From contig OZ001293.3 of NCBI GenBank assembly GCA_963921275.4, positions 1,824,001 through 1,888,000 on the forward strand: 64,000 bases of DNA, read 5' to 3'. Below, one piece after another: positions 1 through 64,000 of the stretch (positions within the stretch are counted from its first letter, which is position 1; the number at the start of each line of letters is the position of its first letter). Under the pieces are notes generated by a model. That model did no database searches. It was not told the DNA's origin and worked only from the letters and a program-made list of their open reading frames with translations. Made by a program: the position numbers and the translations under genes. The stretch is from an uncultured Hormoscilla sp. (GTDB taxonomy: Bacteria > Cyanobacteriota > Cyanobacteriia > Cyanobacteriales > Desertifilaceae).

Positions 1-86
1 GTCATGCTGACAAGGTAAGAGTTAATGAAAATGGACAAATAGCATTAACTGGTTCTGGTATTTCAGGAAGACAAGAACCCTTTGCT

Positions 87-2217
87 GTGAGGGAAGTAGA
101 ATCGCGAAGAGTACCAGTCATCATGTCGGAGTTCCCGAAAAACATGGCTGACGATCCCGTTATGGATACAGAACTCCGCTCAGGTGGGAGGCGTTCTGAG
201 ATGACCAAACCATCTTCGGCAGAAATGAGTTCGCGCCCAAATAACATTAATAATCTAGACCGTAGCGCCCGTACAATTGATAGAGAACCTATTCTATTTA
301 TCCCAGACATGAGGGATTCAGATTACTTATTGAGGCAGGACAGAAGTATTAGCGATCGCATCCGTCCGAGGCAGCAGCATGAGAGAGGAGATCGACATCG
401 ACAAGGTGCTGGTTTGGGGATAACCAGACTACCAGAAATTATCGACGGCCAGATTAATATTCCTAAATTAGACCGTCACCCCCGTCAAATAAATAAACAA
501 CCTATCCCATTTTATGCGGAATCACTGCCATTTGAGGCAGTTGGTGACTTCATTAACCGCAATGCTAACGATGGAACAGTAGAATTAACGGCAATTCTCA
601 TAATCTTACCTAAATTATATTTCTTGGTCGAGGCGAACGAGATTGGTAATGTCGGCGAAATATTCAATCAATCTAATAGAGAAACTGTCCCATTTACTGC
701 CGATCGAGCGATATCATTGCCAAGACTTAACTTGAGCAACAGTCAGGTTAACAACGAGACAGTTTCTCTTCAATGATAATCAGGATTGACGGTTTCTAGG
801 ATACCCGAAATACTTGAATATGGAAGTGAAAATATTGTATTTTATAATGGCAGCAAAGTGACAAGCGTTGATAATCTAGACAATAGTTACCGTCAATTTA
901 ATGGAGAATTTGTCCCCTTTATCGTCAGAGGCTACCCCGCCACAGAAGCAACTGATCGGGCGTCTCTTAGGAATTCGGGCAAGCTGGCATCCAAAATTGA
1001 AGTGCGAGTGAGTGCTACAGAAATAAGCAATAGACTGAACCTCAGCAATCCTGAGATGGGAATAATGGAAATAGAAGGACTCTGGAGTAACCAATTCATG
1101 AATTACTTTGGAGAAAAGATTCCGGAAATAAAAACATATACCAGTATTAAAGAGATGCTGGGTAAAATAGAAAAGCAAACAGGACAAAAGCCAGCAATTG
1201 TTTATGCGATAGCCTCACCATAACAATTAACAATGATGGCAGTTTTTCCAGGCAAAACTATAGTCAAAAGCGTCCCAGTCAGAAAGAACTGCTCAGAACA
1301 GCAAGAGAATTTCGCACCTTGGTTAGCAATCCTCGGATCGAATTCTACAAGCAATCAGCCCATAAACTCTATAATTGGCTAATAAAACCCATAGAAAACC
1401 AGCTGCAAGCCGAAGGAATCAACACCCTAGTGTTCTCCCTAGATGCAGGATTACGCTCATTACCCTTAGCAGCTTTACATGATGGGCAAAAGTTTCTAGT
1501 AGAAAAATATAGCATCTCCCTGATACCATCAGTGAGTTTAACCGATGCTAGCTATAGCGGACTAGAAAATACCCAACTATTGGCAATGGGAGCATCAGAA
1601 TTTACCAACCAACAAACCCTGCCAGCAGTGCCAGTAAAATTAGCAGCGATCGCCTCCATCTGGCAAGAAGACAAAACCTATTTCCTCAACCAAGAATTCA
1701 CTCTCCCTAATCTTAAGGCTCAGCGCCGCCAACATCAGATCGTACATTTAGCAACCCATGCCGACTTTCGCGATCGGGACTATTCCTTCATCCAGTTGTG
1801 GGACACCAAGCTAAAATTAGAGCAACTCAGGGAATTAAAATGGCACGAAAGCTCAACAGTAGAACTATTAGTATTAAGTGTTTGCCGTACAGCAATTGGA
1901 GATGAAGAGACAGAATTAGGCTTTGCCGGGTTAGCAGTACAAGCAGGAGTAAAATCAGTGCTAGCCAGTTTATGGCTAGTCAGCGATGCAGGCACCCTAG
2001 GTTAATGACAGAATTTTACCAGCATCTGCGTTCCACACTCATCAAAGCCACCGCCCTACAGCAGGCGCAAATAGCCATGATCGGAGGAGAAGTGAAGCCT
2101 GGGTTCCAAAAAGACACCTTGCCACCAGAACTGGCAAGGCGTCTCGGGAATGAAAACATAGATTTATCCCATCCATCTTACTGGGCAGAATTTACGCTGA
2201 TTGGCAGCCCTTGGTGA
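87..2217 (+). pseudogene. CHAT-domain (caspase-like) protein, fragmented; the 5' end probably lies before the window
   Basis: Consecutive ORFs 87-776, 786-1223, 1319-2005 and 1972-2217 carry CHAT motifs (LYNWLIKP, LPLAALHDG, IVHLATHA, LLVLSVCRTA, HPSYWAEFTLIGSPW) and are split by stops and frameshifts. Confidence 0.8.
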
Positions 2218-2328
2218 CGGGATCCTGTCCAGATAAGTAACGGATGGGTATTTTTGCTCTCAAGCATAATCACCTGCTATAGCCGATGGTACTGACAACT
2301 CACAACTGACCACTAACAATTAACACCA

Positions 2329-5300
2329 TTAACTATTATACAGGTAGTCATCATCGAGGTAGTCATCATCTAGGTCCTCATCATCTAGATCCTCATCATC
2401 TAGGTCCTCATCATCTAGATCCTCATCATCTAGGTCCTCATCATCTAGGTCCTCATCATCTAGGTCCTCATCATCCTGGCGAGCAGTCACAAAATTAACC
2501 AGATTCCGTCCCGGCACCACAATCACCTTTTCCACAGACCGATCGGCGATATAATGCTGAGCAATTTCCGAGTCGCGGGCTAATTGTCCCAGAGATTCTT
2601 GATCGGAGTCAGCGGGAACCTGAATAGTGCCCCGGGTTTTGCCATCAATTTGAATCACCAGGGTAATTTCTTCAGCCACTAGAGCAGCTGGATCCAGAAC
2701 AGGCCATCTTTGTTGATGTACCGAGCCAGTGTATCCGATCGCCTGCCACAAATCCTCAACGATATGGGGAGCAAAAGGAGCCAAAAGCAAAATCAAAGTT
2801 TTAATCCCTTCCGCATAAGAAGGAGATAATTTACACTTAGCGTCCGCCAGAGCATTAGACAGCTTCATCAGTTCAGAGATCGCAGTATTAAATTGGTAGC
2901 CACCCTGTAAATCTTTTGTGACCTCATCAATTGTCTTATGAACTGTCCGTCGCAAAACCTTAGCCTCAGGCACCACATCATCTAGCCAAACCAACACCCT
3001 TTTGAGCTGTTCGCGATTATTTGGGTGAGTTCCTGGCAGAGATAATTTTGCTTCCATTGCTGCCTTCACTTGAGGCACAGAATAGACCTTCACCCCACCT
3101 TTAAGAATAGAAGTTGGCAGTTTCCGCACCATCTCCTTAATCAAAGCCTCAGATAACCCCAAAGACCTCAATTGAGGTTGAGTCACCCGCTCAGTAGATT
3201 TTAGTTCTCCCTTCCGCTTCTGGACTTCATGAACCAAAGACTCCAGCAAATAGTCAGGAAAACCAAGAGTTTTCAAATGACTTCGGATCCATTCTTCCGT
3301 TTCCTCCTGGGACTCAGACAGTTCAGATCTCTCCCGATCGCGCAACTCCTTCAATTCTGCCACCAAACGCCAGACGCGATTCAGAAAGCGGAATTGACCT
3401 TCTACATCTGCATCATCCCACTCTAAATCTTTTTCCGGCGGAGCCTTAAAGAGGATAAACATGCGGGTAGTATCTGCACCATACTTATTAACCACCACCT
3501 CCGGTTCCACACCGTTATACTTGGACTTGGACATAGTCTTGTAGGAAAGTTCCAGGGGTTCTCCCGTATCCGCATCCTTAGGACGATCGGGATCTGAAGC
3601 ATCTACCTGATCGACAGGAATCCACTTTCCCGTTCTCGGGTTCTGGTAACTTAAACCCTGAACCATTCCCTGAGTTAACAGACGAGAGAATGGTTCGTCG
3701 AAATTGAGTAATCCCCGATCGCGCAGCACCTTAGTAAAGAACCGCGAGTAAAGCAAATGCAAAATCGCGTGTTCAATCCCGCCTACATACTGATCGACAG
3801 GCATCCAATCATTATTTTTGGTAGAGTCAAACACCTGCTCGTCATTTTTAGCATCAGGAAAGCGCAAGAAATACCACGACGAATCAACAAATGTATCCAT
3901 CGTATCTGTTTCCCGCTTTGCTGGAGAACCACAAGTAGGACAATCTACATTTACCCACTCTTGAAGTAGAGATAAAGGAGAACCGCCCTTACCCGTCAAC
4001 TGGATATCGATCGGCAATCTCACTGGCAAATCTGATTCTGGCACGGGCACTACACCACAGTTGGGGCAATGAATTGCCGGAATAGGCACGCCCCAGTAAC
4101 GTTGGCGAGAAATTAACCAATCCCTGAGCCGATAATTTACTTGCGCCTTACCAATCCCCCGTTTTTCCGCCAATTCAATCACTGCCTGTTTCCCAGCGGC
4201 AGAAGCCATCCCATTGAACTGACCAGAATTGACCATAAAACCCGGGTCCGTGAAAGCCGCCGACAACGGTTGAGGTTGCATGTCTCGTTCCGGCATGATT
4301 ACCACCTCGATCGGCAAATTATTTTCCGAGGCGAATTTAAAATCTCGGGTATCATGGGCTGGCACGCCCATCACCGCACCGGTCCCATACTCATATAACA
4401 CGTAATCAGCAATCCAGATGGGGATTTCCTCACCGCTAAAGGGATTAATCGCCTTGCCCCCGGTGGGGATACCCCGTTTCGGCTTATCCGTTGCCGTGCG
4501 ATCGATTTCTCCCAAGGAGGCCATTTCTGTCACGAAAGCTTCCACGGCCTCCAACTGGTCAGGACTGGTCACCGCCTGGGTGAGAGGATGTTCCGGCGCC
4601 AGGACAAGGTAAGTAGCCCCGTAAATCGTATCCGGACGAGTGGTGAACACCGTAACTTTCTGATTGGACCCCACCACTTCAAAAGACAGGGTTACCCCCA
4701 CCGATTTACCAATCCAGTTAGCCTGCATCAGCTTCACCCGCTCTGGCCAATCGGTCAATTTCTCCAAATCCTTGAGCAGTTGTTCGGCATAGTCAGTAAT
4801 TTTGAGGAACCACTGCCGCAACATTTTGCGCTCCACCTTAGCGCCAGAACGCCAGGATCGCCCCTCGCTATCCACCTGCTCGTTTGCCAACACTGTCCGA
4901 TCGATCGGATCCCAATTAACCGCCGCCTCCTTCTGGTAAGCCAGGCCCGCGTCTAAAAATTGCAAGAAAATCCACTGAGTCCACTTGTAATATTCCGGCG
5001 AACAGGTAGAAAGTTCGCAATTCCAATCGTAAGAAAGCCCTAAGCGCTGTAACTCCGACTTCATCTGAGCGATATTGGAATCAGTCCACTGGGCAGGATG
5101 GATGCCACGGGCGATCGCCGCATTTTCAGCCGGTAGCCCAAAGGCATCCCAACCCATTGGATGCAGTACCCGATCGCCTTGCATGCGACGCATCCTGGCA
5201 ATCACATCCGTAATCGTGTAGTTACGGACATGTCCCATGTGCAGATTCCCCGATGGATAGGGGAACATAGATAGGGCATAGAATTTGGGTATCTTGGTAT

Positions 5301-5385
5301 CCGTGTCCGTTTGGTATAAACCTTGTTGTAGCCAAGTTTTTTGCCACTTTTCCTCTATAGATGCTGGATTGTATTGAGATTCCAC
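2329..5385 (-). CDS. leuS: Leucine--tRNA ligase with an internal insertion and an acidic repeat tail
   Basis: [13 protein letters not shown] (HIGH) and TMSKS (KMSKS) motifs, CP1 editing domain ([12 protein letters not shown]), [10 protein letters not shown]. Confidence 0.97.
2341..2475 (-). repeat. Coding 15-nt tandem repeat x9, (DDEDL)7(DDDYL)2
   Basis: TAG(G/A)TCCTCATCATC units read directly at the 3' end of leuS. Confidence 0.95.
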
Positions 5386-5658
5386 TCTTCAAACTCCTAC
5401 GCGATCGTCTGGTGTTTCCATATTTTGACCTACTCGCAGCCAGTTGAGTTTGAGTATACCAGACCTCAAACTAGATGCACCGCTGGTGGTGTCCCTTGAT
5501 GGGATTATGAAATCTAAATCATAGCATCAAGTTACACCGCCTGCTGCCACTGCGGACTGTTTGCTGATTTTAACCGCTCACACCACATATGCCAACTTGG
5601 GACCACAGTCATGCTGTGGCCTCCAGAAGAGCCGCACAGTTCGGACGAACCTCGGTCA

Positions 5659-5725
5659 AGAAACCGGGTTTCTGTAGCCAGAGCATTGATATCTCTAACA
5701 TAACTACAGTAGAAACCCGGTTTCT
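5659..5725. repeat. AGAAACCGGGTTTCT...AGAAACCCGGTTTCT dispersed palindromic repeat
   Basis: Related copies near 45825, 54720, 55547, 56798, 56997, 58199 and 60376. Confidence 0.8.
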
Positions 5726-6039
5726 GAGAATACTTGACCGATGCCCTAGTGGTCAGAGCCTAATTATCATAGAATACAGATTACCGGTTAGCCAACATGA
5801 TCGAGGGAAATCCGACTACCGGATGAGCGCGAGCATCAGATCTCTGGGATCCTACTAGCTACCGATGATTACCTTTGTATCTTCTTATATTACACTTAAT
5901 ATACTGGTCATTTTCTTCATCCCAGTGGTGAAAACCATCCGAAATATATTCTTGACTAAATAATTTCTCAATTGTTTAATCAACATCACACATCTTCTTG
6001 GGTTTTCGCTTCCGGAATTGGGGGATCCTGCGATGTTGA

Positions 6040-6474
6040 ATGATTCCGGAATTGGGGGATCCCGCGATGTTGAATGATTTAAGATTTTTTGTCTACGGCA
6101 CTCTGAAATCGGGGGAAGTCAACTACGAGCGCTATTGTGCAGGCAAGGTAGTAGCATCTCAAAGGGCGATCGCGATGGGCCTTCTATTTGCCTTACCGAG
6201 GGGCTATCCTGCCATGACCCCTGGAAATCAACATGTCCATGGCTTTTTACTCACCTTTAGGGATCCAACTATTTTAGCTACCCTCGACCAGCTGGAAGGT
6301 TATCACGGTAGCGATCGCCCCGATCGAGTTAATCTATATAACCGACACAAAATCCCAGTTTTCCAATCGGACGGCCTATCTTTAGGGTTAGCCTGGGCCT
6401 ACTTAATGACCCCAGAACAAGTGCAACAGTTCGGAGGTGATCTGCTGCTGGACGGGTGTTGGACCAGTATTTGA
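6040..6474 (+). CDS. Gamma-glutamylcyclotransferase (AIG2-like) family protein
   Basis: FFVYGTLK, GYPAM and LDQLEGY motifs. A ~34-bp direct duplication at 6010-6077 makes the start uncertain. Confidence 0.85.
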   Translation: MIPELGDPAMLNDLRFFVYGTLKSGEVNYERYCAGKVVASQRAIAMGLLFALPRGYPAMTPGNQHVHGFLLTFRDPTILATLDQLEGYHGSDRPDRVNLYNRHKIPVFQSDGLSLGLAWAYLMTPEQVQQFGGDLLLDGCWTSI

Positions 6475-6481
6475 TCTCTGT

Positions 6482-6976
6482 TTAGGGAGCTGTTACTGGT
6501 TTTTTGGGGATTTTCACCACCGGTTGATCCAGGGCCATTCTGATCGGGGCTACAGCTGCCTGTTGGGGAGAGCTGATTGGAGATATTTTATGTTGGGGAG
6601 CTTGCACCAATTTTGGTACCAAGTTGTCACCACCTGATAATACGCTGGATATCGCGGCAATGAACATAGCGGCGGTCGCACCTGCGCCACTCCATATCAA
6701 AATCAGCCGCCTCGAATGCTTTTCTTTCTTGTCCAACCGCGAGAATACTGCATCTATCGTCTGTTCCACTGACACTGTTGCCGGTGTTACTGGCATCAGG
6801 TCGAATCCTTGGTGGAGTTTCAACAACCGTTCATACAGAGCTTGCACTTCTGGCTCATTATCTAGCCATGCTTCTACTTGCCTGCGCTCGTCAGCGGTCA
6901 CCTCACCATCTAGGTAAGCGCTGATTAACTCAAAGCGATCGCGCTTTATCATTAGAGGATCTAAGTTAGGATTCAT
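6482..6976 (-). CDS. Membrane anti-sigma factor
   Basis: RFELISAYLDGE motif plus one transmembrane segment; lies directly downstream of an ECF sigma factor. Confidence 0.85.
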   Translation of the reverse strand: MNPNLDPLMIKRDRFELISAYLDGEVTADERRQVEAWLDNEPEVQALYERLLKLHQGFDLMPVTPATVSVEQTIDAVFSRLDKKEKHSRRLILIWSGAGATAAMFIAAISSVLSGGDNLVPKLVQAPQHKISPISSPQQAAVAPIRMALDQPVVKIPKKPVTAP

Positions 6977-7149
6977 TTTCTGGTCACCACCTTCTTTACA
7001 AATAGGGAGCACACCCACTCTAACTTAACAACTGTAGTTATTTTACCCTAATAGCCACATATCATACAACAGCTATGAGGGGAGTTCGGTGAATTTCGAT
7101 TTTTCGCGTAGCGTTCGTAACTGATGATCTCGGATTTAGCCCTAAGAGA

Positions 7150-7809
7150 TCACTTGCTGTCCAGATAATTTTGCAATTGCAGTTGCAAGCGCTGACGAGC
7201 TCTGGCAATGCGCGATTTCACCGTTCCCAGAGACACCCCTGTGATTTCGGCAATTTCCTCATAGCTGCGACCATCGATTTCTCTAAGCACGATCGTGGTT
7301 CTAAAAGCCTCTGGCAAATCGGCGATCGCCGCATGCAGTTGTTCGTAGAACTCAGCTGTGGTCAGATTTTCTTCCGGTCCTGGATCCGGGCTAGCTATTT
7401 CCCAGTCCATCTCGCCATCATCTAATAATCGGGGAGCATCCAGGGATAGGGGCGGTCGCATCCGCTTGCGTTTACGCAATTCATCGTAAAACAGGTTAGT
7501 AGCGATCCGACTCAGCCAGCTGCGGAACTTGACTGGATCTTGCAATCGCTTAATATGGCCATAAACTCTAATCCACACTTCTTGAGCCAAGTCTGCCCGA
7601 TCGGTCCAATCGGGAGCCAAGTGATACAATACCCTGTCTATATGGGACTGATACCGCCGCACTAATTCAGCGAAGGCCGATCTATCGGGCCTTAGACTGG
7701 CCTGGCATTTTAAGATCAAGTCGTAGTTTGAAAGTTTTTCGGGTTGCACGGGTGTTTCTTGGACTGCTGCCCCCACCGTTGACCAGGATATAGTAAGTGA
7801 TTGATTTAT
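7150..7809 (-). CDS. sigG: ECF RNA polymerase sigma factor (cyanobacterial SigG type)
   Basis: DLAQEVWIRVY, FRSWLSRIATNLFYDELRK and GTVKSRIARAR motifs; paired with an anti-sigma gene. The start may be 7809 (ATA) or 7776 (GTG). Confidence 0.85.
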   Translation of the reverse strand: MNQSLTISWSTVGAAVQETPVQPEKLSNYDLILKCQASLRPDRSAFAELVRRYQSHIDRVLYHLAPDWTDRADLAQEVWIRVYGHIKRLQDPVKFRSWLSRIATNLFYDELRKRKRMRPPLSLDAPRLLDDGEMDWEIASPDPGPEENLTTAEFYEQLHAAIADLPEAFRTTIVLREIDGRSYEEIAEITGVSLGTVKSRIARARQRLQLQLQNYLDSK

Positions 7810-7975
7810 GAAATTAATGGGCTTGTGTACTTCAATAATGGTGACCCCGCTTAAATGAAGCAGGTTCCCTGCCCATGATTCACGATTTCAATCAGTTTAG
7901 CGCAAATTTTCCCTACATCCCCAAGCCAAAGTGGGCTAGTGGCCATACCTTGGCCAAATCGGAGAGTCAACCGAT

Positions 7976-8668
7976 CTATTTTTGCTCATACTTCTTGGCG
8001 TTGCTTTTGAGCAAGGAGTTAACTTGTGAGAGGACTTCATCGCTCGAACTTTTACCGAATATTTGGCGTTCGGGAAAGAATTCCGGTCTATCCAGGTAAC
8101 GGGCGATCGCCTCACCTACTTGCTGGGAAATCAAACTTATGAGTTCGGACTTGGCACGCTGGCGCTGGTAGCTAGCACCTTCTTCAGTTGTAGCATATAG
8201 GGGAGGCAGCCGGTTAAGAGCATAGGCAGCAATATCTCCCAGGTCCAGGGTGCAGTCGCTGGTCGCCTCAATTTCCGCTACTCGTGATATTGCTTCTGTC
8301 AGCACCAATTCTTCCATGACGTTAATGAACTGTTTGCGTGGGACTGCCACCACTTCACCAGTCAGAAGTGCCTCCATTAACCTGTCCAACGCCATATAAG
8401 TACATAGGCAAAACTATTTTGATATTTTTTCCAGCCGTCAATTTCCGGGAAGTTAAATCCCTGAAAGCCTTATGATATATGGCTTGAGCGCCCTAATCAC
8501 CCTGCCGGTTAGCGCTTTTCCACAAATATAAAAATAATTTTGCACAACTACTTACTCTTCGATCGACAGTTCCGAGGCCGTGTCACAAATCCGTCCCACC
8601 TCTGCTTCCATTGCTGGCGTCAGATAACCGTCCTGTACTGCCTGTTCGACAATTTTTTGGATACTCAT
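7976..8668 (-). pseudogene. ComFB-family (late competence development) protein interrupted by a MITE
   Basis: MSIQKIVEQAVQDGYLTPAMEAEVGRICDTASELSIEE (8668-8555) joins YMALDRLM...DIAAYALNRLPPLY in frame once 8399-8552 and one TA are removed. Confidence 0.85.
8399..8552. mobile_element. 154-bp MITE with TA target duplication (IS630-type ends)
   Basis: Imperfect TIRs AGTACATAGGCAAAACTATTTT / AAAATAATTTTGCACAACTACT; TA at 8397-98 and 8553-54; removal restores the host frame. Confidence 0.85.
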
Positions 8669-8741
8669 TACCCCTGTTTTACTCTCCACGGCCTCATTTT
8701 ATTATCGAGCGTCAGCTAATTCATCAACTACATATCAATCC

Positions 8742-9665
8742 CTATTCCAAGCCTTGATATCGCCAAGGTACTGGATCCACTGACTTCCCGTGGACATACA
8801 GACCCCAGTGCAGATGAGGACCCGTTGACGCTCCTGTTGCACCCACTCCCCCGATTACTTGACCTGCTTGTACCATGTCTCCCTCTTTCACGTCAACCCT
8901 ATTTAAGTGCATAAATATACTCAATACTCCTTGACCATGATCGATGCCCACCGTATTGCCGTGGATCTCAAATCCATTTGATTCTAGTCCCACCAAGGCC
9001 ACTCTTCCAGCTGCTGGTGCCAATACTGGCGACCCCGTCTCACCGGCGTAATCTACCCCGCGATGGTAATAGTTGAAGGCAAATTCCCCGTTGTAGTACC
9101 GGCGGACTCCGAAAACCGTTGTCACTGGGCCCTGATGAGGTCGTCCGAAGGGACCGTTCCAGAATTTTTGCGGGGTGACCAGTTCCTTGAAGGCAGCTAC
9201 CCGATCGAATTCATAATCGGTGCCTTCCAGAGAGTCTTTGTCTGGAGGAAGCCAGATGCTTTGGATGGGGAAAGTGCGATCGCTCATCCAAACGGCTATG
9301 TTACGCACCTCCCCTTCTCCAAACACCTGGAAAACCAAACGTCCGGGTCTGTCTAAGGGGGTTGAAGGCAGCAAAGCCCGAAAGCGATTCGGTCCTACCA
9401 TAAAGGTTGGGTAGGTATTCTGTCCCATTCTCACAGTGGGGCTGTCCCCAACTGCCGGATTATCTAACTCCACCACCACCGACAAGGTCTCCCCGATGCG
9501 GGGATTATCTGGTCTCACCCGCACCTGTAAAGCTTCCACCGGAGCGCTAAAGGCGGCCCAAGCCAAAAGACCCAGGGCCAAAGACTGAACTTTTGCCAAT
9601 GCCTGGCGGCGGCAGTTGGCACCAGTGGGCGATATAAATGGCTTAGTTGAAAACACAGTTGTCAT
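8742..9665 (-). CDS. M23 family metallopeptidase
   Basis: HRGVD and TGPHLHW zinc motifs; signal-peptide-like N-terminus. Confidence 0.92.
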   Translation of the reverse strand: MTTVFSTKPFISPTGANCRRQALAKVQSLALGLLAWAAFSAPVEALQVRVRPDNPRIGETLSVVVELDNPAVGDSPTVRMGQNTYPTFMVGPNRFRALLPSTPLDRPGRLVFQVFGEGEVRNIAVWMSDRTFPIQSIWLPPDKDSLEGTDYEFDRVAAFKELVTPQKFWNGPFGRPHQGPVTTVFGVRRYYNGEFAFNYYHRGVDYAGETGSPVLAPAAGRVALVGLESNGFEIHGNTVGIDHGQGVLSIFMHLNRVDVKEGDMVQAGQVIGGVGATGASTGPHLHWGLYVHGKSVDPVPWRYQGLE

Positions 9666-9785
9666 TTTCGGTTTTGCTTCTGTTGCTACTGGCAGTTAGA
9701 CTAGACTCTGGAATCTGCTAGTTCCCTCTCTACCTTACCTCCCCATATTGCTAGTGTTAGCATATGAACCGGTGGTAAGAAGCGG

Positions 9786-9998
9786 TTAAGTTTTGGGTTT
9801 GAGGTAGACAACTGCCTGACGCCAAACGATGGTGGGCTGATCGTAATGATCTATCAAGCAGATACAATCTGGATCCTGCCAGCGAATTTTCCCGACTAGC
9901 AGATCGTCGGTGACCAGTTTAAGCTCGACCTCGTTTTTTTCTTGAATCAGATTTTGAATTTGACGAATGCTGGGCATCGTCGTATCGAATTCAGACAT
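9786..9998 (-). CDS. hfq: Cyanobacterial Hfq-like protein
   Basis: 70 aa, MSEFDTTMPSIRQIQ...GKIRWQD pattern; divergent from dapF. Confidence 0.88.
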   Translation of the reverse strand: MSEFDTTMPSIRQIQNLIQEKNEVELKLVTDDLLVGKIRWQDPDCICLIDHYDQPTIVWRQAVVYLKPKT

Positions 9999-10113
9999 AA
10001 TTGTAGTGGGTACGTGCCGCTATAATTGTAAAGCTTTACCCATTTAATCATTAAGCATTGTACCTACCCACCCCACTATCATAACCCCCGAAGAGTAGGA
10101 GGATTGGCATTAA

Positions 10114-10950
10114 ATGACAATTGAGTTTACTAAGTATCACGGACTGGGCAATGACTTTATTCTGATTGACAATCGGGCCTCGTCGTCACCCTTGATTACG
10201 CCGTCGGTAGCAGTAACATTGTGCGATCGCCATTTTGGCATTGGGGCAGACGGGGTGATCTTTGCCCTGCCCGGACTTGCAGACACTGACTATAGCATGC
10301 GGATTTTTAACTCAGATGGTTCGGAACCAGAAATGTGCGGCAATGGGATTCGCTGTTTAGCCCGGTTTATTGCCGATTTAGAGCCAGACGGCCGCAGTCA
10401 ATACCGGATTCACACTCCCGCTGGGGTCATGATACCTCAACTGACAGCATCCGGTCAAGTAACTGTTGATATGGGCATGCCCAAGCTGCTGGCGTCCGAA
10501 ATTTCGACTACATTAGCTGCTGCTGACCAAAAGGCGATCGAAAAGACCATAGAAGTAGGGGGGCAATCTTGGCTCGTCACTTGTGTGAGCATGGGCAATT
10601 CTCACTGTGTTACCTTTGTAGAGGATGTGGCAGCGATCGACCTGGAAACCATTGGTCGGCAGTTTGAACATCATACTGCATTTCCCCAGCGTATAAATAC
10701 GGAATTTATCCAAGTAATCAATTCAAACTCAATGAAAATGCGGGTGTGGGAACGGGGAGCAGGTGCTACTCTGGCTTGTGGAACGGGTGCTTGTGCAGCA
10801 GTAGTAGCGGGGGTGCTGACCGGAAAGTGCGATCGGCGCACTCAAGTTGAACTGCCCGGCGGTTGCCTGGAAATAGAATGGGCAACAGCAGGCAGGGTTT
10901 ACATGACTGGCCCTGCTGAGCGAGTGTTCTCTGGCAGAATAGATTTATGA
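10114..10950 (+). CDS. dapF: Diaminopimelate epimerase
   Basis: [18 protein letters not shown] and [13 protein letters not shown] motifs. Confidence 0.97.
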
Positions 10951-13137
10951 GCGTTGGTGGCAAAACACAAGAGGGATGCGTGATGGGTGGAGGAATTTAT
11001 CTGATTCAGGATAACGACCAGCTAGTTGAAATGACAGAACAACCCTATGAATCGGAAGAAAGACTGCAAGAACTGCTGGAAAAATATCCTAACCTCTTGG
11101 CAGGAGACCAGATAGATAGAGCAACGCCGAGACGATGGTTGTTAATCTCACGAGAAGTAAAATTACCTCTGGAAGAGGATAGCAATGAACAATGGTCTCT
11201 GGATCATTTGTTTGTGGATCACGATGCAATTCCGACCCTGGTGGAAGTCAAGGGGAACAGCAATACTCGCATCCGGCGAGAAGCGATCGGTCAGATGCTC
11301 GACTACGCTGCAAATATGATCGTTTACTGGCCAGTTGAGTCAATAGTTAGCCAGTTTGAAGCAAATTGTAAGTCTCAGGATAAAGATCCCGAACAGGTAT
11401 TTGAGGAATTTCTCGGGGTTGATGCTGACGAAGAGAAGTTTTGGCAAAAGGTCAAAACTAATCTGCAAGCGGGAAAACTGCGTCTTGTCTTTGTCTCAGA
11501 TGAGATAGTGGCGGAACTGCGGCGTGTGGTGGAGTTTCTGAATGAAAAGATGGACCCGGTAGAAGTATTGGGAGTGGAGATTAAGCAATACGTGAGTGCG
11601 GAGGGTCTAAAAACGCTGGTTCCCAGAGTGATTGGTAAGACAACAGAAGCGCAGCAGAAAAAATCCAGTGCGACTCTGGAGAGAAGACGCTGGGACGAAG
11701 TCTCATTCTTTCAGGAATATCAAGTTAGACAAGGTCCAGATGAAGCTCAGATAGCTAGAAAGATATATGAATGGGCTAAGAGCCAAAAAACATTAGTGGA
11801 AGTTCAGTGGGGTACAGGAGACACCTATGGCGGGTTTGTTGTTTGGGTGTCGGAAGAACCCCGATCGGCTTCTGAGCTGTTCCAGGTGGGGATTAATGGC
11901 AGACTACAGGTATCCTCTAGCACCTATGCAGCCTTCCCACAATTTAATAGTAATGAAAAATGGATGGAACTGAGAAGTAAACTGAGTGTCATTGGTCTGT
12001 CCCTGCCGATATCTCCTACTGAAAGAAGATTGACAACTTTTCAGTTGTCTAATTGTTTGCAGGATGAATTTGCCCTGGGGCGGGTGAATTAGGGGTCGAG
12101 CTGGGAATCGCTTCCCAACCCTCCCTTTCGAACCGTGCATGCGGTTTTCATCGCACACGGCTACTGGTTAGTTGGACCTTGTCATTGGCAGGATTACTGG
12201 GGATTGCTCCCTTTGTCCCTCTTCTTATGCAGTTTTTCCCCTTTATGGTAGTCGATAGGACTGTTTCGTATCTAGCTCCGGAAGGTTCGCGGGGGGTATC
12301 CAGGAAACCACTTATACCGCTCTTTGCTAACATTGCCCCTGTCTCGTCATTAGGGGACTTTTCAAGTTTTACCCGGCTAGAGTTTTAGTCCATATTACAA
12401 TCTAGGATTTCTCCTGATTTTTGGTACGTATTAGGGATACTTCCACCCAAGATTTCCAACTATATCCGACCCACGTCTGCCGGTACATTCCTGCACCACT
12501 TATACAAGGAGTTACCCCTGTCCTTTGCTTCTTGGGCCATCTCTCTCCACATGGCTTACGCTTATCATCTAACTGGTCCCTATCTCCTGACCACCGGTCG
12601 ATAGTCGAGTAGTTATGGACAGCACACGTGGAGTTACTTCGTTCCCTGGTATCATTTCACGATGTTTTTAGGTCCCTGCTTTACCCCGGGAGCTACTTTG
12701 AGTGTGATGTTGGCCATATGCAACAGCCAACACTAGCTACCATTTCCTTTTTAGGCCAGCGTGTAAGCCTTCTTCCGCTGGTTACACATAACGAGGCTTT
12801 CACAGATTCGTTTTCCTAACCATGAGCATCTTTCCTAGCGGAGTTGCCGACTTTGGGCTGTCAGCTATCCTACATTTAAGTCCTTGCTCCGCACCACGGT
12901 GATGTCACTCCGCAGCACTAAGGACCGGTGTCACCCCCACACCTGGGGAGAGGGAATTTAATCCCCATGATGACCAGAGTTACCATATTGAGCCTGATTA
13001 TGATTAGTTTTGGTTCTAAACATTCAGTCCAATTTTGGCTCGGCTTTTCCGTGTTTGTACAGGTTAGGCCGAAACGAGTCGCACTACAAACTTTTGATTG
13101 GGTGGTTGAGCAAATCTTACCTTCATCAGAGGCGTAG
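10947..13137 (+). pseudogene. Putative PD-(D/E)XK nuclease-like protein whose 3' end is interrupted by an antisense group II intron
   Basis: LDHLFVD...LVEVK...GQMLDYA motif. Joining 12087 to 13085 gives ...LGRV-IQTFDWVVEQILPSSEA*. Confidence 0.65.
12088..13084 (-). ncRNA. ORF-less group II intron (IIB-like), copy 1
   Basis: 5' GTGCG; domain V AGCCGTGTGCGATGAAAACCGCATGCACGGTT; domain VI ending CTCGACCCCTAAT; clean removal restores the host frame; no RT ORF. Confidence 0.92.
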
Positions 13138-13190
13138 TCCGGGCGTCTCGCCTGTCCGAGGTAACTGACCACTGGGAACTGACACTCATT

Positions 13191-13436
13191 ACTAGGCGCT
13201 TTCGCGCCTGGGAAGCACTCTTCGTGCTTACTACGAACCACCGAAGCACTAAGGGAACTGCAAAAAATAAATTCTCCAATTTAAGGAGTTGACCTGCTTT
13301 TTTACTTCCCCTACTCCCTGCTCGGGTGCTCCCTGCTCGGGTGCTCCCTGCTCCGGGATTGGTGATTTTTTTATTTGGAAGTCCCTAAAGTGCTTACTAC
13401 GAACCACCGAAACACTCTTCGTGCTTACTACGAACG
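13191..13436. repeat. REP-like GTGCTTACTACGAAC cluster plus a 15-nt CTCCCTGCTCGGGTG tandem
   Basis: GTGCTTACTACGAAC occurs three times here and once inverted at ~63480-63525; the 15-mer occurs about three times at 13314-13355. Confidence 0.7.
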
Positions 13437-13443
13437 GGATGGA

Positions 13444-14660
13444 TTAATAGGGTTCGATGCGGGCCACAATACTGTAACTTTTGAGCTGTTGCACGAGTTG
13501 CTCCGCTTTCGACAGATTGATGAAGGCTCCAACTTGCATCACTCGGCGACCTCTGGAAAAACTCCGGAAGGCATCGGGAACGAGATCGCGCACCCGACTC
13601 TGTTCCCAGGGAGTGGCGGCCTCGACTACGACTCGATAGCGCAAACTTTGAGCTTAAGTGACCGGCGGTGGTGGTGCGGGAACTATGGGTGGCGGCAGGA
13701 CTGCTTGCCGATCGGGTCCTGGTAAGGGTGTTGCTGTAGCTTGGGAAGATGCAGGAGTTGGCACGGCGGAAACTAGCTGAGTGATTTCTTGAAAATCGAT
13801 CTTTCCACTGGTACGAGATGCGCTCAATTAATTGCCAAAAGCTGGGATATTATTGCTGGAATTGGCGCTAATGTCAAGTTCGCCATTGTTCTGAAAAATA
13901 TTGCCTCCCGCCTCATTCGCAGTTCCTAAGTTGGGATTGGCTGATCGCTACTAACCCATTATCGGCTATTCCCTACGATGGTATTGTTCCGCAAGACGGA
14001 TAAAGCATGAGCTTGAACGAGAATGCCGTCTTTATTGCCAGTGATGCGGTTGCCAATCAGCACTGGCGCAGCGGACTCAGCAATGTTGATGCCAAACCCG
14101 GTATTTTCAAAGTGGTTATCCCGCACCTCTGGTCCCGAAATGCCGTAGATTGTTATCCCATTGGCTCCATTTTGGACAAAGTAGTTGCCTGCGATCGCGC
14201 CTCCACTGTTGCCAGTCACGGAAATGCCATCATGGGTACTGCCAGTAAATGTATTGTCAGTTACCGTAACTGAGCTTGATTCAATCCACAAACCATATCC
14301 CCGTGGGTGGGGATTGGTGAGGGTCACACCAGCGATCGCGGCTTTGTTGGCTCCCAGAATCGTAATGTTTTGACGGGCAAAGGTGGGACTCAGGTAATAT
14401 CCGCCTCCCCGGATAATGATATCCTTGCCTTTGGTGGGCCGATCGCCCAAAATCGTCACTCCGGGTTTGAGGTGCAGGGGAAAAAATTCACCAGTCTCAG
14501 TGCTATAGATGCCTGAGGCCAATTGGATGACTGTGTCAGGCTGGGCTATTCTTAATGCTTGAGTAATGGTTTTCAATGGAGCAGTTGAGCTGCCATCGCC
14601 AGTGGCATCATTACCAGTAGCCGGATTGACAAATAACTGATTTCTCTCTGATTTGGTCTC
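13444..14660 (-). pseudogene. DUF1565 / parallel beta-helix protein, fragmented
   Basis: LFVNPATGND..GSSTAPLKTITQAL and beta-helix repeats; stop at 13959; separate C-terminal fragment VPDAFRS...MQVGAF. Confidence 0.75.
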
Positions 14661-14846
14661 AATATATGATTCACGTCGATCCTCCTGACATAGGAGTTGT
14701 TGATTTTTTCATGAGGACTTCCTGGTTTCCTTCTAACCCTTGATTTCGGGCATGCTAAAACCTAAAATCTACTAGCGGTGAGCGGAGCCGAACCGCCATA
14801 AGGAAAAGTTAACTATGATAACGAGCAAATAAGTGAGGATGTTCCG

Positions 14847-15929
14847 ATGGGGGATAGACATGAGGGAAATAGATTCGCCCAGTCGGCTATTTACCGGATT
14901 TTGGATGCTAACTTAGACCGCGCCCGCGAAGGTTTGCGCATTGTAGAAGAATGGTGTCGCTTTGGTCTCAATAGCGAACAGATGACAGAAGAATGTAAGC
15001 AACTGCGGCACTCACTAGCCTTGTGGCATAGTCGGGAAATTCGCTCAGCGCGAGATACTCCCTCTGACCCGGGTACTGATTTGACCCATGCCCAAGAACA
15101 ACGGCGTTCTGATATTGGACAGCTATTGCAGGCAAACTTTTATCGGGTGGAAGAAGCGCTGCGGGTGTTGGAAGAGTATAGCAAGCTGGATAATCCGGAT
15201 ATGGCAGCGGCGTGTAAGCAGATGCGCTATCGAGTCTACAGTCTGGAAAGTAATTTGTTGGCTTATCGGCGTCGTCAGCAGTTGTGGGCATCGCAGCTGT
15301 ATCTGGTGACATCTGCTTCGGAAAAGCTGTTGACTATTGTAGAAGCAGCTCTGCAAGGGGGGTTAACTCTGGTACAGTACCGGGATAAAACAGAGGAAGA
15401 TATGGTCCGGTTCGAGCAAGCGGAAAAACTGCGGGAACTCTGCACTCGCTATGAGGCATTATTCATTATGAATGACCGGGTGGATTTGGCTGTGGCGGTG
15501 GATGCTGATGGTGTTCACTTGGGACAGCAGGATGTTCCTATTGCTTTGGCCCGCAAGTTGCTCGGTCCCCAACGACTGATCGGTCGCTCGACTACTAACC
15601 CAGAGGAAATGGAACGGGCGATCGCTCAAGGGGCTGATTACATTGGGGTAGGACCAGTTTATGAAACTCCTACTAAACCGGATAAACCTGCTGCTGGTCT
15701 CGATTATGTTCGCCATGCGGCCCAACATGCTAAGATTCCCTGGTTCGCGATCGGGGGCATTGATGTGAATAACTGCAATGAGGTGCTGTCTGCTGGCGCC
15801 CAGCGCATAGCTGTTGTCCGAGCGATCGTGCAGGCGGAGGAGCCAACTTTAGCCACTCAGTATTTCCTCTCTCAACTGAGGAGTATTGAAACTCTTAAAT
15901 ATGTCAACAAGACCGTCGTGTCTTCTTAA
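14847..15929 (+). CDS. thiE: Thiamine-phosphate synthase (long cyanobacterial form)
   Basis: RILDANLDRAREGLR N-domain; QYRDK, MNDRVD, HLGQQD and FAIGGI motifs. Confidence 0.96.
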   Translation: MGDRHEGNRFAQSAIYRILDANLDRAREGLRIVEEWCRFGLNSEQMTEECKQLRHSLALWHSREIRSARDTPSDPGTDLTHAQEQRRSDIGQLLQANFYRVEEALRVLEEYSKLDNPDMAAACKQMRYRVYSLESNLLAYRRRQQLWASQLYLVTSASEKLLTIVEAALQGGLTLVQYRDKTEEDMVRFEQAEKLRELCTRYEALFIMNDRVDLAVAVDADGVHLGQQDVPIALARKLLGPQRLIGRSTTNPEEMERAIAQGADYIGVGPVYETPTKPDKPAAGLDYVRHAAQHAKIPWFAIGGIDVNNCNEVLSAGAQRIAVVRAIVQAEEPTLATQYFLSQLRSIETLKYVNKTVVSS

Positions 15930-16143
15930 TGAAACAGTTAAGATCCCCCCAAACCCCCCTTAAGAAGGCTTACAGGGGTAGGTTTTTTGCTTAACTGTCA
16001 AATATTTTCAAATATTATGCAAGCACAGCATGATTGTAGTATAATGATGATGTCGGCAGGTCCAAGGCATCTTAGAACTAGTAGTCTGTCAAGATTGAGT
16101 TGACAGATGAAGAACGGTATAGCAGTCTGGAATTAAGTAATCC

Positions 16144-16336
16144 GGCTCTTCGGTACAAAGCAATGGTATAATGTCTAAAAAAATAAGGTTGTAAGCCTTG
16201 CTGCGCAAGGCGAGGGAGCCCCTTAGCATACATTCAGGAAGGGAAAATGGGTTAATCAATTCGCCCCTCGCCTTACACTGCAAGGCGAGGGGCGGTTTTT
16301 AACTATCAATTTAGCGCTCCCAAGTACCGAAGACCC
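16144..16336. mobile_element. 193-bp ISL3-derived MITE
   Basis: Ends GGCTCTTCGGTAC / GTACCGAAGACCC match the ISL3 ends at 46547 and 47905; 8-bp TSD AGTAATCC. Confidence 0.85.
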
Positions 16337-16536
16337 AGTAATCCTTGTATCCGTTGCAGGGTAAGGGTCAGAATCAATAATGGGGAGAGATTCGAATCGG
16401 ATCTCGAGAAGATAATTATTAAGAATATCGGCTACCAACTTAAGCCGGGACAGTAAGTCTGGGTAAGGGATTCGACGGTTGTCTAAAAGATGACTGTCGT
16501 GGCAGAGGGAGTTCACCCATATGGTCTACCACCCAC

Positions 16537-17592
16537 TCAAATAAGTTGGGAAAAGAGTGTCCAAAGAGTCGGGTTCGCTGCCGTGGAGCCATCCGCTCGC
16601 CTGATGTCAAAATTGTGGATGACGGTGAGCACTGTTAACGTTTGAGCGGAAAAACCGCGCGAAGTATGATGGAGACGAGATAAATAACCATTGCGTCCTT
16701 CCACAGCTTTATAGGTACGTTGATATTTTGTACAGATCCAGTGTGCCCAGGACACCCACAGAAGAGCGAGCTATGGCTGCGCCACGCTGCGCGGTCGGTT
16801 TTTAGTTGTTGGGTAATAGGGTGGCTAATTAAGCGGTCATAGGCTTGCTCCGCAGCCCCCTGATAGGCAACTTTTCCTTCGCAATGTGTAGTTTGGTCTG
16901 CTTGTTGGTGCCAATAGGTCCAAGGTAGCAGGAGTTCGATAACCCACTGTTGTAAGGCCAGATCGTCGGTTTTGACCTTGAGCGCAAGGCTTTCCCTAAC
17001 ACCACCAAGCATGAATGCCTTGAGCAAAAGAGGGGATTTGTTGTTGGAAGCTATCAATGGCACTATTAGCTTTACTGGAGCCGTAGCGCCAAGCCAGGGA
17101 GCGCAACTGTTCGTTCTTGAGAATCAAGACTTAGCTCAAGCTTCTGCCACAATTGCCAGTTCCCGGTGGTGAGGTTGAATGGATGAATCCCTTGGGTTAT
17201 AGCATGGAGAGTCTGGTGATAGGTACTCTGGGCAGATTCATAGTCAAGCCGTTGCCGTGCGGCGCTGTTCGAGTTTTCCTTGAAGTTCGGCTCCAACCGT
17301 ATGGCTTTCAAGAATTCCTCCAGACTCTCGGCCCCTATTCCCTGTTTGATGCCGAAGTAATAGACTATCCCTAAGACCAACAGCTTTAACCAAGCTCCTC
17401 CCACCTGTGTCTCCCACCAAGATGATTCTGGATGCTTCCCTCGACGCGCTATCCCTTGTTGATGACGCTGGACACTGCTTTTGGATAGACCGGTGGCATT
17501 GGCAATCGCTAGTCAAGCTTTGGTCACCCTTTTCCTGGAGACCTTTGGCTACTAATGACCATCGTTCCCGTATAGTGAGACTCATCGTTCCC
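16537..17592 (-). mobile_element. Degraded transposase-like gene (DUF6399 type)
   Basis: Fragments in several frames: YQRTYKAVEGRNGYLS, LTVIHNFDIRRADGSTAA, KLLVLGIVYYFGIKQGIGAE. Confidence 0.65.
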
Positions 17593-17719
17593 GATTTGAA
17601 TATTGACAAGGGATACGATACCAATCCCTGTGACCCATAGCAGGGATTTTCCCTCATGTGATTGTTTATACCCATACTGGGATGAATTTCTGTCCCGCTT
17701 TACGCTGATAGCCGTAATG

Positions 17720-18698
17720 GAGTTCCATTAGGAATAATAAATCAGCAGGTGTGGGCACGGGATATTTCTACTATTGACAAAAAGCATTCTCGGCATAAAA
17801 AAGAAACTAAAGATAAAGAAAGCCAGAGATGGTTGGATGTGCTGTTGGCAACTGAAGCGGTGATGCCATCGGATGTAACGATCGTAACAGTAGCTGACTG
17901 TGAGGCAGACATATATGACTTTTTAGCCATGAAGAGGCGAGAAAGGTCCGAGGTTTTAATTCGCGCTTATCAGAACCGTTCAGTTCATACAGTTGACTCT
18001 GATGAAGTCGAGAAATTGTCTTTAGCTATCCGCCAAATTGCTCCAGTCGGAAAACTTTCAATAGAACTATAAAAAACTCCTGAAAGAAAAGCACGGTCAG
18101 CTACCTTAATACTACATCTCTGTAGAGATTCAACCACCTAAAGAACATATTAACTATAAATCATTAAAGCAAATTAAAGTACAAGCAATTCTGGCAGAAG
18201 AAGAACAGCCACCAGCAGGACTCAGTTAGTTGGTTATTATTAACAACGGTTACGATAAGTAGCTTTGATGACGTGGATCAATGCCTACGTTGCTATAGTT
18301 ATCGTTGGTTAATTGAAGGTTACCATTATGTATTAAAAAGTGATTGTGGTTTAGAAAAACTACAACTATAAACAGCCGAAAGGATTGAGAAAGCTTTAGC
18401 AACTTATACAATTGTAGCATGGCGATTATTATGGCTGACTTATGAAGCACGTTATAACCCCACCAGCAGATCCGATCTTAGAAACCCATGAATGGCAAGC
18501 TCTTTACTGCACAATTAATAAAACTTCAACTCCACCATCCGCCAAAAATCAAAACTTGTGTTCATTGGATTGCGCTCATTGGGTGGTTTTTTAGGACGGA
18601 AAAGGGATGGTGAACCAGGAGTGAAAACTATTTGGCAAGGCTTGAGACGGTTACATGATATAGCTAATACTTGGATTCTGGCTTCCTCATCTCAATGA
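17720..18698 (+). mobile_element. IS4-family (IS50/Tn5-like) transposase remnant
   Basis: KESQRW, VTVADCEADIY and GGFLGRKRDGEPGVKTIWQG motifs; frameshifted. Confidence 0.85.
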
Positions 18699-18832
18699 AA
18701 GAATTATAGCGGTTTTCACAAGGCGTGAGGCACATCCACGATCCCCCTAAATCCCCCCTTAAGAAGCTATGGCTTACTCACATCTTTCTTAACAATATGA
18801 AATCCTTACACCGTCTTGATTTGAGTACGAGT

Positions 18833-18896
18833 GCTTTAACAAAGTTAACAATATGCTTTAACAAAGTTAACAATATGCTTCAAAAAAGTTAACATA
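18833..18896 (+). repeat. Short tandem repeat x3 (GCTTTAACAAAGTTAACAATAT)
   Basis: Read directly; the third unit is degenerate. Confidence 0.8.
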
Positions 18897-19008
18897 AAGA
18901 GCGCGACGATACGAAAGGCTTGTAGCGCCGCAGCGTCGGGACGTTCGCCCTTAGCCAAAAAGTAAAATCATGATTAAATTTTACGACTCTTGCTTGGGCG
19001 CGTTGCTA

Positions 19009-19881
19009 GGGCGTGTCATCAATTAAGCCATATTACAGCTGCCGCGAGGTAGATGGCACCCAAGAAATTGCGAGCCGTTTTATCGTAGCGTGTCGCCAGA
19101 GCCCTGTATTGCTTGAGTTTTTGGAATAGATTTTCAATTAGATGCCGCCACTTGTACATTTCTTCATCGTATTCTCTGTGTTCTGTGCGGTTACTTTTTG
19201 GAGGAATGACAGCCATCCAATCCGCCTCTTTCAGGCGCTCGAGCACACGTTGTTCCGCATCATAGGCTTTATCTGCAAGCAGCGCGCCAATCTCACCGAT
19301 TTTATCCAATAGCACGTCAGCGCCTTTCCCGTCGTGGGCTTGACCAGGGGTAAGATGAAATCCTGTGGGATTGCCTTGGGCAATCGCAAGTGGCATGAAT
19401 CTTTGTCGATAGTCCCCCTTTACTACGGCCTATGGCTTGGGTTTCGCACGTATCTGAGGGTGTTTTTTTTTGCACCCGCACGCTCGTTGATGGGCACGCA
19501 GGATGGTGGCATCAATCGCGGCGTATTCGTTATCGGCGTCTGAGGCCAAGACATCGAATACCTGCTTCCAAACTCCCTTTTCAGACCAACGGGTATGGCG
19601 GGTATGAACAACCCGAAAATCCCCAAAACACTCCGGTAAATCCCGCCAGGGAATGCCAGCACGATATCGATATAACACGGCAGAACACGAATAATCTATT
19701 GTTCTTGGCTGTAGCGCCTGGGTCACCCTCTTTACCAGGTAAAAGGTGTTCAATCCGTTCCCACTGGTCGTCTCGCAAGCCATAGCGTCTCATATCATGC
19801 CCTCTTGATTGTTATTGCTGGATAAGGACTCCATACCGTATCCATCTATTTCTGTCAAGCAATTTGATTGATGACACACCC
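19009..19881 (-). mobile_element. IS5-family (IS427-like) element with frameshifted transposase
   Basis: TIRs GGGCGTGTCATCAAT / ATTGATGACACACCC flanked by [23 protein letters not shown] and ATRYDK motifs. Confidence 0.92.
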
Positions 19882-20163
19882 TAATATTATATAGAGCAGG
19901 AGCTCTGAACAATTCGATATTGACAGAAAATTATGAAGCCATGGGCATCCGATAGCGCTGCGCTGGGGGCGCAGCCATAGAACTAAAATCTGCTGGGCGA
20001 TCGCCGTCGTAATAAAAGACTGGTGAAGCTCGGATCAGATGAACGCAGAACAACCCTTTTGAATGGCTGCGCCACGCTGCGCGAACGGATGGCGGCAATG
20101 TGTGTGTCTATGGCTGCGCCACGCTGCGCGATTGGCTACCACCGGTAGTTACCTTGTCTTAGA

Positions 20164-20522
20164 AGATATCTCTGCTCCTTGCTCTTGTCCCCGGGGCCGG
20201 GGACATGGACGGCACACAGGAGACATCTGGAGATATCTCTGCTCCTTGCTCTTGTCCCCGGGGCCGGGGACATGGACGGCACACAGGAGACATAGATGCT
20301 TACTTTGCCCCTGGGAGCTTGTAGCTTTTGTTCGGTGAAAACCAGTTACACCTATCGTGTAGCGTGGCGCAGCCATATCAGTCGCGTGAGGAGCGCTTGC
20401 CGTTGGGAAACACCCCTTACCACCTCCACCACTCAAGCTCCTTCGATATCTCTGCTCCTTGCTCTTGTCCCAGGGGACATGGCTGCGCTCCCGCAAGGGA
20501 TACGGCACACAGGAGACATCGA
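20164..20522. repeat. Composite palindromic mini-element: two tandem ~67-bp copies plus a third copy with an extra insert
   Basis: GATATCTCTGCTCCTTGCTCTTGTCC...GGACATGG^ACGGCACACAGGAGACAT at ~20164, ~20231 and ~20445; inverted relative at 55426-55504. Confidence 0.85.
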
Positions 20523-20954
20523 CGTGGGAAACCACCCATATGAGGAAAGAGGATACAGTTAAGAAATCTCGAAGATGATACCTCTACCTTTATCAGTTCT
20601 ACAGTCAAACTATATGGAAAGCTAGTAACAGTAAGCTACCGCAAAGCGTGACTTACATTATCGAAGTCCCAAGCCGTCATAAATCAGGTTTGTATTAACT
20701 GTACCTACCTTGTAGTAAGCAACTGATTCTTCGATGTGCTCGAAGAGCGTGCGACTATCGCGTAGCAATATGGAGCGTTTTGTTATAAAAAACGCATTGG
20801 GCTATGGCAGCGCTATCGGCGGCCACGACGGGGTGCAAAGCCTTTGACAGAGAGGATTATCTGTTGATTTGAGCCAGCAGAATCTCAGCTATAACTTTTC
20901 ACTGTCCAGATGTCGAGAACCACATAATTTAATCAGCTATTCAACGAGATAATA

Positions 20955-23051
20955 TAGCGTTTCTCATAGTCATGAGGTACAGTAACAGCAGTGAGCAAAC
21001 CAATTGTGAATGTCTTGCTGACTTACCTGTAGAATAGCATCTGCAATTGCCTCGATTAAATCTTTATAGGTTCTTGCTTTAACTTTCCTTAAAAAAGCGG
21101 TTCTTCTCAATCTAGTATGCTAAAATAGGTCTTGAATAGGCGTTGATGCGCCCGCTCAACGGGAGATCCTGAAAGCCGGAAAACCTTTTATACCTTGACA
21201 TTCAGCTTATAGTTGTGGTATAATACGCTCTCTAGAAAAAACAGGGAGAATTTATAAGATGCCACGCTCGAAAAAATACTAACAACATTGTTAAACATTC
21301 CAGAGGTGAAAGTTGTCGGGTATACCGAGACTCATTTAACAGAAGTGATGATGACAATTGAGGGCAAGGTAATTATTTAGCTGTTTTAGCCGTGTCTCCT
21401 GGGAGCGCTATTCGCACTACCCAGGAGACACGGCGTGGACATTGAGAATAGCAAACTTCTGGAAATAGTTAAGTCTTGGCGACGATCTGCGTCTTGCTAT
21501 CATGGGATGTTGAATGCTATTGAAGAAGTGAGTATAGATATGTGGAAACCGTATCAAAGTTTAGTGGAAGAATTGATGCCTAATGCTGAAGTTATAGCTG
21601 ACCGTGTGACTAAGCAAGTAAATGAGGAATTAGATAATTGTCGAAAACAAATATGAAGCCCAAAAAATTAAGAAAAAGTCAGAAAAAGAAGAACTATTAT
21701 CTGGATTAAATAAAACTAAAAAATGAAGAAAAATTTAAAGAAGAACAAGAAATTAAGCTGAAAGAAATCCAAGAAAAAATTCCAAAATTGGGAAAAATGC
21801 ACCGTCTAAAGGAGCAGCTACGCATGATATATGAGAGATCCGGGAAAATCCCACCTTACAAATGATCGATTGGCTTCTAGATGCAAAAGAATATTTCCAC
21901 GTGTGAGGACAATTATTAGATGGTTCGGAGAAATTGTCGGTTATTTTGAATCGGGGACAATTCAAGAAACTGTGTCAGGAATAAATAACCGTCTCAAGTT
22001 AATTAAGCGTAGGGGATATGGGTTCAGAAATATGGAAAATTTTCGCTTGCGTAGTCTACTTTCCTGGTGCTTTTAGCATCAATCTAGCATACTAGATTGA
22101 GAAGAGCCAAAAAAGCTTTAACTTTAGACCAAAAGTTTTCAATTGGAGAAAAGGAGAATAAGGAGATAAATAAATTAATTTGGCGCCTACTTTTTCAATA
22201 GCTTCTCAAAGCATTTTACCTTGATGAATTTTAGCATTATCCATGACTACACAAGCATTTTCCCTGCGGTACTAAATCTATTACTATAAAAGCTTCAAAA
22301 GTTATCGCCGTAAAATTCTCTTATAGCTACTACTTTTTCTAATGACAAAGCACCAATTAATGAAACATTTTTTCCTCTTTTTTGAGGTTTACTCTCTCTG
22401 ACCCTTTTCCCTTTTAAACTTCTACCATACATCCAGTGCTAAATTTACATTCATCTACAAATAATAAGTCTTTAGGGTTAATGTCTGCTTTCCCAATATT
22501 TTACTCTTTTTTCAAATACATCGTTCTTTTTATGTGCAAAGGTTTTTTTTGTAGTTTAATTTTTGAGTAATTCTTCTCATTGTCTCCCACGTTTTTTCAT
22601 AAAGCAATTCACATAACTCTTCAAGCGTTGCATCATTATTAGTCTCCATAATTTCTACTAAACTAACTAATTGCTCACTATTCAACTTAGTCGGTGGACT
22701 ACAGACGTTTGGGTCTAATATCGCCTGTTTCTTTATATTGCTTAATCAAGTTTTGAATAAAACTCTTGGCCGAAAACCTTGAGCTAATTTACGAAGAGAT
22801 GTCTTTTCCTGTTCGTAAACTTCTATTAGTTTTTGTCTAAAGTCTATTGAATATGGTTTCATCGCTTTCCTAACACTCCTTTTTGAACTTACTTTTATTA
22901 TAGCGAGCCGGGCATCATTTGTGCAAATATCGCTCTCCCGAGCACCTGCGGCTCAAACCATTACCCTTGCAGGGTAATGGTTTGAGCAAAAATCGCTGCC
23001 CGACTCTTGCAAGGCTTACTATATTGTACCTCATAACTCTGAGAAATGCTA
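20955..23051 (-). mobile_element. Degraded IS630-family element interrupted by ISL3
   Basis: TIRs TAGCGTTTCTCATAGTCATGAGGTACA / TGTACCTCATAACTCTGAGAAATGCTA; MKPYSIDFRQK start at 22862. Confidence 0.85.
21099..22108 (+). mobile_element. Internally deleted ISL3-family element
   Basis: TIRs GG(T/C)TCTTCTCAATCTAGTATGCTA; 8-bp TSD AAAAAAGC; VSIDMWKPY and GINNRLKLIKRRGYGFRN motifs. Confidence 0.92.
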
Positions 23052-23375
23052 TATATTAAGACTGGCTACCATTGAGCAATATCAAACAACTTGTCAACGC
23101 GCGATTTCGAGAGCGTACTGCGATCGCCCTCCAGATGAAATTTTTTTCAGTGGAATTGAACCAATGCCCTCACATCCGGTATGGCGGAAGACGTTGGAGC
23201 TGATTCTTCACCATCTGGACAATACGACTACTGGCTCCGAAGCCAAAATATCAATTTGATTGACAAAGCGACTCATATTTGCCAATCATGACTGCTGTTA
23301 TAATTGTAAAGAAATATGTGAGTAAGGTATAGTTGGCAAGGGGGGGTTTGGGGGGGATCGGCAGCACAGAGGTGA

Positions 23376-23591
23376 ATGATGTCTAGTCAAATTACGCTGA
23401 CTGTAAATGGTGAATCTTGTACTTGCCCACCCCACACCCCCTTGCCTACTTTGTTAGAGCAACTGGGGTTAAATCCTCCCTTGGTGGCTGTTGAGTATAA
23501 TGGAGAAATTCTGCATCGGCAATTCTGGTCCCAGACCCAAGTCCAAGAGGGCGATCGTCTGGAAATTGTCACTATTGTCGGCGGGGGATGA
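23376..23591 (+). CDS. thiS: Sulfur carrier protein ThiS
   Basis: 71 aa, VAVEYNGEIL, C-terminal VTIVGGG. Confidence 0.95.
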   Translation: MMSSQITLTVNGESCTCPPHTPLPTLLEQLGLNPPLVAVEYNGEILHRQFWSQTQVQEGDRLEIVTIVGGG

Positions 23592-23849
23592 GGTCGCGTC
23601 TGTGAGGGCATCGGCCCTGTTATTCCCATCCTCATCTAACATGGTCGATCGCGCTCTGTCCAGGTAGGCGATAATCGACGATCGGGAAAAACTCCTATAG
23701 TTTACCCAAGCCAAGGCCTTAGCGTAGCAGCGTTTCGCGTAGCGGCGCGTCAGCGCTAGCGTGCTTTAGCGCTAGCATTCGGGTAGCTAATCAAAAGAAA
23801 AAATCGATAAGTTATCTGCCCGAATGCTTCGCCCCTACAACCTGATTTT

Positions 23850-24534
23850 CTTCATTTTCATCCCATCTGAGGGGATTCTCTATGATATATCACCTGATGT
23901 AGTGATCTGCTCTCTCGTCGCTGTATTTCGTCATGGTAACCGCGCTGCCATAAGGTGCCCGAATTGTGAATTAGGCGATTTACCGGCGCGTTGCTATTAA
24001 TTTGAAGTTTTGAACTATTGCCCCCAATGAAGCTGATTTTGTGCCGCGAGAGAGTTTATGGCCATAAGATTCTCGATCAATAACAGAGGTGCTTTGCTTC
24101 CTTACAGATTCCCTAATCACAATAATTACATGTACATGATTGGGCATGACTACAAAAGCATCCAATTCTACAAAGGTAAAATGACGCGGCAATTTAAACC
24201 AAGCTGCCTCAACCGTTGATCCGATGAGATTCGGTTGCATGACTCCATTGATAATTTCACATAACAAACATTGCCTTTTGTGACAGCAGATAGTGAGGGA
24301 GCATCTCACTTTTGTATTTGTATTCGCGAATGGTACGGAGCTAATTGCGAATTGTGAATGTAACTGTTTTATATTTTTGTTTACTATTTTTGATTTCCCG
24401 TTTCAAATTTTAAATTGCTAAATTTGCAAAACTGAGATGCACCCGATAGTGACATAATATGCACCAGCATTTCGATAATCATATCCTTGTAGGCGAATTG
24501 AGCGACGATGGTGTTTTTCGGGATTATACTTCAT
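23850..24534 (-). pseudogene. REP-associated tyrosine transposase (RAYT) interrupted by a MITE
   Basis: MKYNPEKHHRRSIRLQGYDY..GAYYVTIC, VVMPNHVH (HUH), SLGAIVQNFK; REP-like CGAATGCTTCGCCCCTAC at ~23821. Confidence 0.88.
24297..24444. mobile_element. 148-bp MITE
   Basis: TIRs GGGAGCATCTCA / TGAGATGCACCC; 8-bp TSD GATAGTGA; removal restores the RAYT frame. Confidence 0.9.
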
Positions 24535-24892
24535 ATCTGGACAGTGCGAAGTTCTTTGGGGAACTGCTCAAGCATGGAAGCGGGTTTGGGCCCGAGAGAC
24601 CTATATGCAACAATTCGCGGGCTCCTAAAGGCTGTAAGCCTTTCGTCCCAAGATGTTCAGCTTTTAGGATCGCTCCTATTTTCAGAGAACTTCCCACTCT
24701 TCAGAACGAGCGCAATCTTAAGGCTTATCGGAAACACTTCATACAACGGTTAGGGTTGTGGTTTTCGTTTGAGCGCTCTTCGTCGTTATGTTTAGCTTGG
24801 TGACGGGAGCTGCGATGAAAGTATTGATGGCACCATTCTACACTTGTGAACTAGCTCCTGCACGACAGACAAAAGTATACAACCAGGAGTAA

Positions 24893-25721
24893 GGTAGTGA
24901 TAAATATGTAGTGATAGAACATTCCATCCCTCTATTAATCCTTACTTTTCTTAGGAATGATATAACAGCTCTTTATCTTAGCCAAATTGATAGCAATGAT
25001 AAAATATTCTCATGTATAGCTCATCAGAAAAATGCTCTTATGTTATTAGTCAAAAGCGAGTATAGACTTATGAACACATCATCATCGTCGCGACCCAATT
25101 GCCCTTATTGTAATTGTGAGCGAACAGTAAAAAATGGTAGTACTCATAATAAAAAGCAAAAATATCTCAAAAATCTGCAATAAATTGAAAACCAGACAGC
25201 AGGTATCGTCCGAAAAGAAAAAGAATATAGATGAGCTATTACTTGAAAGAATAGCGTCGAGTAAAGGTTTCACAAACGTTAATAAAAAATCTGCCGTGAT
25301 ATAAAGGTTTCAGACAAGCCCAAAGGAAAATTGACATGTGATGAAATGTGGTCTTGGGAATAAAGAAAACAAACATTGGCACTTGATACAAAAACAAGAG
25401 AAATTGTAGGAGTTTGGCGATCGCAGTCTCAGCAAAAAAATTGTGGAAATTGTAAATATTTACTTCCTGTTTATCGAGGCAGTTTTTTACTTTTTTGGAA
25501 GCATATAACAATACGGAAAAAGCGTTACTATTACGGTAGGTAAAGAAACTGGAAAAACTAATCATATTGAAAGTTTAAACAACGAGGCAAAGAATTAGTC
25601 GCTTGGTTCGGAAAACATTATCATTCTCTAAGAAGAAAATCACGCGATTTGGTATTTTGTGCATGATTACAACAAATGCTTGTCGGGTTAGTTGTGCCAT
25701 CACTACATGTTTATCACTACC
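24893..25721 (+). mobile_element. Degraded IS1-family element
   Basis: TIRs GGTAGTGATAAA(T/C)ATGTAGTGAT; 9-bp TSD CAGGAG(T/C)AA; CPYC..TVKNG zinc ribbon and RLVRKTLSFSK motif. Confidence 0.9.
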
Positions 25722-26006
25722 CAGGAGCAAAAGTGACTGCTCTCAAGGGTAAGAGGTTAGGTATTGGCGACCAGATTATTAGCCTCTACAAACCCAAAAA
25801 ACGTCCCAATCACATAAGTGCTCAAGATTCGATGATATCGAAATGAGGCAACGGCGTCAAGAGTTGAAAGCACAGTTACTCAAATGATGCAGGCTTAAGT
25901 CAGTGCCATTCAACCATAGTGCGGCAGTCGGTAACCATTGTTTAGTGAGATAACCCAACCGGAGGTACTTTGAAGACTCTAGCCCGCGCAGATCCTATGA
26001 AGAATG

Positions 26007-26954
26007 TCAAGGGGTGGCGAGCATTTTTTTTGCATAGTTGGGGTCAAACGGTTTTCCCGACTTCAAGACCCCATAAGCCAGACACAAGAGCTTGTGCATG
26101 GCCGCACAAATAATGGCTCGCGCCCGCTTTACCCCTTTCCAACAGGCGATCGCAAAATGCCGGGCGCACAGGGTTAAAACGTCGAGCTGACATGGCCGGC
26201 ATATACAATGTTTTACGAAGCTTAGCATTACCGGTCTTACACAGGCGTGTTTTGCCTCGTACCGAAGAGCCAGAAACCTGCTGCCTCGGTGTAACCCCAG
26301 CATAAGCAGATACGAGACTCGCACTATCGTAAGTGTCAATCTCTTCGGCTAGTAGTTTAGCAGCCGTCAGTTCACCCACTCCGGGAATCGACAGGAGTAA
26401 CTCCTGCTGATGCTTCAGGTTCTCATGAGTATCTATTAGCTCAGTAATGAGCTGTTTGATTTGCTCAATTTGTCCATCGAGAAAAGTAATGTGCTCTTCT
26501 AACAACTGTACAACACAATCCTGCTTAATCAAGGAGTTAAGCCGGTTGACTTCAGTCTGGCGTAGACTTTGCACTGATTCCAGTTGTCGAATCAATGCTT
26601 GTAGTTGCTGTATTTCTGGTGGAGATGGACTCCAAGCTGGAGGTTGATTTTGTTCGCAATACTGAGCAATTAGTTGACAATCCCCTTTGTCCGTCTTATT
26701 GCGAGACAACTTGCTTTGACCAAAAGCCTTAATGCAAGCAGGGTTAACAATACTGACAGTGTGTCCTTGCTCATACAACCATTCAGCGACAGCTTCGCCA
26801 TAACGACCGGTTGCCTCGCTCGCAAGCATGAACTTGACCTACCTTCTGCTTAGCCAACCACTCACCGAGTTGTTCCATTCCTTCTAATGTGTTAGAGAAG
26901 ATTTTGTGCTAAGACTTGCCCTCTAGCAACAAAGCTACATCGAAAAAATCTTTA
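26007..26954 (-). mobile_element. IS110-family transposase pseudogene
   Basis: EATG, RNKTDKGD, LLSIPGVG, SGSSVRG and GNAKLRKTLYM motifs; internal stop and frameshifts; N-terminus replaced by an intron 3' end. Confidence 0.9.
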
Positions 26955-27023
26955 TTAGGGGTCGAGCTAGGAATCGCTTCGGTACCCTCCCGTTCGGAGC
27001 CGGACGTGCGACTTTCACCGCAC
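26954..27023 (-). ncRNA. Group II intron 3' fragment (part of domain V plus domain VI)
   Basis: GTGCGGTGAAAGTCGCACGTCCGGCTCC...CTCGACCCCTAAT; same terminus as copy 1. Confidence 0.85.
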
Positions 27024-27026
27024 TTT

Positions 27027-28282
27027 CTATTGCTCCCAGTCAATAGCAAAACATGAAAGAGCAAATCCGGTTTTATTTCTCTCCTGCCAACTGGTGTCTG
27101 GAGGAACTTTCCCATATAAATCAACTTGATATTCTGTTTCAGAGCTGACTAGATTGTCAGCCTTTACATAAGCAGTATCGAGAAGATATGCACTTTGCAG
27201 TAGTTGCTTTTCTGCTAGGTGAGCGTGGATAATAGGAGTCATTTTTCCATCTGAGGTTGTTGCGCTTGTTGTCTCGACGTTCCTTATTATATGCGGACAA
27301 TTTTCCAGAGCAAGTTTCCCTTAGATCGACTTTATAGCCAGTCCAGTTTGTATCTCATGAGCTTGCAGTTGCGCGGGTCCCATAAGAGATTCAATCGACA
27401 GTTTGTTGGGAGGTACTCCGATCGCGCTGCGCTGGGGGCGCAGCCATGTGCTTTCCTTTTGTCGCCATACTAGGCTCTCTGCTACAAAAGCCTATTGCTG
27501 CACCCAAACTTGTCGCAGAATTTCTACCCTATCCAGCCCTTGTAACTTTTGAGTAGTTGCCCAGTTATAAATAGCCTCTAAAATTAAGTGTCCGTCTGCA
27601 CCAATGGCTAGGGCTAATTCCTCTTGTTCTTTTTTTTCTATGGCTGCGCCACGCTGCGCGATTGGGTAATAGATATTGTTCAAACCTTGTTCCATATCGG
27701 TCAAACCAATCTGGAGTCACTCTTCGTAAGAAGCCATTCCGGAGCATGAGTGGCTAGTTCCCTATCGAGCATGGCGCTCCCGTTTCTCCTACTAGCTCCA
27801 AGGGGTTAACACATCTAATAGCTGCTCTTATCATGGGTGGCGTCACTACCTTGTGTGCCTCGAGAACGGAGCCAAAATTGCTCTCTCAATTTTGTCAGCA
27901 TTAAATCTAGTAGTTGATTTTCTTGTTTTTTCGCTATCAGACCCTCGCGAAATTCCGTCAACACTGTATAGTCAAAACCCTCCTCAGTTAATTCTAGGCC
28001 TAAAGCATACTTCCAATCAATACACCGAACCCACGGCATCAGCGGCTTGTCTATCTGGAACGACCAACGGCTTCCTGCATAATTGTAATTAGCGCTAACT
28101 TGGCTCTGTGACATTGCCGATTGTCCACATCTGGGCTCAAGAGACTCAAAGTCGTTATCTGTTTATATTTCTCCTAATTGTTCGTGCATTGTCATGTATA
28201 TGTTCCCAAAGGGAAACGATGCTTTCGCCACTGCGACTGTTTCTGGGGGCACAATCCATTGTAGTGAGGGATGAAGGGTCAT
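27027..28282 (-). mobile_element. IS1182-like transposase pseudogene
   Basis: VRCIDWKYALGLEL..GFDYTVLTEFR, ILRQVWVQQ and YLLDTAYV fragments in different frames. Confidence 0.8.
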
Positions 28283-28543
28283 AAGTAATTGGGGCGGTAT
28301 GGGTTTGTATAGCTCACTCTCCCATGTTTCCGCGTGAGTTTTCCTATCTATCGTAACTCAACACCTGCTGATTGGCTCTCCTTGGGGTACAATGGGGGCG
28401 AAGCCCCCATTCGCCAACCGAATCCTTTAGGGTGAGGGCTTTAGGGTGAGGGTGCGTGGTAAGGCAAAAACGGGATGCACCTCCAATCGGGAATTAGCAA
28501 ATTAACTGCTAAAATAGAATCATCAAGAACCGAGAGGAAAAAT

Positions 28544-29638
28544 ATGGGAAATAGCTTCGGGCATTTGTTGAGAATTACCACATTTGGGGAATCCCACGGC
28601 GGCGGAGTCGGCGTCATAATAGATGGGTGTCCCCCCCGACTGGAAATAGATGCCTCCGAAATTCAGCGAGAATTAAACCGCAGGCGTCCGGGACAGAGTA
28701 AAATAACCACGCCCCGCCAAGAAGCAGACAGCTGCGAGATCCTCTCGGGGGTGTTCGAGGGCAAAAGCTTGGGCACCCCGATCGCCCTTTTAGTTCGGAA
28801 CAAGGACTCTCGCTCCCAAGATTACCAGGAAATGGCACAAAAATATCGCCCTTCCCATGCCGATGCTACCTATGATGCTAAATATGGTATCCGCAACTGG
28901 CAGGGGGGCGGACGGGCTTCGGCTCGGGAGACCATCGGCAGAGTCGCAGCAGGGGCGATCGCCAAAAAAATCCTTCGGGTAGCTACTAATGTAGAAATCA
29001 TCGGTTACGTCAAGCGGATCAAAGATCTCGAAGGGGTCGTAGATCCAGACACCGTGACTATGGAGCAAGTGGAAAGCAATATTGTCCGCTGTCCCGACTC
29101 CGAATGTGCCGATCGCATGATTGCCCTGATCGAGGAGGTCGGGCGTCAAGGGGACTCACTGGGGGGAGTCGTGGAATGCGTGGCCCGCAACGTGCCCGTA
29201 GGCTTAGGAATGCCAGTATTTGACAAGCTGGAAGCTGACCTGGCAAAATCGATCATGTCCTTACCCGCCAGCAAAGGGTTTGAAATTGGCTCGGGCTTCG
29301 CGGGAACCCTGCTAGCAGGCAGCGAGCACAACGATGAATTCTACAGGGACGACCAGGGAAAGATCCGCACCCGCACCAACCGTTCTGGGGGGATCCAGGG
29401 AGGGATTTCCAACGGCGAACCGATTATCTTAAGGGCAGCATTTAAGCCCACTGCTACCATCAGAAAAGAACAACCCACGGTGACCAGTGCAGGTACCCAA
29501 ACAGTGCTAGCAGCAAAAGGGCGTCATGACCCTTGCGTTTTACCAAGAGCCGTGCCTATGGTAGAAGCTATGGTCGCCCTAGTGCTATGCGATCACCTGC
29601 TGCGTCACCAGGGTCAATGCGGAACATTAAAGCCTTAA
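28544..29638 (+). CDS. aroC: Chorismate synthase
   Basis: [24 protein letters not shown] and GRHDPCV motifs. Confidence 0.97.
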
Positions 29639-29645
29639 ATTACCA

Positions 29646-30515
29646 ATGAAAACCAGCAGTTCATCCGATTTTTCCCCAACGGTGTTTGCAGTTCAATTCT
29701 GGGGAGTGCGAGGCAGCATTCCCGCCCCTGGTGAAGAAACAGTCCGCTATGGAGGCAATACCTCCTGCATAGAAATGCGAGTGGGTGGTAAGCGCCTGAT
29801 TTTTGATGGCGGCACTGGTATTCAGATGCTGGCCCTGGATCTCAAATCCCACAGGCCTCTAGAGGCCCATCTGTTTTTTACTCACTACCATTGGGACCAC
29901 ATCCAAGGGATACCATTTTTTACTCCCATGTTTACCCCCGGCAATCGCATCCACATCCGGGGCAACACCCCACCACCAGAAAGTCAATCCCTGGAAGAGC
30001 ATTTCCTGAATCGGGTAATGCATGTCTATTCGCCAGTACCAACGCCGACATTGCAAGCTGACCTGAAGTTCTCTAAATTAGAACCGGGTGAGGTGATGAT
30101 GCTAGAGGATATTAGCATCGAAACAGGTCTGCTGAACCATCCCAATGGGGCGATGGGATATCGCGTTACCTGGGACGGACACTCAGTTGTTTACTGCACT
30201 GATACAGAACATTACTTTGATCGCCTGGATAAAGATGTGCTACACCTGGCCCGTAACGCCGATGTCTTGATTTATGATGCCATGTACACGGATGAGGAAT
30301 ATCATAACCCCAAAGCTCCCAAGGTGGGATGGGGACATTCCACTTGGCAGGAAGGGGTGAAAGTGGCCAAGACGGCGGGGGTGAAGGAACTGGTGATTTT
30401 CCATCATGAACCCAACCACAATGATGATATCCTCAATCGGATCGCTCTTACTGTCAAAGAGGCTTTTCCCCATGCTGTACTTGCCCGAGAAGGGATGATT
30501 CTGCCAGTAATTTGA
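29646..30515 (+). CDS. MBL-fold metallo-hydrolase
   Basis: FWGVRGS, THYHWDH, WGHST and FHHEP motifs. Confidence 0.92.
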   Translation: MKTSSSSDFSPTVFAVQFWGVRGSIPAPGEETVRYGGNTSCIEMRVGGKRLIFDGGTGIQMLALDLKSHRPLEAHLFFTHYHWDHIQGIPFFTPMFTPGNRIHIRGNTPPPESQSLEEHFLNRVMHVYSPVPTPTLQADLKFSKLEPGEVMMLEDISIETGLLNHPNGAMGYRVTWDGHSVVYCTDTEHYFDRLDKDVLHLARNADVLIYDAMYTDEEYHNPKAPKVGWGHSTWQEGVKVAKTAGVKELVIFHHEPNHNDDILNRIALTVKEAFPHAVLAREGMILPVI

Positions 30516-31032
30516 GAATTGAGAATTGAGAATTGTAAATTGAGAATTGGGCGTTGCACCTAAAGGGGATGATGGTTGCTCTGTCAGTTGTCGGTTGTCA
30601 GTTGTCAGTTGTCATTAGATATGATATCTGGTCGATATTTGCCCTTGTACGTCGTTGTGCAACACGGCTGCGCCTGTTTTTATTTTTGAGAATTGAGAAT
30701 TGAGAATTGTAAATTGAGAATTGGGCGTTGCACCTAAGGGGATGATGGTTGCTCTGTCAGTTGTCGGTTGTCAGTTGTCAGTTGTCATTAGATATGATAT
30801 CTGGTCGATATTTGCCCTTGTACGTCGTTGTGCAACACGGCTGCGCCTGTTTTTATTTTTGAGAATTGAGAATTGAGAATTGTAAATTGAGAATTGGGCG
30901 TTGCACCTAAAGGGGATGATGGTTGATCTGTCAGTTGTCGGTTGTCAGTTGTCAGTTGTCATTAGATATGATATCTGGTCGATATTTGCCCTTGTACGTC
31001 GTTGTGCAACACGGCTGCGCCTGTTTTTATTT
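30513..31032 (+). repeat. ~174-bp near-identical tandem triplication containing heptamer repeats
   Basis: Units start at 30513, 30687 and 30860; each holds (TGAGAAT)n and (TGTCAGT)n. Confidence 0.95.
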
Positions 31033-31061
31033 AAGTTCCGCTAATCAAAGGAGGAAGACAG

Positions 31062-31540
31062 ATGAGCGAAAAACACCATCACCGAATTTGATGTCTGCAT
31101 CATTGGGGCTGGCTGGTCGGAGCTGCTGTCCTGTAAATATGCGCTCTCCGCATCAGCGAGCGTGTTGTTGTGCTGGAACAGCGCGACTGGCTGGGTGGAG
31201 TCTGGAATTACAGTGACGACCCGAATATTATCACGGTCATGGAATCCACGTCGATGCCTTCGGGTAGTGCGAATACGATGTCTCCTGGGTAGTGCGATTA
31301 GCGCGAGATGTCTCTTGGGTAGTGCGACTAGCGCTCCCAAGAGACACCTCACCAGGAGACATCGAGCTCCCGAGAGGCATCGAAACCTCAAGCACGGTTC
31401 CCGAAAAATCGGCTACGGTGACGGAAGCCGCTGACTTTCCGATGAAACCGGAACTGGGGAATTTTCTTCATAGAAAGGACATTCAGGCCTACTTGGAAGA
31501 GTTGGTTGCTAGTAGCGCTAAACTTAAGCAACTCTCATAA
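31062..31540 (+). pseudogene. Flavin-containing monooxygenase N-terminal relic
   Basis: GGAGG RBS; FDVCIIGAGWS, VVLEQRDWLGGVWNY and DFPM...DIQAYLE; frameshifted and split by nested palindromes. Confidence 0.7.
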
Positions 31541-31672
31541 AATCAGCTGTTTCCCGTAGTTTATGAACTGGCAGTAGTATAATTTAATTTTCTCATTTAA
31601 GTAATTCTCTACAGGATTTTGTTGAATTTTCGGCTCATAATGATATATAGAAGTTCAATGCCTCTTCATCCG

Positions 31673-32146
31673 TCAATTCGGCAAGTATTCACTATCCAGG
31701 GTCTCTGCTATCGAAAAAGGTGATTCATAGGGCAAAGCTTCTATGTCTAATCCTGTCTCCTCCGCCGCTAACTCCCTCGCATCTTGATAGCTTTCGTTAA
31801 AAACTTCATTAAAATAACCTTTCAAACTCGGACTCTCTTGAAAAGCTCTTTTTAATCTTTGTCTGTGCTCTCTGATCGTACTTCGCCAACTATTCGATTT
31901 CTCGCGCAGCGTTCGCCTTGAATGCTGCTCTCTGTACTTCAGCAAATGCATTAACAGAATCTTCAGGTTGCTGTACACCGCCCGTTTCTCCCTTCTACTC
32001 ATCCCCTCTAACTCTGCAAGTAAGTTGTCTAGGTCAATTCCGTTAAAAGCCCGATCGCGCAACTGCTCGATCGTCTTTTCTAACCACAGGTTGTAATCGA
32101 GATCGTAAAGCTTAGCAGAAGTCCCGATCGCTTCAGTAGTCATCAT
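31673..32146 (-). CDS. DUF29 family protein
   Basis: LYDLDYNLW, LLMHLLKY, SNSWRSTIREHR and ESPSLK motifs. Confidence 0.9.
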   Translation of the reverse strand: MMTTEAIGTSAKLYDLDYNLWLEKTIEQLRDRAFNGIDLDNLLAELEGMSRREKRAVYSNLKILLMHLLKYREQHSRRTLREKSNSWRSTIREHRQRLKRAFQESPSLKGYFNEVFNESYQDARELAAEETGLDIEALPYESPFSIAETLDSEYLPN

Positions 32147-32366
32147 GGCTGTTTTTCTCCTTCTCTTATTATCTCAAACCGATGTGCGATGGGTAGTGCG
32201 AATACAATTGCTTTTGTGCTCAACTGCGATCGCGTAGCGTGCGCGCAGCGCAATCTTCGGGGACACCGATAGCGCAGCGCTGGGGGCGCAGCCATGCGCG
32301 CAGAGCACATCGCCTCGGATGAGAAGCTGGGTTTCCGATCGCGCTAGGGTGGCGCCAGCCATGCTT

Positions 32367-37847
<5,481 letters not shown>

Positions 37848-37924
37848 TATCTAACATCTTCGCTGTCTCCTGAGAGCTTTCGGTGTCCCCTCGGGGACAC
37901 CGAACTCGCACTACCCAGGAGATG

Positions 37925-38033
37925 GGGAGTATCATCCCCTAAACCGCCATTAATAGTATCATTTCCCCGACCACCATTAAGCAGGTCGTCACCGTCCGTA
38001 CCATCTATCAGATTGTCCCCTGCCTCGTTCCCA
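37925..38033 (-). pseudogene. Short RTX-repeat relic
   Basis: Translates as GNEAGDNLIDGTDGDDLLNGGRGNDTINGGLGDDT, then is cut by a palindromic element. Confidence 0.55.
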
Positions 38034-38089
38034 CGGCTCTGCCTGGGAACGTAGCATTTTGACTGGAGATGTTCGCTGCCCCAAAGGTG

Positions 38090-41000
38090 TTAGATGACTG
38101 CTGATGACTGTCGGGGAAAGGGATCGAACCCGCGCAGGAATACTTCGATCGCACCACCAGTAGTACGGGTAGCAAAATCTCCTATTAGCGCCCCGTCCGC
38201 CGTCAGGTTATCACCTGTCAACCCGAACAAATAACGCCGGATCGTCCGAGCATCGTTTGGTTCTATAATCTGATTGCCATCGGCATCCAGCATGCTATTC
38301 CCTAATATCAGATTCTGAATGTTCGTGGCTCGATCGAGGAATGCTTCGATCGCCTGAGCACTGCTGCGTATGGCATTGTCCCCCACGAACTCCCCATTAC
38401 CAGTCAGATCTGCACCTGTCAATCCTTGCACGTAATTTAAGATCAGCTGCCCGTCCGTTCTCGCTCTCGTTGTCCCATCCAGGTCTACATCCAGAGTAAT
38501 CTCTGTAGGAGGTGGCGGTTCTCCTTGGTCGTTGTCAGTTATATTGACTTCCAGACTGTTGGTCCCGGCCTCCCCATCAATAAAGAAAACATCCGTGCCG
38601 TCGTACAAAGGATCCTCGCTATTAGCAATATGCGCAATTGTGTCCGTATGGGGGCCTTCTCCAACGCTGTCATCTACCGCCGCCACTATCACCGCTTGCG
38701 GTACTGAGAAGTTTGCTGGCGTGAAAGTCAGCTCCGATGGCGAGTTTACTGTTTGGTTTCCCGATACGATCGAGATTGTCACCTCAGAAGTTGGCGGCCC
38801 TGCCAGGGCCACTTCGTAACGATCGCCCCTTGCCCCCTCTGTCACATCTATACTTTCATCTCCCGTACTAATCAGCACCCCATCTTCATTAGCGATCGCC
38901 TGAGCCGTAATCTGATCTACGCTAATCTCGTTGTAAGCCGAGTCTACGCTCACCACATCAAAACTAATCGTGCTGATGCGGGTCTGAAGAGGACCGCTCG
39001 TTTACTGCGGTCACTGTAATCTCTTGCGGTTCATTGAAATCATTCGGAGTGAAAGTTACCGTCGCTGGGTCTACTGTCGTGTTCTCGTCCGTGTCGATCG
39101 TCACCTCCACAGGACCGTCCGGCTGGCTAGTTAGCACTAAGGAGAAGGTATCTGTAGCACCGTTTTCTACTACTGTCAGATCCTCCTGCGATCGAATCAC
39201 CTGGACCCTCGCCACATCGTTATCCGTGACCTCTACTATAATCGGGTCTATGGGAAAGCCGTCGTAATTTTCATCCTCTGCACTGGTTGCCGTCAGAGTC
39301 AGGGTGCTTTGGTGCGTGCCTTCCCGTTCCTCGTCATCGACTGCCGCCACTGTCACCGTTTGTGGTGTCGTTCCATTTTCTGGGGTAAAAACTAGACTCG
39401 TGGGGGCTACATTCGTCTCCTCATCTGATGCGATCGCTATTGTCACTGGCACAGATGGGAGAGTTCTCAAGGCCACTTCAAAACTATCCGTGGCACCACC
39501 TTCTGCTACTTCCAGGGTTTCTGCCGTTTCCATGATATCGATGCCGGCGTCATCATCTGCGATCTGGGCTATCACATCGGCGATCGCAATATTGTTGTAA
39601 CTGGGGTCTGCACTTACCGCTGTGTGAATTATCCGCGAATCATGAAGGCCTTCCACCTCTCCATCATTTGTCGCTGCTACCGTCACGAACCGGGGAATAT
39701 TCCAGTTGCCGCGAGTGAATGTCACCCGACTTCTATTCGTTAGAGATTGGAAGTCTGGGGCGATCGCCACCGTCACCGTCCCTTCCGGTTGAGTATTCAG
39801 GACGATGCTATAGCGGTCTACTCGACCCCCTTCCGCGAGTTCCAGTCCGCTTTCGTCTTCAATAATTGACACACCCTCAAAGGCTATCTTGCTCGCGAAG
39901 CCGTCTACGCTGGTTTCACCCGAAATGCCTATTGGGTCCGTTGCCTGCAAAGCTCCTGTTGTAGTAGTGAAGTTGGTTGAAGCCGTTTGCCCGGTAATGA
40001 ATGCTGCTCCCCTCCTGTCCAGATCTATAGCGAAGCCTGCGTCATTGCCATCGCCCCCCAAGTAGGAAGAATATAGCGCCTCCGTCCCTGATGGGTTCAG
40101 CTTCGTAACGAAAACATCACTCAATCCGCCGCCAAATTCCGACTGTGTTGCGTTTTCCGTGATTGGGAAGGGGGAGTCCGAGTCTTCTTGAGAAGATGTC
40201 GTCCCCACCACATAGGCCGATCCTGTGCTATCCACAGCGATGCCTGTAGCAGGCCGAGGCAAGGCAAAGTTTATCCCTTCATTGCCACTGCCTCCAATAA
40301 ATGTCGAGTAACCCAGGCGAGTTCCCCCGCCTTGGCTTTCCGGCCTCTCCACTATTTTGCTCACGAAAGCATCGAATTCACCGCCTTGGTATTCTTCCTG
40401 AAAAGCTCCCGGGGTTGTGGGGAAGTCTGTTGACTGGGTAATACCCGTGATGTATGGGTTTTCATCCCTGTCCAGGGCTATCCCGCCTGCGACCTCCTCC
40501 AGACTACCCCCCACATAGGTGAAGTATTCCTCTTCAGCGTCTTCATTCACTTTGGCCACGAACACATCGCTGCCATTGCCAAAGATCTGGGACTGCGCAG
40601 CCCCTGGAGTGGCCAAACCCCTTGACTCTGTCGTACCCGTGACGTATGCCACCCCATCGTCGGTCACTGCTACCCCTGTAGCTTCATCAAAGCCCGAACC
40701 ACCTATATAGGCAAAGTATTCCTGATTAGTGCCATCTGGATTTATCTTGGTGATGAATGCGTCCGTTCCCCCTGCTGGTCCAGTATCTTCTCCTGCCAAC
40801 CCCGTGGAATTTGTGCTACCCACAATGTAGGCATTTTCCGAAGGATCCACCGCGATCGCCAGACCTCTGTCACGACCCGTGCCACCTATGTAGGACGAGT
40901 AATCTAGACCTCCACCAGTGGGGTTTAACCTGAATACAAAAGCATCTTGGAGCCCCCTCCGAAACTATCTTGGAAATTGTTTATTTGAGCTAAATTTGTT

Positions 41001-42178
41001 GACAGTGATTCTCCCGTGACGTATACAGCTCCATTCAAATCCACTGCAATGCCATTTGCTCTTTCGAGATTCGGTCCATCCTGAATTACCGACCCTCCTT
41101 GAAACTGTTCGCCCGAGCCTATATAGGTCGAGTATACTTGCCCTGTTCCCTCCCTGTTTAGTTTCGTGACAAATATCTTTTCTGTGAAATTGACTTGTTC
41201 TGAGTCTTCAAATGTCAGTACCGTTCCCGGGAATAAATTTGACAGCGTTTCACCCGCGATGTATGCTGAGCCAGCTATGTCTACCGCGATCGCCAAACTT
41301 GCGTCATCTGCGCCGCTTTCCAGTTCTAATGGACTTGCTGGTACTGTTTCCCCAGTAGTTTCGTCAGTCTCTGTCGCCACCTCTAGAGTTCCGCCCAGGT
41401 AGGTCGAGTATTCCAACACTGGGTCAATCACCAGAGTATAGTTCGGATCGTAAGCTTCCACATCGAAGCCCACTTGCTTATTGCCCAGCAGCTCGTAGGA
41501 GCCCTTTACCTCCACATCTCCGGCGTCGTACTTGCCATCGCTGTTACGATCCTCGAAGATAAATGGCGCTGTTTCCGTTACTTTCCCCCAGCCGGACTTC
41601 TCTAATATCAGATTTCCCTCCTCGTCGATGCTGAGCCGATCGACACCGCTGTATTGGATCTCGATCTCCGAATAGTCTGCTCCCGGTGCTACATGAAATT
41701 CCTTTGTCAGCTTCCCTTCGTTTCCTGCTGCATCTGCCTCCCCCTTGAATATCTGCGTAATTCCTTTGTATACATTCTCATAGGCGATCTTGCCAAAGGT
41801 CTCCACATCTGTTATCGTCACCGTTTGGCTGGGGTTGTTCGGATCTGGGACGTTGATGAAGTTTGCTACCCCCTCTAGTCGATCCCATCCCGCGATGGTG
41901 GGGTTTGTTACGGCTCCCACTAGGCTGCTTTCCACCGTCCAGATTCTGGCTTCTGGTAGTCCGTCACCGTCCCAGTCTTTTTCTATAGCCGTATTGAGCT
42001 GAACCTTATCTGGAGCAAAGCTGAAGTTATAATCTTGGCCCTTCACCTCGAAGGCCCACTCATCAGACATCTGTCCCGCATTGGGAATAAATGCCAACTC
42101 CATCAGGTTTCTCCCATCTGGGTTGGTTACCTGTCCATTTTCTGCTGCTGCTACGTTTACTGTTCCCATCTTCCTCAC
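38090..42178 (-). pseudogene. Second SBBP beta-propeller / Ig-like repeat surface protein, split into three ORFs
   Basis: Same architecture as the downstream paralog; frameshifts near 40950 and 39000; C-terminal LDVDLDG / LDADGN dockerin-like repeats. Confidence 0.82.
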
Positions 42179-42307
42179 CCTTTAGCAATCAATTACCTGC
42201 GATGAAGCCATCTTTTGATGCCGTCGGAGTGTCGCGCTACTCGCACTACTCCTCGCGCGCGCATCGATGTGTCCCTTGACTCGCATTTATAAAATAGTAT
42301 CTCATGC

Positions 42308-42365
42308 CAGTATCACTTGACATAAATGATAATCTACTATATCGCGCTATGTCAAGTGATACTGA
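42308..42365. promoter_or_regulatory. 17-bp perfect inverted repeat upstream of the SBBP gene pair
   Basis: CAGTATCACTTGACATA ... TATGTCAAGTGATACTG, with an extra TGTCAAGTGA half-site right after. Function is inferred only. Confidence 0.45.
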
Positions 42366-42860
42366 CGTGTCAAGTGACATCGCCCCCTAGTCGCACATGC
42401 ATAGGAGACACCGCTGAGTCAATACTTGCTTGCTCTCCAACGGGAGGTCAAGATTTAAAGCATACCACAGTTACTGCTTTGGGAGCCCCCTCGCCATGAC
42501 ACCAATAGCAACATTTAAGCGCAAGTCGTTCGCGCAGCCGTATCCCTTGCGGGAGCGCAGCCGTTCCCTTTCCAAGTATAGCTGCGCTCTTATTCTCGGT
42601 TTTTAGCTTCTGCTCTAGGATAAGACAGTTATGCCATTGGAGCCAAATTGGCTATTGAGCAGCGCCAAAACCCGATTCAACGCGAGTTCTTCCCACCGTT
42701 CCGGAAAAATCAGAAAGCGCTCATTCACATCTAATTGAGAAAATCGATAGTGATTATCAACTATAATTGCTTATTAAGAAAATATGTCAGCTCACCGAAT
42801 GCTAGAAACCAATGCTGGCAAGGCTATCAGACTTTTTGGCTTGTAGAACTTACGCGAGCC

Positions 42861-43081
42861 AGTATCGGCAATACCGGGCCCATAATAAAAAATACATGGT
42901 CGAAAATTGGCAATACATGGTCGAGTATCGGCAATACATGGTCGAGTATCGGCAATACATGGTCGAGTATCGGCAATACATGGTCGAGTATCGGCAATAT
43001 ACATGGTCGAGTATCGGCAATATACATGGTCGAGGATTGGCAATACATGGTCGAGTATCGGCAATACATGGTCGAGTATCG
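42861..43081 (+). repeat. 21-nt tandem array (GTATCGGCAATACATGGTCGA), nine CATGGTCGA cores
   Basis: Read directly; two units are 23 nt because of a 2-nt insertion; no unique spacers. Confidence 0.95.
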
Positions 43082-43388
43082 ACGTTTCCTGGCCAGGTTG
43101 TAGTCAAAACCCGTTGGGAAATAAAAGGTCTGCGGTCAAGATATAGTGATTTGACTACGGCCCCGTGTCCCTCCCTTTTGTGCGAATACGATATCTCCTG
43201 GATAATGGGATTACGATGTTTTTCGGGTAGTGCGACAGCGATCTTTTTTTCTGCCGCCGCTTTCGGAGATAGTTGGCTCCCCCCAGCAGCACTAGCCCCG
43301 GAATAGGGAAAAATTCCCAAAGTACACTCGCACCACTGTTGCTATACTCCCAACGGTCAGAAACTGCGTTTTTTGGAACAGTACAGAA

Positions 43389-43580
43389 TGTCCGGAGCGA
43401 GGGGGGGGAATAATTGAGAGGTCTTTGTGTAGTAGGAGTAAGTCCCCCCCGGAACGCGCAGCGGCCCGACGCCGGAGGGCTAGCAATCTCGGTGGTGCTG
43501 TGGGCAGGGAGATTGCTTCGGGGGGGAGCCAGTGATTTCTCCTACTGCTTCGGTAAGGGATCCCCCCCTCGCTCCGGACA
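43389..43580. repeat. RPE-like long palindromic element
   Basis: TGTCCGGAGCGAGGGGGG ... GCAATCTC..GAGATTGC ... CCCCCCTCGCTCCGGACA; relatives at 62348-62511 and ~42430-42503. Confidence 0.75.
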
Positions 43581-43789
43581 CCAAATTCCCACTCATGCGC
43601 AAGTTGATCCCTTTCGGAGTATAGCACTTTCGCCAAAGGCAACTTCGTGAGCGCCGACAAGACGCTTATTTCCGTAAAGGAGTTCCAAAAAATAAATTCC
43701 CCAATTTTTCTCCCTGTACCAACTGATGCATCTAGACTACCGGATAATTCTGGAGGATTATTTATTTGGAGTTCCGTAAAGTTGAATAT

Positions 43790-45454
43790 TCAAATTGCAG
43801 CATTAGTTAGATGCTTCTGTAATGTTGCTAGGGGTAGGGGTCCTTGCAGGTGATGCCAGGGTAAGATTTGTGCTAAATCCCAATTATCATGGACGTAGTA
43901 TTCTAAATCTGGCAGTTGGCCTCGCAATTCCTTGAAGGCCCGGCGGTAAGCACCCAGGGAATCTCCATATTCTCTGGTTAATTCTAGCAGATGGGATAGA
44001 CGCCGATCGCCCTTGGCCATGAGTCCCTGGATGACAGACCAATTATAACTCTCGGGACGGAACTCAATGGACAGACGTCCCAATTCTTTCTGCAATAATT
44101 GCAGTCGTTTTTTGGCTTCCATATTGACTCCCAACCACTGAAAGGGCGTATGGGCCTTGGGGACAAAGGTACTGCATCCTAAGGTTAAGCGCAACCTGGG
44201 TACTGCTTTTTTAATCTCCGACATCATCTGGATGGTTGCTTCGACATCGGCGGGTTCCTCCCCCGGGATCCCCACCATGCCATAAACCTTCATCCCTTTT
44301 AATCCCCCCGCTTTGGCATTTGATGCCGCTTGGAAGATCTCTGCTTGCTCTAGCTTTTTGTTGATGATTTCCCGCAGTCTTGCCGAACCCGTTTCTACGG
44401 CAATAGTTATGGAACCTGTATGCCGTTTCCCTAGGGTTTGGGCTAACTTCTCGGTTACGGTATTGGCCCGCACTGAGGCGACAGACAGTCTCAGGTTGTC
44501 ATATGCGGGCTGAGTTAAATAATCTAGTAATTCCTCAAATTCGGGATGCTGAGTAACAGATGGTCCGAGTAACCCCAGTCGGTTCGTTACTGCTAATCCT
44601 TTCGCGATCGCGGGCAGCAAGGAACCAGCGATACTTGCGGTCCGGAAGGGCAGGGTGAGATAACTCGCTAGGCAAAAACGGCACATTTCCGGACAGCTGC
44701 GCGCGACTTCTACCATATAGATGTTTTCCCAGACTGCTTTGCTTGTTACTACTGTTGAGGCCGAGAGGGTATTGCCTCGGTAGGTCTGCTTTTCCACCTG
44801 AGCCGGAACTTCTTTGCTGACCGGACTGATAGAGGCGATCGGGCCTTTAACATGGGTGTAAACTACCTGATAGAGACTGGGAACGTAGACTCCTGGGACC
44901 CGTGCTAGCTGGTGCAGCTGTGAGAGTCTGTCACAATAGCGGACTTGCTTGTAAGCATTGATGAAATTGGGCAGCAGGTTTTCCCCATCACCCAGCAATA
45001 TGGCATCAAAGAAATCTGCAAAGGGTTCGGGATTGGCGGTTAATACCGGTCCGCCACCGAAGATCGGGGGATGGCGATCGTCCCGTCGGGCGGCACGTAA
45101 GGGGACTTGGAGAACTTCCAGCAAATGGAGGATATTAGCATAATCCAATTCCCAGGACAGGGAGAAGCCGACCAATTCCGGTGCTGAGGGCAATGGTTCG
45201 CGGACATCGGTGAATAGACGGGCCACTTGGACGTCGGGGCGCATTGCCAACATTGCCCAGATTACTTGATATCCCAGGCTAGTGATGCCGACGCTGTAGC
45301 AGTTGGGGAAAGCGTAGATGGTGGGTATGGCATCAGGGTCCGGGGTTACCGGGGTAAATATGAGACGTTCCTGGGCAAATACGGGCTTTTTCACTGTTAT
45401 TTTGCTGTCTGGGGGATGGTTTGGTGGTTGGCTGCCTATAGGCACTGTTTTCAA
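43790..45454 (-). CDS. B12-binding-domain radical SAM protein
   Basis: EVARSCPEMCRFC (CxxxCxxC), GGGPVLTANPEP and FVPKAHTPFQW motifs. Confidence 0.9.
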   Translation of the reverse strand: MKTVPIGSQPPNHPPDSKITVKKPVFAQERLIFTPVTPDPDAIPTIYAFPNCYSVGITSLGYQVIWAMLAMRPDVQVARLFTDVREPLPSAPELVGFSLSWELDYANILHLLEVLQVPLRAARRDDRHPPIFGGGPVLTANPEPFADFFDAILLGDGENLLPNFINAYKQVRYCDRLSQLHQLARVPGVYVPSLYQVVYTHVKGPIASISPVSKEVPAQVEKQTYRGNTLSASTVVTSKAVWENIYMVEVARSCPEMCRFCLASYLTLPFRTASIAGSLLPAIAKGLAVTNRLGLLGPSVTQHPEFEELLDYLTQPAYDNLRLSVASVRANTVTEKLAQTLGKRHTGSITIAVETGSARLREIINKKLEQAEIFQAASNAKAGGLKGMKVYGMVGIPGEEPADVEATIQMMSEIKKAVPRLRLTLGCSTFVPKAHTPFQWLGVNMEAKKRLQLLQKELGRLSIEFRPESYNWSVIQGLMAKGDRRLSHLLELTREYGDSLGAYRRAFKELRGQLPDLEYYVHDNWDLAQILPWHHLQGPLPLATLQKHLTNAAI

Positions 45455-45899
45455 CTCATACCTTCCATCCTAGTCTAAAAATGCAAATTTGTCAAATATG
45501 CTTTTTGGCGCTCTATCTTTGAACGGGAAACTGTTAGGAAACTGTTATCCCGCCTTCCGTGTCTCGTGGTCGCTCGATGTTCCTCGGGAACTCTTGCGAA
45601 GGCCGCGCTAGTCGCACTACCCAAGAGACTCGCACTACCCGGGGAACATCGTACTCGCACTACCCACGAGACACGGATGGTTCAAACCCCCTGCTAATAG
45701 CTAAAGGAAACTGTTATCCCGCAGGGGGTTCCAAACTCCCTGCTAATAGCTAAAGTCGGTTGAAAACCGACTAAAAACATTGTCTATTTGGTATTATACC
45801 CCACGCGATCGCGCCCCAAGCAAGAAACCGGGTAATGCCGACAATTTTGGCATCTTGACCGAGATTTTACTCTTGAACTCGGTTTCTGAACCGGAATGC

Positions 45900-46446
45900 G
45901 CTCGCTCCTACACCGCTTCTCCATCATCATCAGGATCTGCTTTTGCAGGATACCCCGCTGCAAAAACATAATCTTCTTCCGCCGCTACTTCATTTAAATC
46001 ACCAAATTTTACTGGTTCATATCTTTATCTTTGTCTGGCAAATTCCAAAATAGCTAAATCATTTCGCCCAAATCTATTATCATTCCTGTGTAGCTCGATA
46101 TTCGTTGCCAGTGTATGTCCTGATCTTATACGAGTCTGATTTTTTCGCAACATGTTCATTCGTTAATACCGTATGATTTTGTTGCAAACAGATAATAATT
46201 CCCGAACATAACTGTTCCCTTCTGTCTCCGCTTCTAACTTGAAATGTTATTTTACGGGCTCTTTTATAGAGTTTCTCATAGCTTGAGTCTCCTTGAGCAA
46301 TAGGTCTCACTAATTTTTGAAGAATAAGTATCTAATTCGGGAGCTGCCGGATGTTTTTGCCATGACAAAACCCCTTGTTTAGTTACAACAGCTAATGGCA
46401 GTCATACTGCCCCAATCAGTATTGAGAATAGCGAATTTTTATTCAT
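45900..46446 (-). pseudogene. Trypsin-like serine protease relic
   Basis: SGIII..VLTNEHV, NDLAILEF and YVFAAGYP; stops and truncation. Confidence 0.7.
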
Positions 46447-46546
46447 TTTAGCTCCCCTTTTCTTATTCAATCCCAGTATAGTATGAGGTGTCTACTTATT
46501 ACCCTCTAATTGATTAACCGTTCTGGCAAGGAATGGGAAGAATTAT

Positions 46547-47905
46547 GGCTCTTCGGTACCTAGTTTGCTAAACTATCAAATAAATCCTCGTAAAATTCAA
46601 CCACAATTGTTATCCTTGAAGAGTAAACATATTGCTGTACTTGACTTGTAGCGGTTTTTATCCTTTACTGAACTTGAGGAAAAATTGAAAATTGAGTGAA
46701 ATCATCATGGCAGGACAACTCAAACTACTAACCGATTTTCTTAACATCCCAGATGTTAAAGTTATTCATTTCATACAGGATCCATCTCTAGGAATAATCC
46801 TCTCCGTAGCTAGTTTAAATTCTGAAGTAGCTTGTCCTCACTGCGCTCAAATGAGTCATAAACTTCACCAAAATCATTCAGATCTCATTAAAGACTTACC
46901 TATGAATGATCAAAATGTTTATTTACAGGTAAATAAACGACAAATGTGAAAATTGTTTAAAAACTTTTAGTGAGCCTTTGGGTTTTTGCGAATCAAAACG
47001 CAACTATACTAAAAGACTTGCCTCAGATATATTGAGTCAGGTAAAACATAGTAATATTAAAAGTGTTGCCGAAAGGACAGGGGTAAGTGAGTCAGAAATT
47101 GAAACTATTTTAAAGGATTTAAAAAACATTTGGTAGGTCAAAAACCTCAAGAGTTAAAAAGATATTGATGAAATTAGTTTAATAAAAAGACAAGGTAATT
47201 ATTGTGCGGTATTAGTAGATTTGGACAATAGTCAACTTCTAGCTTTAGTTTCTGATAGAAATCAAGAAGCTATTGAGAAAGTGCTGATGGATATAGAGGT
47301 TTTGGAAGGTATAGAAGAAGTTAGCATTGATTTGTCCTTATAAAAGTCTGGTAGAAAAATTAATGCCCAATGCTGATGTGGTAGCTGATAGATTTCATGT
47401 AATGAACCAGGTTCAAAAAGAATTAGACAATAGTCGTAAACAAGCAAAAAACGAGGTAAAAAAATGGATGAATCCGATAACTGCCAAACTAAATGCAATT
47501 AATCACAGTAAATATGTGCTACTTGCTAACTCAGTTAAACGAAGTTAAAAAAAGTAAATTATAAGAAATCAATAAATAATTTACAAAACCTCAAAAGATG
47601 CATGAATTAAAAGAGAAATTTAGAAATATTTTTGATGAAAATATTAATTGGTTAGATGCTTTATTAAATTTAGCGGTTGAAAAAATCAGCAGAACTTTTT
47701 CCATCAAGGTACAATTCGTCGCTGGTTAGTAGAGATAACAGCATATGCGGAGAAAAACTAATGGTATAGTAGAGGGAATCAACCAAAAAATTAAGTTAGT
47801 CAAACGGAGCGGATTTGGTTTTCGTAACCTAGACAATTTTGAGCTAAGATGTTTGTTATCTTTTCAAGATTAGCAATAGTTTAGCAAACCAAGTACCGAA
47901 GAGCC
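46547..47905 (+). mobile_element. ISL3-family element with degraded transposase
   Basis: TIRs GGCTCTTCGGTAC..GTTTGCTAAACTAT; 8-bp TSD AGAATTAT; CPHC, KDLP and VVADRFHV motifs. Confidence 0.93.
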
Positions 47906-48104
47906 AGAATTATTTGTCTTACATTCCCTATAACCGGCTACCAACGTAAAGCGGGACAAATTTGCGGTTGTGCGATCGGGCCAAATGCCTGTGGGCTGGA
48001 AGCCTTGCATCATGGGCTGTCCCGGCTTAAGTTGGTAGCCTCCCGCAGCATCCAGGATCGGAACTAAAGCAACTATCCAGAAAATGCGAGCATCTTTTAA
48101 GCCT

Positions 48105-48495
48105 CTGCATCGCACGGGATCCATCTCTAACAGAAGAGCAGCAGGAGAACCTGAAAATGATTACGATTCTGTGGCGAGCATTTACTAGAGTTGATTGAAA
48201 AGATTTTGTCAATGTCTAAAATAGATGCAGCCAGGATTGATCTGAACCTGAATAGCTTAGACCTGTATTATCCGATCGACTCTCTGGAAGAAATGTTTCA
48301 AAGGGACCATGGCTGTTGAGTGGGTAGAACAGCTAGAGCAAGCAGCGCTAGAATTGGATGAGGACGTCTTGACAAGCTGATGGAGCTTCTGGCGCAGGAA
48401 TTTGCCTCTCTGGTAAATTGCTTGTCGGATTTGGTGCAAACATTTAGGTTTGACCTCATGGATTTAGCTGAACAAGCTATTGCCAGTTATCAGTG
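48105..48495 (+). pseudogene. Hybrid histidine kinase relic
   Basis: RDPSLTEEQQENL...EHLLELIEKILSMSKI (HisKA-like) followed by EWVEQLEQAALELD; heavily deleted. Confidence 0.55.
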
Positions 48496-48758
48496 AACGG
48501 GCTGTGTCCCCCGGGTAATGCGATTAGCGCGCTGCGTCTCCTCTTTTGTGTGAATATGATGTCCCCCTCGCCGTGCGTCCGGGGGACATCAAGCTCCCAG
48601 GAGACGCAGCACCGAGGGACACAGGAAGTGTAGGGGGCCGAGCTCGTCCAGAGGGGGTTGGCAACGGTCCTATACAGTTGAGAGGAAATAATGAAATAGG
48701 CTTGACAAAGAAAAAATTGTAATATAGTAATAGTTAAGGGTTCAGGAGAGTAACTATT

Positions 48759-49100
48759 ATGGCAATGGATGTCCAGAGTGTAAAATATGGGATAGTCATG
48801 GTAACAGCGGGTTCCCGTTCGGAGGCAGAGGCGATCGCCTCCAGTTTAGTTGAAGCAAAACTAGCCGCATGTGTGAGCATAACCCCCATAAAGTCCATCT
48901 ACAGCTGGGAAGGAAAAATAGAATCTCAAGAGGAATGGCAACTGACGATCAAAACAGACTTAGGTCAATTTGCGGCCCTAGAAGCCCAAGTACTCCAATT
49001 GCACTCCTACGAAGTGCCCGAAATCATCGCCCTGCCGCTGGTAACCGGTTCTCAACCATACCTGGAATGGATATCTGCAAATGTGGTCGATGGCAAATAG
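48759..49100 (+). CDS. cutA: Divalent-cation tolerance protein CutA
   Basis: LVEAKLAACV, SIYSWEG and HSYEVPEII motifs; AGGAG RBS. Confidence 0.95.
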   Translation: MAMDVQSVKYGIVMVTAGSRSEAEAIASSLVEAKLAACVSITPIKSIYSWEGKIESQEEWQLTIKTDLGQFAALEAQVLQLHSYEVPEIIALPLVTGSQPYLEWISANVVDGK

Positions 49101-49160
49101 CAAGAAAAAATAGCGGCGTTGCACAATCACGGGATGATGAGCATAGTTGCAGAAGTTTTG

Positions 49161-50480
49161 GCTCTTCGGTACTTGGTTTGCTAAACTATTGCTAATCTTG
49201 AAAAGCTAACAAACATCTTAGCTCAAAGTTTTCTATGTTACGAAAACCAAATCCACACCGTTTTATCAATTTTAGTTTTTGGTTAATTCCTTCCACGATT
49301 AGTTGTTTTTTTCTCAAAATATGCTGTTATCTAAACTAACTAACGACGGATTGTCCCTTGAATTTTTGGAAATAAATCTGCTAATTTTTTTAACCATTCC
49401 GCTAAATTTAACAAGCCATCTAACCAATTTATATTTGACTCAAATATTTTCCTAAACTCTTCTTTAAGTTCGTGCATTTTTTGAATCTTAGGAAATTCTT
49501 TCTTGACTTCTTCTAATTTACTTTTTTGAACGTCAGTTATTTGAGTTGGCAAGTATTACAAATTTGCTGTGATTAATTGCATTTCGCTGTTTTTTTCTCA
49601 GATTCAGCCATCTTATTGACCTCTTTTTTAGCTTGCTTACGACTGTTGTCTAATTCTTTTTGAACCTGGTTCATCACATGAAATCTATCAGCTACCACCT
49701 CGACATTAGGGATTAATTTTTCTACTAAGCTTTTATAAGGACAAATCAATACTAACCTCTTCTATGCCTGAGAACACGTCTATTCCCCAATCCATCAACA
49801 CTTTTTCAATGGCTTCTTGGGTTCTGTCAGGGACTAAAGCTAAAAGTTGACTGGTGTCCAAATCTACTAACACTGCACAGTAATTACCTTGTCCTTTTCT
49901 CATTCCTTATTCATCAATCCCCAATCTTTTTAACTCTTGAGGTTTTTGACCCACTAATTCTTTTTTTAAATCCTTTAACATAGTTTCAATTTCTGACTCA
50001 CCGGTTTTTTCTGCAACACTTTTAATATTACTATCTTTTACCTGACTCAATATATACTCAGCCAGTCTTTTAGTATAGTTGCGCAAAAATCTAATTGCTC
50101 GCTAAAAGTTATTAAACATTTTTGGCATTTAAATTGTCGCAGATTTATTTGTAAATAAACATCTTGACCACTCATAGGTAAATCTTCGATTAAATACGAA
50201 TGATTTTGATGCAGATGATGACTCATTTGACCGCAGTGAAGGCAAGCCGCCTCCGAACTCAAACTGGCTACGGTGAGGACTATTCCCAGGGATGGTTCCT
50301 GTATGAAATGAGCAACTTTAATATCCCTGATATTGAGAATATCTGTTAGTAGTTTTAGTTGTGCATTGGAAGCCATGATAACTTTACCCCTTAATTTTCA
50401 ATTAACCCTAAATATTATTGAAGCATAAAAATGGCTACAAGTCAAGCTATTCAATAGTTTTCTGGTTATAAAATACACCG
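49161..50480 (-). mobile_element. Second ISL3 copy, inverted, with its left end missing
   Basis: Right TIR at 49161 matches 47905; N-terminus MASNAQLKLLTDILNI parallels 46692. Confidence 0.9.
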
Positions 50481-50486
50481 GGTCAA

Positions 50487-50936
50487 TTGTGGCGCTTTGA
50501 GATTAACCGGAACGGCCAAACAGTGCAGCGTCAATTGTTAGAAAGTCGCTGTTGTGAGTTTCCCTTTGTGCATTCCCGACGAGTGGGACGGCCTTACCGC
50601 TATCTGTTTATCGGTGCAGCTGATCGGGCGAGGGGAAATGCTCCCCTGCAAGCTATACTCAAGATTGACTGGATGTCAGGAGAACGGCAACTCTGGAGTG
50701 CTGCACCCCAAGGATTTGTGAGCGAACCGATTTTCGTTCCGCGCCCTGGTGCTGCTGAGGAAGATGATGGCTGGGTGCTCGCTCTGGTGTATGATAACGA
50801 GCATCACCGCTCTGATGTGGCGATCTTGGATGCCCGTGACTTGAACAAAGGACCAGTGGGGAGACTGCATTTAAAGCATCATATCCCCTATGGGTTGCAC
50901 GGTAGCTTTACTCCTGAGTGGTTCGGTCCGCAATGA
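50487..50936 (+). pseudogene. Carotenoid oxygenase (RPE65 family) C-terminal fragment
   Basis: CEFP, SEPIFVPR..EDDGW and IPYGLHGSF motifs; the N-terminal part is absent next to ISL3. Confidence 0.85.
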
Positions 50937-50971
50937 CATTGGCACTGGGCCATGATAGTCAATATTTGGGA

Positions 50972-51240
50972 ATTACCTGCGCTACGATGTAATATAAACG
51001 AGGGGCGATCGCTTCCTTTTATAATACATAAATTACAAATAATACAAAATATTTGAATTACGTGTACTACGATACAATATAGAAGGAAAGCGATCGCCTG
51101 GGTACAATAATACAAAATTTACAAATAAATATTTGAATTACGCGCCCTATAAAGTAGTACAAAAAGGGGATTAATAATACAAAATTTACAAATCCTACAT
51201 TTTTGATTACGTGCGCTACGATGTAATATGTATGCGATCG
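50972..51240 (+). repeat. Degenerate AT-rich ~70-85-bp tandem repeat, about four units
   Basis: Recurrent ATTACGTG.GCTACGAT..AATAT...GCGATCGC...TAATACAAAATTTACAAAT. Confidence 0.7.
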
Positions 51241-51834
51241 AAAGTAGTTGAATTAGTAAAGCAATTTATGCTCTCTCAACTGGTGAAATAGTCAGATATG
51301 AGCTTTGTTTTACCAACTGGTTTTGACCACACCCTAGAGCGTCGATCCATTAATAGGTAGTGGGTCACAAGTAGTGATTTTAGCGCCTGAGACAACTGTG
51401 GCAAGACCCCGATCGCGCAGCGACTGCGCAGTCGCCCGGCCTTGGCCACTGCCGCCGTTCCAGAACAGTATATCTCATTGGTCCCTCAACCGGGCTATAA
51501 GGGATAAAACCTTCAGAGATTCAGAACCGCTGTTGGTGACGGGCTGGGGAGACCAATAATGCAAATGTAACCAACTGAGCAGCCAAATGCAAGCTAGAGA
51601 TGAGCAAATTGAAAACCATCTCTTTTTGACGATGGAGAAGGCGATCGCTCTTTGCAGTAATATGGGCAAGAGCAGCAAAGGGACAAATATGCCCAGAAAT
51701 GCTACAATCAGTTGATCCCAAAAGATTAGTCGGAGCAGTAAATAGCAAATAATTAATCCTGAGTAGCTGTAGGCTAAGAGGGCGATCGCCTTTTTGAGCG
51801 ATCGGCAAATATTTATCTTACCTATGGGGAGATG

Positions 51835-52768
51835 GTGCGATTCGTTCAGGCGTAAACTGGCGACGGTGAAGTCTGGTCTGGTTTCATTTGCCGGATAACT
51901 CTGGTTATCATGGGGTTAAATTCCCTCTCCCCAGGTGTGGGGGGTCGAGGGTACTACCGGTCCTTAGTGCTGCGGGGTCACATCGCCGTGGTGCTCCGCT
52001 AGGACTTAAATGTAGGATAGCTGGCAGCCTAACCCAGTGACGCCGCTAGGAAAGATGCTCATGGTTAGAATAAGCGAACCTGTTAAAGCCTCGTTACATA
52101 GAACCAGCGGAATAAGGCTTATACGCTGGCCCAAAAGGGAAAATGGTAGTTAGTGTTGGTAGTCATCTATTGCCAGCATCGCACCCAAAGAACTCCCGGG
52201 GTATAGCAGGGGCCTACAAGCATCGAGAAATGATACCAGGGAACGAAGTAACCTCACGTGAGCTGTCCCCATTTGGACCAGTTAGATGTAAAGCGCAAGC
52301 CGCGAAGAGGAAGGATGTTCTAAGAAGCCAACGCCTGGGGTAATGCCTGGGATATGCAGACGTAGGACGGATATGGTAAGAAGCCTTTGGTGAAAGTAGC
52401 CCTAACACGTCGCAAAACTTAGGAGAAATCCAAAAGTATGAATATGGACTAGAGTCTCAGCCGGGTAAAGTTCAGAGCCCCGATAAATTGCCAGAATGGG
52501 GAAATGTTAGAGAAGAGCGGCTAGAATGGTTTGCTGAACTACCCTCCGCGATCGCGCAGCGTGCGCGCAGCGCATACCTTCCGGAGCTGAAATCATTAAC
52601 GGTCCAATAGGATTGACCATAAGGGGTAAAATTACAGAGGGTAAGGGGAATACGGGGTAACCTAATTATTGATGATGATATGCCTAAGGACAAGCCCCAG
52701 CGGTGAAAGTCGCAAGTCCGGTTCCCCTCTTGGAGGGTTGGGGAGTGATTCCCAGCTCGACCCCGACC
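51835..52768 (+). ncRNA. ORF-less group II intron, copy 3 (domain V degenerate)
   Basis: 5' GTGCGATTCGTT; domain I similar to copies 1 and 2; AGCCCCAGCGGTGAAAGTCGCAAGTCCGGTT; end CTCGACCCCGAC(C). Confidence 0.9.
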
Positions 52769-52864
52769 ATTCATTACGAAGCGCTGCGCGCCGCTGCGCG
52801 ATCGGAAATCTTAAGTTGAATGTAAGGTGGGCAGTGCCCACCCTACAAGCGCCACAACGAGCCT

Positions 52865-54616
52865 TTAATAAAAACTCCCTGACTTACGGTGATGTACGGA
52901 GGTAACCCCTTCAGGGTCGAGGACTTTGCCTTCATTGACAACAGCATAGACTACCCAGTGGTCGGCGCATTCCATCCGATCGCCCACAGTACATTCTAGA
53001 TAAGCTAGGGCATCCGTGAGGACAGGACAACCATTGTTTGCTGCCGTGGTGTTCAAACCGGCAAAGCGGTCTTCGCCTGGGGTAAACTTTTTAGTAAAAT
53101 GCTTAAACAGTTGTTGATTTCCCTCACTCAGAATATTGATCGCAAATTTGTCTCCGGTATGAGTCAAAGATTCCATCGCCCGGTCCTTAGCCACAGCGAC
53201 TGTCAAACCCGGAGGATTAAAGGTGGCTTGGGATACCCAGCTAGCTAACATGGCACTGGTAACATCCCCCCGCTTGGCAGAAACGATGCAGGTAGAACCA
53301 ACTATCCGCCCTACTGCTTGGGCCGTGCGATCGGTCGCACTTACTGCTGGTTTGGGGGTGCGTCGTTTCTGAGATTTTTTCAATGCTTGGGCAAACTTAA
53401 TCCCCGTTTCTTTGCATTCTTGCAGGGTGACATCTGTGGGTTTGAACTTGACGCGGATGGGTTCAAAGCCCAACTTATAACCCCCATCTTTTAATTTATT
53501 TTCGATCAGGTCGATCGCCTCTCCACTCCAACCGAAGGAACCAAACACCCCCGCCAATTTATCTTTAGCAACCGTGGAAAGCACAATACCCAAAGCGGTT
53601 TGAATTTGCGTGGGTGCGTGACTGCCGAGAGTGGGAGAACCGATAATAAAGCCATCGCATTTTTCCACAGCTGCTTGCATTTCTGCCGGTTCAGCCGCTT
53701 CGCAATTGATCGATTCTACTGCGACTCCTGCTTTGGTAATCCCACGGGCGATCGCCTGGGCCAGGGATGCCGTATTTCCGTAAGCGCTAGCATAAAGTAG
53801 GGCAACTGTCAAGTCCCGATCGCTTTGTCGAGCACTCCACTTGCGGTACTCTTTGGTAAGTTCCGTCATCCCGTCGCGTACCAGAGGACCGTGACTGGGC
53901 CCATAGAACAATATCTGCAAATCAGCGATTTTGTCCAGGGCGGAAACTACCTGTTTAGCCTGTGCCGCGTGCAGGCAATCATAATAGAAACGACGGTCTT
54001 CCCTGTAAACTGCCCAACCCTCATCAAATACTTGGTCGCCGCAAACGTGGGCACCGAAAAATTTATCCGTAAACAGGATTTGCGTTTGGCGATCGTAAGT
54101 TAATAGACCATCAGGCCATCGGGGCGTGGGCGCAGCGATGAATTGTAACTGATGTCCCTTGCCTAAATCAAGGGTATCTTCCCCGCGCACCACAGTAATG
54201 TTCAATTCTTGCTTTTCAAAGAACTGCCGCAGGGCGATCGCCGCCGGATTTGAACAGACAAAAGTTAGCTGCGGTGCCAATTCTAGCAAAGCTTTCAGAG
54301 TTCCACCTCGGTTGGCATTAAAATGTCCCAGAATGACATAATCAAGCTGACTCATATCCAGGCGCTGCTGCAATGACTCTAGATAATTTTTGGTGAAAGA
54401 TTCACCCGGCGGGTCTATTATAGCAGTGCGATCGGCTTGGATGAGGAAACTATTTGCCGTCGTCCCCTTTTGCAAGGAATACTCCACCTCGAACTTGAGA
54501 CGGTCCCAAGTGCGAGACCTTAATGCTTTTGTCTCGCTAGCGATCTGGACGATCTGGACATCTCGTTGCTTAGTAGTCTGTAACATGGGTAAGGAATCAG
54601 GATTATCCAATTTCAC
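52865..54616 (-). CDS. flv1: Flavodiiron protein, non-canonical ligand type (Flv1-like)
   Basis: Beta-lactamase-like, flavodoxin and flavin-reductase domains; HFNANR replaces HTEPDH. Confidence 0.85.
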   Translation of the reverse strand: MKLDNPDSLPMLQTTKQRDVQIVQIASETKALRSRTWDRLKFEVEYSLQKGTTANSFLIQADRTAIIDPPGESFTKNYLESLQQRLDMSQLDYVILGHFNANRGGTLKALLELAPQLTFVCSNPAAIALRQFFEKQELNITVVRGEDTLDLGKGHQLQFIAAPTPRWPDGLLTYDRQTQILFTDKFFGAHVCGDQVFDEGWAVYREDRRFYYDCLHAAQAKQVVSALDKIADLQILFYGPSHGPLVRDGMTELTKEYRKWSARQSDRDLTVALLYASAYGNTASLAQAIARGITKAGVAVESINCEAAEPAEMQAAVEKCDGFIIGSPTLGSHAPTQIQTALGIVLSTVAKDKLAGVFGSFGWSGEAIDLIENKLKDGGYKLGFEPIRVKFKPTDVTLQECKETGIKFAQALKKSQKRRTPKPAVSATDRTAQAVGRIVGSTCIVSAKRGDVTSAMLASWVSQATFNPPGLTVAVAKDRAMESLTHTGDKFAINILSEGNQQLFKHFTKKFTPGEDRFAGLNTTAANNGCPVLTDALAYLECTVGDRMECADHWVVYAVVNEGKVLDPEGVTSVHHRKSGSFY

Positions 54617-54877
54617 GATCGGTTCACGATCTAGAATAATCCCGATCGCCCCTTAGATACATAAATAGCTTCGGCCTCCAGCAGGGGATAGCACCAACAG
54701 CATCTCAATTTTGAATTAAGAAACCCGGTTTTTTGAGAAAAACCGGGTTTCCGCTCTACCAGTGAATATACTGACCGCAAAAGTGAGATTCACCCACTGA
54801 TAACCGCATGCGCTGCGTGCACGCTACGCGGACGCGCCGATGGCCGATCCGCTGTTAAGAAGCTTCAGCACCTACCC

Positions 54878-55425
54878 AATAATAGCTGCCACTTTTGCGG
54901 TGATGCACCGATGCCTGAGGGGTTTTTGCGAAGCATCCCGAAGGCATCGAAGCGCTGATACCGTCAGGTTGCAAGACCTGACCTTTTTCCGTGACCCCAT
55001 AGATAACCCAGTGGTCGCCACATTCTATGGGATGATGGACGGTACATTCCAGATAAGCTAAAGCCTCAGTCAGAATGGGACAACCATTATCACCGGTATC
55101 CGTTGACAAACCAGCCAAGCGGTCTTCTCTCGGGGCAAAGCGTTTCATGAAGTGCTTCTGTAGCTGCTTCCCCTCACTCAGGATGTTCACGACAAATTTG
55201 TCTCCCGTGTGCATTAGAGATTCATCACCCGTTCTTTGGCCATCGTTGGGGGTAAATTTGACCCGGATGGGTTCAAAGCCAAACTTATAGCCAGCATCTT
55301 TCAATTTACCTTCGATCTGATCGATCGCTTCCCCACTCCAGCCGTAGGAACCAAAAACACCCGCGAGTTTATTTTTCGAGGCCGTCGAGATCGTGATGCC
55401 CAAAGCAGTTTGAATTTGGGTCGGC
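54878..55425 (-). pseudogene. Deleted Flv1-like C-terminal relic
   Basis: PTQIQTALG..GVFGSYGWSGEAID..LAYLEC..VHHRKSGSYY, with an internal deletion and a palindrome insert. Confidence 0.8.
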
Positions 55426-55816
55426 GATGTCTCCTGTGTGCCGATGGCGCTGCGCTGGGGGCGCAGCCATGTCCCCTGGGACAAGAGCTCTGGCAGAGAT
55501 ATCGAAGCGTGACCGCCCAGGGTAGGGGAATCGCAGCCTTGCTGCAAGAAACCGGGTTTCTCAGATAGCCTCTGATTTGTACCCAAAGTTAAAAAAAGAA
55601 ACAAAGGTGATGGTGCTTGGAGTAGGTGCGATCGCCCCTTTGCTAGAAACCAGGTTGGCGCGATCGCCCCGAAAATGTCTTCCCGGTGTCTGGAGCATGC
55701 CGATCGCGGCAGCGCGGCGCCAGCCGTGTCCTTCAGGACAAGAGCATGCGGAAGACGCAGAGGGCTATCGCTTCCTTGACAATACCGTTGGGTGCCCCGA
55801 TTGTATTTTACCCCCT

Positions 55817-56656
55817 TTACCCTGAGGATGATTGACGCCCTTCCCGTTCATCTTCCAGTTCCCGTAAATGAGCTTCCAATTCGGTGAATTTCGCTTGCCA
55901 TTCTTGCTTTTGAGCTTCCCATTCCTGCTTTTGGGCTTTCAATTCCTGATTTTGGGCTTTCAATTCGGTGGATTTCAGCAACCGTTCCCCAGTTTCCATG
56001 TCTGACAACACCAAACGACCATCCTGCATACCGATCCACAACCCGATCGTTTCGCAGGGAATGCGTCCGTCATCGTCTGAAATAATCGGTAGATAACGTC
56101 CAGCTACTAACCGATAACCCAGCACTTCATCTATTTCTTGACCGCGCCGACTGCGGCGATCGATAATTACATATTCACCAATGGAAGCCTGTTCGTATTG
56201 GAGCACTTTAGTTTGCTTGTCTTCCTTGCGATAGCGAGGGGACACCACTTCCAGAACAAAAACTGGTCGCACACCTTCATCCCTCACTACAAAAGTAGAA
56301 CGATACTGCTCCTTGTTGCGGATGCCAAAGGCCACAAACATGTCCGGACAGTGCTTTTTCAAATCGGGAATATCCCATTCGATGGACAGATCTGTGAATA
56401 CTCCCACAGTGGGGTCTTCTTCATAGCGATTGCGCAACATATCCCGGGCATCGCTCGTAACATCCTCATGAAAAGTATTGCTAGGCAAATAATAACCCTC
56501 CTCTGGGTGCAAAAACTCCATAGGGGTAAGAGGAACCTGGATCTTTTTAACTGTACCGTCCGGTTGCATTTCCTCTACATCTCGCCAACCTGTTAATGCC
56601 AGATCCTCAGCCTGTGATGTTGCTACAGTAGGTGATAGTAACCCAGACTCAACCAT
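55817..56656 (-). CDS. Uma2 (DUF820) endonuclease-like protein with coiled-coil tail, copy A
   Basis: HCPDMFV, VLEVVSP and K..QYEQASIGEY motifs. Confidence 0.85.
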   Translation of the reverse strand: MVESGLLSPTVATSQAEDLALTGWRDVEEMQPDGTVKKIQVPLTPMEFLHPEEGYYLPSNTFHEDVTSDARDMLRNRYEEDPTVGVFTDLSIEWDIPDLKKHCPDMFVAFGIRNKEQYRSTFVVRDEGVRPVFVLEVVSPRYRKEDKQTKVLQYEQASIGEYVIIDRRSRRGQEIDEVLGYRLVAGRYLPIISDDDGRIPCETIGLWIGMQDGRLVLSDMETGERLLKSTELKAQNQELKAQKQEWEAQKQEWQAKFTELEAHLRELEDEREGRQSSSG

Positions 56657-57160
56657 CTTACATCCTCCTTACCTTACTCTAATTTAATTATAACCCAATT
56701 ATAACCATTCGTGTATCTCAACTGCATATTCTCTAATGCTAGCCCAAATACAGATAAACCCGGCTTCTGGTTTATTGTAGGTGCGATCGCCGTTGCCAGA
56801 AACCGGGTTTCTAGGATATCCTCCGATCTTTACCCAAAGTTTAAAAGAAACCCGGTTTCTGGTTTATGGTGTGGGTGCGATCGCCCTCTCCTTCAGGATC
56901 CAAACCGGTTTGGTGCGACATCCTCTGGTCTTCACCCAGGGTTGAACAAAGAAACAAAGGTGATGTTCCCGTAGGTGCAATCGCCCCCTTGCTGCAAGAA
57001 ACCGGGTTTCTCAGATATCCTCTGATTTGTACCCAAAGTTGAAAAAATCAACCCGGTTTCTGGTGCTGGGAGTGGGTGCGATCGTCTCAAAAATATCAGG
57101 GGCGATCGCACAAGTTGTCAATACCGTTGGATGCCCCGATCGGATTCGATCGCATAACCA

Positions 57161-58057
57161 TTATGATGATTGACGGTCTTCCTGTTGAGCTTCCAGTTCC
57201 CGTAAACGAGCTTCCCATTCGGTGAATTTCGCTTTCAATTCCTGATTTTTGGTTTTAAATTCCTGATTTTCTGCTTCCAATCCCTGATATTTCGCTTCCA
57301 ATCCCTGGAATTTCGCTTCCCATTTCTGATTTTGGGCTTTCAATTCCTGATTTTGGGCTTTCAATTCGGTGGATTTCAGCAACCGTTCTCCAGTTTCCAT
57401 GTCTGACAGCACCAAACGACCATCCTGCAAGACGATCCACAACCCGATCGTCTTGCAGGGGATGCGTCCGTCATCATCTGCAATAATCGGTAAATAGCGT
57501 CCCGCTACTAACCTATAACCCAGTACCTCATCAATTTCTTGACCGCGCCGACTGCGGCGATCGATAATTACATATTCACCAATGGAAGCCTGTTCGTATT
57601 GGAGCAATTTAGTTTGCTTGTCTTCCTTGCGGTAGCGAGGGGATACCACTTCCAGAATAAAAACTGGTCGCACACCTTCATCCCTCACCACAAAAGTAGA
57701 ACGATACTGCTCCTTGTTGCGGATGCCAAAGGCCACGAACAGGTCCGGACAGTGCTTTTTCAAATCGGGAATATCCCATTCGATGGACAGATCTGTGAAC
57801 ACTCCCACAGTGGGGTCTTCTTCATAGCGATTGCGCAACATATCCCGGGCATCGCTCGTAACATCCTCATGAAAAGTATTGCTAGGCAAATAATAACTCT
57901 CCTCTGGGTGCAAAAACTCCATAGGGGTAAGAGGAACCTGGATCTTTTTAACTGTACCGTCCGGTTGCACTTCCTCTACATCTCGCCAACCTGTTAATGC
58001 CAGATCCTCAGCCTGTGATGTTGCTACAGTAGGTGATAGTAACCCAGACTCAACCAT
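57161..58057 (-). CDS. Uma2 (DUF820) endonuclease-like protein, copy B
   Basis: Near-identical to copy A; start codons 1401 bp apart; longer heptad tail. Confidence 0.85.
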   Translation of the reverse strand: MVESGLLSPTVATSQAEDLALTGWRDVEEVQPDGTVKKIQVPLTPMEFLHPEESYYLPSNTFHEDVTSDARDMLRNRYEEDPTVGVFTDLSIEWDIPDLKKHCPDLFVAFGIRNKEQYRSTFVVRDEGVRPVFILEVVSPRYRKEDKQTKLLQYEQASIGEYVIIDRRSRRGQEIDEVLGYRLVAGRYLPIIADDDGRIPCKTIGLWIVLQDGRLVLSDMETGERLLKSTELKAQNQELKAQNQKWEAKFQGLEAKYQGLEAENQEFKTKNQELKAKFTEWEARLRELEAQQEDRQSS

Positions 58058-58360
58058 CTTACATCCTCCTTACCTTACTCTAATTTAATTATAACCCAAT
58101 TATAACCATTCGTGTATCTCAACTGCATATTCTCTAATGCTAGCCCGAATACAGATAAACCCGGCTTCTGGTTTATTGGAGGTGCGATCGCCATTGCCAG
58201 AAACCGGGTTTCTAGGATATCCTCCGATCTTTACCCAAAGTTTAAAAAAGAAACCCGGTTTCTGGTTTATGGTGTGGGTGCGATGCCTTCGGGGTTTTTG
58301 CGTCAGCGCAGCAGCTGCGCAGCAGCTAGCATCCCGAAGGCATCGAAGATCGCTTCTACT

Positions 58361-60100
58361 CTAGTAATGATTGCCGACCTTACGATGGTGAACTGCTGAC
58401 AGGGCATCGGGGTTGGATACCCGACCTAACTCTACCTGGGAATATACAATGTGATGGTCGCTCAATTCCATCCGACTCACCACTTCGCATTCTAGATAGG
58501 CCAGTGCATCCGACAGAATGGGACTGCCATTTTTGGCCGGTTGGGTTTTTACCCCGGCAAAGCGATCGGCCCCTGGGGGAAAGCGTTTCAAAAAATGCTT
58601 CATTAGTGCTTGATAGTTATCCTCAGCTAGCACGTTGAGCACGAAAGTATCGCCCACTTGCATCAAAGCTTCGATCGCCCGGTCTTTGGTAACAGCAATA
58701 GTTAACCCCAAAGGCTCAAAACTTGCCTGGGTTACCCAAGAGGCTAGCATGGCGCTGCTGACTTCACCCTTCTGAGCCGTGATAATGTACAAACCACCGC
58801 TGAGGCGTCCCAAGGCTTTATCCAAGTCGCTATCGAGGGACTTCATCTGTTTAATAGCCTTCTTGAGACCCAGCCATTGTCCCATATCTGTCCCCGCTTC
58901 TTCACAGAGTTTGTAGGTTGCCTCTGTCGGAGTTTCCTTAATCAGAATATTAGGAAATGCTTCTTTCAGCCCCTGTTCTTTGAACTTGTTCCGCAGGGGA
59001 TACACTGATAAGTCATCGCCACCGCCAGACTCAAATAAACTCACAGTTTGCTTCTTGGAAGCCGCTGCTAAGATGGTATTGATTGCCGCCTCAGACGACG
59101 CCCCAACCGCACCCGATACCGGCGGCGCACCAATGACAAGCCCTGCTGCCATCTCGGTCAGTTCCCGGACTTCTTGGATATCTGCCGATCGCAGGTCTAG
59201 CATTTCTACAGCGATGCCAGTCTTGGTGATGCCGTGGGCGATCGCTTGACAGAGGCGATAGCTATAGCCGTAATCAGAGACATAAAATACAGCTACAGTC
59301 TTCTCAGCCTTAGTTTGTTCCTTGCTCCACTGTTCGTAGCGACCGGTGAGTTCCACCAAATTATGACGCAGCAGGGGTCCGTGACCCGTAGCAATGGTGG
59401 TTATTTCTGGCAGTGCCTTCATCCGCTTCATCGCACTCAGCACCGATCGGGCATTGGGAGCCATCAAGCATTCATAATAAAATCGGTAATCAGCCTCGAT
59501 CGCACTCAAGTCCTCGTCATAGGTGCTGTCAGAACAGTAATGCATGCCAAAAGCATCGCAAGTAAAGAGAATTTGGGTTTTGGCATCGTAGGTAAAGATG
59601 GTGTCCGGCCAGTGCAAATTGGGAGCTGACACGAATTCGAGCGCGTGACCGTTACCCAAATCCAGTTTCTCTCCGTTCTTGACAATTTTACTCTGAAATG
59701 GAGTGTGAATCAAATTTTCCAGAAACTGAATCGCCACCTTGGCCCCGACTACTGTCGCCTGGGGAGCCAGTTCTAGTACATCTTTCACCAAACCGCTGTG
59801 GTCTGGTTCGGTGTGGCTGATAATCAGATAATCAATCTGGGCCGGGTCGATGATACCTGTGAGCCGATCCAGGTACATTTGGCGAAACTTGGCATGAGAT
59901 GTATCAACTAGGGCTACCTTCTCGCCTCGGATCAAATATGAGTTGTAGGTAGTGCCGTTTTGCAGCCCGAACTCAATGTCGAACCGATCGCGGTCCCAGT
60001 CCAGCGATCGCATCGCTGTCGTATCTGCCGCGATCTCCACCTTCGTTTCCATCGTCAGGCGCTTTTGGGTTATTTCCGTTCTTTCCGCCAGGGCTACCAT
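58361..60100 (-). CDS. flv3: Flavodiiron protein, canonical ligand type (Flv3-like)
   Basis: HTEPDH, LHWPD, CDAFGMH and GHG motifs; likely start MVALAE at 60100. Confidence 0.88.
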   Translation of the reverse strand: MVALAERTEITQKRLTMETKVEIAADTTAMRSLDWDRDRFDIEFGLQNGTTYNSYLIRGEKVALVDTSHAKFRQMYLDRLTGIIDPAQIDYLIISHTEPDHSGLVKDVLELAPQATVVGAKVAIQFLENLIHTPFQSKIVKNGEKLDLGNGHALEFVSAPNLHWPDTIFTYDAKTQILFTCDAFGMHYCSDSTYDEDLSAIEADYRFYYECLMAPNARSVLSAMKRMKALPEITTIATGHGPLLRHNLVELTGRYEQWSKEQTKAEKTVAVFYVSDYGYSYRLCQAIAHGITKTGIAVEMLDLRSADIQEVRELTEMAAGLVIGAPPVSGAVGASSEAAINTILAAASKKQTVSLFESGGGDDLSVYPLRNKFKEQGLKEAFPNILIKETPTEATYKLCEEAGTDMGQWLGLKKAIKQMKSLDSDLDKALGRLSGGLYIITAQKGEVSSAMLASWVTQASFEPLGLTIAVTKDRAIEALMQVGDTFVLNVLAEDNYQALMKHFLKRFPPGADRFAGVKTQPAKNGSPILSDALAYLECEVVSRMELSDHHIVYSQVELGRVSNPDALSAVHHRKVGNHY

Positions 60101-60527
60101 AAGTCTTCTCCTGCTTGCATTGCTGACTGGTGAGGTGGCGATCTGGGAATCTTCCTGGTGACCCGATCCCCGATCGCTCGTCACCTGTTTCTTTAATTAT
60201 GGCATTTTGTTAAGATTTGTAACTTTATTATAACTAATGATACGATAAGAGAAAAACTTATCTTCAGTAGTTACGACATTTGAATGTATTATATGCTACA
60301 AATTATATAGCAAGTCTCCCCCTAGACTAAGACTGGCGATCGCCCGCAAAGAGTCAAAAAGTCAAAAGTCGCCCAGAAACCCGGTAGGTCGTAAAAACCG
60401 GGTTTCTTAATTCTTGCAGATAATAATTACTGCGGTTCTGGAAACATTCCGGAAGGAGAAAGGCTCAAAGAGTAAAGAGAAAGAGATTTCCCCCTCCTCG
60501 TCAAAATAATAAATACCGAGCTGGAAA

Positions 60528-62296
60528 ATGGATAGAGTAATTTCCTTATTTTCGCCAAACCGCTTTGCTAATCTCCCCAAAGAGCGATCGCCACGGGCGT
60601 TGCTGTTAATGGTATCGATCACGTATTTGATGGGTGCTTTTGGTTTCCGTCTGGCCGAGTTGCAGTTGGTTCAAGGCAGGTACTACCGCAGCAGAGCAGA
60701 CGTTAATCGCATCCGCCAAGTGCCCATTCCTCCGGAACGGGGCAATATCCTCGATCGGGAAGGAAGAATATTAGCGACTCATCGTCTGTCTCGGGAAGTA
60801 TATTTGTGGCCTCAGGAATATACCAAAGCACAATGGCAAGTGAAAGCGGTGCAATTGAGTCCGATACTGGATCTGCCCGCGGATGAGATTCTGACCAAAT
60901 TGGCACAGACTGGTTACAACTCGGCTCTACCCGTGCGAATTAGCCGGGATATCGGACAGGAGGGTTACTTGGCCCTGTCGGAGATTGGTTTTCGGGGGGT
61001 GGAAATGCGCCCAGAATCTAACCGCTACTATCCTCACAATAGCATTGCCAGTCACGTTCTGGGATATATTAGTGAAGCTAGCTTGGCAGAGTTAAAAGCA
61101 CATCCAGAATACCCCATGGGGGCGATCGTTGGTAGAATGGGAGTGGAAGGCTTGGCGAACGATCTCCTGCTAGGTGTCTGGGGCAAACGGATATTGGAGG
61201 TAAATGCTAGTGGTTCGGAATTTGGGGAGTTGGGAATTCGCCCCCCGATCGCCGGAGAACCCGTACAACTGACTCTGGACTTAGACTTGCAAACTGCTGC
61301 GGAAACAGCCCTGAAGGAACGGCGTGGTGGGGTAGTAGCCCTAAATGTGAAAACAGGGGAGGTGTTGGCGATCGCATCGGGACCGACTTTTGACCCGAAT
61401 ATGTTCACCCGGCGGATAACATCAGCAGAGTGGCAGCATCTGGAAAGTCAGTCGAATCCGTTTTTGAATCGGGCCTTGCAAGGCTATCCTCCGGGCAGTA
61501 CTTTCAAAATAGTTACTGCTGCTGCGGCTCTTGAGTCCGGGAAGTTTTATCCTAATTCTCTTCTCTGGACTTCCGATTATATCACTGTTGGCGGCATTCG
61601 CTTCCACGAACATAGCGGCGGTTATGGTGAGATCGGTTTTCGCGATGCTTTTGCCTTTAGTAGCAATACCTTTTTTTATCAGGTAGGGATGTCAACTGGG
61701 CCAGAACAGATTTCTCATTGGGCTGGCCGCCTGGGTATTGGCACAACAGATCTACAGCTTTTGGGGTTACAAGGGGGACGTCCGGGTTCTGTCCCGACAC
61801 CCGATCGCAAAGAAAAAGTTTATGGCGAACCCTGGTATCTGAGGGATACTGTCAGTATGTCCATCGGTCAGGGACTGGTGTTGGCTTCCCCTTTGGAGTT
61901 AGCAGTGATGGTGGCCAGTATTGCTAATGGCGGTTGGCGGGTCAAACCCATCTGTTGACTGTTCAAACTAATACAACTGCTACTCAACCGGAACCTACGG
62001 GTATGACTCCGGAAACTTTGGCCGCGATTCGCGAGGGCTTAATTGCTGTGGTAGAATATGGCACGGGACGCAGGTTGAATGATGGTACTATTCCCCCCAC
62101 CGCTGGTAAAACCGGGACTGCTGAAGTGGTCGGACAACCCGATCATGCCGTGTTTGTTGCTTATGGACCGGTCAGCGACCCGGAAATCGCCATCGCTGTG
62201 GTGGTGGAAAATGGCGGCTATGGCAGCGTTGGCGCTCTCCCGATCGCCCAAAAAATATTTCAGGCTTATTTCTCGAAACATACAGCCCAAATCTGA
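60528..62296 (+). CDS. mrdA: Penicillin-binding protein 2 with one frameshift near 61950
   Basis: RGNILDR, PGSTFK (SxxK) and SSN motifs; KTG in the downstream frame. Confidence 0.85.
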
Positions 62297-62347
62297 TACC
62301 TGCTATACTTTAAAAGGGATCGACGATCGCAAAATGTTTTGCGTTGG

Positions 62348-62511
62348 TGTCCGGAGCGAGGGGGAGATCGGAATCTGTAACTGTGGTATACTTCAACTTT
62401 TGACCCCCCCCGAGAAGCATACAAGAGGCTCAGGGCGAGGAGATTGCTTCGGGGGGTGTTAACTCTTAACTTACAAGGAGCTCGTTATTGAGCTGCCCCC
62501 TCGCAATGACA
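62348..62511. repeat. RPE-like palindromic element
   Basis: TGTCCGGAGCGAGGGGG...GAGATTGCTTCGGGGGG...CCCCCTCGCAATGACA. Confidence 0.75.
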
Positions 62512-62613
62512 TATTGGCTGCAATGGGTAAGCGTAGTTCCTTAAAATTCGTGGTATATCTTGAAAATAGATTAAGCTGGAAATATGCCATGCTGTAGTGC
62601 CAGAGGTAGATTA

Positions 62614-63204
62614 ATGAGCAATTCCGGAACTAAGGCGATCGCCAGCGAGCTGAAAACCCAAGCTACGATCCTGGGAGGCTTAGTCGCCATTTTGTGGATT
62701 GTAGAAATTATCGACCAGATTTTCTTCTCCAAGGGGATGGGACTGGCTGTTTACGGGATTCTACCCCGTAACCCGATGGGACTGCGGGGAATTCTGTTTG
62801 GGCCTTTCCTCCACGGAAATTTTCCTCACCTAATTGCTAATACTATCCCTTTCCTGACACTGGGCTGGTTTATTATGCTGCAAGAAACTAGCGATTTTTT
62901 GATCGTTACAGTCATAACAGCGATCGTGAGTGGGTTGGGAGTCTGGCTGTTTGGTTCCCCTGGCTTTCACATTGGTGCCAGTGGGGTGATCTTCGGTTAT
63001 CTGGGTTTTCTGCTGCTACGGGGCTATTTTGAACGCAGCTTTGCCGCGATCTTTTTCTCGGTAGTTGTGGCTTTCTTCTATGGTAGTCTGATTGCTGGCG
63101 TCTTGCCAGGACAGGTGGGAATATCCTGGGAAGGTCATCTGTTTGGCTTTATCGGTGGGGTGCTGGCGGCAAAACTCATGGCCCGCCGCCAAAAATACCG
63201 TTAG
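62614..63204 (+). CDS. Rhomboid family intramembrane serine protease
   Basis: FLHGNFPHLIAN, GASG and WEGHLFG motifs; multiple transmembrane segments. Confidence 0.93.
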   Translation: MSNSGTKAIASELKTQATILGGLVAILWIVEIIDQIFFSKGMGLAVYGILPRNPMGLRGILFGPFLHGNFPHLIANTIPFLTLGWFIMLQETSDFLIVTVITAIVSGLGVWLFGSPGFHIGASGVIFGYLGFLLLRGYFERSFAAIFFSVVVAFFYGSLIAGVLPGQVGISWEGHLFGFIGGVLAAKLMARRQKYR

Positions 63205-63218
63205 CTAATTGGATAGCG

Positions 63219-63467
63219 ATGCCTAAAAAACAGAAGTTTCCTCACCTAGTTGGTTCTAAATGGACTGCTCGGCAAACAACCTGGGGTTGGCGACATTTTC
63301 AGGTGGTTAATCGCAAGAATGAAGGGAAATGGGTGTTCGCAGAAATAGTGGCATCCTGCGACCCCTCTGTCCGTTTCTGGTTGAATGCTCAACAGCTTAA
63401 GGATCGATCGCTCTGGCAACCGGGTTGGCAAACTTTACAGGAAATACAAGAGGAAAGCAATTGTTAG
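63219..63467 (+). CDS. Trp-rich conserved protein (TIGR02450-like)
   Basis: LVGSKWTA...WRHFQV...LKDRSLWQPGW. Confidence 0.85.
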   Translation: MPKKQKFPHLVGSKWTARQTTWGWRHFQVVNRKNEGKWVFAEIVASCDPSVRFWLNAQQLKDRSLWQPGWQTLQEIQEESNC

Positions 63468-63544
63468 GCGATCGCCCCGTTCGTAGTAAGCACTAAAGTG
63501 CTTCCCAGGCGCGAAAGCGCCCTAGAGATTAGCTTGACCGGCTG

Positions 63545-63971
63545 TTAAATGAAAACCCGTTGGGTTCCCCAATGCGTCACAGGTCGCGTGAATTTTGGTA
63601 CTCAAACCCCCTTTACGGCGTCCGATGGCTTGGTCGCAATCTTTTTTTTGAGCACCTGCACTATGTTGATGAGCCCTTTATATCGTGGCATCAATCATCG
63701 CATATTCGTTATCGGCATCGGACGCAAGTACCTTGAATACTCTTTCCCATACCCCGGATTTTGACCACCTACTATGGCGCGTATGAATTACCCTCAAGTC
63801 CCCAAATCGCTCGGGTAAGTCCCGCCAAGATATCCCAGCTCTATATTGATACAAGACAGCATAGACAAATAAGCGGTTATCCTTAGCTGTCCCCCCCACA
63901 TAACCCTCCCGACCTGGCAATAGGTCCCTGATTCTCTCCCACTGGTCATCTCTTAAAGCATAGCGACGCAT
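63545..63971 (-). mobile_element. IS5-family transposase N-terminal remnant
   Basis: [27 protein letters not shown]; paralog of the 19009 element. Confidence 0.9.
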
Positions 63972-64000
63972 TTCTCAAATTCTCCTGCTCTAACCTTTAC

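Follow-up and report, generated by a model that had tools for sequence, protein, structure and literature searches.

A small domain of free-standing cyanobacterial proteins embedded in the leucyl-tRNA synthetase of an uncultured Hormoscilla sp.

The leucyl-tRNA synthetase (LeuRS) encoded in the window, a 64,000-nucleotide stretch of DNA from an uncultured Hormoscilla sp., carries in a loop of its anticodon-binding domain an in-frame insert whose core is also found as the N-terminal module of small free-standing cyanobacterial proteins and, in two genera, within prolyl-tRNA synthetase (ProRS). Taken jointly, the capture of this domain, its origin, its occurrence in other hosts and the selection acting on it make up a reading that we consider highly probable. 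What the captured module does is a separate matter, on which we commit ourselves much less firmly.

The host gene (Table 1) is identified by its TIGR00396 score as that of a bacterial LeuRS (1176.8 bits against a cut-off of 548.4), and its product contains PF00133, PF13603 and PF08264, i.e. the catalytic, editing and anticodon-binding domains, the last covering residues 810-928. A search of the genome itself returned one full-length LeuRS and, elsewhere, a 150-aa LeuRS fragment. The T. thermophilus enzyme (1h3n) aligned with residues 4-681 and 811-965 (E 5e-262), the linker between these two parts being 19 residues long in 1h3n. Since the linker at the insert site measures 131 residues here versus 19-36 in relatives, the LeuRS holds about 100-115 net extra residues. 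Likewise, the MSKS..FNTAI segment comprises 219 aa as compared with 104-109 aa in four insert-free cyanobacterial LeuRS. The comparison was extended to 11 LeuRS with long reading frames, none of them CAAD-bearing, that came from a class sample of 401 genomes, and 10 of these enzymes could be parsed: the spacing from FLNRxW to LRRxxH is 138 aa here and 26-36 aa in the nine of these 10 that were measured, and none of the 10 parsed enzymes had an insertion at the same loop. A preliminary description of this DNA, made from the letters alone, had placed about 127 aa at 2970..3350, where a short linker is usual; the position is borne out by the measured boundaries (2968-3360), and the unusual length stood, with 131 residues in place of about 127. 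It had also proposed a foreign domain of about 105 aa, of which the foreign origin held (see below) but not the size. The insert divides into a core of about 75 aa and a helical arm that evolves fast; the foreign folded unit corresponds to the core, at about 72-75 aa, while the remaining 55 residues or so form the arm. No flanking DNA repeats or target-site duplications were found when looked for around the insert, and no sharp break in base composition was seen.

Table 1. Features of leuS and its insert, in positions of the window
Feature	Position	Strand	Description
leuS	2329..5385	(-)	1018 aa, GTG start; sole full-length leucyl-tRNA synthetase gene of the genome
Left boundary	3361..3390	(-)	residues 666-675, end of the first helix of the anticodon-binding domain; 1h3n alignment reaches 681; kept in all LeuRS aligned
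Whole insert	2968..3360	(-)	residues 676-806, 131 aa
Helical arm	3193..3360	(-)	residues 676-731; long helix, LGFP turn, second helix; acidic N-terminal half
Core module	2968..3192	(-)	residues 732-806; beta1, helix-turn-helix, two-strand wing, two C-terminal helices (predicted)
Helix-turn-helix proper	3127..3180	(-)	residues 736-753, 18 residues; helices 5-10 and 15-22 of the AlphaFold2 core model; conserved L..G.S turn
Right boundary	2929..2967	(-)	residues 807-819, where the anticodon-binding domain resumes; 1h3n alignment restarts at 811

The insert is genuine and not an assembly artefact. It was present in all five genomes of the genus that were searched and in a 14-member protein cluster, and contigs of four public runs, among them three RNA libraries, aligned over positions 2700-3600 of the window with no joints or indels, in three of the runs as one ungapped piece. 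As to transcription, the contigs from RNA libraries, which stem from two studies, span the same positions ungapped and jointless; DNA carry-over into these libraries is possible. Run X19 gave partial pieces only over this region. In the public annotation of related genomes, the only product is a 'class I tRNA ligase family protein' of 263-265 aa whose start falls within the module, and automated pipelines therefore appear to stumble on leuS.

The foreign origin of the LeuRS core is shown by the existence of free-standing homologues, as the preliminary description had suggested looking for, together with the fact that their profile alone recovers the core. When a profile built exclusively from free-standing members was run against the 84,991 six-frame segments of the genome, the LeuRS was the sole significant match (full E 1.5e-14, domain E 5.5e-12, residues 732-803). 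These relatives are rare cyanobacterial proteins of 126-150 aa, in which the module is N-terminal and is followed by a coiled-coil-like tail; one of them is named from Geitlerinema sp. P-1104. Three were among the four matches obtained at E<=1e-3 in a representative library, a word-index search found eight, and in a census of the phylum they were encoded by 12 of 401 genomes, at 13 loci. At 11 of the 13 loci an HNH endonuclease (PF01844), a protein of 120-157 aa, is encoded in the same small gene cluster. The cassette consists of three genes, and its third protein is homologous across two gene orders (E 2e-14 to 4e-8). The regions of 20 kb and 10.8 kb inspected around cassettes contained no large terminase gene, no portal gene and no further gene of phage type, and PADLOC reported no known defence system: the module proteins had no matches, the HNH proteins matched generic HNH/PtuB-type models only, and the third protein gave stray matches (E about 0.003). 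As far as tested, this three-gene HNH cassette is undescribed; no account of either the cassette or the insert was found in the literature, as judged on titles and abstract openings. The genome studied here encodes no module in free-standing form and nothing homologous to the third protein of the cassette, and a cognate partner is thus not in evidence.

The module is embedded in other synthetases as well. Besides the present enzyme, it occurs in a further LeuRS, P0004, and in the LeuRS of G314, where it sits at the same loop as here, without the arm. In ProRS, a clean insertion of 72-73 aa lies between DDYIxS and PKFLR of the editing domain, both in genus g7 (two of two genomes) and in g30. 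In each genome checked the host synthetase is the only copy. In the census of 401 genomes of the phylum, embedded modules were counted in two LeuRS and one ProRS, and none was found in nine genomes of other genera of the same family. The module was captured in the anticodon-binding-domain loop of LeuRS in at least two lineages and in the editing-domain loop of ProRS in two genera.

Structure prediction is consistent with the preliminary guess of a small winged-helix module. AlphaFold2 gave confident models of the core (pLDDT 86.8, pTM 0.70) and of the whole insert (pLDDT 83.4, pTM 0.72), which agree in their elements: a strand at core residues 2-4, helices at 5-10 and 15-22, and strands at 27-30 and 34-38. 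This predicted order of beta1, helix, turn, helix and beta-hairpin wing is that of the winged helix-turn-helix (wHTH) domains of excisionase, AlpA and MerR type. Foldseek searches with the model pointed the same way, the best local matches being nearly all winged-HTH DNA binders: in the PDB, BldC (probability 0.91), RacA (0.84, rmsd 2.5 A over 51 columns), CarH, MtaN, SoxR and TnrA, and in BFVD, models named excisionase, MerR-like, AlpA and HTH (probability up to 1.00, rmsd 1.5-1.6 A over 50-52 columns). Neither database returned a structural match at E<=0.001, and a profile-profile test of MerR_1 (PF13411) failed, since hhalign of 18 modules with 21 MerR_1 domains of related genomes gave a probability of 5.4% over 17 columns that were out of register. 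For these two reasons the fold class falls short of proof, but we think it probable that the core adopts a winged-HTH fold of excisionase/MerR type followed by two helices. Pfam scans at E<=10 contained neither HTH_17 nor MerR. A PDB sequence-profile search noted that the L..LG.S motif is weakly but repeatedly similar to the helix-hairpin-helix repeats of topoisomerase V (E 0.056), and a helix-hairpin-helix may thus be an alternative reading of the two core helices.

As the preliminary description had supposed, the domain appears to be new. Sequence searches of Pfam, NCBIfam, PHROG and the PDB gave nothing significant for the core. The sole Pfam family matched repeatedly was DUF3173 (PF11372), by four of the 18 module sequences at E<=1 (best E 2.2e-4), the LeuRS module not being among them; the one such match with a score on view reached 13.9 bits, below the gathering cut-off of 25 bits. 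In the ESM Atlas the top cluster was cyanobacterial (score 0.90) and the nearest named clusters, HTH_59, Exc and Phage_Cox, scored 0.76-0.77, which we take as leads only. As far as tested, the core is therefore a member of an undescribed domain family. Within this family, columns L13, G17 and S19 are kept in all five embedded copies and in 10-12 of the 13 free-standing ones. By contrast, four of the six positions conserved in free-standing copies are poorly kept in the embedded modules: basic column 10 in one of five, column 24 in two, column 59 in none and Tyr21 in two. Four of the five embedded modules are basic (pI 9.3-10.0; 9.8 for the present LeuRS), whereas the ProRS module of g7, at pI 6.5, is not.

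The arm is of a different nature. AlphaFold2 predicts helices at insert residues 2-27 and 32-44 (block pLDDT 80-88), and comparison with the P0004 LeuRS gave 36% identity with no gaps, indicating fast evolution at constant length, with dN/dS of 0.35-1.7. The preliminary description had noticed an internal echo of two 11-residue segments, and this is indeed present and in register with the helix-turn-helix of the module; its significance was not upheld, because the arm copy alone reached 4.7 bits (independent E 110) against the free-standing profile, no better than chance. The idea that the arm arose by partial duplication of the helix-turn-helix of the module was rejected on the same 4.7 bits. 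A second candidate origin, the captured C-terminus of the upstream gene of the cassette, was suggested by the likeness of a FGF.DPW.EAL motif to an 11-residue segment and was also rejected for want of support, the LeuRS being absent among the 22 genome matches listed for a profile of this C-terminus (E 1.2-23).

The core has been under much tighter control. For close pairs within the genus its dN/dS was 0.03 and 0.00 (one and no nonsynonymous changes versus 11 and 10 synonymous ones), and it was 0.30 against the most distant member, the body of the enzyme having values of 0.11-0.17. In ProRS, the module had a dN/dS of 0.05, compared with 0.04-0.09 for its flanks. Relative to P0004, the core was 76% identical, compared with 79% identity over the body and 68% over the anticodon-binding and C-terminal part. 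The embedded module is under purifying selection as strong as that on the host enzymes, with dN/dS of 0.00-0.05 in close pairs. These values bear on the possibility that the module is a tolerated passenger, that is, a functionless remnant of a mobile HNH cassette lodged in permissive surface loops of essential genes and selected for folding and solubility only, which would spare the enzyme from damage. Such a view would agree with the sporadic distribution, both in the phylum census and among the other genera of the family, with the position of the source gene next to an HNH nuclease at most loci, with the loss in embedded copies of several basic residues conserved in the family, and with the nearly neutral evolution of the arm. 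Yet a spacer and nothing more should have drifted like the arm, whereas in close pairs the core equals or beats the values of two host enzymes themselves, exceeds in conservation between lineages the anticodon-binding and C-terminal part, and has been kept by every genome of the genus that was searched. We consider a passenger rather unlikely.

The reading that we prefer, including the function it assigns to the module, is put forward tentatively, as quite possible but short of probable. Its starting point is firm, namely that the essential leuS gene captured, in frame, a domain homologous to the N-terminal one of the free-standing cassette proteins, and the modelled helical hairpin of about 55 residues probably holds this core away from the LeuRS body. 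The module would take no part in catalysis; its extra basic surface would bind a polyanion (DNA, or RNA including tRNA) and thereby tether or concentrate the synthetase, in what might be a soluble counterpart, by analogy, of the membrane tethering conferred by CAAD. The original, probably sequence-specific recognition of DNA has likely been relaxed or retargeted, since the embedded copies have lost several of the basic residues that the free-standing proteins conserve. Against this reading stand the structural matches short of significance, the failed MerR_1 comparison, the poorly kept positions themselves, the non-basic ProRS module of g7, the two host sites with no obvious tRNA contact in common and the absence of a cognate cassette partner from the genome.

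The same loss of DNA-type basic positions could also mean that the wHTH surface was retargeted to a protein, be it a partner, another synthetase or a further copy of itself, and now recruits LeuRS and ProRS into a complex. The free-standing relatives have a coiled-coil tail and act within a cassette of three proteins, and the module family would thus be used to protein partners; moreover, a CAAD-bearing ValRS is reported in PMC4893482 to contact ATP synthase. However, it is the N-terminal module alone that is embedded, the coiled-coil tail not having been captured, the genome lacks the other small protein of the cassette, and no candidate partner was identified, which together leave protein docking unlikely. 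It is a little harder still to see the module as a cis-acting helper that contacts tRNA(Leu) or tRNA(Pro) and lowers the Km, in the manner of RNA-binding domains such as WHEP and the Trbp111/EMAPII-like ones appended to other synthetases. The basic character of most embedded copies, the strong constraint on the module and the location of both host sites in tRNA-handling domains (anticodon-binding and editing) would fit such a role. On the other hand, the two sites correspond to opposite ends of the tRNA, and as the two host loops share no obvious tRNA contact a specific tRNA role is argued against; the majority of LeuRS and ProRS function in the absence of the module; and according to PMC4893482 the CAAD insertion points of class I enzymes are on the face away from the tRNA, although these may not include the present loop.

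A bolder possibility, which we regard as very improbable, is a self-propagating unit. That is, the HNH nuclease of the cassette would cut conserved sites in essential genes (leuS, proS), and repair would copy the wHTH segment in frame into a permissive loop, a process that could be called 'domain-level homing'. The embedded copy would then be kept since it destroys the cut site and gives a tether to DNA or the nucleoid, and homing, if true, would explain how one 72-aa unit came to occupy an identical loop in LeuRS lineages that are unrelated, and a single ProRS loop in two genera. Finally, a known element in disguise (CAAD anchor, intein, intron or assembly artefact) is refuted by the tests: besides the presence of the insert across genomes and the intact contigs, it is in frame with divergence dominated by synonymous changes, the highest 19-residue Kyte-Doolittle mean over residues 676-806 is 0.53, so that, as first described, there is no transmembrane segment, CAAD/Curt1 was absent among the nine Pfam families at E<=1 for the whole LeuRS and the four at E<=10 for the insert, and the same scans held no Hint or intein family, the insert starting with AELKE and ending with DDVVPEA followed by K, without the Cys/Ser/Thr that opens an intein or the His-Asn plus Cys/Ser/Thr of its C-terminal junction, in line with the initial view that it is neither CAAD nor an intein.

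Returning to the preferred reading of a captured tethering domain, its closest precedent is CAAD, which according to PMC4893482 was captured by cyanobacterial synthetases from free-standing curt1 genes and is seen only in class I, monomeric enzymes; a CAAD-bearing LeuRS is reported there from Lyngbya sp. PCC 8106. The occurrence of CAAD is described as sporadic across species, in enzymes that are sole copies and must stay active, and the present module is alike in these respects. CAAD differs in being composed of two transmembrane helices that anchor the enzyme to the thylakoid, whereas the present module is soluble and wHTH-like, is also found in the class II ProRS, and has its source gene in an HNH endonuclease cassette. 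With Xis, TorI, BldC, RacA and pSK1 Par, i.e. wHTH domains of excisionase/AlpA/MerR type, it shares a predicted beta-helix-turn-helix-beta-hairpin of about 50 residues with the L..G.S turn; unlike them it has two extra C-terminal helices, there is no sequence-profile link, and its setting is an enzyme, whereas they occur free or at the N-terminus of a regulator. Phage small terminase subunits are another point of comparison: those of HK97 type are paired with a small HNH protein, and those of the lambda gpNu1 type have a winged-HTH N-domain. The free-standing relatives resemble them in joining a wHTH-like N-module to a coiled-coil tail and in adjoining a small HNH protein. The PHROG family phrog_141 ('terminase small subunit') was weakly matched by four of the 18 modules (best E 0.012), with one at E 0.0048; these matches are far from significant, however, and the cassette has only three genes, with no packaging genes in the regions scanned. 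Small non-catalytic modules have been added to synthetases on other occasions, e.g. WHEP, EMAPII/Trbp111-like domains and the B5 domain of PheRS, which have RNA or DNA as ligands and either tune the affinity for tRNA or confer moonlighting functions. These have other folds and origins and are terminal appendages or long-fixed in whole enzyme families, whereas the present module was inserted internally and recently, is restricted to certain lineages and still has free-standing relatives today.

This would be the second case, after CAAD, of cyanobacterial synthetases repeatedly capturing the domain of a small free-standing protein, the captured module in this instance being soluble, of DNA-binding type and able to cross the class I/class II divide (LeuRS and ProRS). 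Enzymes with and without the insert, and modules in free and embedded form, provide natural matched pairs for the effect of a wHTH on a synthetase, whether on tRNA affinity, DNA tethering or regulation. Moreover, surface loops of LeuRS and ProRS that accept a folded domain are now identified, which is useful for engineering.

The leuS gene of the window encodes a LeuRS of bacterial type, scoring 1176.8 bits with TIGR00396 (cut-off 548.4). Pfam recognises its catalytic, editing and anticodon-binding domains, and 131 residues separate the boundary segments starting at residues 666 and 807. The alignment with T. thermophilus LeuRS (1h3n) covers residues 4-681 and 811-965 of the window LeuRS, and between these stretches 1h3n has just 19 residues of its own; the distance from MSKS to FNTAI is 104-109 aa in four insert-free cyanobacterial LeuRS versus 219 aa in the window LeuRS. 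Long-frame LeuRS were also taken from a 401-genome sample of the class (11 fetched, 10 parsed, 9 measured): none of the 10 parsed carried extra sequence at the insertion loop, and the loop segment spanned 26-36 aa in the 9 measured versus 138 aa in the window LeuRS. Compared with these short linkers, the window LeuRS has thus gained about 100-115 aa net. No segment of the insert is hydrophobic (the 19-residue hydropathy peaks at 0.53), and it matches neither an intein nor CAAD, the membrane-anchoring insertion of some cyanobacterial synthetases, in agreement with the preliminary description, which had taken it for neither. Moreover, no flanking DNA repeats were found around it.

Coordinates of leuS, its insert and the features discussed with them
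Feature	Location	Strand	Remarks
leuS ORF	window 2329..5385	minus	long ORF, 1018 aa
LeuRS insert	window 2968-3360	minus	between boundary motifs
Poly-acidic LeuRS tail	window 2332-2478, residues ~970-1018	minus	(DDEDL)x7 then DDDYL x2
CHAT-domain gene adjoining leuS	window 1319..2005 and 1972..2217	plus	two overlapping frames
Insert locus L015, another genome of the genus	G002:C2:2976319-2976705		
Duplicated leuS fragment, locus L007	1510..1962 (G000:C1:1209444-1209884)		150-aa ORF
Free-standing loci with the cassette (of L036-L051)	e.g. L037 926..2250		

The insert is not an artefact. It was present in all five genomes of the genus that were searched and in a 14-member protein cluster, and contigs from four public runs cover window positions 2700-3600 at least partly; in three of the four a single contig spans this stretch with no gap or joint, two of them being RNA libraries from different studies, for which DNA carry-over is possible. 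At locus L015 the frame holding the insert is 713 aa long versus 1016-1031 aa in the other genomes of the genus, which could reflect a frameshift or an assembly break. The closest named proteins come from Hormoscilla metagenome-assembled genomes (MAGs). In related MAGs, protein P0018 and members of its cluster are annotated as a 263-265-aa 'class I tRNA ligase family protein', with no full LeuRS, and this type of annotation begins at a Met within the inserted module; the insert seems to disrupt public gene calling.

AlphaFold2 modelled the whole insert with confidence from an 18-row alignment (pLDDT 83.4, pTM 0.72), predicting an arm made of a long helix that extends the enzyme's own (insert residues 2-27), an LGFP turn and a second helix (32-44), followed by a core, or module, in the order strand, helix, turn, helix, two strands and two helices; a core-only model (77 aa, 8-row alignment) gave identical elements at pLDDT 86.8. 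Arm and core evolve unlike each other. Against P0004, a 967-aa LeuRS of a separate lineage that served as the reference for segment identities, the enzyme body is 79% identical, the core 76%, the anticodon-binding and C-terminal part 68%, and the arm 36% without gaps. Within the genus, the core showed 1 and 0 nonsynonymous versus 11 and 10 synonymous differences (dN/dS 0.03 and 0.00), reaching 0.30 against the most distant member, while dN/dS was 0.35-1.7 for the arm (small counts) and 0.11-0.17 for the enzyme body. The internal echo pointed out in the preliminary description does sit in the arm, in register with the helix-turn-helix (HTH) of the module, but it amounts to just 4.7 bits and was not counted as shown.

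The core had no significant match among Pfam, NCBIfam and PHROG families or PDB sequences. Searching 1.84 billion representatives with HMMER produced four matches at E<=1e-3, three of them free-standing proteins of 128-136 aa. The fourth, P0005, is a 996-aa acidic repeat protein of the representative library matching the arm: it has 10 copies of a ~50-aa unit containing CEEWISQVLNSIDYPETIFETFEHE, which resembles a 24-residue arm segment (summed E 2e-16, single repeats being weak and the composition biased). Word-index searches with alignment yielded eight free-standing proteins (126-142 aa), including 'hypothetical proteins' of Spirulina sp. CS-785/01, Halothece sp. and Geitlerinema sp. P-1104; the longer proteins found were solely LeuRS (three clusters) and one ProRS. 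When 401 genomes from the phylum were scanned with a profile, 16 had a match, and two of these (E about 9e-4, internal stop codons) were discounted as chance. In the 14 kept, the module is embedded in LeuRS in two (this genome and G314, of a different family), embedded in ProRS in one, and free-standing in 12 (13 loci). Furthermore, when the genome was searched as 84,991 six-frame segments with a profile built solely from the 13 free-standing copies, the window LeuRS was the sole significant match (E 1.5e-14; core domain E 5.5e-12). Together, this match and the relatives found make the core's homology to the free-standing family secure, bearing out the foreign appended domain proposed in the preliminary description. 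In G314 the module occupies the identical LeuRS loop and the arm is absent.

Foldseek searches of the insert and core models against the PDB returned no match at E<=0.001. The best local matches of both models were winged-HTH DNA binders (BldC, RacA, CarH, MtaN, SoxR, TnrA and DdrC), with a probability of 0.91 for BldC and 0.84 for RacA (rmsd 2.5 A over 51 columns). Among predicted viral structures, the top rows were small phage proteins named excisionase, MerR-like, AlpA or HTH (probability up to 1.00, rmsd 1.5-1.6 A over 50-52 columns, E 0.025-0.3). A profile-profile test against 21 MerR_1 domains of related genomes failed (probability 5%), and DUF3173 was the sole Pfam family matched repeatedly (4 of 18 members, best E 2.2e-4). 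From the local structural matches and the failed MerR_1 test, the core was therefore filed as a probable excisionase/MerR-type winged HTH belonging to no named family; the winged-helix guess made earlier is thus favoured by the predicted topology and the best structural matches, but not by match significance or the MerR_1 test.

The module is also embedded in ProRS, in genera g7 (2/2 genomes) and g30, as a clean 72-73-aa insertion between DDYIxS and PKFLR (aligned against the ProRS of the window's genome and of G314), a point inside the region assigned by Pfam to the editing domain. Each of five genomes checked has one ProRS, and between two g7 genomes dN/dS was 0.05 for the module versus 0.04 and 0.09 for its flanks. 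In a tree of 28 modules the six embedded copies group, nested in one of two free-standing subfamilies, with weak support (83/17); the LeuRS-embedded copies are not one clade (monophyletic in 2% of bootstrap trees), and the G314 module has a long branch. There may have been one capture followed by spread, or several independent captures.

In 11 of the 13 free-standing loci the module gene lies in a tight three-gene cluster with a 120-157-aa HNH endonuclease (PF01844) and a third small protein. The latter has an N-terminal GWT.AD..RA motif, the module protein a coiled-coil tail. The gene orders are cyclic permutations, third-module-HNH (8 loci) and HNH-third-module (3 loci); the third protein is homologous across both (E 2e-14 to 4e-8), with marginal similarity alone in three loci. 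PADLOC found no defence system in the cassette, its matches being generic HNH models alone. Module proteins gave recurrent weak matches, below significance, to a small-terminase PHROG, and no packaging genes were seen in the surroundings checked. The cassette is undescribed and fits no PADLOC system. The window's genome lacks both the third protein and any free-standing module. Genome G040 has both a ProRS-embedded module and a free-standing gene (L022 and L035), a natural pair, the free-standing gene lying downstream of a thiC-like gene with no HNH neighbour.

Some further features deserve mention. The acidic tail of LeuRS is encoded by a 15-nt tandem repeat in about 8 copies, varies in copy number and composition among strains (P0003, P0026, P0018) and is absent from P0004 and the G314 LeuRS; that an acidic, nucleic-acid-like tail accompanies a basic inserted module may be no coincidence. 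The L007 ORF, situated elsewhere in the genome, is almost a copy of LeuRS from residue 77 to about 220, beyond which it diverges; it represents a duplicated leuS fragment, probably a pseudogene piece. The two frames of the CHAT gene match CHAT profile positions 2-238 and 240-289; the split is a frameshift, due either to pseudogenization or to a sequencing error.

The module is foreign and folded, derives from a cassette gene adjoining an HNH nuclease, and resides in essential enzymes of two classes that occur as sole copies, where it is under strong purifying selection. Such constraint in two host enzymes speaks against a tolerated passenger of a mobile cassette. Free-standing copies conserve one tyrosine and basic residues at five columns; of the five embedded copies, 1, 2, 5, 0 and 4 respectively keep the individual basic columns and two keep the tyrosine. 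All five retain the L..G.S turn and the hydrophobic core. This loss of family-conserved basic residues suggests that the original DNA specificity has been relaxed or retargeted. Four of the five embedded modules are basic (pI 9.3-10.0), the g7 ProRS module having a pI of 6.5. We infer that the embedded module would give its synthetase an additional surface for binding or tethering, with a polyanion (DNA or RNA) as the most likely ligand. A protein-docking role or a cis tRNA-binding helper would fit as well, the data not separating either from tethering. According to PMC4893482, CAAD was likewise taken by other cyanobacterial synthetases from free-standing genes, curt1, and anchors the enzyme to thylakoids. 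No description of the LeuRS insert or the cassette was found in the full-text literature, as judged from titles and the beginnings of abstracts. Domain capture by cyanobacterial synthetases is an event of a kind already known from CAAD; what is new, as far as we can tell, is the domain itself, the fact that it extends to a class II enzyme, and its origin in a cassette.

Follow-up and report, generated by a model that had tools for sequence, protein, structure and literature searches.

ORF-less group II introns with individually matched guide loops in an uncultured Hormoscilla sp.

Three full-length introns and a relic in the window

The window, that is, the whole 64-kb stretch of uncultured Hormoscilla sp. 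DNA that was analysed, carries numerous IS fragments and truncated genes. It contains three full-length group II introns of 997, 835 and 934 nt (copies 1, 2 and 3; Table 1), which share 74–83% identity over domains I–III and differ mainly in domain IV (DIV). Introns had been placed at these positions in a preliminary description of the sequence, and their ends match exactly, each starting with GTGCGA and finishing with the 3′ tail of domain VI (DVI) characteristic of the family. Group II introns start with GUGYG, and GTGCGA or GTGTGA is likewise found at the 5′ terminus of copies at related loci. The 3′ ends are AU in copy 1, CU in copy 2 and CC in copy 3 and most locus copies, compared with AY for group II introns in general. 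A bulged branch-point A in DVI, 7–9 nt from the 3′ end, is a further group II hallmark. In this family, both the Rfam alignment and a consensus fold of 19 copies leave the central A of CUCG-A-CCCC unpaired, 9 nt before the intron ends, and this A is the putative branch point.

The preliminary description also proposed that domains I, V and VI were common to the three introns. This is correct for copies 1 and 2, but domain V (DV) is only partly shared by copy 3, where the 5′ arm of DV is altered. A group II DV hairpin bears an AGC triad, a 2-nt bulge and a GNRA-type loop, and together with DVI it scores above the Rfam RF00029 gathering level in copies 1 and 2. A fourth trace, as counted earlier, retains only DVI and the 3′ half of DV, and has transposase fragments on one side and an IS110 transposase gene on the other (blastn, 80–83% identical to copies 1–3 at their 3′ ends; positions 20–88 of the nhmmer 3′ model). 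This fragment would be a dead relic.

Table 1. Intron copies, guide segments and structural elements in the window.
Feature	Position	Strand	Details
Intron copy 1, 997 nt	12088..13084	-	ORF-less group IIB, intact DV/DVI; GTGCGA start; nhmmer 5′ end, DI core, DV/DVI
Copy 1 DV-DVI	12088-12165	-	RF00029 match, 42.1 bits
Copy 1 EBS1 TGCATA	12717..12722	-	Partner IBS1 TTTGTA at 13085-13090; 5/6 paired
Copy 1 EBS2 segment ATGTGTA	12783..12789	-	Family EBS2 column block; 3/7 paired with own exon, poor
Copy 1 EBS3 A	12681	-	Partner 3′ exon +1 T at 12087
Fourth-copy relic, 70 nt	26954..27023	-	5′-truncated, half DV + DVI; blastn, nhmmer
Intron copy 2, 835 nt	34488..35322	-	Sense in DUF7948/SBBP repeat-protein gene; RF00029; frame restoration
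Copy 2 DV-DVI	34489-34566	-	RF00029 match, 47 bits
Copy 2 domain V, canonical	34532..34563	-	DVI bulged A at 34496
Copy 2 EBS1 TGCACT	34996..35001	-	Partner IBS1 TGTGCA at 35323-35328; 5/6 Watson–Crick, contiguous from splice site
Copy 2 EBS2 segment ATCTAGA	35063..35069	-	3/7 paired with own exon, weak
Copy 2 EBS3 T	34961	-	Partner 3′ exon +1 A at 34487
Intron copy 3, 934 nt	51835..52768	+	Intergenic, altered DV; GTGCGA start; DI core, DVI by nhmmer
Copy 3 EBS1 CATCTA	52164..52169	+	Partner IBS1 GAGATG at 51829-51834; 5/6 Watson–Crick
Copy 3 EBS2 ACATAGA	52096..52102	+	CATAG pairs CTATG at 51822-51826; 5/7 in the fixed register, 5 contiguous Watson–Crick
Copy 3 EBS3 T	52204	+	Partner 3′ exon +1 A at 52769
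Copy 3 domain V	52693..52723	+	Lower helix disrupted; AGCCCCAGCGG opposite GUCCGGUU

The three copies differ in their surroundings. Copy 1 is antisense to the 3′ end of a plus-strand ORF (10947–12092), and no Pfam-supported host gene was found on its own strand. Excision of copy 2 joins ORF 35310–37847 in frame to ORF 33794–34474, producing an open frame of 1073 codons in which residue 842 marks the junction. Paralogous repeats align unbroken over this junction (NWDEPQIVAVQ/AVDDLLTEG), which falls in a conserved repeat motif, and tblastn gave five alignments, with internal repeats or paralogous ones, that cross residue 842. Restoration of the frame independently fixes the 3′ boundary of copy 2, and splicing would be required for this frame to be read. 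The host gene changes frame some 700 nt further downstream, and it has a broken paralogue, so selection for splicing is not assured. In genome annotation, genes such as this one, at around 33.8–37.8 kb, appear split unless the intron is recognised.

Copy 3 has no plus-strand host ORF and carries a HIP1-rich insert in DIV. The change in its DV 5′ arm (AGCCCCAGCGG) creates two C/C mismatches with GUCCGGUU, and its minimum-free-energy fold does not form DV. No match of copy 3 to RF00029, the Rfam DV–DVI model (gathering score 40 bits), was obtained even at E ≤ 1. Judging from these changes, copy 3 is probably splicing-defective or dead.

Family size and coding capacity

Relatives were found with a 20-mer scan of genome contigs, which returned at least 22 further loci; all matches listed (22/22 loci) belong to three Hormoscilla MAGs. 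A large genome-wide expansion had been suggested from the four traces in 64 kb, and the related loci bear this out, with at least 32 further DI-core matches and ∼30 copies. Across the window and loci, nhmmer gave at least 35 DI-core, at least 35 DV/DVI and at least 22 5′-end matches. The family is spread through sponge-symbiont cyanobacterial (Hormoscilla-type) genomes. The size of every delimited copy is 747–1161 nt, and longer copies result from interruption by IS elements, not from RT genes; IS elements abound in this genome. Degeneration, truncation or interruption by an IS element affects many copies, and most keep all six domains. The RF00029 gathering score was reached by 2/4 window and 12/31 locus DV/DVI traces (14/35 overall). 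In the DV/DVI helices, 9 of the 22 pairs show two-sided changes and 8 of 418 cells are non-pairs, and the RNA structure is kept by compensatory changes.

Autonomous group II introns carry an RT/maturase ORF in DIV, which copies 1–3 do not have. As described previously, the three introns (835–997 nt) encode no recognisable RT, giving neither an RT/maturase Pfam match nor a tblastn match. No RT or maturase Pfam domain was detected in the 56 ORFs of the window or in the 8 ORFs inside long locus copies, and a tblastn search of the window and 22 loci (∼240 kb), for which the query was an intron RT of 575 aa from Nostoc, returned a best E of 2.6. With this query, no ORF remnant was detected at the protein level in the family. 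Most of the ∼925-nt copies have a common DIV with GGAGAAAUCC, followed a few bases on by an ATG and then an immediate stop; the shorter copies seem to derive from this DIV by additional deletion.

Among the collections searched, the sole RT-bearing intron with DI similarity (53 nt at 85%) is on plasmid pn1 of Nostoc sp. UHCC 0926 (L023; NZ_CP117772.1, 764071–771124), where a 575-aa ORF with RVT_N, RVT_1, GIIM and HNH domains is followed by DV. We rejected it as a family member, since the similarity is limited to one short DI segment; its protein matches nothing in the window or loci.

Guide–target pairing across the family

The EBS1 hexamers of the three window copies, and their pairings with the 5′ exons, were as reported in the preliminary description: TGCATA/TTTGTA forms four Watson–Crick pairs and one G-U with one mismatch, and TGCACT/TGTGCA and CATCTA/GAGATG form five Watson–Crick pairs each. 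Such matches could be coincidental and the loop not EBS1 at all, given that 1.9% (copy 1), 2.1% (copy 2) and 1.4% (copy 3) of window hexamers pair equally well with the copy's own loop, and that the EBS2 match is poor in copies 1 and 2 (3/7 each). An EBS1 match in a single copy is therefore modest evidence, and the family-wide test is decisive. In 28 non-duplicate copies, 151 of 168 EBS1/IBS1 positions were paired, compared with 86.5 ± 6.2 when exons were permuted (maximum 111; none of 20000 permutations reached 151). Restricting the set to a single copy for each distinct EBS1 (n = 19) gave 105/114 paired positions versus 59 ± 4.8, and sliding the loop columns by 1–3 positions lowered pairing to 68–89/156 from 139/156 in register. 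After one 5′ end was corrected, 29 copies showed pairing at 157/174 EBS1 positions; sixteen scored 6/6, eleven 5/6, one 4/6 and one 2/6 (locus copy L008).

The loop itself is the terminal loop of a DI hairpin with two-sided changes at 8/8 stem pairs and 1 non-pair cell of 176. When intron columns were scanned blindly for pairing with each exon position, the top signals were EBS1 (−1 to −5) and EBS2 (−9 to −13), and the columns that pair with −1 to −6 are those of the chosen loop. The loop chosen earlier is thus the real EBS1, and we reject coincidental pairing, to which we give virtually no credence. In agreement with the earlier proposal of diversified guide loops, there are 19 distinct EBS1 hexamers among the 28 copies.

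The preliminary description had called for both guides to be tabulated against the flanks, and EBS2, like EBS1, pairs far above the permuted level (124/196 positions versus 79 ± 5; 0/20000). An EBS3 column ∼36 nt 3′ of EBS1 (GGGGUA-N-A) pairs with the 3′ exon +1 in 19/20 copies, compared with 12.8 expected, and is Watson–Crick in all three window copies. In subgroup IIB introns, 3′ exon +1 is read by EBS3, which has a DI internal loop of its own, whereas subgroup IIA uses the delta nucleotide beside EBS1, and the EBS2–IBS2 pairing is absent in subgroup IIC. Recovery of both EBS2 and EBS3 therefore assigns the family to subgroup IIB.

Recent copying, proposed mode of spread and known systems

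Near-identical copies were found in four sets: L010, L016 and L017 (99.9–100% over 783 nt), L006 and L019 (100% over 1062 nt), L003 and L008 (99.9% over 1084 nt), and the composites L005 and L020 (100% over 1801 nt). In each set, the flanks diverge right at the intron ends. Since 99.9–100% identical copies occupy different guide-matched sites, mobility is recent. We also found one nested intron insertion, which cannot be spliced out because it is antisense. Spread at the DNA level, through segmental duplication, recombination or IS carriage rather than reverse splicing, is conceivable in an IS-filled genome where such repeats are recombination substrates. However, identity ends exactly at the intron ends, and guide loops that match their own flanks far above the permuted level are not produced by DNA copying, making this route highly improbable.

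We consider it probable that these are proliferated non-autonomous (ORF-less) group IIB introns of a Hormoscilla-type genome, spread by RNA guidance with an RT supplied in trans. The intron boundaries, lack of ORFs, guide–target match, compensatory structure, expansion and very recent copying are demonstrated, and splicing of family copies in vivo is predicted from sequence. In each copy, EBS1 would pair with IBS1, the final ∼6 nt of the 5′ exon, EBS2 with IBS2 at about −9 to −13, and EBS3 with IBS3, the nucleotide that opens the 3′ flank. Copies would have reached these sites when intron RNA, directed by its guides, reverse-spliced into DNA and was then reverse-transcribed, through retrohoming and some ectopic retrotransposition. 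The trans-acting RT/maturase is hypothetical and would most likely come from an ORF-bearing relative elsewhere in the genome; the 99.9–100% identical copies at differing guide-matched sites support its existence indirectly.

Alternatively, the family could be a fossil that spread in the past and became immobile when its RT was lost from the decaying symbiont genome, the remaining copies being unspliced, self-splicing or reliant on host factors. Consistent with this, no RT was found in ∼240 kb, the DV of copy 3 is broken, the relic at 27 kb is 5′-truncated, several copies are IS-interrupted, only 14/35 DV/DVI traces pass RF00029, and IS fragments and truncated genes abound in the window. Yet the helices are maintained by compensatory changes, and with four 99.9–100% identical sets at differing guide-matched sites, loss of the enzyme since their copying would be a coincidence. 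We regard a fossil family as unlikely.

ORF-less expansions dependent on a shared RT offer the best bacterial model of how introns could spread and become dependent on common splicing machinery. If its introns are mobilised in trans, the Hormoscilla family, whose host is an obligate symbiont, uncultured and with its genome in decay, would be a second case, seemingly larger and with more diverse guides. It provides ∼30 natural guides with their targets, all on a single ribozyme scaffold, which could be used to derive IIB targeting rules. Some lineages with a mismatched DV helix appear to have moved very recently. More speculatively, and with considerable doubt, Hormoscilla-type sponge symbionts may have among the heaviest bacterial group II loads (hundreds of copies), nearly all ORF-less, guide-diverse and mobile via very few driver RTs or one, with the mismatched-DV lineages as candidates for ribozyme defects compensated in trans. 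If true, trans-compensated DV defects would represent a step towards a shared splicing apparatus.

Term searches of the literature on Hormoscilla gave no mention of introns, and none of reverse transcriptase in the genome papers. The family is a fresh case of a pattern already described in other cyanobacteria, namely Thermosynechococcus elongatus (Mohr 2010), which has ORF-less TeI3 and RT-encoding TeI4 introns, with 8 ORF-bearing and 17 ORF-less introns among 28 in total and six EBS families (PMC2882425). The comparison is with the published description. In that system, lineages with diverged EBS occupy matching sites, which fits the Hormoscilla family (27/29 copies at least 5/6 paired), and ORF-less forms arose from an ORF-bearing intron by DIV deletion, leaving recognisable ORF remnants, and are mobilised by at least one related RT-encoding intron in their genome. 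In contrast to the eight RT-bearing members of T. elongatus, there are none among the ∼33 Hormoscilla-family copies examined; the Hormoscilla family has the more diverse EBS (19 distinct EBS1 hexamers, compared with six families) and resides in a sponge-symbiont lineage rather than a thermophile, and its nested insertion, unlike those in T. elongatus, is antisense and unspliceable.

Trichodesmium erythraeum, a filamentous marine cyanobacterium, similarly has ORF-less introns inside protein-coding genes with presumed trans-encoded maturases. There, 10 of the 17 introns reported to splice in vivo have no ORF, with splicing documented by transcriptomics, whereas the Hormoscilla introns are known from DNA (Pfreundt & Hess 2015, PMC4649490). 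Arthrospira platensis, an oscillatorian, and other cyanobacteria also have large group II expansions, of chloroplast-like (CL) introns (Miura et al. 2022, PMC8919778), compared with which the Hormoscilla copy number is an extrapolation. The available portions of that survey give a maximum of 101 introns per genome, deal mostly with RT-bearing introns, note high loads in obligate endosymbionts and do not mention Hormoscilla. Euglena chloroplast group II/III introns likewise combine many degenerate ORF-less introns with very few RTs (PMC2882425), but they reside in an organelle and are far more reduced than the Hormoscilla family, most copies of which retain six domains.

Boundaries and host context of the window introns

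The three introns lie where the preliminary description had placed them, each opening with GTGCGA and closing in the DVI tail of the family, and at 835–997 nt they are too short to encode a reverse transcriptase (RT), in line with its statement that they encode none. Identity among the copies is 74–83% across DI–DIII, and the differences lie mostly in DIV. The domain V that all three had been said to share matches RF00029 above the gathering score in copies 1 and 2 (42.1 and 47 bits) and is damaged in copy 3, which RF00029 left unmatched even at E ≤ 1; the DV 5′ arm of this copy is altered, giving two C/C mismatches and a minimum-free-energy fold without DV. The fourth trace was also real, a 70-nt relic consisting of half of DV together with DVI, with transposase fragments on one side and an IS110 gene on the other. 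No DI–DIV group II family matched anywhere in the window in an Rfam search at E ≤ 1, in which the matches besides RF00029 were to plastid D5 families (weak) and to a snoRNA (by chance).

Copy 2 interrupts, in sense orientation, a large gene for a repeat protein (DUF7948 and SBBP beta-propeller repeats). Excision of exactly 35322..34488 joins the upstream ORF in frame to ORF 33794-34474 to give 1073 codons, and the exon junction falls at residue 842, within the repeated motif …NWDEPQIVAVQ/AVDDLLTEG… (junction at the slash). Five tblastn alignments with paralogous or internal repeats cross this junction ungapped. Frame restoration and the repeat alignments thus locate the 5′ and 3′ splice sites without recourse to an RNA model, and an alternative 3′ site one base upstream was rejected because the frame then meets a stop after four codons. 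The host gene may itself be decaying: there is a change of frame at about 33.8 kb, and the paralogous gene is broken into three ORFs, with a stop codon in frame around 40950–40976. On the strand of copy 1 there is no supported gene. A plus-strand ORF ends 5 nt into the 3′ end of this intron and would be 16 codons longer without it, which suggests that copy 1 may be an antisense insertion near the end of this ORF. Copy 3 is intergenic, with neighbours on the opposite strand.

In character the window is bacterial, and specifically cyanobacterial. It is ORF-dense, HIP1 (GCGATCGC) sites occur in the stretches read, and no tRNA genes were found in the 64 kb. Pfam searches of 56 window ORFs identified housekeeping genes intermixed with numerous IS fragments and truncated genes, and these transposase genes, fragments and truncations suggest a decaying, IS-ridden genome. 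Apart from a single AT-rich stretch, in which G+C falls to 0.34, ORFs are sparse and the one adjoining ORF tested had no Pfam match, the G+C content of the window is 39–52%. The window also encodes a leucyl-tRNA synthetase of 1018 aa (typical bacterial LeuRS proteins are shorter) and a pair of Uma2-family (putative restriction endonuclease-like) paralogues flanked by flavodiiron-type genes.

Positions of introns, related traces and neighbouring features in the window and in the family loci
Feature	Sequence	Position (strand)	Detail
Intron copy 1	window	12088-13084 (-)	
Intron copy 2	window	34488-35322 (-)	
Intron copy 3	window	51835-52768 (+)	
Fourth trace	window	26954-27023 (-)	DV/DVI relic
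ORF overlapping copy 1	window	10947-12092 (+)	
Paralogous giant repeat-protein genes	window	32367-37847; 38090-42178 (-)	DUF7948, SBBP beta-propeller, Calx-like, RTX repeats
Transposase genes/fragments	window	19022-19783; 26047-26829; 27818-28114; 50050-50376; 63681-63971	IS4/IS5, IS110, DUF772, ISL3-type
Truncated genes	window	50487-50933; 54858-55604; end at 61955	RPE65 fragment; flavodiiron fragment; PBP ORF
AT-rich stretch	window	46001-48000	
Leucyl-tRNA synthetase ORF	window	2332-5385 (-)	
Uma2-family pair	window	55820-56656; 57164-58057 (-)	
Variant DV 5′ arm	window	52693-52723	
Variant DV 5′ arm	L006, L019	about 3125-3202 (-)	
Variant DV 5′ arm	L001	~4681	
Variant DV 5′ arm	L004	~2116; ~2348	
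Variant DV 5′ arm	L009	~2276	
Near-identical copies	L010, L016, L017		783 nt
Near-identical copies	L006, L019		1062 nt
Near-identical copies	L003, L008		1084 nt
Intron-in-intron composite	L005	3845-5643 (+)	
Intron-in-intron composite	L020	3845-5643 (-)	
Uninterrupted outer intron	L007	3303-4176 (-)	
DV/DVI trace; tRNA match	L009	2196-2276 (-); 2101-2190 (-)	
CRISPR-DR28 match	L022	5559-5582	36.6 bits
Group II DV/DVI matches and RT/maturase/HNH ORF	L023	2983-3058 (-); 3813-5633 (+)	Nostoc plasmid

Guide pairing and subgroup

The preliminary description had paired a different EBS1 loop in each window copy with that copy's own 5′ exon, and both its hexamers and its IBS1 pairings were exactly right. 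As a chance level, 1.4–2.1% of the hexamers in the window match a given copy's loop just as well, and the EBS1 match of a single copy is weak evidence taken alone. Therefore, all copies in the 22 loci (from three Hormoscilla MAGs) were delimited and tested as a family, using a domain I alignment and exons permuted 20000 times. In 28 non-duplicate copies, 151/168 EBS1–IBS1 positions were paired, compared with 86.5 ± 6.2 after permutation (maximum 111; 0/20000 reached the observed value). Taking one copy per distinct EBS1 gave 105/114 paired positions in 19 copies, compared with 59 ± 4.8, and sliding the loop columns by 1–3 reduced pairing from 139/156 in register to 68–89/156. Left out of the 28 were L004:3846 (an orthologous duplicate, the same insertion as L018), L011 (EBS1 region missing) and L004:1079 (wrong 5′ end); L005 and L020 have outer copies that are interrupted, for which the EBS1 of the intact, 100%-identical L007 copy was used, and L013 and L015, which are possibly orthologous, were each counted. 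With the L004:1041 copy, its 5′ end corrected, added, 157/174 positions pair in 29 copies: 6/6 in sixteen, 5/6 in eleven, 4/6 in one and 2/6 in one.

A structure-blind scan of every variable DI column against exon positions −1 to −18 in 25 copies gave top ranks to the EBS1 columns with −1 to −5 and to a second block with −9 to −13. This block (CGUYA-NNNNN-RACCAGCG) is EBS2, with 124/196 positions paired in a fixed 7-nt register compared with 79 ± 5 (0/20000). Within the window, EBS2 pairing is good in copy 3 (CATAG/CTATG) and poor in copies 1 and 2 (3/7 each). Scanning the 3′ flank identified EBS3 as a single column ∼36 nt downstream of EBS1 (GGGGUA-N-A), which pairs with 3′ exon position +1 in 19/20 copies (12.8 expected) and is Watson–Crick paired in all three window copies. 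The presence of EBS2, together with an EBS3 that lies outside the EBS1 loop, is the mark of subgroup IIB (see also PMC2882425), and on these sequence features the family is assigned to that subgroup.

Ribozyme fold, recent movement and the putative RT

The EBS1 hexamer forms the terminal loop of a hairpin in which 8/8 stem pairs have both-side changes across 22 copies, with 1/176 non-pair cells. Both-side changes also occur at 9/22 consensus pairs of DV/DVI (8/418 non-pair cells in 19 distinct sequences), and the middle of DV covaries as well (GGAU/GUCC, GUGU/GCAC, GUAU/GUAC). Covariation in the hairpin and in DV/DVI indicates that selection has acted on the ribozyme fold as the family evolved. 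In several copies, copy 3 among them, a variant DV 5′ arm (CUCCU or CCCA) faces an unchanged 3′ arm, which results in 2–3 mismatches in the lower DV helix. The RF00029 threshold was reached by 12/31 DV/DVI traces in the listed loci and by 2/4 in the window. One variant-DV lineage is 100% identical at two guide-matched sites (L006 and L019), and seems to have moved recently despite its DV defect. In L009, a DV/DVI trace, the 3′ end of an intron, precedes a 90-nt tRNA match on the same strand by ∼5 nt.

Within single MAGs, copies that are 99.9–100% identical occur in separate places, and similarity between them breaks off precisely at the intron boundaries. In the CACTCC lineage, 5/5 copies follow G-rich …G(G/A/T)GTG ends, and CTGG(A), matching the lineage's own EBS2, precedes 4/5. 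In L005 and L020, the EBS1 hairpin of an outer intron is the exact site of an antisense insertion of a second family member; the resulting 1.8-kb composites, 100% identical to each other, have different flanks, and the uninterrupted outer intron in L007 is also 100% identical. Movement of the composite as a unit is less likely, because the inner intron, inserted antisense, breaks up the EBS1 hairpin of the outer one. Since IBS1 and IBS2 of the inner intron are the antisense of the outer intron's EBS1 region, the simplest reading is that the inner intron homed independently into two outer copies. Such patterns point to insertion that was guided by RNA and very recent, which would mean that an RT was then available in trans.

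This trans-acting RT is one that we infer. RT or maturase Pfam domains occurred in none of the 56 annotated window ORFs, and tblastn with the 575-aa RT of a Nostoc plasmid intron against the window and the 22 listed loci (∼240 kb) found nothing (best E 2.6), including no protein-level ORF remnants in DIV. Three over-long copies were considered as carriers of the RT gene, and their ORFs are ISL3 or HTH transposase genes. Near an intron copy interrupted by an ISL3 transposase fragment (L022), Rfam matched CRISPR-DR28.

Abundance, relatives and known systems

Among the matches listed for a family-specific 20-mer in genome_contigs, 22/22 belong to three Hormoscilla sp. MAGs; the copies of the window are not among these matches, and the window is accordingly described as coming from a Hormoscilla-type genome. 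In the window and the 22 listed loci, nhmmer detected at least 35 DI cores, at least 35 DV/DVI ends and at least 22 5′ ends; the loci alone hold at least 32 DI-core matches, or ∼30 copies with each split outer intron counted once, including ∼8 besides the one on which each locus was centred. Hormoscilla is a filamentous cyanobacterium that lives as a symbiont in Dysideidae sponges, and its genome size is estimated at 6.2–6.8 Mb (PMC6520454). The window carries three copies and one fragment per 64 kb, and one copy per ∼16–20 kb would correspond, as a rough and possibly biased extrapolation, to some hundreds per 6–7 Mb genome. In a published survey, the highest count is that of Arthrospira platensis, whose genome has 101 introns (PMC8919778).

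Blastn searches of plasmids with the first 623 nt of copy 2 and with the inner copy of L005 found no RT-bearing close relative; the matches were 53 nt of DI in a Nostoc plasmid and DV/DVI in a Chondrocystis plasmid. Against E. coli genomes, copy 2 matched over 36–39 nt of DV and nothing more. The Nostoc plasmid stretch (L023), unannotated in its record, has a group II DV/DVI match on each strand, and one of the two follows an ORF of 575 aa with RT, maturase and HNH domains. A literature search found no paper combining 'Hormoscilla' and 'intron', and RT or retroelements were not mentioned in the main text of the two Hormoscilla genome papers in a term search.

Our analysis confirmed the observation of ORF-less introns with individually matched guides, and the reading of these as a diversified non-autonomous population is, the RT aside, supported. 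The interest of the family lies in its size, guide diversity, symbiont setting and unexplained DV variants. In Thermosynechococcus elongatus, 17 ORF-less introns descend from one that bears an ORF, with six families of diverged EBS, most copies being at well-matched sites and mobilised in trans by 'driver' RTs (PMC2882425). The Hormoscilla family follows the pattern worked out there, with an RT that here we infer (PMC2882425). In Trichodesmium, ORF-less introns within genes are spliced in vivo (PMC4649490).

Follow-up and report, generated by a model that had tools for sequence, protein, structure and literature searches.

Nested hairpins in a Hormoscilla genome: a family of very small mobile repeats and its candidate routes of spread

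How do three hairpins come to lie one inside another, and what would have put them there? The question is raised by positions 31251-31383 (plus strand) of the window, by which we mean the whole 64,000-nt stretch of Hormoscilla DNA analysed here. A first-pass annotation, made from the letters of the sequence, had described this site as a three-deep nest of one small palindromic element, and this description was borne out when we re-read the sequence. Probably the nest is built, like a Russian doll, from copies of a very small mobile element that is non-autonomous.

The nest and its hairpin family

The nest was delimited by reading of the sequence, repeat search and folding, and all of its layers lie on the plus strand. 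The outer hairpin consists of T31251 and an arm at 31252-31264, and of an arm at 31370-31382 and A31383, while its loop is divided into a left part at 31265-31275 (TAGTGCGAATA) and a right part at 31365-31369 (AGCTC). The middle hairpin (31276-31364) enters this loop after loop position 11, a type A junction, and has arms at 31276-31289 and 31352-31364 and a loop at 31290-31305 (TAGTGCGATTAGCGCG); a hairpin parser places it at 31277-31363, with a single 44-nt break. The innermost hairpin is an intact monomer at 31306-31349, which sits in the middle loop after position 16 (a type B junction); the next two letters, 31350-31351, are CA. It has a 14-bp stem with one mismatch and the loop TAGTGCGACTAGCGCT, and it scored 66.8 bits (E 5.5e-16) with covariance model R1. 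In the repeat search, arm complementarity was 73% over 22 nt for the outer layer (31251-31272 and 31362-31383), 100% over 13 nt for the middle layer (31276-31288 and 31352-31364), and 93% over 15 nt for the innermost layer (31305-31319 and 31336-31350). Within the nest, GGGTAGTGCGANTA occurs three times in register, at spacings of 25 and 30 nt. A 146-nt stretch covering the nest folded into a single three-storey hairpin both as DNA (-46.9 kcal/mol, z = -8.96) and as RNA (-85.7 kcal/mol, z = -10.21), and none of 200 shuffles was as stable in either case. The nest has no coding capacity, as had been claimed from the letters. Two ORFs that cross it are spurious.

The window has 13 matches to the loop core TAGTGCGA, whereas 100 shuffles averaged 1.41, had at most 4 and never reached 13. 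Matches to it at 13079 and 26319 have no surrounding hairpin and look like chance. A perfect monomer with 14/14 pairs (70.1 bits) is found on the minus strand at 21390-21433, where an ISL3-type element present in multiple copies encloses it; six or more further loci share its flanks, an ISL3 fragment lies nearby at 21831-22076, and one diverged copy of the element is without the hairpin. This monomer is a passenger of the ISL3-type element. Two more three-level nests are present. The one at 45557-45676 (minus strand) has outer arms CCGTGTCTCGTGGG and CCACGAGACACGG, a type A junction and a decayed innermost layer, its inner part scoring 28.9 bits with the covariance model. In the other, at 48502-48624 (plus strand), the outer loop TAATGCGATTAGCGCG holds a type B insert, the loop of the middle layer starts with the variant TTTTGTGTGAATA and holds a type A insert, and the innermost layer has a loop unrelated to the family. 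The monomer and the inverted triple at 45557-45676 stand as the first-pass annotation had listed them. Of the four sites that it had called mixed stacks, the one at 48502-48624 is the three-level nest just described, and the others are interrupted host hairpins or a decayed stack. The host at 37861-37925 (minus strand) carries, at the type C junction GAGTT^..^AAAGCTC, a 22-nt palindrome (CGGTGTCCCCGAGGGGACACCG) whose loop is gone. The host at 32177-32345 (plus strand; a weak 16.4 bits) is of the GTGCTCTGCG stem subtype, and past TAGTGCGAATA some 125 nt of other small repeats break up its loop. At 43160-43240 (plus strand), three successive left halves remain of a decayed stack, with the right halves mostly gone. 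A degenerate single copy (23.8 bits) lies at 42222-42258 on the minus strand.

The unit of the family is a 44-46-nt hairpin with a variable stem of 14-15 bp and a near-invariant 16-nt loop, TAGTGCGA-N-TAGCGCT. Across the 7.03-Mb genome, TAGTGCGA occurs 602 times and GGGTAGTGCGA 319 times. What follows GTAGTGCGA-N is TAGCGCT in 135 cases (an intact loop), TA[CT]GATG in 102 (another copy entering), TAGCGCG in 58 and TTCGGTG in 12, so that the genome holds a total of 135 uninterrupted loops and 102 loop-in-loop junctions. Model R1 recovered at least 150 copies. The stems had been said to stay self-complementary while their sequence varies, and this is what we found: in 34 hand-picked copies both sides had changed in 12 of 14 stem pairs, giving 102 doubly changed cells against 24.5 for shuffles, a count that 0 of 500 shuffles reached. 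In 155 distinct copies both-side changes occurred in 13 of 14 pairs, and 416 cells were doubly changed, where shuffles averaged 107 and did not exceed 137. The copies in these sets were hand-picked or chosen for at least 11 of 14 pairs, which inflates the percent paired and not the double-change count. Among the 155 copies, loop positions were 90-100% conserved, position 9 excepted. The stems probably covary because only copies that still fold get copied. G.T mismatches (51) were about as frequent as A.C mismatches (38), which gives neither a wobble nor a strand signal of an RNA hairpin and counts against an RNA intermediate. A search of Rfam at the gathering threshold returned only two Intron_gpII matches elsewhere in the window, and at E up to 10 there was no match on the hairpins.

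Loop entry and turnover between congeners

It had been proposed that new layers enter just 3' of TAGTGCGA. The entry points need correction: inserts lie in host loops after loop position 11 (TAGTGCGANTA^) or 16 (TAGTGCGANTAGCGCG^), and the junctions fall into three classes. The insert had the orientation of its host in 38 of 40 parsed hosts, and with these fixed points the earlier idea of a self-targeting family holds. We infer that hairpins nest because the loop itself carries the preferred target of the family. The type A junction pattern was found 102, 1, 25, 28 and 30 times in five congeners, and a reversed-pattern control gave 0. Paralogous pairs with an empty and a filled loop exist, and in two of these pairs loop entry was accompanied by the loss of 2 nt of target, AGCGCT becoming AGCT; no uninterrupted loop with the AGCT version was found in the genome. 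One composite with an odd shared mismatch recurs at 3-4 loci with unrelated flanks, and nests are copied onward as whole units.

Comparison of insertion points with empty orthologs, a check that the first-pass annotation had suggested, yielded empty sites both orthologous and paralogous. The triple at 31251-31383 is missing at the orthologous site of the congener G002, which reads ...GGAATCCAC CGTC ACCTCAAGC..., and it is also missing in one contig of run X4. Over 161 comparable motif sites between G000 and 1.6 Mb of G002, length differences clustered at 43-46 nt (13 sites), 93-95 nt and 135-138 nt, and only 3 of 19 parsed hairpin loci had the same length in both genomes. At C1:4559630 the insertion is exactly a 44-nt hairpin; at C1:590386, g2D:97203 and C1:4718604 it is a hairpin plus AA, with a 1-nt C overlap; and at C1:676364 and C1:2815214 it is a 137-nt triple and an 85-nt double, respectively, between identical flanks. 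The inserted unit is thus a whole hairpin or a whole nest, often with 1-2 extra A at one end. These clean insertions of 44, 85 and 137 nt have no flanking repeats, in agreement with the earlier reading that there is no target site duplication (TSD). Insertion junctions vary a little: they carry 0-2 extra A on the 3' side, overlap by 0-4 nt and in some cases lack 2 nt of the target. G002 has hairpin gains of its own. These results support the conclusion that the hairpin family has been mobile recently. Around 135 free copies, the target shows R-A-T-G-A at -10..-6, a motif 5 nt from the junction, and A-A-G-G downstream. The upstream TGA closes an ORF of 100 or more codons in only 1 of 21 cases, and a gene stop codon was rejected as its explanation.

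Candidate routes of spread

The first-pass annotation had also suggested looking for a co-occurring HUH, GIY-YIG or RT gene, and none was found beside the copies. PF01797 (Y1_Tnp) has two matches genome-wide, neither with a family hairpin beside it. The intact Y1_Tnp gene (C1:241795-242139, 69.1 bits) is followed by a different repeat, and there are two broken Y1 genes besides, one of them the HUH gene of the window, at about 23.86-24.55 kb, which has no adjoining hairpin. A linked transposase was rejected as a candidate, as none of the three Y1 genes adjoins a family hairpin. A search for an autonomous long form, with the partner arm sought to 8 kb, gave 14 far pairs, none of them around a transposase; the long cases come from IS or other repeats inserted into a loop, as in the one pair examined, an IS1-type element. 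Of the 928 ORFs that lie no more than 1 kb from one of 191 copies, those that recur belong only to families abundant genome-wide, such as intron RT/HNH (7 of the 67 copies in the genome) and IS5-like (6 of 40); ISL3 and IS630 recur as passenger cases. The mobilising enzyme would act in trans.

A candidate link to group II introns, which the first-pass annotation did not see, came to light. The genome contains 439 matches to the group II intron 5' end, and the window itself has an ORF-less group II intron of 835 nt at 34488-35322 (minus strand), with a 5' exon ending in ...GCTGTGCA, that is missing from the orthologous G002 site. The subfamily to which it belongs has 5' exon ends similar to the hairpin loop, and the protein of this intron family is the one that the mechanism proposed below would use. 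In one intron subfamily the 5' exons end in ...GTA (47 copies) or ...GTGC[A/G] (23 copies), and 3 of these 23 introns lie in hairpin loops, between TAGTGCG and A. The hairpin loop holds two sequences resembling intron 5' exon ends, ...GGGTA and ...AGTGCG, and +9, counted from each of them, coincides with the two hairpin entry points, after loop positions 11 and 16; this coincidence was noticed after the fact. The intron endonuclease is reported to nick 9-10 nt downstream of the homing junction (PMC4424553), and template switching has been described for group II RTs (bioRxiv 10.1101/792986).

From this we derive a tentative reading, the one that we prefer and hold to be possible though short of probable, that hairpin RNA is reverse-transcribed by a group II intron protein at its nick. 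A hypothetical hairpin RNA would be trimmed to the base of its stem and given a short A tail, and it would be copied into DNA by the RT/endonuclease of the abundant group II introns, with priming at the nick that the intron protein makes 9-10 nt downstream of an intron-homing-like sequence. A more specific version is somewhat more doubtful: the hairpins may be parasites or partners of group II introns, with a loop that mimics the homing junctions ...GGGTA followed by G and ...AGTGCG followed by A. The intron ribonucleoprotein would dock on the mimic and nick 9 nt downstream, and the RT would copy the A-tailed hairpin RNA into the nick. In being short and non-coding with an A-rich 3' end, in its fixed +9 offset from a homing-like sequence and in its genome packed with introns, the unit would resemble parasites of target-primed reverse transcription, as SINEs are on LINEs, and would recall group II intron retrohoming (PMC4424553); it differs in making no target duplication. 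We know of no case in which group II intron proteins mobilise foreign RNAs in bacteria.

Several observations count against this reading. At 258 of 266 real intron 5' ends (GTGCGA, partly after GTA) there is no hairpin at the equivalent place, and therefore the motif alone is not the target; intron 5' ends as such were rejected as hairpin targets. None of the hairpins was found to have an intron at its GGGTA site, where the 3' exon would start with G, whereas real intron 3' exons start with A in 77% of cases. Neither the free-copy motif RATGA nor an RTGM motif was seen in real intron 3' exons, RATGA matches the intron AGTGCA only in part, and at free sites counted from an AGTGCR-like motif the hairpin lies at +4, not +9. 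In favour of the reading, the intron 5'-end pattern occurs 273, 12, 10, 3 and 0 times in five congeners, which rank in this as they do in intact hairpin loops (135, 79, 52, 47 and 25) and in nest junctions (102, 30, 28, 25 and 1), a correlation confounded by assembly quality (G001 is in 230 contigs and G003 in 570). G002 gained hairpins despite having only 3 matches to the pattern.

Two other routes would also move the hairpins, and we regard both as unlikely, the second slightly more so; what probability the intron and Y1 routes leave falls to the second or to a route of some other kind. The hairpin could be a REP/REPIN-type element moved as single-stranded DNA by a Y1 (HUH) transposase of the RAYT or IS200/IS605 kind. 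This enzyme would attach to the hairpin and to the GTAG where stem meets loop, make its cut, and insert the element into targets that are single-stranded, extruded loops for instance. The consensus loop does start with (G)GTAG, followed by the mini-palindrome GCG-ANTAG-CGC, the genome has its one intact and two broken Y1 genes, and the lack of target duplication and the orientation-specific loop entry are as this route would have them. GTAG-tagged palindromes, cyanobacterial ones included, have been tied to RAYTs (PMC3733652), and compensatory changes are reported for REPIN hairpins as well (PMC3116915). Against this, none of the three Y1 genes has a family hairpin at its flank, GTAG is part of the loop and does not stand 5' of the palindrome, and the loop rather than the ends is conserved, the reverse of REPINs. 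IS200/IS605 chemistry is exact to the nucleotide, with insertion precisely 3' of a tetra- or pentanucleotide, whereas the Hormoscilla junctions vary by 1-2 nt and carry extra A, and their motif is 5 nt off. There is also no replichore bias (42 plus against 32 minus on one arm, 51 against 61 on the other, not significant). Alternatively, fragments of hairpin DNA could be captured, or filler synthesised from a template, at breaks with no dedicated mobility enzyme; breaks would be favoured in extruded loops, for example at AGCGCT, where staggered, HaeII-like RGCGC^Y cuts would coincide with entry points A and B. This would fit the ragged junctions and the 2-nt target loss from AGCGCT to AGCT, the several unrelated small hairpin families that likewise differ between G000 and G002, and an IS1-type element that sits at entry point A of one loop. 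Random capture would, however, not lead one to expect the orientation rule of 38 in 40 or the upstream motif of free sites, from which AGCGCT is absent, and both the number of copies and the variety of their stems argue for a lineage that has kept replicating, not for accidents.

Accounts that dispense with mobility fare worse. It is very improbable that the hairpins are structured RNA or DNA signals selected by the host (terminators, mRNA stabilisers or protein-binding sites), with the stacks as by-products. By crude ORF calls, 118 of 191 outermost copies are intergenic, while non-coding DNA makes up only about 39% of the genome; this, the very stable folds and the conserved loop speak for a host signal. 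Yet length is conserved at only those 3 of 19 loci between two congeners, orientation to adjacent genes is unbiased among co-directional gene pairs (23 against 15 and 15 against 15), and the upstream TGA is a gene stop in just the single case of 21. The 3' flank has the consensus AAGG and no U-tract, and copies lie inside IS elements and inside one another. Local tandem duplication or replication slippage of the palindrome, which might be read from the regular 25-30-nt spacing of the left halves, has next to no probability as the source of the stacks. Every layer has its own stem, which pairs only with its own partner, paralogous loops occur with and without the insert, and sites that are otherwise identical in different genomes differ by a whole hairpin; the first-pass annotation had named local duplication as an outcome that would overturn its reading, and these differences exclude it.

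Relation to known repeats and taxonomic range

The annotation took the nest for a candidate undescribed system. Self-nesting tiny hairpins are already known from the small dispersed repeats (SDRs) of Nostoc, while the Hormoscilla family itself is not in print as far as our literature search could establish. The family is a member of the kind of very small mobile repeat known from these SDRs, distinct by length and host. Elhai et al. are said to have described SDR1-8 in 2008 from Nostoc punctiforme and relatives, as units of 21-27 nt, some of them hairpins with compensatory changes; some reportedly lie inside their own copies, and an RNA intermediate was reportedly proposed. Like the SDRs, the Hormoscilla units are very small dispersed non-coding cyanobacterial repeats with a compensated hairpin and self-nesting (40 parsed hosts). 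Unlike them, the units are about twice as long (44-46 nt against 21-27 nt) and occur outside the Nostocaceae, and, set against the SDRs as described, they have an invariant loop and entry points defined to the nucleotide. SDRs are reported only in the Nostocaceae lineage in PMC5861425, and they are cited in PMC3116915.

With REPs and REPINs the family shares short extragenic palindromes in hundreds of copies, a compensated hairpin, GTAG, non-autonomy and slow spread within the genome. In contrast to them, no RAYT is flanked by Hormoscilla hairpins; REPINs have conserved ends and a variable middle, whereas the Hormoscilla hairpin has variable stems and a conserved 16-nt middle. The GTAG at the 5' end of REP palindromes may have a counterpart in the one at the Hormoscilla stem-loop junction, which precedes GCG-ANTAG-CGC but lies inside the main loop. 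The word "nested" has 0 occurrences in the available text of the REPIN/RAYT papers PMC3116915 and PMC3733652, which in those parts make no mention of nesting into loops. MITEs, of which Nezha is a cyanobacterial example (PMC3733652), resemble the hairpins in being non-autonomous, palindromic, multi-copy and present or absent between strains. The hairpins differ from them in their 44-nt unit, the lack of a TSD and the lack of any parent IS found. MITEs measure 70-300 bp and have IS-derived terminal inverted repeats and target duplications.

The range of the family was examined by scanning contigs with a 16-position loop pattern, GTAGTGCGANTAGCGC, of which 15 bases are specified. The pattern matched at least 97 stretches. 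Among the matches listed, multi-copy matches came only from Hormoscilla of the order Gomontiellales, and single matches in unrelated phyla fit chance. Model R1 found matches in 0 of 120 other genomes of the same order, a 21-base loop pattern had 0 matches in IMG/VR viral contigs, and JGI metagenome contigs likewise gave 0 matches. As far as searched, the family is confined to Hormoscilla, a genus of sponge-dwelling cyanobacteria. In two Hormoscilla genome papers, "palindrom", "hairpin", "transposase" and "mobile" are absent in the relevant sense. The hairpin stacks also have practical consequences: short-read assemblies fall apart at them, with contigs of runs X1 and X3 stopping within the nest, and the stacks inflate the number of spurious ORFs in symbiont genomes.

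Our literature search found in print no mechanism for the spread through bacterial genomes of non-coding repeats as small as these, of which the cyanobacterial SDRs were described in 2008. The Hormoscilla family is a favourable one in which to look for such a mechanism, with hundreds of copies, recent turnover between congeners and a defined unit, and its two exact entry points, strict orientation rule and copying of whole nests favour mechanistic study. The +9 offset that links the loop to group II introns makes the question of the enzyme specific and testable. If the intron reading is true, loop-in-loop stacks would follow from intron docking, and the hairpins would scatter fresh intron landing pads over the chromosome, with three introns already in such loops. 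The family would then be a bacterial counterpart of SINEs on LINEs, and would offer a concrete mechanism for the mobility of SDR-like mini-repeats.

The nested hairpin and its family

Positions 31251-31383, described in the first-pass annotation as one hairpin inserted into itself three deep, read base for base as it had stated. A repeat search of the window returned three concentric arm pairs (inner, 31305-31319 with 31336-31350, 15 nt, 93% complementary; middle, 31276-31288 with 31352-31364, 13 nt, 100%; outer, 31251-31272 with 31362-31383, 22 nt, 73%) and three in-register copies of GGGTAGTGCGANTA within this triple, which folds as a single three-storey hairpin (z -8.96 as DNA and -10.21 as RNA, equalled by 0 of 200 shuffles). 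The window contains 13 occurrences of the loop motif TAGTGCGA (1.41 expected), a count that none of 100 shuffles attained; motif matches at 13079 and 26319 were rejected as chance. The other sites where such hairpins had been placed are all present, although those at 43160-43240 and 32177-32345 have decayed or hold other repeats. Chorismate synthase and MBL-fold hydrolase genes on one side and a DUF29 gene on the other bound the 1.15-kb spacer that contains the triple; the ORF in this spacer is not covered by any Pfam family.

Other repeats share this neighborhood. A 22-nt repeat family (containing GCGCAGCGTGGCGCAGCCAT) occupies the loop of the 32177-32345 host at 32225-32300, and a 44-nt block of it (2 x 22) differs between C1:4710213 (C1 being the source contig) and the closest congener, G002. 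An CCGATTTTTCCGGAACGG-type mini-repeat lies at 31389-31403, with a 15-nt indel relative to G002 immediately right of the triple, and in the spacer to its left a 28-nt segment is present three times, about 173 nt apart (30437-30885), all three matching one G002 segment. The window also holds a split IS5-like transposase (19019-19783, minus strand) and an ISL3 transposase fragment (21831-22076, plus strand); at least six copies of the ISL3-type element carry a hairpin monomer as passenger.

The window spans C1:1824001-1888000. In the whole genome (7.03 Mb, 47.4% G+C, 4754 HIP1 octamers), TAGTGCGA was counted 602 times and GGGTAGTGCGA 319 times. Of these 602 sites, 287 are preceded by 12 nt that are complementary to a partner no more than 500 nt away; this partner is at monomer distance in 139 cases, and in the remainder it is farther off, with peaks at 47-58, 86-101, and 137 nt that match the insertion of one, two, and three units. 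In the monomer, two 14-nt arms flank the loop TAGTGCGA-N-TAGCGCT, frequently with a 15th pair (T..A or G..C). Following GTAGTGCGA-N, the genome has TAGCGCT 135 times (intact loop), TA[CT]GATG 102 times (entry of another copy, the type A junction), TAGCGCG 58 times (a type B host or a GCGCG loop variant), and TTCGGTG 12 times (the type C junction).

That the stems differ while staying self-complementary was borne out by covariation. Both sides had changed in 13 of 14 pairs across 155 distinct uninterrupted copies, with 416 doubly changed cells (shuffle mean 107, maximum 137), and a 34-copy alignment chosen for diversity from this genome and its congeners gave 12 of 14 pairs and 102 cells (24.5 expected; 0 of 500 shuffles as high), with pairing dropping to 32-55% in slid controls. 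Since copies were pre-selected at 11 or more of 14 pairs, the percentage paired is inflated, but the double-change counts are unaffected. Mismatches gave neither a wobble nor a strand signal (G.T 51, A.C 38), and the loop is 90-100% conserved at every position except 9 in the 155 copies.

The family was found only in the genus Hormoscilla (order Gomontiellales) among the genomes searched. A 22-position loop pattern, allowing one mismatch, matched 135, 25, 47, 52, and 79 times in its five genomes and was absent from 36 further genomes of that family and order. R1, a covariance model of the hairpin, identified at least 150 copies in the source genome, and 120 further genomes of the order, from 73 genera, gave no match under strict filters with 49 candidates scored per genome; in the window, it also gave a weak match at 54906-54952 (plus strand, 21.5 bits, E 0.0019). 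Among the matches listed from a species-level collection, all multi-match records were titled Hormoscilla sp., scattered single matches in other phyla fit the chance level for 15 fixed bases, and viral and JGI metagenome contigs contained no match to the loop pattern. Rfam returned no match on the hairpins.

Several variants were observed. At 48529-48541, 43173-43187, and many other genomic sites, a loop-start variant has CCC-TTTTG-TGCGA instead of TGGG-TAG-TGCGA, which spoils inner stem pairs; because an uninvaded monomer of this form exists (C1:5252315-5252378), it is a subfamily and not an invasion scar. A diverged sister subfamily with loop CAGTACGAGTAGTGCG (GGGCAGTACGAGTAGTGCGCCC) is present at C1:2348178 and C1:3257674 and at g2C:293802 in G002 (whose contigs are g2A to g2D), its presence differing in 45-nt steps from one genome to the other. 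The identical 16-nt loop on arms GGAAAAATCGG and CCGATTTTTCC (g2B:267127) indicates that the loop module is also found on an unrelated stem. A second, unrelated hairpin family, CTGAGGTTTGTAGTGAGGAC-N4-GTCCTCACTACAAACCTCAG followed by AAAAA and always adjoined by TCGG, has 11 copies (C1:42015, 53846, 230042, and eight more), occurs at g2D:155328, and likewise differs in presence between the genomes.

Nesting and recent insertion

Iterative parsing yielded 231 hairpins, of which 191 are uninterrupted, 35 are depth-1 hosts, and 5 are depth-2 hosts; this is an undercount given that 102 type A junctions exist. Inserts enter host loops at two points. In class A (about 24 parsed), a CGATG..CATCG hairpin lies between TAGTGCGANTA and AGC(T/G), and in class C (5 parsed), a CGGTG..CACCG hairpin lies between GAGTT and AAAGCT, both entering after loop position 11 (entry point A); in class B (about 10 parsed), an insert starting CTGNG or AGGTG lies between TAGTGCGANTAGCGC(G/C) and CACC, after position 16 (entry point B). 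Orientation is that of the host in 38 of 40 hosts, and both exceptions use the same entry point. In entered loops the right half loses 2 nt (AGCGCT to AGCT), a change also seen between the empty and filled loops of two paralogous pairs, and no uninterrupted loop of the AGCT form occurs in the genome. A composite in which host CGATGTCTCCGGAG holds an insert whose odd arm is CGGTGTCCACCGGG is present at 3-4 loci with unrelated flanks; nests are therefore copied as units. Type A junctions number 102, 1, 25, 28, and 30 in the five Hormoscilla genomes, with 0 in the control. An IS1-type element (ORF containing NLICKNCGRQFIEHYSPRGYPKEF; C1:1992685-1994632) also lies exactly at entry point A (TAGTGCGAATA).

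Segments shared with G002 are 92-98% identical. At the site of the triple, G002 reads GGAATCCAC-CGTC-ACCTCAAGC, with 0 of the 133 nt; among contigs from sequencing runs, the site is empty in X4, which is possibly not independent of G002, and filled in X1, X3, and X5. We matched 161 motif sites to 1.6 Mb of G002, of which 105 were equal in length, and the differences peaked at 43-46 nt (13 sites), 93-95 nt, and 135-138 nt; where a hairpin had been parsed in the source genome, only 3 of 19 loci were of equal length. The insert is exactly the 44-nt hairpin at C1:4559630 (upstream flank AATGATTTTG), the hairpin plus AA at C1:590386, g2D:97203, and C1:4718604 (its first C pre-existing in the empty site), and 44 nt with a 4-nt ambiguity (CGGA) at g2A:45655. 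A 137-nt triple at C1:676364 and an 85-nt double at C1:2815214 have identical flanks, and the paralogues C1:3164996 and C1:3683294 differ by 44 nt without target duplication. Junction pairs at C1:2820240, g2A:388722, and C1:696708 are messier. No compared junction, these included, has a target duplication, as the first-pass annotation had noted.

Target sites and possible routes of movement

R-A-T-G-A at -10 to -6 from the arm and A-A-G-G downstream are common to 135 de-duplicated non-host copies and found in all four main stem classes. As empty sites contain the RATGA motif, it is part of the target; its TGA was considered as a gene stop and rejected (1 of 21 cases). Within the loop, A-G-T-G-C precedes entry point A by an equal distance, and this would account for self-targeting. 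Crude ORF calling placed 118 of 191 copies between genes, and those within ORFs are more often antisense (47 versus 15); no orientation bias relative to neighboring genes or replichore was seen.

The genome is rich in group II introns, with 439 matches to the 5' end GTGCGAYTCGTTY and 175 to one 3' end type; the 47 cases of TCGTT after GTAGTGCGA-N are also intron 5' ends (GTGCGAYTCGTT). An 835-nt ORF-less copy at 34488-35322 (minus strand) is missing from the corresponding site in G002, further intron sequence lies at 12088-12165 (minus strand), and many copies elsewhere are ORF-less, about 835 nt long, and similar to the window copy. A review describes ORF-less group II introns as rare in bacteria (PMC4424553). 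In one subfamily, the 5' exon ends in GTA (47 copies) or GTGC[A/G] (23 copies). Three of these 23 are inside hairpin loops at TAGTGCG|A, so AGTGCG|A is a site that these introns do use; in two of the three, A-N-T-(A/T) continues and a nested hairpin follows. The loop start GGGTA|GTGCGA resembles the first of these exon classes fused to the beginning of an intron. Nine nucleotides downstream of GGGTA| and of AGTGCG| lie the points after loop positions 11 and 16, exactly the two entry points.

The route we favor, while holding it somewhat less likely than not, is that an intron protein nicks 9 nt downstream of a homing-like site and reverse transcribes hairpin RNA there. RNA copied at the nick would be inserted in the sense direction, placing its 3' end beside the right flank, which is where the extra A's are located. 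A 24-position intron-start pattern (273, 12, 10, 3, and 0 matches across the five genomes; 0 of 36 other relatives) has the same rank order as loops (135, 79, 52, 47, 25) and nests (102, 30, 28, 25, 1), a comparison confounded by assembly fragmentation. However, the +9 coincidence was spotted post hoc, and its two offsets do not count as independent, each pair of sites being 5 nt apart. Further, 258 of 266 real intron starts have no hairpin at the equivalent point, no intron was found at GGGTA| of a hairpin, and the base after GGGTA| is G, where 77% of real 3' exons have A. The free-site motif is a partial AGTGCA match from which the hairpin lies at +4, and G002 has gained hairpins despite just 3 copies of the intron-start pattern. 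Single-strand transposition by a Y1/HUH enzyme is in our view unlikely: neither of the two PF01797 matches nor the broken HUH gene in the window has this hairpin alongside, and the repeat next to the intact Y1 gene is a different one. The broken gene (RAYT/IS200-like, about 23860-24550, minus strand) comprises an N-terminal part (MKYNPEKHHRRS), an AT-rich insertion, a VVMPNHVHVII segment, and a frameshift; its 109-aa piece has no Pfam match, and a different, GTAG-type palindrome (GTAGGGGCGAAGCATTCGGG) follows it. Around the hairpin copies, no neighboring gene family is enriched and no arm pairs enclosing a gene were found. Break capture or some other route takes the rest of the probability.

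Relation to known repeats

Of the proposal that this is an undescribed system, the self-targeting mobile hairpins stand, but they fit best among repeats of the kind of the small dispersed repeats (SDRs) of Nostoc. Going by SDR descriptions, the family is set apart by a unit twice as long, by a conserved loop on free stems, and by its occurrence outside the Nostocaceae. The hairpins are a real, recently active, non-autonomous mobile family that targets its own loop.
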